Assembly (NCBI GenBank): GCA_002104905.1
Contig: MCFE01000688.1
Location: 1 to 44,926, forward strand
Direction: 5' to 3'
Source: Basidiobolus meristosporus CBS 931.73
Taxonomy: Eukaryota; Fungi; Basidiobolomycota
Length of the DNA stretch: 44,926 nucleotides
Under the pieces are notes generated by a model that saw only the letters and a list, made by a program, of their open reading frames with translations, did not search any database and had not been told where the DNA came from. Both the position numbers and the translations under genes were made by a program. Positions 1-44,926 of this stretch are shown in pieces (the first letter of the stretch is position 1; every line of letters begins with the position of its first letter).

Positions 1-1199
1 TTTGATTGCTTGGCAATATAATATTTATGAAATGGCAGCTTTGAATAGATAAGATCCTTCTAGAAAATGTGTACTTTGCTAGACTTGATAAGTAGGCTGA
101 TATTTTACTGAAAATAACCTATTTTAATCTGATAAATACTAGCATAACATCAGCCAAAGCACAATTTTTCTTAAATTTGCAACTTCCAATATTTGATGCT
201 TGGCCTTCTTGGTTACACTAACATATGCATACTGGAAGGCATGTTTTAGCAATTCTCAGGTGAGATATGCTAGCAATCAGCTCATTGGCCTCAGAGATTT
301 ACAAATGAGATATTTTCCTCAAGTTGACAGCAAAATATCAGGAACATCATCAATATACCACTATAAAACATTTAAATTTATACTTCTGTTTCCCATGAAG
401 GTACCCAATGACTTATGGTCATCTTCTAATATGGTTAATAGTGAGCTCATTAGCTGCTTACACCACCTTAGATAAGCTTGCTACCTCTTGACATATCATG
501 ACACCCCAAAGCAATGCCCTGCTAAAGAGTGCAATTGTATGGCAATATCAAGCAAGCTGTAACACTTTGAGTATTTTAAGCACTTCTGACTTACAGAGCT
601 GGCAACCATACAATACATTTGCATCAGTCTACATTGTTACTAATACATTCTTAAGTTTAGGTGAGATTTAAGCACTCTATCACTTAAACCGGTGCAGCAT
701 TGGAAGAAAAGCATTTAACAGCTCAGCAATCACATTGGCAGCTAAAATATCCAGTATTTACTAATATTAGTTATCCATAATATAGCTTTCTCCACATGAA
801 GTTCCAAAGCAAGTGTTAAATTGATTTTCAGCTAGTATTTGGCTGATATTCTGATGGCATTTGGCTGGTATTCAGCAGGTGGTCTCCCCTCAGATTTTCA
901 GTTGCTATGTTTGTGGGAAGTATTGAGTAACTGATCATTAAATTTGGTGTGCATGCTGGTTGGCCTAGTCTCCTGCTGGAAATTATGTCCGCTTGTCTGT
1001 CTGACAGTCAGTAACTGGTGCATCTAGAGTTTGAGAAACTTAGAGTTTGGCTAACACTATAATGTAATTTATCAAGTCTTTTCTTATTATTTTTCTTAGG
1101 GCTTTGCTTTACATTATACCATACTGTTGTAGCACTGCACAGGGGCTTTTGCTTTTGGACAACTATTGTTGTCAGAGAGAGCTTACATTGTTACAGTGC

Positions 1200-1960
1200 A
1201 TTGTGTGCAGCCACTGTAAGCTAATTGAGATTGAAGCAGTTGTAAAGGCTTGCAGTACCCTTAGAACTTTAATCCTTGCCATGAGTCATATAAAAGAAGC
1301 TATATGTGATGCCCCAATTTAGGATGTCAACCATCTACCATCAGTTAAAGCTGCACTCTGTTTTTACGCATGTTTACATATCTGGCTGCAAGCACTTGAA
1401 TCCTTTAACAAGCTCAGCTACATTTGTAAACCTGCAAAGCACTTAACCAAGTAACTTATCTCCAATAGATACCAAAGCTGTGAATGCAAAATAAGCAAGC
1501 TTTAGCTATTCAGTGCATTTACTCCTTCAGTAGTTACTGATATCTTACTCCACCAGAGGACTTGCACTCCATGTGCAGATTTTGTTTTGTCTTTAATCAA
1601 GCCCTTCCCTTTACAAGAAAATACCAGAATACTATGGGTTATTTGCAAGCTTACTCCTTTGGAATGCTAATTATATCCTTTAATCTGCAATAAGCTGAAA
1701 ACTACACTATTGGCTCCTACAAGAAATAAATGCATCATAAGTATATGGAACATATCAAATCTGTATGGATACTCAAGGCTATATGTCATTTATGCTATGC
1801 TTTCCGCAGACCAGCACTGTAACTTAGCCACATATGTTTAACAGCTGCTTTGCCACAAAGGTTATCAAAAAATCACATTGTACATTTCAAAGTGAATAGA
1901 TATTGTTGAATAAGTATGGCCATCATGATAAATGCCCAAAGAGTGCCACATCATGTTGTG
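1200..1960 (-). mobile_element. Highly decayed RT/RNase H relic, possibly tyrosine-recombinase (DIRS/Ngaro-type) retrotransposon
   Basis: Manual minus-strand translation gives DVALFGHLS*WPYLFNNI (~1899-1952), resembling the (D)LALPFGLxSAPxIF RT motif. It also gives ICSIYL*C (~1732-1755, YLDD position) and SHIASFI*LMARIKVLRVLQ (~1255-1312), resembling DIRS RNase H HINxLELxAV. Many stops; CpG-depleted; boundaries approximate. Confidence 0.35.
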
Positions 1961-3330
1961 CAGTGATGGAATGTGCTACAAAGCATCATACCAGACTTAC
2001 CTTGGACTTTCTTTGACCTTGACTCAGCAACTTAACAAAACATTTACAACTTGATGGCATAACTACCAGTTGATAACCAAACACACCAAAAATGTATGTG
2101 GCATTCTGATGAGCCATGGAAGCTTGTAAGTAGCTTAAACTATCTGATACTACAATGGCAAGAATTTTGTATCTTAAGTATTCAAAGATTTGCAGAGTCT
2201 ATTGTTGCATTGGCTCTGGCTGAGTATACATATTTCATTCATGAAAATTTTACCCCTGAGTATATCCACCACTACTGAGATATTAAAACTGAGTATGTTT
2301 GTCATCAGTGCAGTACATGATGATTACTTATTTGCAGGTCACTGTTGATTTGATTGGTGAGGGCTCAAGTAAATTGCAGAATGCCCCACAACAGTTTTAG
2401 CTGTAGCTATATTTTGATGTGATCAGTGTGTGCCTGAACACCTTTTTTGAGCCCACATTAGTCTCTTTCATGGTAGCTCACTACTCAGTATTAAGCATAT
2501 AGCTTTAGTGATCTTCAATTCCTGGATAACTCATCAGTATCACTGGTTATATAGTATAAACAATGACATGACAGACAACCAATGATTATTAGCTGAGAGA
2601 ATCACAAAAGAATACTGTCACTTGAGTATGCACAGCATACAAAGTGTTATGTAACTGCATTGAAGTGCATACAAAGCTTGTGGCTCCTAAATTAGTCACC
2701 TGAGCATAACTTAAGCCTATGATTCAATTACCAGTTGCACTGAGCACACAAGGACTATATCTATCAGTGACAAGGATTCAATAGGAGATGAAGCAAGTAA
2801 TATTTCCAATTCCTGAGGAAGTTAGATATAGAAATATGTAGTTGCATTGGTATTGCCCAAGGCAACAATTAGATCTATGCAACTCAAAAGTAGAGCTGAA
2901 GTACTGCATAGTCAGTTTGCCATGCATCAGTGCACAGAGAAGGCCCACTGCTTCCCTACATGTGTGCTTATATATTTGCCTACAAATACACATCTATTGT
3001 CTCTCAACTGGGATTAGTTTGTTGAATACAGTAAAGTGACCTAGTATGTGATATACTAGGTTTACAACCTACCTGCAGTAAGATAGGTTACAAATATGAA
3101 TGCGAAGCTCAGAAATATTAGAATTAGTAATATCAGCTGCAACTCCTGTATCCCCAACATATGTACCATAGCATTCTTCCCAAACAGAAAGGATTTTGAA
3201 ATGGTCAGCAAAATACATCATGATGTTGGCTCAATTCAAGTTTTCTATATATACACCTCTTTATATATCAGGAACTACCTATTGGGATGACCAGCAGATA
3301 TATTGTGTATGAGGAGGATAGGTCAATGGG

Positions 3331-3461
3331 CATTCATACCAGGTTTGGTTAACAGCTGCTTACAACTTCAAACAAAAATTGCAACCAACAACTTGAAGAA
3401 AAAAGAGCAGCTGAATACCTTAAAAACCCATTAAAATACCAATTGAGTACCAGCAAAAAAT
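3331..3461 (-). repeat. Dispersed repeat fragment, inverted relative to the copy at ~30998-31091 (probable LTR/MITE remnant)
   Basis: The reverse complement contains ttttgctggtactcaattggt and gcagctgttaaccaaacctggtatgaatgc. These align by eye with ttttgctggaagtcagttggt and gcagcttataaccaaattggtatgaatgc at 30998-31091. Confidence 0.45.
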
Positions 3462-5479
3462 CTGATTAATTCCAACTTTGAGATTTTCAATGAGGTTGAA
3501 CTTACAAGGGTGCATCATGGTAGCATCCATTGCAGCAATGGTAAGACACAACAGATATATATTGCCTACTCACTCATAGCATTACACTGTAGCACTACTT
3601 AAGATTAGTATAATGCCTTTTGGGCATATCTAAAGGATGAGAAGATAAGAAAATCAAGGAGACTGATATTGGGGACTTGTGCAGGTTTAGGGATACAACA
3701 ATAGCTGATCTAGAACTAGTGATCACCAGAAATAGCATCACCTTGCAGGACTTTACTAAGAAATGCTTTGCTACAATAACATTGTGGCTGCCTTGCATAC
3801 ACAATTAAGTTGGTGTGCAACCTATGAACTGATCACTGTGAATACATTTATATTTCCACCACTTAGGGTGACTTATGTATACTTCATAGTTGTATTTATA
3901 TTGATTTACAGACAGTCTGTGTATGCCAAATTCACAGCTTAGCAGCTGAAAGGGGTTCATTGTTGTCCCTACAAACAGGCTTGGTAACACTTTGCTTAAC
4001 AATCAGCTAGCATAGAGTCCCTTTGTCCTTTTGAATTTAGTTCTTTAAGCTTTCTCTAGTAGCTAGCTTATGCTGAGTAGAAAAGTAGTTGGAGATGAGC
4101 AAAATACCATCATAATGTTTACTGAGCTCAGTGCTTAATGGTGCTAATACATATCAATATCTTTGGCCCTAGCTATTGAGCAGACAAGAGGAATAGACAC
4201 TGACAGGAGGCTGGACCAAACAACAGGCAAATCAATTTGCCAATAAGTTGTGCAAGGCTTTCTTGAATGTCTCTAAATAGAAATATGAAGGAAAGGACCA
4301 GCTGAGTGCCAGATAAATACCCTTAGAACCAAAGTCAAATACCAGCATATTGTCAGAAGAGTTGCAAGTTTCAGATTGCTCATGGTGGAGCAAGTAATCA
4401 CTCAAGTGGTACATTCAACAATCATCAACTCTGACAACTCAGAAAGTTGCAAAATAACACAAGTATATAGGAGGCTTAAAAACAAGCAAAATTGACAGGT
4501 ACAAGCAAGTTGGAAGTCATGTAATGCAAGCAGCACCTATACTGCCTTCACTGACCATAGAGGAAGAGCAGAAATACTCTGGTCTTTACAACATCTACAC
4601 ATTGACTTTAGGAGAGGACCAATCAATACCTTCACTGCTTTAAATTAAGCATTAATCCATATTCATGTAGCACACTACCTATGCAGAGTTTTGAAAGCGG
4701 AACTAGATGATCTCAGGGTACCTTGGTCTTTAAAGGGGCAAATTTTTCAATATAATCTGGAGCCCCAATGCATCTGTAGACATGACTGATTTGAATGAGA
4801 GTTACTGATTGATGGCTAAAAGTATCAGCAAGTTGACGGCTAGCACAATAGTAACAGATTAATATGATAGAGCAAAAAAAATGAGGCATTATGCACAACT
4901 ACAACACTTGTATACTCTGACCATCAAAACTATTGATCAACCATGCATAGATACACTCCAAGGATGGTAACAATAATATATATAATAAGAATAACATATA
5001 TAAATATGAAGGATAAAAGCTCCTTGCCCACATGACCATATTGTGGATGTGCAATACCAAAGGACAAAGTTTATATATGTGCTATCCATAGTAATCTATA
5101 CAGAGTAGCAGCAGAAAACAGATAATGTGCCTAATTGAAGGTTGCTTCATATGGCTATAAGAGTCGGCGTGTGATTTTGTCAAAAGTAGAAAGAACAATT
5201 CGTTCCAGCTCATTGTTACTCTTTACTCATATTCCTCGACCAAACTCTGCATGCATGCATTCAGATAAGAAGAAAGAATCACTACGGCATTAAATTACGT
5301 TTAGAGGCCCAAGCTACGCATACTATCGAGTTATATTGCACTCACCACACATACGCCAAGTAGCAAAAATCTATTCATGTGCATAGGCCAGTTATTTTAT
5401 AAGAGTGAATGCAAGCCTCGAATATGCGTACTCATCGGTTTTATTGTCAAGAATATTAATGATGAAGTTGAATGGCGTA

Positions 5480-5663
5480 TATTGCATCCTCCGTATCCCC
5501 CGTAGCGCCCATATCCCCAACGCCCTCCATAATCTTCTCGTCCCCAGTATCTGCTCCTCCGCCGTATCTCCCCCATAGCTCGGCCTCTTCTTGATTACCC
5601 TGCTCTTCCTCGACTCCTTGATTGCTCCAGAGAGTCTGATTGAACGTATTCCTCGACATCTGG
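5480..5663 (-). pseudogene. GY-rich peptide precursor pseudogene (5'-deleted, frameshifted), left edge of array
   Basis: Retains QMSRNTFNQTL...GVEEEQGNQEEAELWGRYGG. The signal peptide, start and TATA are deleted: the sequence joins directly to the upstream promoter segment at ~5665. The core is frameshifted and the CDWGC end is missing. Confidence 0.85.
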
Positions 5664-5920
5664 TTAATAGACATTGCATCTAGGACACTTCGCAGAATTG
5701 ATGGGTTTCAGTCGAATCTATGTTACAAGCATTAGGAAGCTTTGTGCTAGCTCTAGTATACTGTTGTTAGTAAGATAGGGACAAGCATACTGATGTATGT
5801 GTGTTTCCACTAACGCGACTGGTAAAAATGCTGCGAAAAAGAAACACTTCAATTGACTGCCAAACTGTTGACACCCACCTACACATCCACTACCACAACC
5901 TATCTGACTTGTTATCCCTA

Positions 5921-5987
5921 CTGCAGCTTGAGGAACTATGAAAACTGCAGCTTGAGGAACTATGAAAACTGCAGCTTGAGGAACTAT
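5921..5987. repeat. 24-bp tandem repeat (ctgcagcttgaggaactatgaaaa) x2.8
   Basis: Seen directly; the homologous spacer near 8527 has a single related copy. Confidence 0.95.
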
Positions 5988-6114
5988 ACAAACATCACCG
6001 AGTGGCTTCTGTTAATTACGATGAGGCTTAGTATGGGGCGTTGCCTATTGAAAGTATGAAGTTGAGCATGAAACATTGACAATGTGATGTTTATTTAAGG
6101 TAAGGATGTGGTGA

Positions 6115-6185
6115 ATTACCCAGAAACGTAGCGTCCTAATCTCCTTCCGTTGCTGCCATCAGAGTCGGTGTCTTCAGGAATGGAA
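6115..6185 (-). pseudogene. Collapsed relic of a type-B-like GY precursor gene
   Basis: The flanks match those of the intact 8607-9026 gene (taaggatgt.gtg.atta; tcagagtc.gtgtctt; gatgatggagctt). The remnant translates DTDSDGSNGRRLGRYVSG*. Confidence 0.6.
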
Positions 6186-6599
6186 TGATGATGGAGCTTG
6201 ATAAACCTATCTAGTTACATCCAACTCCATTATTTATTCCTAGCCGGTTATTCATGCCACAGCACGCCCTGAAGTATATATGGAGTCAGTGTATAGCTCA
6301 GCTGAACGGTGGTATACGAAATATAAAGATTATTGTACTTCTGTACTTATATAATATATTCCCTTGTAGTGCATATAGTTCGTTTGATATTTGTATAGGC
6401 TGGTTCAAGCATTGAAGGATTCTTATCAAACAACGTCCATTTATTGCATCAAGTGATCATTTTTAGTTGTATAGTCTCATTTGTGAATATCTCCAATGAG
6501 TTGTAGCAAGCGTGTTCAAATATTGTAGAAAACATATACCTTTGAAACCTTATGATCTTCTATACACCAGAGATATGATGGTGTAAGTGTCAGTCAATG

Positions 6600-7016
6600 A
6601 TCAGAGTGTAAGTAATAACTTGACTAGTAGCTTGATGTGATAAATACTTCATCATGAGTGTATTTATCTACCATAGCCGTCATGATTATTAAACAAACGC
6701 GCAAAAGATACACTCCACAAAGCTCAGATGGTCACACGGTCTTGTCTTGGTCAAAATCCGTGTTTGAGGCAGACGTTTTTGAATCAGAATCCTCGTATGA
6801 AAGGCTTATCTACGCATCAACGGGCATCAACGGGCATCAACGGGGCATCATCTTTCACCACCACTATCAGTTATATGCCCAACGGTAAGACTATAGAGAT
6901 TTCAATGAGTTATTTCACTCTACGATTATATGCATGCATTCAATCAAAGCAACTATGCCATTTGTTTACGTATCGAAACCCAAGCCACACACACTATAAC
7001 AAGTCATACACACGAT
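6600..7016 (-). pseudogene. Repeated module C, copy 1 (decayed, unidentified coding-like sequence)
   Basis: Homologous to 10190-10605, 12590-13265, 17815-17970 and 19030-19665. Minus frame reads SYEDSDS...KTV*PSELCGVYLLRVCLIIMTAMVDKYTH. Includes a gcatcaacgg x3 microrepeat at 6814-6843. Confidence 0.5.
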
Positions 7017-7120
7017 AAAGTTGTATATTATTCCCCTTCATTATCTTAGTAACTCTGCTTATCCCCTTATGGCTCTACACAATCTTCTTTAATATTCAAT
7101 TCAACGGTGAAGTACTCACA

Positions 7121-7378
7121 ATACGACTCAATACCGTTCTCTCCTCCTTAAACATGGTACTGCCAACCTGCGTATCAACCTTGGCTCATGGCAACACGTG
7201 ACTGCCGGGCCATTGGATATTGTAAGCATAACTCCCGGACCACCCGGCACCTCCGCCAAAGCAATCCTGTACCTTTCTGTGCAAGATTGCAACAGGAAAA
7301 GGACCAGGTTTGCTGCGATTACCTCGAAACTACGGAAAAGAAGTGACCGTTGGAGCAGTGAGAGTCTCTGCTAACTAG
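7121..7378 (+). pseudogene. Partner secreted-protein gene (family A) pseudogene, copy 1
   Basis: Homologous to 21848-22274. Start mutated to ATA; carries the shared ~146-nt deletion plus a further internal deletion before GKEVTVGAVRVSAN*. Confidence 0.85.
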
Positions 7379-7503
7379 CATTCTCAATAAGAGTCATAAT
7401 CACATGGCCATTCACTATCAATAGATAAAATGCAACGGTACTTTATTCAAGCACACAGACAAGCTGTGTTGTTGGAGTGAATGAAAACCTTGATTCTTAT
7501 TAT

Positions 7504-7936
7504 TTAGCAACCCCAGTCGCATCCACCATACCCTCCATATCCCCCGTAGCGTCCATACCCCCACAGACCTCCATAACCACCGTAGCGACCGTAACGTCCT
7601 CGTCCCCAGTATCTGCCCCTCCGCCGCCCGTATCCGCCGTATCTCCCCCATAGCTGGGCCTCTTCTGGATTGCCCTCCTCTTCCTCGACTCCTTGGTCGG
7701 CATCTTGCTTATCCGAGAGGGTCTGATCGAACGTATTCCTTGACATCTGTCCGAGAATGCCATCGATGTAGTGTCGAATATTCTGCGCATCCTCCTCCTT
7801 GTTGGACGAGAACTTCTTCACCACTTGGCCGCTTTGTGGATCCCTATCGGAGATTTGTGCTTGACACATCCACGGGACTTCCAAAGGCACTGACGACCAT
7901 TAGTAGAGCACAAGCTGCGGTAAATTGTTTGTACAT
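7504..7936 (-). pseudogene. GY-rich peptide precursor pseudogene (17-nt deletion frameshift)
   Basis: True ATG at 7936 (MYKQFTAA...). Span is 433 nt versus 450 in 13873-14322 because ggatgcgctcgctacat is missing, giving a stop after ~30 codons (TNLR*). The downstream frame with the mature peptide is intact. Confidence 0.9.
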
Positions 7937-8606
7937 TGTGAAAGTTGAATACTCCAATAAAGCTCAGCACCAGCCTTTATATAAAGATACAGCATTTGGC
8001 CAAAACGGAGGTTTATAGATATCGCATCTTATGATGGGTTTCTGACGAACGATGTATTGTATTTTGCATCTACTCTACAGGCATTAGCAAGATACAATAA
8101 GAGCTTCTAGAATTGTGAGCTAGCTCTAGTATGTACTAATTAATCATCATATTAGTAGTAGTCAGGCCATTAGATACTATAGAAAGCAGAGTGTAAAGTA
8201 AAATGGTTTGTACTAAGTACACTGATGGGCACTTTGATAATAATGCTAAATCTCTATTGTGGACCAAGGAGACATCGATCCACTCACAACTACAGCATCA
8301 CATGAATATGAGAAAGCTATAGATGGCATTCATGGAAGATTAGGCAAATATGAAGCGAAAAAAAAAGACTTTACTAACAGTACACCATTAAAAGATAAAA
8401 ATTGACAGCATTTAAAGGTAAAGATTGGCATCATTTATGAAGATAATTGACTGCCAAACTGCAATAAGACTTATCTTTGCATAGACATCCACCTTATCCA
8501 TACACATATCTGACTTTCTCTCCCAACTGCGGCTTGGTAAACATCACTGATTAATTACGATGAGCATTGGCATTATGATGTTTATTTAACGTAAGGATGT
8601 AGTGCA

Positions 8607-9026
8607 TTAGCAACCCCAGTCGCATCCACCATACCCTCTATATCCCCCGTAGCGCCCATATCCCCATCGGCCTCCGTAGCCACCATAGCGACCGTAACGT
8701 CCTCGTCCCCAGTATCTGCTTCCCCACCTTCCATAGCCACCATATCTACCCCAAAGCTGGGTCTCTTCAGAGTCAGTGTCTTGACTTGTAGGAGACACTT
8801 GTTCATCTGCCAACCCACCGCCTGACATTTGGCCGAATATGTCGTCAAGAATGGCGCGAGCATCTTCGTCTTTTGTGGACTGGAATTGTGTTATCATTTT
8901 GCCGCTTTGTGGGTCCCGGATGGAGATGGAAGCACTTGCTACATTGGTTACTTCTGGCTGCACAGGAGTTGCCACTGCATATGAGGCAATTAGGAGAGCA
9001 AAGGGGATGGAGAAGTGCTTGTGCAT
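8607..9026 (-). CDS. Secreted Gly/Tyr/Arg/Trp-rich peptide precursor, type B (139 aa, intact)
   Basis: MHKHFSIPFALLIASYAVA (signal-like) + pro region + EETQL|WGRYGGYGRWGSRYWGRGRYGRYGGYGGRWGYGRYGGYRGYGGCDWGC. The start is placed at the ATG at 9026 because the paralogs begin at the homologous cattgtgaa context; the ORF track extends it to 9077. Confidence 0.9.
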   Translation of the reverse strand: MHKHFSIPFALLIASYAVATPVQPEVTNVASASISIRDPQSGKMITQFQSTKDEDARAILDDIFGQMSGGGLADEQVSPTSQDTDSEETQLWGRYGGYGRWGSRYWGRGRYGRYGGYGGRWGYGRYGGYRGYGGCDWGC

Positions 9027-9309
9027 TGTGAATCTGAATGAAGCACTTGAGCTGATTATGAGTAAATATACCCGCACAGCAGAAGCTGATGATGGAGCTT
9101 ATTAAAGACACTCAACTTTACCTCTGCTTTCAGTGGGAAGCGCTGCGGGTGATCCATTTGGTCGTTCAATAGAAACTGCTTAGTGGCTCTTCATTCAATC
9201 AAACACGCATAACACAACAAAAAGCTTAAAAAGATCATTTGTTTAGCAGATATGTTACAGGTTAGCCACCTCCATATTAACCATATGCTAATATTGATTG
9301 TGTGAACTT

Positions 9310-9400
9310 CCAGTTGCAGTCATCTCCATGTACCAATGTATCCTGTCACTGTAGCGTCATTATTCCTTTCTGTTGATGCCATAGATTCCTTTGTATCTTC
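9310..9400 (-). pseudogene. Old decayed GY-family relic upstream of the type B gene
   Basis: Minus strand reads LWHQQKGI*RYSDRIHWY.., then GDDCNW in another frame, echoing LWG..RY..CDW. The same segment supplies the N-terminus of the chimeras at 11217 and 18519. Confidence 0.45.
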
Positions 9401-9773
9401 ATATTTACTGAAGAATGGCATGATTGATGACATCTCTTGAGCCAACTCCAGCATTTATTCCCAGTCGGTTACACATACAGTTAACCTGCCGCAGTAAATC
9501 CCGAAGTATATACTTGGTCGGTGTATGGTAAGCGGAATTAGTAAGCTCCAAGTTAGGCTGCGATAATATAAAAATTAGTGTACTTATCGAATATATTCTC
9601 AGTGCATATAGCTTGTTGTAAGTTCATGCTAGCTGATATTGGAAGGGGTTGCGGTTCAAGCACTGAGAACTAGCTGCGATCATTATTACTAAATGACAAC
9701 CATTGATTGCCTCAAGTATTCCATTTTCATTCTTAGTTGTACAGTATCTGTTGCAAATATCTTCAAATATTGG

Positions 9774-9855
9774 GATATTGTGGAGAATATAGGGTACTTG
9801 ATATTGTGGAGAATATAGGGTACTTGATATTGTGGAGAATATAGGGTACTTGATA
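9774..9855. repeat. 26-bp tandem repeat (gatattgtggagaatatagggtactt) x3
   Basis: Three perfect copies seen directly. Confidence 0.95.
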
Positions 9856-10189
9856 GTACAACACTGATTTAGAAGTGTCTAAAATGAGGAAAGCAGAGGC
9901 CTATCGCACTTAACCAATTTTCAATCATCGGTACATGGTGAAGTGCATTCAGAATCCCTAAAGCAGGCCAGCTGCAATACAAAGTATACCAACTCCAATA
10001 GCTAACAGTTTGGATCAAGGAGTTATTGTATATGCCAAGGCGAAAGACTGCTGGAGAACTGTACAAAGCCTGCCAATATCACAGTATATTGAGACTTTAG
10101 CTGTTCATAGCAGTGAGTGCTGAGGTCAGAGTATTTCTGCTGAGAATGCTGAAGAGATAATGGTTCTTTGAAACCTTATGGTCTTCTAT

Positions 10190-10605
10190 GCACCAGAGAT
10201 ATGATGGTTTAAGTGTCAGTCAGTGATCAGAGTGTAAGTAATAACTTGACTAATAGCTTGATGTGATAGATACTCCAACATGAGTGTATTTATCTACCAT
10301 AGCCACCAAGGTTAGATACACTCCACAAAGCTCAGAGGGTAAAAAATCTTATCCGTGTTTTGAGGCAGACGATTTTGAATCAGAATCCTCGTATGAAAGG
10401 CTTATCTACGCATCAACGGGGCATCAACGGGGCATCATCTTTCACCACCACTATCAGTCATATGCCTAACGGTAAGACTATGGAGATTCCAATGAGTTAT
10501 TTCACTCTACGATTATATGCATGCATTCAATCAAAGCAACTATGCCATTTGTTTACGTATAGGAACCCAGGCTACACACACTATAACAAGTCATACACAC
10601 GATAA
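10190..10605 (-). pseudogene. Repeated module C, copy 2
   Basis: Near-collinear with 6600-7016. Confidence 0.5.
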
Positions 10606-10853
10606 AGTCGTAGTGCCCGTGCTTCACGTAATTCAAGCCTTTTTATATTACTAGTAGCAAGGAATGGGCCCTCTTGGCTAGAAACTGAAGTAAGGATGAT
10701 GGATTAGGATCATGTGCGTACTCCCAAGACTGAAGAAAGTACTCTAATAGAATATTCCCCTTCACTGCCTGTCTCTCCTTGCCAACCGTACTTATCCCCT
10801 TATTGCTCTATACAATCGTATTTAATATTCGATTTAACGGTAAAACACACACA

Positions 10854-11088
10854 GTGCGACTCAATACCGATCTCTGCTCCTTAATCGTGGCACTGCTAAC
10901 CCGCGTATCAACCTCGGCTCATGCTAACACGTGGCCGGTAGATACCGCAAGCATCACTTCCGGGCCATCCAGCACCTCCGCCAAAGCAATAATGTACCCT
11001 TCTCTGTAAGATTACAACAGGAAAAGGAACAGGATTGTTGCGACTACCTCCAAATAACGGAAAAGAAGCAGGAGTCTCAGCCAACTAG
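10854..11088 (+). pseudogene. Family A pseudogene, copy 2
   Basis: Start mutated to GTG. The shared deletion plus a further ~8-nt loss restores the frame (AHANTWPVDTASITSGP), but CAA>TAA stops it after YPSL. Confidence 0.85.
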
Positions 11089-11216
11089 CATTCACAATAA
11101 GAGTTACAAAGAATACATCCCATCGAATTATACATATGGCCATTCACTATCGGTAGATAAAATGCGACAGTACTTTGTTCGTTGCTGGAGTGAATGAAAG
11201 CCTTGACTCTTATTAT

Positions 11217-11468
11217 TCAGCAACCCCAGTCGCATCCACCATAGCCTCTATATCCCCACCGACCTCCATAACCACCGTAGCGACCGTAGCGTCCTCGTCC
11301 ACAGTATCTGCCCATCCACCACCCATACCCGCCGTATCTCCCATATAGCTGGACCTCTTCACGATTGCCCTCCTCTTCCTCGACTCCTTGGTTGGCATTC
11401 GCCATCTCCATGTACCAATGTGTCCTATCACCGTATCCCCTTCCGTTGCTGCCACAACTCATATTCAT
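11217..11468 (-). CDS. Chimeric, signal-peptide-less GY-rich ORF (83 aa); possibly a pseudogene
   Basis: Open frame. The N-terminal MNMSCGSNGRGYGDRTHWYMEMAN derives from the relic-type sequence seen at ~9310-9400. It is fused to QGVEEEEGNREEVQL and a GY core ending CDWGC. Confidence 0.5.
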   Translation of the reverse strand: MNMSCGSNGRGYGDRTHWYMEMANANQGVEEEEGNREEVQLYGRYGGYGWWMGRYCGRGRYGRYGGYGGRWGYRGYGGCDWGC

Positions 11469-12589
11469 TAAAGAGTGGCATGGTTGATTAAAACATTTAT
11501 CACATATCTTGAACCTATCTAGCTACATCCATGTATTCCTAGTCGGTTACGCATACAGTCAACCTGCCGCAGTACATCCTCAAGTATAGGTCAGCCGAAC
11601 GAGGAATAAATAAGCTTAGAGTTAGGCTGCGATAGTATAAAATTAGTATACTTCCGTACTTATCTCACTGTGCATATGGCTTGCTTGTAAGTAAGTTCAT
11701 TGTAGGTGATATTGGCAGGGATTGCGGCTCAAGTACTGATAACTGCCACAAGTATTCGGACAACTACTTTGTCATTCTTGGTTATATAGTGCCTGTTGTA
11801 AATATTTCAAATATTAAAGCATTGTGAAGAATGTTTGGTACTTGATATGGTACCTGAAGCTGCCAGTGCAATACCGGTTCAGAAGTGTCCAGTAAACCAA
11901 GGGTTCTGGTGATATTTAAATGAGGAAAGCAGAGGCCTATTGTACCTGGGCACCTGTAAGCAATTATCAATCATCAATTACATAAAGAACTGCTCACTCA
12001 GGAGTCGATGTAGGTTTAAAATCCCTACTGCATCCAATGGCCAACAGTATGGATCAAGGAGTTATCAGCACCATTATATATGCTACAAGGTTATTTATTG
12101 CGAAAATATGAGTTGGAATGCTGCCTAGAACAAGTTTACTGAGCTTATGTTTTACCAGTAGCTTTAGACCAATGGAGAGTTCCTACTCTTGCTTATCATT
12201 GTTCAAAATAACACCAAATTACTATATGAAGTAGAGTCCTATGCAGTACAATTGTATATCTGCTAGCTACCTGCAGTGGGAGTACAAAGCAAGTCACGTG
12301 TTGGTATTTGGCTTTCTGCAGAAGGCAATCAGTAACAAGAAATAATGATTAAACATGGCCTATTTATGCTAGTGTGCTGTAATCAGCTAAACAGTAGGAG
12401 CCTCTCTGAAAGACAGCTGGAGCCCCGTACAAGGCCTGCATCACCTATGCCAGCATGCCAATGTCTTAGTATATTGAGACTTTAGCCATAGCTGTGAAGG
12501 AAACTGTTCATAACAGCAAGTGCTGAGGCCACTGCACTGCTGTTGAGAATACTGAAGAGATAATAATATTTTGAGTATGACTACAATGA

Positions 12590-13265
12590 ACCTTATGATC
12601 GTCTATATAAGTATCAGTCAGTAATAACTTGGCAAGTAGAATGCTGCCAGCTTGATGCGATAGATGCTCCATCTTACCATCAGGCGCCAAAGTAAGTTTG
12701 TCTATCTATCATAGCCATCATGGTTATTGAACAAACGCTCAAAAGATACTCTCCACAAAGCTCAGATGGTCATAAGATCTTATGCGTGCTGTGGGGCAGA
12801 CAAGAGGTTGAATCAGAGTCCTCGTATGGAAGCCGGTGAGGGACAGCTGTGGTAGGGAGTGATGGAGGTTCAATAGGACGTAATCCCCGTCTCTCATCGC
12901 GTATCTCCCCGATTTTGTCCCCACGTCTTTAGCAAAGTCTTCGCGAACCCCGACCTCGTGGAACCTTTCACTAAGCACCGATACTTACATTTCACTTGGG
13001 ATAAATACCTAAGTTGGTAAAGCCTTTCACCTTATCTACACATCAACTGGGCGTGTCTTTCACCACCACTATCAGTAGTGGGAAGGCTATAAAGATTCGT
13101 GTTTTGAATAGATTTCCACAAGAGCCAGTGAGTTCTTTCACTCTACGAATATATATGCATGCATTCGATCCGGTTTTATACTTACAGCGAATAGAAATTC
13201 AAGCCACGCACACTAAAACAAGCTACTCATACTATAAAATTGTAGCGCCCGTACTTCACTTGACT
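12590..13265 (-). pseudogene. Repeated module C, copy 3 (longest)
   Basis: Minus-strand frames read DSGGERHAQLMCR*GERLYQLRYLSQ, then EIRDERRGLRPIEPPSLPTTAVPHRLPYEDSDSTSCLPHSTHKIL*PSELCGEYLLSVCSITMMAM. Matches 19030-19665. Confidence 0.5.
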
Positions 13266-13466
13266 TAAGCCTTATTATGTTACTAGTAGCAAGGAACGGG
13301 CTCGCTTGGCTAGAAACTGAAGTAAGGGTAATACACCCAGGAGTGATCAAATATTCCCCTTCATTGCCATGGTAACTCTGCCTATCTCTCCTTGCCTACC
13401 GTCCCTATCCCCTTAAAGCTCTATACAGTCCTCTTCAGTATCCAATTCAGTGGTGAAACACACACA

Positions 13467-13747
13467 ATGCGATTCAATACCCTTCTCTGCTCCTTAACCG
13501 TGGCACTGCTAACCCGCGTGTCGACATCAGCTCATGTCGACACGTGACCTGCAAACCGGTAGATATCACAAGCATCACTTCCGGTCCACCCGGCACCTCC
13601 GCCAAAGTAATCCTGTACCCTTCCCTGCAAGATTGCAACCGTAAAAGGAACACGACTGCTACGATTACCTCTAAACAACTCAAGATATACATCGCGAAGT
13701 ACGGAAAAGAAGTGACCGTTGGAGCAGTGAGAGTCTCTGCCAACTAG
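13467..13747 (+). pseudogene. Family A pseudogene, copy 3
   Basis: ATG 13467 gives MRFNTLLCSLTVALLTRVSTSAHVDT* (TGA 13545-13547). The exon-2-like frame (TCKPVDITSIT...GAVRVSAN*) stays open but is out of frame. Confidence 0.85.
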
Positions 13748-13872
13748 CATTCTCAATAAGAGTCATAATCACATGGCCATTCACTATCAATAGATAAAAT
13801 GCAACGGTACTTTATTCAAGCACATAGGCAAGTTGTATTGTTGGAGTGGATGAAAGCCTTGATTCTTACTAT
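13748..13872. terminator. Conserved ~125-bp convergent intergenic/3'-end region between family A and GY genes
   Basis: The block ctctcaataagagtcataatcacatggccattcactatcaatagataaaatgcaacggtactttattcaagc recurs at ~7380, 20130, 22950 and 24820. It includes a minus-strand AATAAA (13811-13816), the probable poly(A) signal of the GY gene. Confidence 0.6.
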
Positions 13873-14322
13873 TCAGCAACCCCAGTCGCATCCACCATAC
13901 CCTCCATATCCCCCGTAGCGTCCATATCCCCACCGACCTCCATAACCACCGTAGCGACCGTAGCGTCCTCGTCCCCAGTATCTGCCCCTCCGCCGCCCAT
14001 ATCCACCGTATCTCCCCCATAGCTGGGCCTCTTCAGGATTGCCCTCCTCTTCCTCGACTCCTTGGTCGGCGTCTTGCTTATCCGAGAGGGTCTGATCGAA
14101 CGCATTTCTTGACATCTGGCCGAGAATGCCATCGATGTAGTGTCGAATATTCTGCGCATCCTCTTCCTTGTTGGACGAGAACCTCTTCACCACTTGGCCA
14201 CTTTGTGGATCCCTATCGGAGATGGATGCGCTCGCTACATTTGTGCTTGACACATCCACGGGACTTCCAAAGGCATTGACGGCCATTAGTAGAGCACAAG
14301 CTGCGGTAAGTTGTTTGTACAT
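13873..14322 (-). CDS. Secreted Gly/Tyr/Arg/Trp-rich peptide precursor, type A (149 aa, intact)
   Basis: MYKQLTAACALLMAVNAFG|SP signal-like segment; acidic pro region (DKQDADQGVEEEEGNPEEAQL); 48-aa core with 21 G, 10 Y, 10 R, 4 W, 2 C, 1 D; TATATAAA 40 bp upstream. Confidence 0.92.
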   Translation of the reverse strand: MYKQLTAACALLMAVNAFGSPVDVSSTNVASASISDRDPQSGQVVKRFSSNKEEDAQNIRHYIDGILGQMSRNAFDQTLSDKQDADQGVEEEEGNPEEAQLWGRYGGYGRRRGRYWGRGRYGRYGGYGGRWGYGRYGGYGGYGGCDWGC

Positions 14323-14361
14323 TGTGAATGTTGAATACTCAAATAAAGCTCAGCACCAGTC

Positions 14362-14369
14362 TTTATATA
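14362..14369 (-). promoter_or_regulatory. TATA box (TATATAAA) of type A GY gene
   Basis: Sits 40 nt upstream of the ATG; same motif and spacing at 20743-20750 and 25413-25420. Confidence 0.65.
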
Positions 14370-14690
14370 CACATACAAGATGGAGGTTGATTGATATCGC
14401 ATCTAGGAAGCCTCAGTCAAATGATGTAGTATATTTTGGAGGCAACCACCGCAGCCAAAGTACAAACACTCGATTTCTGTTAACAACAACACTAGTCGTG
14501 GTATAGAGATTTCTATACTATGTTATATGAAAGCGGCAAGTATTTCTCTCATAAACGGAAATGGGTAGAAAACCAGTGAGAGCCTCAAAAGAGAGCCTCA
14601 AAAATTGGCCTTTATTTGGCATGATTTAGAGTTGTGGATGATCGCAATATTGGTAGTAAGCTTAACAGCATGATGTATTAAATTAGCAGC

Positions 14691-14990
14691 TCAAGCAAAC
14701 CCTCCAAGTTCCCAGCGACCATCATAGTCCCCGCAAACCTCCAAATCCACTGTAGCGTCCATATCCCCAATGCCTGCCTCTCTATTGTATCTCCCCCACA
14801 ACTGGGCTTCTGGATCACTTTCCTCCTCCTCTGAGGCTCCTTAATTAGAGACAATATTTAGGAATGTACTCTTTTATATTTGGCCAAGAAGGCCATCAAT
14901 ATAGCCTCAAATATTATGCGCATCTTCCTCCTTGTCAGACTGGAATTGCCATTGTATATTTTGGAAGCAATCACCCCTCTATAAGCTTCA
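14691..14990 (-). pseudogene. Divergent GY precursor relic, type C (C-terminus ...GRWELGGFA*)
   Basis: Minus strand reads QFQSDKEEDAHNI*GYIDGLLGQI*...EEEESDPEAQLWGRYN, with frameshifts, then WGYGRYSGFGG. The 3' end is shared with 21072-21110, and the 5' part is replaced by unique sequence from ~15000. Confidence 0.75.
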
Positions 14991-15332
14991 ACTTACAAAT
15001 ATTCTATCACAACGGTAATAGACTTCTACAAGTTTATTTGCAATATGATTGTGTATTAACACGCATATAGATTGAATCTATAGGTTACACTGTCAATATG
15101 ATAACCAGTTATCCACCTGCCTAGGCATGTATTGGACTTTTCAAGTTTGGCAAAGTTGCCAATATACCACTCATTATAGATTAAACTTGAAAATTTATGT
15201 GTATTTATTTTTGCTGGCTTGTCTATGGCTTCTTGTTTATAAAACTCTTTGTTTACCATGCATGGAGCTTTGATTGCTTTGTCTCCAGGTGGAGATCTAA
15301 ACCCCACCTGAAAACAAAGCTATTTTGGGAAT

Positions 15333-16325
15333 ATGCAAACCCACCTTGAATGGACCAATGAGCACCCTACAGTTGCTAGTGCTGTAAAGCTCTGCTTGGA
15401 GGTCAGAAGCTGGCAAGAGGCCCACAGAATAATCTCAACCGTCAAGGCAATTCTTCATCGCTTCAAAATTACATCAACTTCATCAGGTGGCATATTTACC
15501 ACTGTTTATTGCGATGGAACTTCAATGGAGGATGATTTGAGGTTTCTTGAGCATGCAACTAGCCATTTACTGCTGAATTCTATTCAAGCAGCAAATAGCT
15601 ACAACATTACGCCCTTTTCCACTGCAACAGTGCTTAACACTGGAAATATTAGCAATATTCAGAATCCAAAGGTATCCCAATTCATTTGCGACATTCAGCA
15701 ATACACAACAAAGTTCAGATTGGCCAAGCAGCTAGCAAAGGATGCTGGCTGCTCACCTTCAGAAACACAAGAATCTGGTGCGTATGGCTACGGTAGTCAA
15801 CAAATGCCAATATCAATATTAGGATTCTTGCGCATGTTATCAAAGGATGTACATCAGTGCAGAATTATGGAAGAAGCAGCCACTGGAGCATCCAATGCAT
15901 TTTACTATAACCTTTACAGCTGCTATAGTACCTTTGCAAGAATGACACTGACAAACCACCAACCATCCACAATTCAAACTGCTCTTGGGGCCAGCAAGAT
16001 CATTCTACACGCATTACGGTTTACAATACGTAAGCAATATCCTCATTTTAACTATAACCGTTTTAAGCAGGCTCTGGACCGGGCTGGGCCAGTATATATG
16101 ATCACAAACTTCTTAGGCACTGGTATTTTGTCCTACCCTACAATATTTTCAGCTAACCAATTAGCTGAGATGAAATCTGAGAATTTGCAATATCTTTACA
16201 GATATTTTGCACAAAACCCTAATATGCGAAACTCATTTTGCAAAGAGTTTGAAACAGATGAATTTGAAATATTCGCTATTGATGAAATATTTGATCCATG
16301 GGCTAGCTGCTTCTGGAATAGATAG
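15333..16325 (+). CDS. Orphan intronless 330-aa protein, single copy; weak resemblance to a mononegavirus nucleoprotein
   Basis: By far the longest ORF in the window; in-frame stop at 15309-15311 fixes the ATG; AATAAA at ~16380; no signal peptide. GPVYMITNFLGTGILSYPTIFS loosely echoes the G..APYM...SYPLLWS block of paramyxovirus N (eye-level similarity only). Confidence 0.7.
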   Translation: MQTHLEWTNEHPTVASAVKLCLEVRSWQEAHRIISTVKAILHRFKITSTSSGGIFTTVYCDGTSMEDDLRFLEHATSHLLLNSIQAANSYNITPFSTATVLNTGNISNIQNPKVSQFICDIQQYTTKFRLAKQLAKDAGCSPSETQESGAYGYGSQQMPISILGFLRMLSKDVHQCRIMEEAATGASNAFYYNLYSCYSTFARMTLTNHQPSTIQTALGASKIILHALRFTIRKQYPHFNYNRFKQALDRAGPVYMITNFLGTGILSYPTIFSANQLAEMKSENLQYLYRYFAQNPNMRNSFCKEFETDEFEIFAIDEIFDPWASCFWNR

Positions 16326-16601
16326 CTACATGAGTATAATTACCATCTATATATTACTCCCCTATTATAATACCTCCCATAATAAAGTTATCAATGTTGT
16401 CACTCTCCAACCATATAGTTGATATTCTATAGGACTTTGAATAAGCGTGATGAATTGGCATCATATCTGTTCTTCCAATAATCAAGTATTCCCCTTCATT
16501 GTCATGGTAACTCTACCTGTTTCTCCTTGCCAACCGTGCTTATCCCCTTATAGCTCTATACAATCTTCTTTAATATTCAATTCAACGGTGAGACACACAC
16601 A

Positions 16602-16794
16602 GTGCGATTTAATACCGTTCTCTGCTCCTTAACCATTAACCTGCGTATCAACCTCAGCTCATGCCAACACGTGACCACCCAGCACCTCCGCCAAAGCAAT
16701 CCTGCACCCTTCTCTGCAAGATAACTACAGGAAAAGGAACAGGATTGCTGCGATTACCATTAAACAACGGAAAAGAAGTGACCATTGAAGCTAG
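16602..16794 (+). pseudogene. Family A pseudogene, copy 4 (multiple deletions)
   Basis: GTG start; shared deletion plus further deletions; still recognisable (cctccgccaaagcaatcctg...aggattgctgcgattacc). Confidence 0.8.
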
Positions 16795-16945
16795 CATTGC
16801 ATTCACAATAAGAGTTGTACATCCCATCGAATTATACACATGACCATTCACTATTGATAGATAAAATGCAACAGTACTTTATTCATTGCTGGAGTGAATG
16901 AAAGCATTGGTTCTTACGATTGAAAAAACTGCGAATGGAGCTTAA

Positions 16946-17338
16946 TCAGCAACCCCAGTCGCATCCACCATAGCCTCCATATCCCCCGTAGCGTCCATAT
17001 CTCCATCGACCTCCATAACCACCGTAGCAACCGTAACGTCCTCGTCACCAGTATCTGCCCCATAGCTCGGCCTCTTCTGGATTGCCCTCCTCTTCCTCAA
17101 CTCCTTGATCGGCGCCTTGCTTGCTCGATCGAACGTATTCCTTGACATCTGGCTGAGAATACCATCGATGTAGTGTCGAAAATTCTGCGCATCCTCCTCC
17201 CTGTTGGACGAGAACTTCTTCACCACTTGGCCGCTTTGTGGGTTTCTATCGGAGATTTGTGCTTGACACATCCACGGGACTTCCAAAGGCACTGACGACC
17301 ATTAGTAGAGCGCAAGCTGCGGTAAGTTGTTTGTACAT
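16946..17338 (-). pseudogene. GY precursor pseudogene (same 17-nt deletion as 7504-7936, plus ~10-nt and ~30-nt deletions)
   Basis: ATG at 17338, stop TGA at 16946-16948; has the ggagatttgtgc junction identical to the 7504 copy. Confidence 0.9.
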
Positions 17339-17731
17339 GGTGAATGTTGAATACTCCAATAAAGCTCGGCACCAGCCTTTATATACAGGGACAGCTTTTG
17401 GCCAAGACGGAGGTTTATAGACATCACATCTAGGAAGCTTCGCGAAATTGATGGGTTTCGGACGAACGATATATTATATTTTGCATCTATTCTACAGGCA
17501 TTAGGAAGATACAATAAGAGCCTCTAGAATAGTGTCACCATATAGTATATACTAATTAATCGTCATATTAGTAGTAGTCAGACCATTAGATACTATAGAA
17601 AGCAGAATGTAAAGTAAAATGGTTCGTACAGTCCAGGTCGACAGCACCACATGAATATAAGAAAGCTATAGACGGCATTCATGGAAGATTTCGAAAAAAA
17701 AGACTTTACTAACAGCACACCTTTGAAAAGT

Positions 17732-17794
17732 AGGGGTTGCCACCGCATATGAGGCAATTAGGAGAGCAAAGGTGACGGAGAAGTGCTTGTACAT
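17732..17794 (-). pseudogene. Type B GY gene fragment (signal peptide only)
   Basis: MYKHFSVTFALLIASYAVATP followed directly by spacer sequence; the rest of the gene is deleted. Confidence 0.8.
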
Positions 17795-17814
17795 TGTGAA
17801 TCTTAGCGAACCAA

Positions 17815-17970
17815 GGCATCAGTCATATGCCTGACGGTAAGACTATAGAGATTTCAATGAGTTATTTCACTCTACAAATATATGCATGCATTTAATCAGG
17901 TTTTGCACTTATAGCAACTATTGCAGTTGTTTACATATATGAACCCAAGGCATACACGATAAAATTGTAG
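17815..17970 (-). pseudogene. Repeated module C, copy 4 (fragment)
   Basis: cagtcatatgcctgacggtaagactatagagatttcaatgagttatttcactctac matches 6868-6925 and 10457-10510. Confidence 0.5.
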
Positions 17971-18179
17971 TGATTCAAGTCTTTTTGTGATTTTAGTAGC
18001 AAGGAACGGGCTCTCTTGGCTAGAAACTGAAGTAATCATATGCGTACTCCCAAGACTGAAAAAAGTACTCTAATAGAATATTCCCCTTCACTGCCCGTCT
18101 CTCCTTGCCCACCGTGCTTATCCCCTTATAGCTCTACACAATCTTCTTTAATATTCGATTTGACGGTAAAACACACACA

Positions 18180-18414
18180 GTGCGATGCAATACCGTTCTC
18201 TGCTCCTTAACCGTGGCATTGCTAACCCGCGTATCAACATCGGCTCATGCTAACACGTGTCCGGTAGATACCGCAAGCATCACTTTTGGACTATCCAGCA
18301 CCTCCGCCAAAGCAATCATGTACCCTTCTCTGTAAGATTGCAACAGGAAAAGGAACAGGATTGTTGCGACTGCTTCCAAATAACGGAAAAGAAGTAGGAG
18401 TCTCTGCCAAGTAG
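18180..18414 (+). pseudogene. Family A pseudogene, copy 5
   Basis: Same lesions as 10854-11088 (GTG start, extra ~8-nt loss, YPSL*). Confidence 0.85.
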
Positions 18415-18518
18415 CATTCACAATCAGAGTTATACATATGACCATTCACTATCGATAGATAAAATGCGACAGTACTTTATTCGTTGCTGGAGTGAATGAA
18501 AGCCTTGACTCTTATTAT

Positions 18519-18752
18519 TCAGCAACCCCAGTCGCATTCACCATACCCTCCATAACCACCGTAGCGACCGTAACGTCCTCGTCCCCAGTATCTGCCCCTC
18601 CACCGCCCATACCCGCCGTATCTCCCCCATAGCTCGGCCTCTTCGGGATTGCCTTCCTCTTCCTCGACTCCTTGGTCAGCATTCGCCATCTCCATGTACC
18701 AATGTATCCTATCACCGTATCCCCTTCCGTTGCTGCCACAAATCATATTCAT
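18519..18752 (-). CDS. Chimeric, signal-peptide-less GY-rich ORF (77 aa); possibly a pseudogene
   Basis: Duplicate of 11217-11468 with a shorter core: WGRYGGYGRWRGRYWGRGRYGRYGGYGGYGECDWGC. Confidence 0.5.
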   Translation of the reverse strand: MNMICGSNGRGYGDRIHWYMEMANADQGVEEEEGNPEEAELWGRYGGYGRWRGRYWGRGRYGRYGGYGGYGECDWGC

Positions 18753-19029
18753 TAAAGGGTGGCATGGTTGATCGTAACATTTGTCACATCTGTTGAACCT
18801 ATCTAGCTACATCCAACTCCAGTGTTTATTCCTAGTCAGTTACGCATACAGTCAACCTGCCGCAATACATCCTCAAGTATAGGTCAGCTGAACGAGGAAT
18901 AAATAAGCTTAAAGTTAGGATGCTATAATATAGAAATTAGTATACTTCTGTACTTATCTTACAGTGCATATAGCTTGCTTGCAAGTAACTTCATTGTAGG
19001 TGCTGATAATAATTTTTGAGTGTGACTGC

Positions 19030-19665
19030 AATGAACCTTATAAGTATCAGTCAGTAATAACTTGACAAGTAGAATGCTGCCAGCTTCATGTGACAGATAC
19101 TCCAACATGAGTGTATTTATCTACCATATCCATCATGGTTATTAAGCAAACGCTCAAAAGATATTCTCCACAAAGATCAGATGGTCACAAGATCTTATCC
19201 GTGTTGTAGGGCAGACGAGAGGTTGATTCAGAATCCTTGTATGGAAGGCGGTGAGGGACAGCCGTTGTAGAGAGAGATGGAGGTTCAATAGGGCTTAATC
19301 CCCGTCTCTTATCGCGTATCTCTCCAGTTTCGTCCCCACGTCTCTAGCCCGACCTCGTGCAACCTTTCACTAAGCAGTAATACTTACATGCCACTTGGGA
19401 TAAATACCCAAGCTGGTAAAGCCTTTCACCTAATCTACGCACCAACCGGGCGTGTCTTTCACCACCACTATCAGTCATGGAAAGGCTATAAAGATTTGTG
19501 TTTTGAATAAATTTTACCACGAGCCAGTGAGTTATTTCACTCTACGAATATATATACATGCATTCAATCCGGTTTTACACTTACAGCGAATAGAAATTCA
19601 AGTCACACACACTAAAACAAGCTACTCATACTATAAAATTGTAGCGCCCGTACTTCACTTGATTT
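19030..19665 (-). pseudogene. Repeated module C, copy 5
   Basis: Collinear with 12590-13265; minus frame MTDSGGERHARLVRRLGERLYQLGYLSQVA. Confidence 0.5.
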
Positions 19666-19865
19666 AAGCCTTTTTATGTTACTAGTAGCAAGGAACGGGC
19701 TCGCTTGGCTAGAAACTGAAGTAAGGGTAATACACCCAGGAGTGATCAAATATTCCCCTTCATTGCCATGGTAACTCTGCCTATCTCTCCTTGCCTACCG
19801 TCCCTATCCCCTTAAAGCTCTATACAGTCCTCTTCAGGATTCAATTCAGTGGTGAAACGCACACA

Positions 19866-20128
19866 ATGCGATTCAATACCCTTCTCTGCTCCTTAACCGT
19901 GTCAACATCAGCTCATGTCAACACGTGACCTGCGAACCGGTAGATATCACAAGCATCACTTCCGGTCCACCCAGCACCTCCGCCAAAGTAATCCTGTACC
20001 CTTCCCTGCAAGATTGCAACCGTAAAAGGAACATGACTGCTACGATTACCTCTAAACAACTCGAGAGATACATCGCGAAGTACGGAAAAGAAGTGACCGT
20101 TGGAGCAGTGAGAGTCTCTGCCAACTAG
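19866..20128 (+). pseudogene. Family A pseudogene, copy 6
   Basis: ATG 19866; shared deletion plus an 18-nt loss in the signal region; downstream frame TCEPVDITSIT...GAVRVSAN* is out of frame. Confidence 0.85.
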
Positions 20129-20253
20129 CATTCTCGATAAGAGTCATAATCACATGGCCATTCACTATCAATAGATAAATTGCAACGGTACTTTATTCAA
20201 GCACATAGGCAAGTTGTATTGTTGGAGTGGATGAAAGCCTTGATTCTTATTAT

Positions 20254-20703
20254 TCAGCAACCCCAGTCGCATCCACCATACCCTCCATATCCCCCGTAGC
20301 GTCCATATCCCCATCGACCTCCATAACCACCGTAGCGACCGTAACCTCCTCGTCCCCAGTATCTGCCCCTCCGCCGCCCATATCCACCGTATCTCCCCCA
20401 TAGCTGGGCCTCTTCTGGATTGCCCTCCTCTTCCTCGACATCTTGGTCGGCGTCTTGCTTATCCGAGAGGGTCTGATCGAACGTATTTCTTGACATCTGG
20501 CCGAGAATGCCATCGATGTAGTGTCGAATATTCTGCGCATCCTCTTCCTTGTTGGACGAGAACCTCTTCACCACTTGGCCACTTTGTGGATCCCTATCGG
20601 AGATGGACGCGCTCGCTACATTTGTGCTTGACACATCTACGGGACTTCCAAAGGCACTGACGACCATTAGTAGAGCACAAGCTGCGGTAAGTTGGTTGTA
20701 CAT
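20254..20703 (-). CDS. Secreted GY-rich peptide precursor, type A (149 aa, intact)
   Basis: Near-identical to 13873-14322; one R>G in the core; TATA at 20743-20750. Confidence 0.92.
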   Translation of the reverse strand: MYNQLTAACALLMVVSAFGSPVDVSSTNVASASISDRDPQSGQVVKRFSSNKEEDAQNIRHYIDGILGQMSRNTFDQTLSDKQDADQDVEEEEGNPEEAQLWGRYGGYGRRRGRYWGRGGYGRYGGYGGRWGYGRYGGYGGYGGCDWGC

Positions 20704-21071
20704 TGTGAATGTTGAATACTCAAATAAAGCTCAGCACCAGTCTTTATATACACATACAAGATGGAGGTTGATTGATATCGCATCTAGGAAGCTTCAGTCA
20801 AATGATGTAGTATATTTCGGAGGCAACCACCGCAGCCAAAGTACAAACACTCGATTTCTGTTAACAACAACACCAGTCGTGGTATAGAGATTTCTATACT
20901 ATGTTATATGAAAGTGGCAAGTGTTTATCTCGTAAGCGGAAATGGGTAGATAAACAGCGAGAGCCTCAAAAGAGAGCCTCAAAAATTGGCCTTTATTTGG
21001 CATGATTTAGAGTTGTGGATGATCGCAATATTAGTAGTAAGCTTAACAGCATGATGTATTAAATTAGCAGC

Positions 21072-21254
21072 TCAAGCAAACCCTCCAAGTTCCCAGCGAC
21101 CATTATAGTCCCCGAAGTGACCATAACGACCTCGTCACCTGCCCTTTCTGGTGCGAGCACCTTCTTCCTACACACCGTTTCCTGGCTTTGGAGAAGAGAT
21201 GGATACACTTGTCACATTAAAAAGTATTAGAACGATGGAAAAGTACTTGCGCAT
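21072..21254 (-). pseudogene. Type C GY precursor relic (internally deleted)
   Basis: MRKYFSIVLILFNVTSVSISSPKPGNGV*EEGARTRKGR*RGRYGHFGDYNGRWELGGFA*. Confidence 0.75.
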
Positions 21255-21774
21255 GGTGAGCACCAAAGGATAAACGGAGCCTACTCTTGTGTATCTTTTA
21301 CGTTATCTATCCCACACTGGTCATCTTTTTGTTTGACCACCACCATTTGCCGTTCTTCACCAGAAGTCATCACCACCATCTGATTCCTTCGCTAGGAGAT
21401 GAATGAGTGGGCTACAAATGGGTAATACCTATGTGTAACACTCAATACTAAGCATGTACTCAAAATTTAAAGCTGAAGTGTAACAGAAACTACAACACTT
21501 TATTTACGCCTAGATCGCACTCACCATAATCGGTGTTACGATACTAATGGAAGTGAGCAGGCAACGCATCCGTGCCACATATGCAAGCCAACACTAGTCA
21601 TCCCAGTGTAATCGAACAATACAAGGAGCATTGCTTGAGTTCGATAGTTTCTCTAAAAAAAAGTGCTTAGCCCAAAGCGAATTTGGAAATTTCGGAGTGA
21701 ATACATTAGTACAGAATGTTCCGCTTCATCATGGTGGCTCAGCCTGTCTCTCCTTACAAGCCGGGCTAATTTCC

Positions 21775-21781
21775 TATAAAA
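21775..21781 (+). promoter_or_regulatory. TATA box (TATAAAA) of family A gene
   Basis: Lies ~67 nt upstream of ATG 21848; same motif at 24477-24483 and 25813-25819, within a conserved promoter block (catggt..ctcagcctgtctctcctt). Confidence 0.6.
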
Positions 21782-21847
21782 TCGCTTACAATGCTCACTT
21801 TCTTCATCAGGCGTACACATAGAAGCACACACACCGAGGCACGCACA

Positions 21848-22274
21848 ATGCGATTCAGTACCGTTTTCTGCTCCTTGACCATGGCACTACTAGCCTGCAC
21901 AACAACTTCAGCACAATCCTCTAGTGCGTTACTAAGTATGTAATCAGTGTATAACTCAACTAGCCGCAACCAGTGAGCCTTACTAACCAAATACTTACAA
22001 TGTAGAATTGGTGAATACTCCTGAAGATATTGCACAACAACTACCATTCTCAGCTGGCTCATGCCAACGCGTGACCTTTGGACCGGTGGATACTGCCAGC
22101 ATCACCCCTGAATCACCCAGTACCGCCGCCCAAGCAATCCTGTATCCTTCTTTGCAAGATTGTAACAATCGCAGGAACAGGATTGCTGCTATAACATCCA
22201 AACAACTCGAGGTACATATCGCCAAGAACGGAAAAGAAGTGACTGTTGGAGCAGTAAGAGTATCTGTCAGCTAG
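21848..22274 (+). CDS. Intact two-exon small secreted protein, family A (118 aa; exons 21848-21935 and 22006-22274)
   Basis: Spliced product: MRFSTVFCSLTMALLACTTTSAQSSSALLKLVNTPEDIAQQLPFSAGSCQRVTFGPVDTASITPESPSTAAQAILYPSLQDCNNRRNRIAAITSKQLEVHIAKNGKEVTVGAVRVSVS. Exons total 357 nt, in frame. Signal-like N-terminus. Against the 22670 paralog's exon 2 I count about 17 synonymous and 17 non-synonymous codon differences, a synonymous excess per site that supports coding in this frame. Confidence 0.88.
21936..22005 (+). other. 70-nt spliceosomal intron
   Basis: GTATGT donor (21936-21941), TACTAAC branch point (21981-21987), TAG acceptor (22003-22005); phase 1, restores the frame. Confidence 0.9.
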
Positions 22275-22669
22275 CATCCTCAATAAACCGCATTGTTCAG
22301 TCAGGAGTTACAAAGAATGCATCCCATTAGATATACACAGCCAGAATGAAAGAGCAACTGTAACAGACTAGTGAACGAAAGCCTAGAATATGCCTACATA
22401 TCATTATGATTATCCAGCAAAAGGTGAATGGAGTGTATCCTCCGTAGCAACCGCAACGTCTTGGTGATACTAATAGCAAGGCACGGGCTCTCTTGGCTAG
22501 AAACTGAAGTAGGCGTGATGAATTGGCATCATATCCGTTCTTCCAATAATCAAATATTCCCCTTCATTGTCATGGTAACTCTGCCTGTCTCTCCTTGCCA
22601 ACCGTGCTTATCTCCTTATAGCTTTATACAATCCTCTTGAATATTCAATTCAGCGGTGAAACACACACA

Positions 22670-22950
22670 ATGCAATTCAAATCCGTTCTCTGCTCCTTAA
22701 CCGTGGCACTGCTAACCCACATATCAACCTCGGCTCATGCCAACACGTGATCTGCGAACCGGTAGATACCGCAAGCATCACTTTCGGACCGCCCAGCACC
22801 TTCGCCAAAGCGATCCTGTACCCTTCTCTGCAAGATTGCAACCGCAAAAGGAGCAGGATTGCTACGATTACCTCTAAACAACTCGAGATACACATCGCGA
22901 AGTACGGAAAAGAAGTGACCGTTGGAGCAGTGGTAGTTTCTGCCAGCTAG
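22670..22950 (+). pseudogene. Family A pseudogene, copy 8
   Basis: MQFKSVLCSLTVALLTHISTSAHANT* (TGA 22748-22750); the exon-2-like frame is open to GAVVVSAS* but out of frame. Confidence 0.85.
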
Positions 22951-23087
22951 CACTCTCAATAAGAGTCATAATCACATGGCCATTCACTATCGATAGATAA
23001 AATGCAACGGTACTTTATTCAAGCACACAGACAAGCTGTGTTGTTGGAGTGAATGAAAGCCTTGATCCTTGTTATTAAGGAGTTTAC

Positions 23088-23524
23088 TCAGCAACCCCAG
23101 TCGCATCCACCGTACCCTCCATATCCCCCGTAGCGTCCATATCCCCACCGACCTCCATAACCACCGTAGCGACCGTAGCGTCCTCGTCCCCAGTATCTGC
23201 CCCTCCGCCGCCCATATCCGCCGTATCTCCCCCATAGCTGGGCCTCTTCAGGATTACCCTCCTCTTCCTCGACTCCTTGGTCGGCTTCTTGCTTATCCGA
23301 GAGGGTCCAATCGAACGCATTTCTTGACATCTGGCCAAGAATGCCATCGATGTAGTGCCGAATATTTTGCGCATCCTCCTCCTTGTTAGACGAGAACTTC
23401 TTCACCACTTGTTCCTACCGGAGATGGATGCGCTCGCTACATTTGTGCTTGACACATCCACGGGACTTCCAAAGGCACTGACGACCGTTAATAGAGCACA
23501 AGCTGCGGTAAGTTGTTTGTACAT
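23088..23524 (-). pseudogene. GY precursor pseudogene (13-nt deletion frameshift)
   Basis: ATG 23524; span 437 nt = 450-13. The lesion at ~23410 gives ASISGRNKW*, and it differs from the 17-nt lesion in the other two frameshifted copies. Confidence 0.9.
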
Positions 23525-23920
23525 TGTGAAAGTCGAATACTCTAATAAAGCTCAGCACCAGCCTTTATATACAGATACAGCATTTGGACAAGACGGAGGC
23601 TTATAGATATCGCATCTAGGAAGCTTCAGTCAAATGATGTAGTGTATTTCGGAGGCAACCACCGTAGCTGAAGTATAAATACTCGATTTCTGTTTGTCTT
23701 CTACCGCAATAATCAACAATGCTAGTCATGGTATAAAGATGCCTATACTGTGTTTCATGAAAGTGGTAGGTACTTCTCTCGTAACCGGAAATGGGTAGAA
23801 AAGTAGCGAGAGCCTCCAAAGAGTGCCGCAAAAATCGGCCTTTATTTTGCATGATTTAGAGTTGTGTTTGATGACAGTATTAATAGTAAGCTTAACAGCA
23901 TGATGTAATGGATTAGTAGC

Positions 23921-24058
23921 TCAAACAAGCGAGCATCTTCTTTGGTTGGCTGGAACCTACACACCATTTCTCGGCTTTGGAGAAGAGATGAACACACTTA
24001 TCACATTGACTGTACCGGAATTTAAAAGCATAAGGACGATGGAAAAGTGCTTGCGCAT
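23921..24058 (-). pseudogene. Type B/C-like GY precursor relic (core deleted)
   Basis: MRKHFSIVLMLLNSGTVNVISVFISSPKPRNGV*, then FQPTKEDAR in a shifted frame; related to 21072-21254. Confidence 0.7.
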
Positions 24059-24535
24059 GGTGAATACTCTTGTGTATCTTTTACGTTATCAATCCCATAC
24101 TGGTCCTCTTTTTCTTTGACCACCACTATCTGTCTTCCTTCATCAGGCGATGAATGAATGAGCTACAAATGGGCAATACTAAGCATGCTGAAGTGTAGCA
24201 GAAACCACATCACTTTATTTACGCCTAAATTGCAGTCACCATATTTGGCGTTGCGATACTAATGGAAGTGAGGAGGCAACGCATCCGTGCCACATATGCA
24301 GGCCAACACTAGTCATCCTGGTGCAATCGAACAATACAAGGATCATCACTTGAGTTCACTAGTTTCTCCTTAAAAATAAAGTGCTTAGCGCAAAGCGAAT
24401 TTGGCGAATAGTATAGAATATTCTGCTTCATCATGGTAGCTCAGCCTGTCTCTCCTTACAAGCCGGGATAATTTCCTATAAAATCGCTTGCAATGCTCAC
24501 CTTCTTCATCAGACATACACACAGAAGAACACACA

Positions 24536-24816
24536 ATGCGATTCAAAACCGTTCTCTGCTCCTTAACCGTGGCACTGCCAACCCGCATATCAACCTCGGC
24601 TCATATCAGCTCGTGACCTGCGAACCGGTAGATACCGCAAGCATCGCTTCCGGACCGCCCAGCACCTTCGCCAAAGCGATCAGGTACCCTTCCATACAAG
24701 ATTGCAACCGTAAAAGGAACAGGATTGCTACAATTACCTCCAAACAACCCAAGATACACATCGCGAAGTACGGAAAAGAAGTGACCGTTGGAGCAGTGAG
24801 AGTTTCTGCCAGCTAG
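24536..24816 (+). pseudogene. Family A pseudogene, copy 9 (intact-type promoter with deletion-type coding region)
   Basis: The upstream region matches 21720-21847, including TATAAAA. The coding part has the shared deletion: MRFKTVLCSLTVALPTRISTSAHISS*. Confidence 0.85.
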
Positions 24817-24941
24817 CACTCTCAATAAGAGTCATAATCACATGGCCATTCACTATCAATAGATAAAATGCAACGGTACTTTATTTAAGCACACAGACAA
24901 GTGGTGTTGTTGGAGTGAATAAAAGCCTTGATTCTTATTAT

Positions 24942-25373
24942 TCAGCAACCCCAGTCGCATCCACCATACCCTCCATACCCCCACCGACCTCCGTAACCAC
25001 CGTAGCGGCCGTAACCTCCTCGTCCCCAGTATCTGCCCCTCCGCCGCCCATATCCGCCGTATCTCCCCCATAGCTCGGCCTCTTCAGGATCGCCCTCCTC
25101 TTCCTCGACTCCTTGGTCGGCGTCTTGCGTATCCGAGAGAGTCTGGTCGAAAATATTTCTTGACATCTGGCCAAAAATGCCATCAATATAGTGCCGAATA
25201 TTCTGCGCATCCTCTTCCTTGTTGGACGAGAACCTCTTCACCACTTGGCCGCTTTGCGGGTCCCTATCGGAGATGGATGCGCTCGCTACATTTGTGCTTG
25301 ACACATCTACGGGACTTCCAAAGGCACTGACGACCATCAATAGAGCACAAGCTGCGGTAAGTTGGTTGTACAT
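24942..25373 (-). CDS. Secreted GY-rich peptide precursor, type A (143 aa, intact ORF, 42-aa core)
   Basis: As 20254-20703 but 6 codons shorter in the core. TATA retained at 25413-25420, but ~260 bp of conserved upstream sequence is deleted at ~25450. Confidence 0.9.
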   Translation of the reverse strand: MYNQLTAACALLMVVSAFGSPVDVSSTNVASASISDRDPQSGQVVKRFSSNKEEDAQNIRHYIDGIFGQMSRNIFDQTLSDTQDADQGVEEEEGDPEEAELWGRYGGYGRRRGRYWGRGGYGRYGGYGGRWGYGGYGGCDWGC

Positions 25374-25885
25374 TGTGAATGTTGAATACTCAAATAAAGC
25401 TCAGCACCAGTCTTTATATACACATACAAGATGGAGGTTGATTGATATCGCTTAACAGCATGATATATTAGATTAGCAGCTCAACCAAAGGATGCCTCTT
25501 GTGTATCTTTACGTTATCAATCACGTACTGGTTATCGTGTTCTTTCACTACCACCAAGAGATGAACACATGGGCAATACTTATGTAACCGCTCAATATTA
25601 TGCTCCATCCTTATGCCCCGAACAAACTATGTATGCACTTAATACTAATAGCCTCAGTGTAGCAGAAACTACGACACTTTATTTACGCCTAGATCGCGCT
25701 CACCAATGCTTATATTCGGAGTGAATACAATATTATGGTATAAATATAGGATATTCCGCTTCAGCATCATGGTAGCTCAGCCTGTTTTTCCTTACAAGCC
25801 GGGCTAATTCCATATAAAATCGCTTGTAATGTTCACCTTATTCATCAGGCATACATACAAAAGCACACACACAGAAGCACACACA

Positions 25886-26000
25886 ATGCGATTCAGTACC
25901 GTTTTCTGCTCTTTGGTCATGGCACTACTTGCCTGCATGTCAACTTCAGCACAATCCTCTGGTGCACTACTAAGTATGTAACCAGCATATAACTCCACAA
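25886..26000 (+). pseudogene. Family A copy 10: exon 1 and intron donor only (3' truncated)
   Basis: MRFSTVFCSLVMALLACMSTSAQSSGALL (25886-25973) followed by GTATGT. Similarity to the 21936 intron is lost after ~26000, and there is no exon 2. Confidence 0.8.
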
Positions 26001-26229
26001 TTCGCAGCTAAAGTGACCATAATGTTGTGGTAAGTTCACGAATTAGATCAGAATTTTGACTGTTGTTTCTTATCAATAGGATTCAAGTACAGCCCAACTA
26101 TGATGTTGAATCAATTGTGGCTGAGTCGTCATACTATTTAATCGCTATATTGTGATACTTAAGTTGCATCTATCTATACACACTATGTGTACACACTATC
26201 TATACGTATTACAGATTAAGCTACCCGAG

Positions 26230-26670
26230 AATGCCTTATACCTCGCTGGGCACGCACCTTCATAACACTTTGTGAATTCTGAAAAACACAACGCTGTTCC
26301 TTCTGCAACAGGATGTTTATTCATTCGCCCAAGCCAGCTTGGGATGTGCTAGCTTTAGGTTCAAACACAATGGCTGTCAAGGCTTCACAAGCAGGCGAAG
26401 TCTCCAGAGGCTCGTCTATATTCCTACGCATAGCTGGCTTCCCTTTAAACTTTGCTACTACTTCGCCATTCTCCATCGTTAGCTCCTGCAGCCCATGTGT
26501 TGCTGAGAATACCTCGCACACCACGCGAAGAACCAGCATGGCTCTTTCTCTATAGATACGGTCCTGGGCTTGCACCATGGTTTGCATAACAATGTCAAGC
26601 CATTGTCCCTTTATAGCAAAAACTTCACTCCAATATGATCAGATGACGGCTCGAACAATGGCCCTTTGTA
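26230..26670 (-). pseudogene. Unidentified coding-like relic
   Basis: One minus frame reads QRAIVRAVI*SYWSEVFAIKGQWLDIVMQTMVQAQDRIYRERAMLVLRVVCEVF...SQAGLGE*INILLQKEQRCVF. It has two in-frame TGA codons and retains CpG, unlike the TE flanks. Confidence 0.35.
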
Positions 26671-27569
26671 AGTTTAATTAAAACTGGATTTCAACCATTG
26701 TTTCAACCATTGTTTAGTATTGATAATATGCCAACAACGATATGAGGCAATCCCGTTCAAGTTACATGCCAAGCAATGATGATGCTGAATTTTATTTATA
26801 TAGCTTGAGCCAATTGGGGCGTGGGAGCTGAGTCACCGTTCTGTTGGAGAGGGGCTTGCTGTTGTGAACAGAACGATGAGTTGACAGTAAATTGAGAATA
26901 TTGAATGCTCGACATTAGCTAATATACATGGCTAATTGATATGCAGTCAAATGATGTAGTACATTTCAGAAACAACCACTGCACAAACACTCGCTCATGA
27001 AAACAAATCACAATGCAAGTCGAGCAAAGAGATTTCTAACAACTACCATGGCCCTTCATCACACTATGCATGCATTCAATCCGGCCTAACATTTATGGTT
27101 GTAAAGAAAGCGCAACTATATCACTTGATCTATGCTCACCATAGCACTAGTAAAGTCTTATCCACAATGAGCAGACAGCATCAGTAGATACCCATAGCTA
27201 GTCACTCTTTCTTAGCCTGCGAGTCAACTCAAATTAGTATGTAGTCGATGTCTAGCTTGACTGGACATAACTAGTGACTGTTGATTGCTCAAATAAAGCT
27301 TAGCACTGTTTTCGGCCAAGATGGAGGTTGATTGAAATCCCATCCATGAAACTTCTCGGAATTGATGGGTTTCAGTCAAATGCTGTAGTGTATTTTGGAG
27401 GCAAACACCGCAGCTAGCATACAACCGCTTTTCCTTCTGTCTTCCACAGCAATAAGCGACTAAGCTAGCCATAGCAGAGAGATTCTTGTGTGAAAATGTC
27501 AAATATTGCTCACGTAAACAAATACAAGTGGGCAAGCAGCAAACAGCACGGCATAGTAGGCTAGTAATT

Positions 27570-27815
27570 CATCCGCACCCTCCATATTTCCAACAACCAC
27601 TATAGTACTGGTGACGTTGTCGCCACCAATATTTGCCCTGCCTTTTCTGGCACAAGCGTCTTCATCCTTGGTTGGCTGGGACCTATGTACATCTCTCAGG
27701 CTTTGACAAAGAGATGAAGGCACTTGCCCCATTGGTATCCTTTGGCTGCACCTGAGTCCATACTAAAATCCTCAGACCATTAGGAACGCACGGATGATGG
27801 GAATATGCTTGTGTT
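27570..27815 (-). pseudogene. Decayed type B/C GY precursor relic, right edge of array
   Basis: Fragments KHKHIPIIRAFLMV*, TQVQPKDTNGASAFISLSKPE, SQPTKDEDA and GKYWWRQRHQYYSGCWKYGGCG* correspond in order to precursor segments. Confidence 0.65.
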
Positions 27816-28189
27816 TGGTGAGCACCAAAGAGATAAACATAGCCTCTTGCTTTTGCTATGCAAAAATGCTGATGCAGGTGAAGAGTGCTAAGTACAACAA
27901 CTGGTATGAGCAAATTGAGGCAGTAACCACCGTTGAGTACTGTCAAAGCTCATCTGCACTTCAACTAGCATTGACATTTGATCACTGTTCTTAATACACA
28001 TTTTAAGATGACACAATAGCAGTGCCACCCTCCAAATATAGCTGACATACACTGCAATTGTTTACAGGCTGATACCAGATATTCTAAATACTCAAAGAGC
28101 TAATGATAAATATGCTTGGTGTAGACAACCATAATTAAGCTTAAACAATTTCCTTATTTTATTCAAACTAGCTTTAACATGTAGAAGGG

Positions 28190-29900
28190 TCAATTAATAT
28201 CTGCCTCCATATATGTCTTCATTGGCATTGTTGGCAACGTCTATATGATGGTTGATTGCTGGAGTCACTCTCATTGTTGACTTGATGCAGAAAGCTCCGA
28301 TAAACATCCAGTGTGTCACCATGGAGTGCTGGTGCAGTGGGCAGCTTGGGTGACCAATAATTGCTCTATTATGCTGCATTTGAGATTCAATGTTGAACAC
28401 TGTGAACCATCTACTTATACTATTTATTCAACCGGAACCTGCAATACAGATTTAGCGTCATAGTAAAACCCTCACTTCACGCTTACTATTCTCTGGTTTG
28501 ATGTTGCAATGGATGAGGATGGCACCATTCTGCTGTCTGTACCCAACATGACACCAATGAACTGCACAAACAACCTGCACAAATATGCTCCACACCCAGC
28601 TTGGCTGTAGAGAACATCTGGTGTGCTTATTGAGATCTGAATTCTGGATGATCAATTAAAGAAAATACCTGTGTGTTTTGCAAAGCTGCAGTACATTTTG
28701 CAAGTCCCCATATGCGCAGTACTCCATTAACATAATATCACAAAGGTGTCACTGTATATAAAGTGAGGTTTATTCTTCACCCAGATTCAACATTGCCTCA
28801 ATGGGATCTTCTGTCCTATCACTGATATGGTCCCTTTGTTGAGCCATCAAGCTGATATCCACAATAGGTGTGCAACAAACCTGTTTTTGGCTTCCTTTGT
28901 TGATCACCATACAGAGGTCTTTGATAAATTGAATCACACAATGATACTCATGGTTGAGTATGCTGCCATCTGCCTCTGCTTTGCTGGTAGTCACCCAGTT
29001 GTGCAACCACTCTGGTAGGGTATTCATTCCTTTGGTTGTATTGTTGCCATCTTGCACACAAGGCAATATTCTGCTACTAGGGGTTGGGGATATGCTGCTA
29101 GGGACTGCGCTGCTACTCAGGACTGGGGATATTTGCATTGCATCAGTCAAGGCTGGGAGCACTGGCGTAGGTGGCATCTCAGCCTGGGGGGTTGCTTAGT
29201 TCTTGCCTTCTTCTCACACTTAGCTACAACTCTATCATTGGTAAAGGCACTATGCATTTCCTCCTTTGAAATATCACTCCGGTTTGGCACTTATAACATA
29301 TATCTCCTTGACTCCACACCTCAATTGCGTCATCAATATGCTGAAAGCCCCAAACTCCACCAAGTACTGCCAGCATCTGGAATTCAACTTCTCCGTTTGA
29401 AATCTCTGTTGCCAAAGAAGCCGCTTTGCCAACAGCACTAGAGGCAACAGACCAAGTGAGTAATGTCCCATAATTCAAGTTATGGAATATGTGCTTTGCT
29501 GTCCATGCTTATATTAGCACTTTGGAAATAAAGACATGTCACCCAATCAACGCTTCAAGGATGTCCAGATGCAACAAAGAGGCAAATATATTGTGCAGCT
29601 TTGATGCATTAGAGCATTGCCCAATATACGGTGTCACTCAATGCTCTACTCACTTGGATACAGATGACAATGAAGGACCTTTAGTAATATACAAAGTATT
29701 CATTGGTACAATGCTACAGGTAAATATATATTTTTGCAGTAGAATACATATGCGCTGGACACCACGTGTAATTATAGGATGGATCTCCAAGCTGGTGCTT
29801 TTCTTACAAAGGATATGCTCAGTGTTTACCTGGTTAAACATATGCTTCTTTCAGGGTCTCACAATGTCAAAGCATGAAAAATACTGAATGGGCTGAAAAC
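28190..29900 (-). mobile_element. Decayed Ty3/Gypsy pol relic 1 (RT-RNase H-integrase)
   Basis: Minus-strand fragments in pol order: SGHP*SVDW...(RT tail); SSAVGKAASLA...EFQMLAVLGGVWGFQH (RNase H, 29224-29478); IKDLCMVINKG (zinc-finger region); IIQNSD...HVGYRQQNG (integrase core, 28458-28655). Many stops. Confidence 0.6.
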
Positions 29901-30997
29901 AATCTGCTCATGCTGTATTGAGCCAGTAATAATACTCCTAAATGGTACTCTGAGTAGGAATTCCATGAGATTTACACTTCACTCTTATTTGTTGTTTTCT
30001 CAGCACCAAGACATTTCAGGACTACTGTCACAGTAGATCTGAGCCCTATTTAATGGAAACATTTAGTAACCAAGTCACTCCGGTGTTTCAGCTGCGTATT
30101 TACAGGAAGCTTGATTATGGGTATTCTGTATGATCTGAAGTTATTGTTCAGAGTGTTATTGATCTGCAACCAATCAACTATGCCTTTCAGTTACTATTGT
30201 GCTTTACAATTAATTGTTAATAGTCACTGCAATAGAAGGTCAATATTCAGTTTTCTCTGGCAAAGCATTTGAAGCTCAGATATTTCTTAGCATCAACATG
30301 CTGACCAAGACCACCTTGCAAAAACACAGCCCATGATCTTCCCTAGTGCTTGGCATACTTAAGGATGTACTCACCTAATAGGAAATATTGGTCTCTATTT
30401 AACTTATTCCACTCATTTGAGCTGATCATTGCATCACAGAGTGCCACAACATGATGTGTTGTGCAAGATTAAGATCAAAACTTACATGTATATGACTCTG
30501 AAATACAAATTATTAACTAATTATACAGCACTACCTGAGACTATGAGTACTGGCACAGTAAAACAAGTCTGTTAAACTTGTTCTATTGTACTGTGGCATG
30601 TGTGTTGGGTATTTGATGGTCTCCAAGTACAATTGGGAGTAGTAATATAGCTACCAGTAAGCAGGATTGCTCATGGATGCTTTTGCACTGTGTGAGACAA
30701 TCTTGTGCACTATGGCATATTCTGACACAATGAAGTTGGCACAGTAGATTGCCCCAACTTGGAATGTGAATATCATGTGCACAATTAGATGTTACCAAGT
30801 CATGGACCTTTTGTTGTGAACAACTATAAGAAATCTATTATAAATATTAAAAACTACCTTCAAAGTTCCTGAATGTAATCCCAATAAATATGGGTGTGAA
30901 ATCATCAATTGGATTAATTGCTTCCTACCCTTGCAAAAATAAAAAAGTTAGAGTTCATTGGATTTCTAGCTGGTAATTAGCTGATATTCTTATGTTA

Positions 30998-31091
30998 TTT
31001 TGCTGGAAGTCAGTTGGTGTTGCAGCTTTAAGTTTTTGTTTGCAATCTTTGGTGAAATAATGAGCAGCTTATAACCAAATTGGTATGAATG
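30998..31091 (+). repeat. Dispersed repeat fragment matching 3331-3461 in inverted orientation
   Basis: See the 3331-3461 feature. Confidence 0.45.
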
Positions 31092-31649
31092 CTGGTAGAC
31101 CCAGTCTTCTTCTGGAAGGGATGTCTGCTTGCCTGCTACAGGGCTAGTACCTGACATATTCACAGTTGTAACTTCTGAGAAAGTTGAAGCTTAGCTAATT
31201 GTATGATGGCTTGTTACCAACCAGTTTTGAGTTTTTTTGTATAGTGAACAAAGCAGCAGTGTATATGTAAGTTAGCTTCTCTCCAGCTTGCACTCAGGCC
31301 TTCAGCAATACACTCAATTGGAAAACTCCATAATGTTGCAAAGAGGATATGGAGATAGCAAATTTCATTACTTCAGCACAATGTAAAGAGACATGGTTAA
31401 TTTCAGTGCATACACCATTTTCCCTATTATTACCATGATCGCATAACATCTGCAACATTTCATTATTAGCTTATCATATAGTGACATTCTGCCAGCCTTT
31501 TGTTGGTTTTGTTTCTTATGGAAATACGTCATTCTTGACAGTAATAAGCACAGAATTGGAAGTCCCCCTTTTCTCCCCCTCTTGTATCTTACACACTCAT
31601 TACACTCCCTCTATTGCCTATGAAAAAAAACTGGTCCTGTGAGTGGATC

Positions 31650-33850
31650 CAATCTGTGTCAGCCATCCCAATCATACAGTAAGGCTGTTATAATGCCTGC
31701 CACTCAGAGCTCTTGACCATCTGTAGAATCTTTGGGGGTGATTGTGCTAGTACTTTGCCACTTTTACAATCAAATGCACTCTCAACTTGAACATGTTGTG
31801 ACAATTCCTTTTCAGGGCTTACATGGCATTTAGATGGATGTAAAGTGGTCTATTTATATCTGAATGGACCTAACTGGTCAATATATTTGGATTGCCTATA
31901 TGGTAAAAAACTTGAGGGTGTTTTGACAGCCTTGATGTGGAAATTTAGTGACATTCTCATGGCAGTACAGCAGCCTACAGCCAGTCCTTTATGATGCTTG
32001 CATACCAGTTTACCATATGGTACTTCATCCTCTACCTTCCCTTGTGCTGCCCAAATATTGCACTGTAAATTCATGCCTCTTCATTTGTGCACCCACTACT
32101 ACCATTTATATTCCACATATTATCTGATTTAAAAAAAGCATGGGCTCCTACTTACCAACCTCTACTTAGATGCACATCTGCCACAGTTAACACACTTTTA
32201 TCACCTCAACTCTATAGTCTTGAGTGTGGCACCTGAAAAGTTGCCATATACCTTGTGATGCTGGTAATATAGGCATTGTAAGTATATGCTTGATTGTTAC
32301 TACCTTTGGAATGAATAAATCTTGAATATCTACATAGTATTTCTTGGTATCTTACCAATATATTGCTTCTCCCTGCTTGTTACCAGTCCCGCATTTAGGT
32401 GTGCCCCGGTACTTGTGTGTGTAAATTGTGTATTAAAGTTGTAGAAATTGGCTTGTATCTAGAGGTGCTTTACATACTTTGGTAAGATTGCCCCTGTAGA
32501 GATTTGTGGATTGTTATGTCTAACACAGCCTTCCCTAACTCAACTTGTTATTCATGCAATGGGGCAGCTGAGCTCTTTACTGCTAAAAGTACAGATATCT
32601 CCATTTGCACACAAATGCTCTATATTTTTCAACACTTCCTGACTGTCCTCAATATGCCAATTCATAGCATCTATCATGGACTTGAAGGTAACATGCATGA
32701 TGACATTAGGATATGACAGTGCTTGCAAATTTACTCATCTCCCTATCTCCTAACATATCCTTTAATGGGTAACTCCCAAAACATGATACAAAAATTGATG
32801 TTCTTTGCTCACCAAGCAAGATAGAATAGCTACTAGATACAGTAGCAGCAGAGGTCTAAACATGCAGATTTATGCTTGCAGTATAACCACACAACTCCCA
32901 TCACAAATTCCTTGCATAAAAGCTGTAGATGATCCACTCCTGCATACATATTACCATAATGTCAACATTTGACTTCAATTCCTCTAATATTTACTGGAAG
33001 GAAATTGCTAGAGAAGACCACTCAAACCAATATATATCCAGCTCATATAATGCTTGCCTTTGGTTTGTTGCATATTCTTATTAATAACTATTGCAGTTTG
33101 TGAGAAGTATTTTGAATAGCAGATACTCTTCTGGCTTGTAACATATGCTTATACAATTAAAGACTACTTTAATACAGTCTGAATGCCATACAAGCCATGC
33201 AAAAAAGACTGTTCAAGTGCTGTCCAGCTGGTTACTCTGTTTTGCACAAAAACAGCAGAACGCAGTCCCAATCCCACCATAAGGTTGTGACTTGAGTCAA
33301 CATTTACAATGTGCTGTCCAAGTAACGTTTTCATTGTAGGATTCTGATGGCTAATATAGATCAGTTCAACCCACACAACCATTTATTTTCATTCTGAGAC
33401 TAAACCTCATAATTGCCAAGAAGAATTGAGGACAAGACAACAGCTATTCTCAAAAAAGGTGGAGGTGTGGCTCTCTGAGCCAGACTCCATTGAAGTAGGC
33501 AAGTTTGTAGGAAAAGTCAATTTGTATACTGCAGCTTCTACATTCTGCTCTGTTTACAAAGCAGAGATCCCTCTGATGGGCAAAACAACAACATCAAGAA
33601 ATCAGAGAACTATAATAATGCTTGCAGTAGAATCTTGCAATATTAATATGCATAGCAAAATTTTGCAGCACCTCTTCATTGACAGTATTTGCTAAATGAC
33701 CTAAATGTTGTAAGGACTTATTGCAGAGACTGCCAGATGAGGTGCTAGACCTTGCAATTGTAGCAGATGCGGACCTATGGGAACCAGTATCTAAACCATG
33801 GCATAAATCCATAGAATTCCTGCCAAAGTCATGAGTGAAGGCAGAAGAAG
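31650..33850 (-). mobile_element. Decayed Ty3/Gypsy pol relic 2 (protease-RT-RNase H-integrase)
   Basis: Minus-strand fragments in canonical Ty3 order: GLDTGSHRS (~33780, protease DTG); NPTMKTLL...VTSWTALEQSFLHGL (RT); KEFVMGVVWLYCKH (RT thumb); LSYPNVIMHVTFKSMIDA and SSKELSCPIA (RNase H); IDQLGPF...IDHFT (~31850, integrase). Confidence 0.65.
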
Positions 33851-36564
33851 ATGTAGGAACTGCACCATATCCAACCAATGTCCATCAGGTAACCCCATCT
33901 GTACCATTACATTTAATTGAGACTATGCTGGCAGGACACAACAGCACAATGATGGTGACAATGAATTGAGTGTTGATTGCTTAGATGCAGTGGTCAAAAG
34001 TCATCAGGAAGCAAGAGAGAGACAAGATGAGCAAGTGTCATATGTAGAATAATTTCTATACAATGTCACTAACATAATAGCATTGATGCAAAGAGGAAAC
34101 TCAAACAGGATTACAACAGCATCAAGTATAGACCCAAATCCCAACTTCTCAGTATATATACACCATAGAGATCTAGAAGCACAATAAAGTTATACCAAGA
34201 TTAGGCCTGTAGTACAGCCAGAGATAGCATGAGGGAGTGAGAGTGTAATATCCATATACTGCCAAGATATCAGAAGAAATTCTAATACAGGAGGTTGTTG
34301 AATGTGGCAATGAAGAGTGGGCTGATATACAGGAGACCATAAGAAAATGACATAAAGTTGCCTAAGGAATGGCATAGATTGGGTCCATCTGCCCCCAAAG
34401 AGAAGCATATGGCACTTAATGAGTTTCATTCACAGTATCCTGGATTCAAGCATGCATACGGGTCCTGGGCTGGTATTGTACTATTCTAAAAATATCTGAA
34501 GATTATTAGATGCTATTGGAGGCAGAAAACCAAGTGATAGCAGCAATGGTATCAATAGTAGAAGGAAAGGCAAAGAGAAAGTAAGGGAAGTCCCTCTAAG
34601 AGGAAATCAGAGAACTGTCTAAGAAACACAATATTTTGTAGTGGCCTATACTTTGATGCAACAAAGCTCCAAATCTCTAGAGAGACAAGAAGAAACACCA
34701 AGAAGATCAAGGGTATTACAGCAGGTGCAGAGACATGGCCCTTTAAGCAATTGCCTGAAGATGCTGAGGAACTTGTGCAGAATCAGGACAAGCCTACTAA
34801 ATGCAGTTGTTTAGAGATCTCACCCACTAACAAAGCAGCACTACTAAAAGATGCAAATTGATCCAAATGACCTTGGTAGATTTTTGTAGGTCAACAATAC
34901 ACGCCATATCACTCCAGAAGACCTTTAATGGAGATGAGAGCGTAAGTGCCTACAATTATGGTGGAGAGTTAATGGAGGAACTAGCTAAAGCACTGCTAAA
35001 TAAAGGAATCCTCAATGCACCAGAATGCATGGGAATGAGTGAATAATAGCTGGCACAAGACTGTTTGGACACAACCAAACAATTGGAGAATAGATGCTTG
35101 CAATGAACACTACTTGAATGGTGGGTTTTAATGGGACAACTGATACAGTGTAAGATTGGGGAAGGGCATGATAGAGCTATTGGACTTATGTACTAGTCCA
35201 TACATAAAGATATTGAGAAACAACTGAGGATTGTGACAAAATAAGCTATGAGCATACAGGAATATTGAGGGAGTAATAAGAGCTCAAGAAGCAGGAGCAT
35301 GACCAATATAAGATGACCAATGAATGAGCAGTAATAGTAGCAGAATAATGAGAGTGCACAATCAGGAAGTAAGAGACAAGAATGATAACCAATCAATGAA
35401 GATATGAAGGGTAATAGATAGTCAGAATATGACTTAGTTTTCACCATAATTTGGGTGCAATTCTTTTCTAGCAGATTGTATATGGGATCCTTGTAGATAT
35501 ATGACCCCTCACTTATGTGATATTAATTTGGCAATGGCCTTTTGGTAGGATTGTTACTCAGACTTCCAATAGGGTGTTCCTTGGCAAGTAGTGCACCATT
35601 GCCACCTTGATGCATCTACAGCTACTATGTGAGGACTTTGTAGTAAGATACAACCAGGTCTTTTACAGGCACAGGTCATAATATGCATACTATTGCAACT
35701 ATAGTATCCATTCTCTGTTATGCCTGGCAAAGCGTGTGCAGACTATAGGGCCACAATTTACATTCTGCAAGTTTCCAATGGAGTGGATGTGTGGGGAGAT
35801 GGGAAGAAGGGCTAAATTGCAAGCAATTTCATATACAAAGCTGATCAAAAATATAACATCAACATCTGTAATAGATGTGATGAGTTGTCATGTAGAGTAT
35901 TCTGAAGAAGTAATGAAAGAAAATGAACACAGGTGCACACATGGAGACATATATGGAATTAGGACAACAAAGACAAGTCTGCCAACAGCATGTACAACAG
36001 GTTAACACTACACCTTTTGGTATGATATCCACCAGAAGGAAAGAGAAAAACAAACAGGTGGGGGACTAATGTCCAGCAAGCAGAAGGAAAGAAATGACTG
36101 AAAACCATCTGGTACTTTGTGGATATCAAAGAGCTGATAATAGCAAAGGTGGCCAACATATTGCATATGTAAAGGCAAATTCAGAAAACCCAATAGTATT
36201 ATTTTATTCAAACTATATGTGGAGAACCCATGGAATGATGGGCAAAATAAACAGGCAATCTGTTTATAACAGAATATGCTTCTAGTAAAATGGGTTGGGT
36301 TGTTCTTTTGCCTTTCTTAGACTCATTGCTGCTTTAAGAAGATTGCTTCTTTTCACAATAGCTGTTTTATGGTAGAGCCTCTTGCATACAACTGACAGCA
36401 CCATTGCCCATGCCCAAGTATTGTGATAATATGGCTCAAAAAGGTTTTAGCCTTATTTTCCTTGCTTAAAGCCACCTGTAGTATTAATGACCACAAATCT
36501 GCATTATGTGCCATTGTAAGGATTTAATTGGTAGGAAAGTCCTTTGGCACTTGTTAAGACATGA

Positions 36565-37064
36565 TTGGATTGTTCTGACCTATGCATAAATATTCTGCTG
36601 CCAAAATTAATATCTCAAAGGTTACAACAGAAGTTTTCATACTTAACAGCATCTGGAAAGTACTTGTGGGACATTCATGATTCCAGCCAGTCATTTATGG
36701 CACTGCCAAATATAAGCATCTATACACTCAGATTCAAACTGGTGAGGATTATTTGGCTTCCAGAATGAATGACATGGAGCAGGCTTGGTAAGCAAAATAT
36801 TGGACCAGCAGCACTTTGCCATTCCAAGGAGTATTTCCTGACAAGAATGGTATTAGAAATATCTTGGATGCTGTTCCAATCAGGATTAGAAGGCCCAAAA
36901 GAAGCCAAAGAGACTTTTTTCTGGCCAGGTACAAAAACCACCATGTAAGACTCCAGGCATTACATGACTATGAAGGAAATATCATAACAATTGATGAGCT
37001 ATACATGGGAAAGCATCCGGACATGCAGCTAAGGGTGAGAAGCCTAGCACCATTTCAGCAATAA
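36565..37064 (+). mobile_element. PIF/Harbinger-type (DDE_Tnp_4-like) transposase relic
   Basis: ORF 36816-37064 reads IRNILDAVPIRIRRPKRSQRDFFLARYKNHHVRLQALHDYEGNIITIDELYMGKHPD, matching the family pattern IDxxxIxIxRP...Y..K..H.v.xQ...D..G.I......G...D. The upstream fragment ends IWLPE; the gene is broken. Confidence 0.75.
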
Positions 37065-37299
37065 TCACAGCCTAAGACCTATGTATATGAGTAAGCATGA
37101 ATATCTAGTCTTGAACTTGATAATTACAACACGCATGGCCTAGAGCCAGCTTTAGTTCACTATCTACTTACATCCTAGCTTACAAAAGACTTATTTGATA
37201 TAATGGTAAATCTTCTACTTGCTCCATAAAATCTCCAGAGTACTGCATGTATTTAATCTTGGGTGCTTTGGCATACTTGAATTCTTGCATAAAAGCTCA

Positions 37300-40200
37300 C
37301 ATCTAGGGCCTAGGTCAGGATCACAAAGCTGACATCTAAGATTTGAGTCAAGGTGTTGATAGTCAAGATATAGAACCTGTGTCAAGGTGATGAAGGTTGA
37401 GATCCAGGATGTGGGTCAAGGTGCAAAACAGAGATCTAGGACCTGGGTAACGGCAGTGAAAGCTGAGATCCAGGACCTGGGTCAAGGTGTTGAGAGATAA
37501 GATCCAGGATGTGGGCCAATGTGAGGAAAGCAGAGATCTAGGACCTGGGCAATGATGATGAAAGCTGAGATATAGAACCTGGGTCATGGTGATGGGAGTG
37601 GAGATCCAGGATGTGGGTAAAGGTCAAGAAAGTAGAGAATTAGGACCTGGGGAATTGTGATGTAAGCTGAGATCTAGGACCTGGGCTAAGGGGATGGTGA
37701 TGATAGTCAAAGTCTAGGACCTGGATCAAGGTGATGAAATCTGAGATGCAGGATGGTGGTCAAGGTGAAGAAAGTAGAGATCTAGGACTGAGGTCAAGGT
37801 GAAGAAAGCAGAGATCTAGGACTGCAGTCAAGATGAAGTAAATTAGATCTAGGATGTTGTTAAGGTGAAGTAAGTAGAGATGTAGGGCCTGTGTAAGGGT
37901 GATGAAAGTTGAGTTCTAGGGCCTGAATCAAGGTTATGAATGTTGAGCACTAGGTCCTGGATTATGGTGATTAATGTTGAGATCTATGACCTAAGTTATG
38001 GTGATGAAAGTTGATACCTAGGGCTTTTGTATACAGTAATGACAGCTGAGATTTAGGACCAGGTTAAGGTTATGAAAGTTGAGATATAGGACCTGGATTA
38101 TGGTGATTAATGTTGAAATCTATGACCTAAGTTATGGTGATGAAAGTCAATACCTAGGGCTTGCATATATGGTGATGATGGTTGATATCAAGGACCAGGC
38201 TAAGGTGATGAAAGTTGAGATCTAGGACCTAGGTAATCGTGATGAAAGTTGAGATCTAGGACCTGGGTAATAGAGATAATGGTTGAGATCAACAACCTGG
38301 GATAAGGTGATGAAAGTTGAGATCTAGGACCTGGGTAATGGTGATGAAAGTTGGGATCTAGGACATGGATAATGGTTGTGAAAGCTGAGATCTAGGACCT
38401 GGGTAAGAGTAATGGAAATTGAGATCTAGAACCTCGGTGATTGTGATGAAAGTTGAGATTTAGGACCTGGGCTGAATTGATGAAAGTTGGGATCTAGGAC
38501 CTGGGTAATAGTGATGAAGGTTCAGATCTATGACCAAGTAATACTGATGAATGTTCAGATCTAGGACCTGAGCTAAGGTGATGAAAGTTGAAATCTAGGA
38601 CCTGGGTAATGGTGATGAAAGTTGAGATCTAGGACCTGGGTAATGGTGATGAAAGTTGAGATCTAGGACCTGGGTAATGGTGATGAAAGTTGAGATCTAG
38701 GACGTGGGTAATGGTGATGAAAATTAAGATCTGTAACCTAGGTGATTTTGTTGAAAGTTGAGATTGAGGACCTGGGCTCAGGTGATGAAAGTTGAGATCT
38801 ATGACCTAGGTGATAGTGCTGAAAGTTAAGATCCACAACCTGGGTTATAGAGATCATAGCTGAGATCTCAGACATGGGTAATGGTTATGAAAGTTGAGAT
38901 CTAGGACCTGGGTAACAGTGATGAAGGTTGAGATCTAGGACCTGGGTAATACTGATGAAAGTTGAGATCTAGGACCTGGGCTAAGGTGATGAAAGTTGAG
39001 ATCTAGGACTTGGGCTAAGGTGATGAAAGCTTAGATCTAGGACCTGGGTGATACTGATGAAAATTGAGATCTTGGACCTGGGCTAAGGTGATGAAAGTTG
39101 AGATCTAGGACTTGGGCTAAGGTGATGAAAGCTTAGATCTAGGACCTGGGTGATACTGATGAAAATTGAGATCTTGGACCTGGGCTAAGGTGATGAAAGT
39201 TGAGATCCATGACCTAGGTAGTGGTGATGAAAGTTAAGATCAACAACATGGGTAATAGAGATGATAGTTGGGATCTAGAACATGGGTAACGGTGGTGAAA
39301 GTTGAGATCTAGGACCTGGGCTAAGGTGATGAAAGTTAAGATCTAGGACCTAGGTAATAGTGATGAAGGTTGAGATCTAGGACCTGGGTGATACTGATGA
39401 AAGTTGAGATCTAGGACCTGGGCTAAGGTGATGAAAGTTGAGATTTAGGACCTGGTTAACGGATAGAAAAGTTGAAATTTAGGACCTGCACCAAGATGAT
39501 GAATGTTGAAATCTATGACCTGGGCCAAGGTGATGAATGTTGAGATTAAAGACCTGGGTTAAGGTGATGGAAAATGAGATCTAGGCCATGGGCTAAGGTG
39601 CAGAAAGTTAAGCTCTATGACCTGTATAATGGGAAGAAAGTTGAGATCTAGGACCTGTTCAAAGGTAATTATAGTTGAAATCTAGGACCTGGGTCATGGT
39701 GATGAGTTTTGAGATCAAGGACCTGTTCCAAGGTAATCACAGTTGAGATCTAGGACCTGGGGCACGGTGATGAATGTTGACATCAAGGACCTGGGCCAAG
39801 GTGATGAAAATTGAGATCTAGTATCTGGGTAATGGTAATAAAAGTTGAGTTCTAGGACCTTAGTATTGGCAATGAAAGTTGAGATCTAGGACCTTACTGA
39901 TGATGAAAGTTGAGATCTAGAACCTGGACTAAGGTGATGAAAGTTGAGATATAGGAAGTTAGTAATGGATGTGAAAGTTGAGTTCTAGGACCTGCGCCAA
40001 GCAGATAACAGCTGAGATCTAGGACCTCAATCATGGTTAAAATAGCTGAGATCTAGGATCTGGGAATTGGTGATGAAAGTTAAGACCCAAGAGCTGGGTT
40101 CTGGATATGAATACTGGGATCTTAAAACTAGGGATCAGGGTATCATAATTGAGATCCAAGATCTGGGTCAAGGTGTTGAAACCTGAGTTATGGTTTAGGG

Positions 40201-43200
40201 TGACAAAAGATGAGATTTAGCACCAGGGCTAAGGTGATAAGAGTTCAGATTAAGGACCTGGGCCAAGGTGATGAATGTTGAGATCTAGGACCTGGGCTAA
40301 GGTGATAAGAGTTCAGATTCAGGACCTGGGCCAAGGTGATGAATGTTGAAGTTTAGGGCCTGTGCCAAGGTGATGAATGTTGAGATTAAAGACCTGGGTT
40401 AAGGTGATTAAAGTTAAGATCTAAGACCTGGGCTAAGGTGATGAAAGTTAAGATTGAGGACCTGGGCTAAGGTGATGGAAAATGAGATCTAGGACCTGGG
40501 CCAAGGTGATGAAAGTTGAGATCTAGGTCCTGGATAATGGTGATGAAAGTTGAGATCTACGACCTGGTCTAAGGTGATGAAAGTTGGGATCTAGGGCTGG
40601 GCCAAGGTGATGAAAGTTGAGATCTAGGACCTGGGTAACAGTGATGAAAGTTGATATTGAGGACCTAGGCTATGGTGATGAAGGTTAAGATCTATGACCT
40701 GTGTAATTATGATGAATGTTGCGATATAGGACCTGGGCCAAGGTGATGAAAGTTGAGATCTAGGACCTGGGCCAAGGTGATTAAAGTTGAAATCTAGGAC
40801 CTGCACCAAGGTGATGAATGTTGAAATCTAGGACCTGGGCTAAGGTGATGAATGTTGAGATTAAGGACCTGGGTTAAGATGATGGAAAACAAGATCTAGG
40901 CCATGGGCTAAGGTGCAGAAAGCTGAGATCTATGACCTGTGTAATGGTGAAGAAAGTTGAGATCTAGGACCTGTTCAAAGGTAATTAAAGTTGAAATCTA
41001 GGACCTGGGTCATGGTGATGAGTTTTGAGATCAAGGACCTGTTCCAAGGTAATCAAAGTTGAAATCTAGGACCTGGGTCATGGTGATGAATTTTGAGATC
41101 ACGGACCTGGGTCATGGTGATGAATGTTGAGATCAGGGACCTTGGCCAAGGTGATGAAAATTGCGATCTAGTATCTGGGTAATAGTAATAAAAGTTGAGT
41201 TCTAGGACCTTAGTATTGGCAATGAAAGTTGAGATCTAGGACCTTACTGATGATGAAAGTTGAGATCTAGAACCTGGACTAAGGTGATGAAAGTTGAGAT
41301 CTAGGAAGTCAGTAGTGGATGTGAAAGTTGACTTCTAGGACCTGGGCCAAGGTGATGAATGTTGAAGTTTAGGGCCTGCATCAAGGTGATGAATGTTGAG
41401 ATTAAAGACTTAGGTTAAGGTGATTAAAGTTGAGATCTAAGACCTGGGCTAAGGTGATGAAAGTTAAGATTGAGGACCTGGGCTAAGGTGATGGAAAATG
41501 GGATCTAGGACCTGGGCCAAGGTGATGAAAGTAGAAATCTAGGACCTGGGTAATGGTGATGAAAGTTGAGATCCAGGACCTGGGCCAAGGTAATGAGTGT
41601 TGAAGTTTAGGACCTGGGCCAAGGTGATGAAAGTTGAGATCTAGGACCTGGGCCCAGGTGATGAAAGTTGAGATCTAGGACCTGGGCCAAGGTGATGAAA
41701 GTTGAGATCTAGGACCTAGGTAACGGTGATGAAAGTTGATATTGAGGACCTAGGCTATGGTGATGAAGGTTAAGATCTATGACCTGGGTAATAATGATGA
41801 CTGTTGAGATCTAGGACCTGGGCCAAGGTGATGAAAGTTGAGATCTAGAGCCTGAGCCAAGGTGATGAAAGTTGAGATCTAGGACCTGGGTAATAGTGAT
41901 GAAAGTTGAGATCCAGGACCTGGGCCAAGGTAATGAATGTTGAAGTTTAGGACCTGGGCCAAGGTGATGAAAGCTGAGATCTAGGACTTGGGTAATGGTA
42001 ATGAAAGTTGAGATCTAGGACCTGGGCCAAGGTGATGAAAGTTGAGATCTAGGACCTGGGTAACGGTGATGAAAGTTGATATTGAGGACCTAGGCTATGG
42101 TGATGAAGGTTAAGATCTATGACCTGTGTAATAATTGTGAATGTTCAGATATAGGACCTGGGCCAAGGTGATGAAAGTTGAGATCTAGGACCTGAGCTAA
42201 GATGAGGAAAGTTGAGATCTAAGACCTTGGCAATGGTGATGAAAGTTGAGATTCAGGACCTGGGCCTAGGTAATGAATGTTGAAGTTTACGACCTGGGCC
42301 AAGGTGATGAAAGTTGAGATCTAGGACCTGGGTAATGGTGATGAAAGTTGAGATCTAGGACCTGGGTAATGGTGATGAAAGTTGAGATCTAGGACCAGGG
42401 CCAAGGTAATGATTGTTGAATTTACCACCTGGGCCAAGGTGATGAAAGTTGAGATCTAGGACCTGGGTAAAGGTGATGAAAGTTGAGAGTGAGGACCTGG
42501 GCTAAGGTGATGAATGTTGAGAGTGAGGACCTGGGCCAAGGTGATGAAAGTTGAGATCTAGGACCTGGGCCAAGGTGATTAAAGTTGAAATCTAGGAACT
42601 GCACCAAGGTGATGAATGTTGAAATCTAGGACCTGGGCTAAGGTGATGAATGTTGAGATTAAGGACCTGGGTTAAGATGATGGAAAACAAAATCTAGGCC
42701 ATGGGCTAAGGTGCAGAAAGTTGAGATCTATGACCTGTGTAATGGTGAAGAAAGTTGAGATCTAGGACCTGTTCAAAGGTAATTAAAGTTGAAATCTAGG
42801 ACCTGGGTCATGGTGATGAGTTTTGAGATCAAGGACCTGTTCCAAGGTAATCAAAGTTGAAATCTAGGACCGGGGTCATGGTGATGAATTTTGAGATCAC
42901 GGACCTGGGTCATGGTGATGAATGTTGAGATCAGGGACCTTGGCCAAGGTGATGAAAATTGCGATCTAGTATCTGGGTAATGGTAATATAAGTTGAGTTC
43001 TAGGACCTTAGTATTGGCAATGAAAGTTGAGATCTAGGACCTTACTGATGATGAAAGTTGAGATCTAGAACCTGGACTAAGGTGATGAAAGTTGAGATCT
43101 AGGAAGTCAGTAGTGGATGTGAAAGTTGACTTCTAGGACCTGGGCCAAGGTGATGAATGTTAAAGTTCAGGGCCTGCATCAAGGTGATGAATGTTGAGAT

Positions 43201-44926
43201 TAAAGACTTAGGTTAAGGTGATTAAAGTTGAGATCTAAGACCTGGGCTAAGGTGATGAAAGTTAAGATTGAGGACCTAGGCTAAGGTGATGGAAAATGGG
43301 ATCTAGGACCTGGGCCAAGGTGATGAAAGTAGAAATCTAGGACCTGGGTAATGGTGATGAAAGTTGAGATCCAGGACCTGGGCCAAGGTAATGAGTGTTG
43401 AAGTTTAGGACCTGGGCCAAGGTGATGAAAGTTGAGATCTAGGACCTGGGCCCAGGTGATGAAAGTTGAGATCTAGGACCTGGGCCAAGGTGATGAAAGT
43501 TGAGATCCAGGACCTGGGTAATGGTGATGAAAGTTGATATTGAGGACCTAGGCTATGGTGATGAAGGTTAAGATCTATGACCTGGGTAATAATGATGACT
43601 GTTGAGATCTAGGACCTGGGCCAAGGTGATGAAAGTTGAGATCTAGAGCCTGAGCCAAGGTGATGAAAGTTGAGATCTAGGACCTGGGTAATAGTGATGA
43701 AAGTTGAGATCCAGGACCTGGGCCAAGGTAATGAATGTTGAAGTTTAGGACCTGGGCCAAGGTGATGAAAGTTGAGATCTAGGACCTGGGCCCAGGTGAT
43801 GAAAGTTGAGATCTAGGACCTGGGCCAAGGTGATGAAAGTTGAGATCTAGGACCTGGGTAACGGTGATGAAAGTTGATATTGAGGACCTAGGCTATGGTG
43901 ATGAAGGTTAAGATCTATGACCTGTGTAATAATTGTGAATGTTGAGATATAGGACCTGGGCCAAGGTGATGAAAGTTGAGATCTAGGACCTGAGCTAAGA
44001 TGAGGAAAGTTGAGATCTAAGACCTTGGCAATGGTGATGAAAGTTGAGATTCAGGACCTGGGCCTAGGTAATGAATGTTGAAGTTTACGACCTGGGCCAA
44101 GGTGATGAAAGTTGAGATCTAGGACCTGGGTAATGGTGATGAAAGTTGAGATCTAGGACCTGGGTAAAGGTGATGAAAGCTGAGAGTGAGGACCTGGGCT
44201 AAGGTGATGAATGTTGAGAGTGAGGACCTGGGCCAAGGTGATGAAAGTTGAGATCTAGGACCTGGGCTAAGGTGATAAAAGTTGAAATCTAGGAACTGCA
44301 CCAAGGTGATGAATGTTGAAATCTAGGACCTGGGCTAAGGTGATGAATGTTGAGATTAAGGACCTGGGTTAAGATGATGGAAAACAAAATCTGGGCCATG
44401 GGCTAAGGTGCAGAAAGTTGAGATCTATGACCTGTGTAATGGTGAAGAAAGTTGAGATCTAGGACCTGTTCAAAGGTAATTAAAGTTGAAATCTAGGACC
44501 TGGGTCATGGTGACGAGTTTTGAGATCAAGGACCTGTTCCAAGGTAATCAAAGTTGAAATCTAGGACCGGGGTCATGGTGATGAATTTTGAGATCACGGA
44601 CCTGGGTCATGGTGATGAATGTTGAGATCAGGGACCTTGGCCAAGGTGATGAAAATTGCGATCTAGTATCTGGGTAATGGTAATATAAGTTGAGTTCTAG
44701 GACCTTAGTATTGGCAATGAAAGTTGAGATCTAGGACCTTACTGATGATGAAAGTTGAGATCTAGAACCTGGACTAAGGTGATGAAAGTTGAGATCTATG
44801 AAGTCAGTAGTGGATGTGAAAGTTGACTTCTAGGACCTGGGCCAAGGTGATGAATGTTGAAGTTCAGGGCCTGCATCAAGGTGATGAATGTTGAGATTAA
44901 AGACTTAGGTTAAGGTGATTAAAGTT
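37300..44926. repeat. 34-bp satellite, consensus GGTGATGAAAGTTGAGATCTAGGACCTGGG(CCAA/TAAT/CTAA), ~220 monomers, running off the window end
   Basis: Period read directly (e.g. 38611-38644, next unit at 38645). Degenerate at the left edge and more homogeneous rightwards, with a higher-order period of 1798 and 1697 bp. Confidence 0.97.

Follow-up and report, generated by a model that had tools for sequence, protein, structure and literature searches.

Which product is encoded by a tandem array of small genes that join a signal-like N-terminus and an acidic pro region to a Gly/Tyr/Arg/Trp-rich cationic tail, and what might such a tail do? The array lies on a contig of 44.9 kb from Basidiobolus meristosporus CBS 931.73, and the window analysed here is the entire contig.

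The array and its genes

With a family DNA profile, 15 family segments were found between positions 5486 and 27812, all on the minus strand (E 4e-165 to 1e-4): four intact single-exon genes, three full-length broken copies and eight fragments, which makes 11 of the 15 non-intact. About 17 members had been proposed in the sequence-only reading; the array itself holds up, with the number lowered to 15, and the four open reading frames called intact there were found at the same positions, on the minus strand and with 139–149 aa. The suggestion of a dosage-amplified family found support in the B. meristosporus genome, where at least 39 intact copies are spread over about 15 contigs. The product of the gene at 13873..14322 carries the NCBI annotation hypothetical protein. 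Prepro regions of type A and type B are ~52% identical and their cores differ at only ~4 positions. The family members, all on the minus strand, are as follows:

5486..5667, degenerate 3′ half fragment (DNA profile)
7507..7936, full-length type-A copy, frameshift near codon 29, TAG noted (split by tblastn into two pieces of different frame; DNA profile matched over 430 of its 447 nt)
8607..9026, intact type-B gene, 139 aa (ORF, tblastn)
11220..11397, 5′-truncated copy, acidic run and core ending in CDWGC (tblastn, DNA profile)
13873..14322, intact type-A gene, 149 aa plus stop, single exon, reference copy (100%) in the family searches (ORF, searches)
14693..14949, degenerate fragment with stops (tblastn, DNA profile)
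16949..17338, divergent full-length copy, in-frame stops (one TGA, one TAG), shortened core (tblastn, DNA profile)
17733..17794, fragment with the signal-peptide end only (DNA profile)
18522..18681, 5′-truncated copy, shortened core (tblastn, DNA profile)
20254..20703, intact type-A gene, 149 aa (ORF, tblastn, DNA profile)
21084..21141, short degenerate core fragment (tblastn, DNA profile)
23091..23524, full-length type-A copy, frameshift near codons 39–42 (tblastn, DNA profile)
23930..24023, short 5′ fragment (DNA profile)
24942..25373, intact type-A gene, 143 aa, core 6 residues shorter (ORF, tblastn, DNA profile)
27653..27812, outermost family fragment, 5′ part (DNA profile)

Elements of a transcription unit accompany these genes, and the ATG of the peptide genes stands in the context TTCACAATG. 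A second gene family is also present, with a sole intact copy in the window; its exons (21848-21935 and 22006-22274) are separated by a 70-nt GT..AG intron. Degenerate copies of this second family lie convergent to the peptide genes, on their 3′ side.

14362..14370, minus strand, TATA box GTATATAAA, 47 nt upstream of the ATG of the 13873 gene
9063-9071, 17378-17386, 20743-20751, 23564-23572 and 25413-25421, same TATA element before other full-length copies
13811..13816, minus strand, AATAAA hexamer, 57 nt past the stop of the 13873 gene
8581-8586, 20192-20197 and 24880-24885, equivalent AATAAA hexamers of the other intact genes
21848..22274, plus strand, gene for a 118-aa signal-bearing orphan protein

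Conservation between the array units peaks at the coding sequence. Among 23 type-A copies, dN/dS is 0.088 for the core and 0.23 for the propiece, and comparison of the type-A with the type-B core gives 0.055 (dS 0.64, dN 0.035). By these ratios the precursor is under purifying selection, which is strongest at the core (dN/dS 0.06–0.09). A reading frame under purifying selection, together with at least 39 intact recurrences in the genome, places the family beyond chance. Arms-race antimicrobials typically have mature peptides that diversify; the core of this family, near-invariant among its members, does the opposite, and would suit a material or an unchanging target equally well.

The precursor and its superfamily

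The layout suggested earlier, a signal-like N-terminus, an acidic pro region and a cationic core of 42–48 aa, agrees with heuristics of charge, pI and hydrophobicity. It is given here for the 13873 gene:

14266..14322, minus strand, predicted signal-peptide codons, aa 1–19 (hydrophobic core, -3/-1 rule, AF2 helix)
14020..14265, minus strand, acidic propiece, aa 20–101, pI 4.2, C-terminal junction NPEEAQL (charge, pI)
13876..14019, minus strand, Gly/Arg/Tyr/Trp core, aa 102–149, ending in CDWGC (composition, pI, dN/dS, pLDDT)

Heuristically, the N-terminus has a hydrophobic core with a Kyte-Doolittle value of 2.2–2.6 over 11 residues and small-residue -3/-1 sites at residues 17–19; in the 13873 product the value is 2.41 at residues 5–15 and the -3/-1 site reads AFG|SP. 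The AF2 model of the type-A precursor places a helix (3–17) within the putative signal and a low-confidence helix (52–83) in the propiece. In the intact genes of the window, the propiece has 71–81 aa and a net charge of -7 to -13, and the core has 42–48 aa, a net charge of +7 to +9 and the C-terminus CDWGC, which holds the only two Cys of the precursor. The core consists of 44% Gly, 21% Arg, 21% Tyr and 8% Trp and contains three RYGGYG units. That of the 13873 gene (pI 10.2, 5.5 kDa) has 10 Arg, one Asp and two C-terminal Cys, exactly as had been counted before. The core is predicted to be disordered (pLDDT ~40), and no globular domain appears in the AF2 model.

On sequence comparison, the window family is a single branch of a Basidiobolus-only superfamily, B. 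ranarum included, which is newly recognised here. Its branches in B. meristosporus and B. ranarum have signal, propiece and junction in common and differ in their Arg/aromatic cores, the sister types being (GRW)n, (GPFRRY)n, CYDWDC-ended, (DRYRRHDY)n and RGRF. The junction motif [DN][PS]EE[AT][EQ]L|W[GR]R[YF]GG is kept across the superfamily, with E97, E98, L101, W102 and R104 invariant between subfamilies. Propiece charge cancels core charge in nearly every branch. The window genes (propiece -7 to -13 against core +7 to +9) thereby have the anionic propiece of host-defence precursors, and in the sister branches -13 to -17 stands against +13 to +17, for instance the (GRW)n branch has -14/+13 and a single (GPFRRY)n member -17/+17. 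The one exception is the member L033:6811-7362, with -3 against +18. The (GRW)n and RGRF cores are Tyr-poor, and (GRW)n cores are nearly without dibasic sites; RR sites are regularly spaced in (GPFRRY)n and (DRYRRHDY)n.

Searches and known systems

In Pfam, NCBIfam and PDB no relatives of the family were found, and none outside Basidiobolus. Only Basidiobolus proteins were returned by a search of a 5.8-billion-protein database, by a profile search of 1.84 billion representatives and by a core-only search, the last with no nematode or mussel homologues. No describing paper was found in the literature either. The earlier reading, in which no described fungal family was recognised, is thus supported, and the wider homology search recovers the family only in Basidiobolus, including B. 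ranarum. The likeness to nematode NLP/caenacin peptides and to Mfp-3, also proposed earlier, survives in composition; no sequence relationship was detected.

Several named classes were considered and rejected. The Pfam family GRP (PF07172) gives the type-A protein 11.3 bits (E 0.59) against a gathering cut-off of 30 and does not match type B; plant glycine-rich proteins, the guava Pg-AMP1 class among them, share with the precursor a signal peptide and a GGY-type glycine-rich region, a resemblance of composition only, and in some of them antimicrobial activity goes together with Cys in the C-terminus. Two UniRef members bear the name rSAM-associated Gly-rich repeat protein, and four members including both of these had no NCBIfam match at E <= 1. 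A cysteine-stabilised fungal defensin or AFP-type protein (six or more Cys, CS-alpha-beta or beta-barrel) does not agree with two Cys and a core predicted to be disordered; the fungal ribosomal antimicrobials known to us have cysteine-stabilised folds.

Fungal Kex2-processed repeat proteins (KEPs) resemble the window genes in having a signal peptide (here predicted heuristically and by AF2 helix 3–17) and a repetitive peptide-yielding region, and in being lineage-specific and often duplicated. Since the core has a single RRR in type A and no dibasic site in type B, the defining KEP layout of at least three repeats with dibasic bounds is absent from the window genes; the sister (GPFRRY)n and (DRYRRHDY)n branches outside the window would have such repeats. 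B. meristosporus had the highest number of KEPs among 1461 fungi in a survey (PMC7329392, Umemura 2020).

Like the predicted Basidiobolus product, NLP-29/31-type peptides and caenacins (CNC) are secreted, basic, Gly/aromatic-rich and encoded by clustered genes, and their basic YGGYG/YGGWG pattern recurs here in the RYGGYG units of a core of net +9; unlike it, they come from a different kingdom and have no detectable sequence relationship. Nor are their precursors known to have a long acidic propiece, a PEExEL|W junction or a CDWGC end. The nematode peptides occur in gene clusters and are classed as infection-induced antimicrobials, their direct antimicrobial tests are scarce according to the review, and NLPs with YGGYG motifs have neuropeptide roles too (PMC6780910).

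Cathelicidin and amphibian skin-peptide precursors also combine a conserved signal and anionic pro region with cationic C-terminal peptides that differ between paralogues, a likeness of design principle and not a family assignment. Trp/Arg-rich and Pro/Arg-rich cores occur in animal cathelicidin-type systems as in the Basidiobolus superfamily. In contrast to cathelicidins, the Basidiobolus precursor has no cathelin fold (AF2) and no KR or elastase-type site, and in the window branch conservation is highest, not lowest, in the mature part. Conserved prepro scaffolds with interchangeable Arg/aromatic linear cationic peptides are well known in animals, and no description of a fungal equivalent was found in the literature. 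Mfp-3 and sandcastle-worm cement proteins are ~5 kDa, secreted, disordered, Gly/Tyr/Arg(/Trp)-rich and cationic, with many near-identical gene variants; the multicopy Basidiobolus core of 5.5 kDa, predicted to be disordered, is similarly composed, but no homology was found and its sister branches are Tyr-poor.

Readings of the cationic tail

From the sequence evidence, these genes very probably encode a real, secreted and selected cationic peptide precursor. The best reading is that of processed cationic defence-type peptides with an antimicrobial role, to which we give a probability of roughly 0.45. A TATA-driven single-exon gene would yield a secretory precursor of 139–149 aa, which would enter the secretory pathway with its tail neutralised by the propiece. 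An endoprotease would then cut at the conserved junction, a processing site being the simplest explanation of the invariant motif, and free a 5.5-kDa Arg/aromatic peptide whose C-terminus may be guarded by a C-x3-C disulfide loop. The peptide would bind anionic microbial envelopes through Arg (charge, hydrogen bonding) and Tyr/Trp (interfacial insertion, cation-pi) and act in defence or competition in gut, dung and litter habitats, high gene dosage providing bulk output.

The antimicrobial reading is supported by the balance of propiece and core charges, as in the charge-neutralised precursors of defensin type, and by the sister cores of Arg/Trp and Pro/Arg type, such repeats being classic antimicrobial motifs. 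Precursor anatomy, copy number, purifying selection and the transcription-unit elements count toward it as well, as do the nematode analogues and the correlation of Basidiobolus with gut bacterial community structure (PMC10964425). Against it stand the near-invariant core, the charge imbalance of L033:6811-7362, the scarce direct tests of NLP/CNC peptides, a core composition equally like that of mussel and sandcastle-worm adhesive proteins, and the outcome of a search for RNA runs holding the gene, in which none was listed.

The main rival, in our estimation unlikely, takes the tail, cleaved or not, as adhesive or structural material that would coacervate by Arg-Tyr/Trp cation-pi interaction, perhaps with polyanions or acidic Gly/Tyr proteins, and may be crosslinked through Tyr or Cys, for example as capilliconidial-beak glue or a spore-wall layer. 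The core is near Mfp-3 and the cement proteins in size and make-up, its extreme conservation and very high gene dosage suit a bulk material, chains could be linked via the two terminal Cys, and capilliconidia of Basidiobolaceae bear distal adhesive material (PMC13370150). Expression limited to certain stages would agree with the negative RNA-run search. However, the same prepro scaffold carries Tyr-poor (GRW)n or RGRF cores, so that Tyr/DOPA chemistry cannot be what all branches share, and the 44.9-kb window showed neither a tyrosinase nor a crosslinking gene. Moreover, we know of no adhesive precursor with a long charge-matching acidic propiece. Quite unlikely is the more specific proposal that a complex-coacervate glue has arisen in this fungus by convergence with the adhesives of mussels and sandcastle worms, the core being its polycation half. 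The core would be released from the acidic propiece at the spore surface, pair with secreted acidic Gly/Tyr proteins from other genes and, at the adhesive tip of capilliconidia, attach spores to arthropod carriers.

It is improbable that the tail is a hormone-like precursor from which proprotein convertases of the fungus, or trypsin of the host gut, release by cutting at Arg short Tyr-Gly-Gly-aromatic signals for fungal cells or an animal host, although theoretical cleavage after Arg gives YGGYGR, YGGYGGR and a YGGYGGYGG...CDWGC piece, the RR-spaced sister cores resemble Kex2-processed repeat proteins, and both the KEP richness of B. meristosporus and the neuropeptide roles of YGGYG nematode NLPs would agree with it. 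The scarcity of dibasic sites in the window cores and in (GRW)n cores speaks against such cutting, and conservation of the whole core including CDWGC suggests the intact tail as the functional unit. That gut trypsin converts the core to enkephalin-like YGG peptides acting on the host seems highly improbable. There is also a slight chance that the secreted protein works unprocessed, as a block polyampholyte of wall or matrix, or that the ORF has been amplified and has no function at present; the residues ahead of the core hold no known protease motif such as KR, the 11 non-intact segments of the window are dead, and the RNA-run search was negative. The junction motif, as read above, argues against the unprocessed form, while dN/dS of 0.06–0.23 at substantial dS, the at least 39 intact copies, conserved promoter elements and a superfamily in two species argue against the other.

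As an example of dosage amplification the family is clear-cut: copies turn over by birth and death, and purifying selection centres on a low-complexity region. The spore-glue reading, if true, would give the first molecular identity for an entomophthoralean-type spore adhesive. If made and active, the peptides would represent a cathelicidin-like modular arsenal, or a mussel-like glue, independently evolved in an early-diverging gut fungus. They would then offer ready-to-synthesise natural sequences of 30–50 residues in several types (GYR-CDWGC, (GRW)n, (GPFRRY)n) and a molecular handle on the effect of Basidiobolus on herptile gut bacteria, or on spore attachment.

Layout of the array and its surroundings

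The assembly of strain CBS 931.73, from a genus whose species now and then cause infections in people and animals, comprises 89.5 Mb in 1366 contigs, one of which (C1021, 44,926 bp) the window covers in full. The four intact minus-strand ORFs ending in GGCDWGC that the sequence-only reading had placed in the window were recovered with exact agreement of coordinates by ORF listing and tblastn. The array itself was likewise recovered, while the earlier count of about 17 members gave way to 15 segments, spanning 5486-27812, when the window was searched with a DNA profile built from the intact copies. These comprise four intact genes, three full-length broken copies and eight fragments.

Peptide genes and neighbouring features of the window. 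Types A and B are two prepro variants.
8607-9026, minus strand: intact type-B gene, 139 aa (ORF listing, tblastn, DNA profile)
13873-14322, minus strand: intact type-A gene, 149 aa (ORF listing, tblastn, DNA profile)
20254-20703, minus strand: intact type-A gene, 149 aa (ORF listing, tblastn, DNA profile)
24942-25373, minus strand: intact type-A gene, 143 aa (ORF listing, tblastn, DNA profile)
7507-7936, 23091-23524 and 16949-17338, minus strand: full-length broken copies (DNA profile)
13876-14019, minus strand: core, residues 102-149 (composition computed)
21848-21935 and 22006-22274, plus strand: two exons of the second orphan gene, its sole intact copy in the window (118 aa, 70-nt intron)
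7165-7329, 10854-11054, 13467-13738, 16678-16767, 18180-18380, 19913-20119, 22670-22947, 24536-24813 and 25886-25978: degenerate copies of the second orphan gene
15333-16325, plus strand: 330-aa ORF between array modules
37325-44926: 34-bp satellite (7.6 kb, about 224 copies, 75% matching, strongly positive GC skew of +0.44)

Module repeats in the window are irregularly spaced and 78-93% identical in DNA, the closest pair being 12606-14733 and 19039-21114 (92.9%). The array is thus an old one of birth-and-death type rather than a recent duplication. Genome-wide, at least 28 intact type-A and at least 11 intact type-B copies were found on about 15 contigs, among 148 matching segments; NCBI annotates family members as hypothetical proteins.

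Each peptide gene has a second orphan gene, in degenerate form, convergently on its 3′ side. Its intact 118-aa product has a signal-like start and two Cys, and homologues were found only in B. meristosporus (K493DRAFT_307959 and K493DRAFT_342978). The 330-aa ORF gave no Pfam or PDB match, a similarity of 0.82 to MACPF/cytolysin-type clusters in the Atlas feature search, which is chance level, and an all-helical AF2 model of pLDDT 36 from a single sequence. The remainder of the contig is gene-poor, and no protease, tyrosinase or transporter ORFs were found in the remainder of the window. As the satellite reaches the contig end, the array sits beside a block of satellite DNA in gene-poor surroundings.

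Precursor anatomy and constraint

Residues 1-19 of the precursor (numbering of the 149-aa type-A protein) are signal-like, with an n-region carrying one Lys, an 11-residue hydrophobic core of Kyte-Doolittle 2.2-2.6 and small residues at −3/−1 (AFG|SP for type A and AVA|TP for type B). These heuristic features, together with a helix placed by AF2 at residues 3-17, bear out the signal-like N-terminus proposed from sequence and suggest that the product is secreted. The acidic pro region proposed alongside it corresponds to residues 20-101, with pI 4.2 and net charge of −7 to −13; AF2 places a helix at 52-83 with low confidence. The core encoded at 13876-14019 consists of 44% Gly, 21% Arg, 21% Tyr and 8% Trp, with no Lys and a single Asp (pI 10.2, 5.48 kDa), and is predicted to be disordered (pLDDT ~40). 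Its two Cys both lie in the terminal CDWGC and may close a disulfide loop. The AF2 model of the whole precursor, from a 16-sequence alignment, has a pLDDT of 48.6.

Nei-Gojobori counts were made region by region for 23 type-A copies. The dN/dS ratio falls from 0.52 in the signal to 0.23 in the propiece (dS 0.17) and 0.088 in the core (dS 0.075). When type A is compared with type B, the core gives dN 0.035 and dS 0.64 (ratio 0.055), and the propiece gives dN 0.42 with saturated dS. From this pattern it follows that the frame is read as protein. Constraint is strongest on the low-complexity tail, and recent gene conversion alone does not account for the conservation of this tail.

Over 23 aligned units, conservation is maximal on the CDS and the 50 nt upstream, and collapses farther 5′; in 50-nt bins of the CDS it is 0.79-0.985, and at least 0.91 in all except the last bin. 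All full-length copies carry the TATA-box promoter element GTATATAAA at 44-47 nt upstream of the ATG (in type B as GTATATTTA) and an AATAAA hexamer 21-57 nt 3′ of the stop, and the start context TTCACAATG is conserved among them. Copy number, selection, the conservation profile and these transcription-unit signals thus argue along several lines, all drawn from sequence, that these are real genes. RNA-seq of strain CBS 931.73 exists (PMC7466969).

A superfamily across Basidiobolus

Weak genome matches led to further tandem arrays on contigs C705, C184, C847, C34, C25 and C136 of B. meristosporus. Their proteins align with the window genes in three regions, namely the signal peptide, an N-terminal block of the 'NVASAS' type and an acidic run ending in a common junction. 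E97, E98, L101, W102 and R104 are invariant in this alignment. The junction motif is [DN][PS]EE[AT][EQ]L|W[GR]R[YF]GG, in which some positions are preset by the regular expression and are supported independently by the MAFFT alignment and HMM matches. The cores that follow are entirely different, comprising (GRW)n repeats, (GPFRRY)n repeats and, with CYDWDC at its end, a shorter core of GYR type.

The search with a pro-region HMM that had been proposed from the sequence, run here against 1.84 billion representative proteins with a prepro-region profile, returned only 14 matches, none of them outside B. meristosporus and B. ranarum. Nothing was found in a metagenome scan, and a core-only search gave no short relatives. 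In B. ranarum the cores are of other types again, (DRYRRHDY)n or RGRF repeats with an acidic Cys-rich tail. The latter belong to four tandem genes of a single contig, whose repeats are RGG/RGRF and whose acidic Cys-rich tail contains NDDCGGDDCGDC.

Superfamily members outside the window. L-numbers are DNA stretches.
L031 and L032 (C705, 30000-56999) and L033 (C184, 1-9000): arrays of (GRW)n/(GRGRW)n precursors
L038 (C25), 1689-2180, minus strand, and L033, 6811-7362, plus strand: precursors with (GPFRRY)n-type cores of net +17/+18, in which RR sites recur at regular intervals
L042 (B. ranarum, 7.9-kb contig JASJQH010001049.1), 437-1189, 1667-2443, 3294-4055 and 5735-6448: four tandem genes

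The (GRW)n/(GRGRW)n precursors, of 188-193 aa and spaced at about 1.2 kb, have signal, propiece blocks and junction in common with the window family, and their cores carry a net +13/+14. The (GPFRRY)n precursors look like candidates for Kex2-type processing. In all superfamily cores the basic residues are Arg only, alongside aromatics and Gly, with no Lys, whereas Lys is freely used in the propieces. The propiece charge offsets that of the core in nearly every branch: −7 to −13 against +7 to +9 in the GYR branch, to which types A and B belong, −13 to −16 against +13 to +14 in the (GRW)n branch, and −17 against +17 in one (GPFRRY)n member. The exception is one member with −3 against +18.

As a single observation, a propiece-only homologue lacking the cationic tail (P0041) adjoins a Sulfotransfer_3 (PF13469) gene in B. 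ranarum (JASJQH010008265.1, stretch L041, 265-1679 and 3185-3532).

Relation to known families and proposed function

The family gave no significant Pfam match (GRP reached 11.3 bits, its cut-off being 30) and its members no NCBIfam match. The UniRef name 'RSAM-associated Gly-rich repeat protein', which two members bear, was set aside, as no model match lies behind the label. A PDB sequence search found no match; in the Atlas feature search the only match, 0.83 to an oomycete glycine-rich cluster, is at chance level, and no match to the (GRW)n sister was usable. No published description was found in the literature on Basidiobolus glycine-rich, antimicrobial or cationic peptides or RiPPs. The view that this is not a described fungal family is supported by these searches. 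The architecture is nonetheless of a known kind, that of a charge-neutralised precursor of a cationic, Gly/aromatic-rich peptide.

A scaffold and junction that are conserved, followed by cationic tails that vary but are matched in charge, amount to the design of a precursor. In the precursors of defensins, cathelicidins and frog-skin peptides, an anionic propiece neutralises the cationic peptide before cleavage. Repeats rich in Arg/Trp or Pro/Arg are among the classic motifs of antimicrobial peptides. In nematodes, basic YGGYG peptides count as AMPs induced by infection (PMC6780910). Basidiobolus lives where bacterial communities are dense, and its presence correlates with how these are structured (PMC10964425). 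Taking precursor, motifs, nematode analogues and bacteria-rich habitat together, we therefore tentatively favour, with a probability of roughly 45%, secreted, junction-cleaved peptides of defence or competition that target anionic microbial envelopes. The anionic propiece would hold the cationic peptide harmless and soluble until cleavage at L101|W102 frees the core, which would then bind these envelopes.

The core is near-invariant in the window's branch, which is unusual for arms-race peptides, and its composition fits the adhesives of mussels and sandcastle worms no less well than AMPs. Together with the distal adhesive on capilliconidia of Basidiobolaceae (PMC13370150), this makes an adhesive or structural material a possible, if doubtful, reading; the low Tyr content of the sister branches speaks against it. 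Prohormone-like processing of the core into short peptides is improbable: cutting after Arg would yield YGGYGR-type peptides, and RR sites recur regularly in some sister cores, as they do in Kex2-processed repeat proteins (KEPs), but none of the window genes has more than one dibasic site. Because of this they fail the KEP definition (PMC7329392), and membership was rejected. That the protein is unprocessed or non-functional is unlikely given selection and retention across species.

Beside the favoured reading as defence or competition peptides, the main addition is that separate arrays are joined through a common prepro region and junction into one superfamily, which is new, fungal and restricted to the genus.
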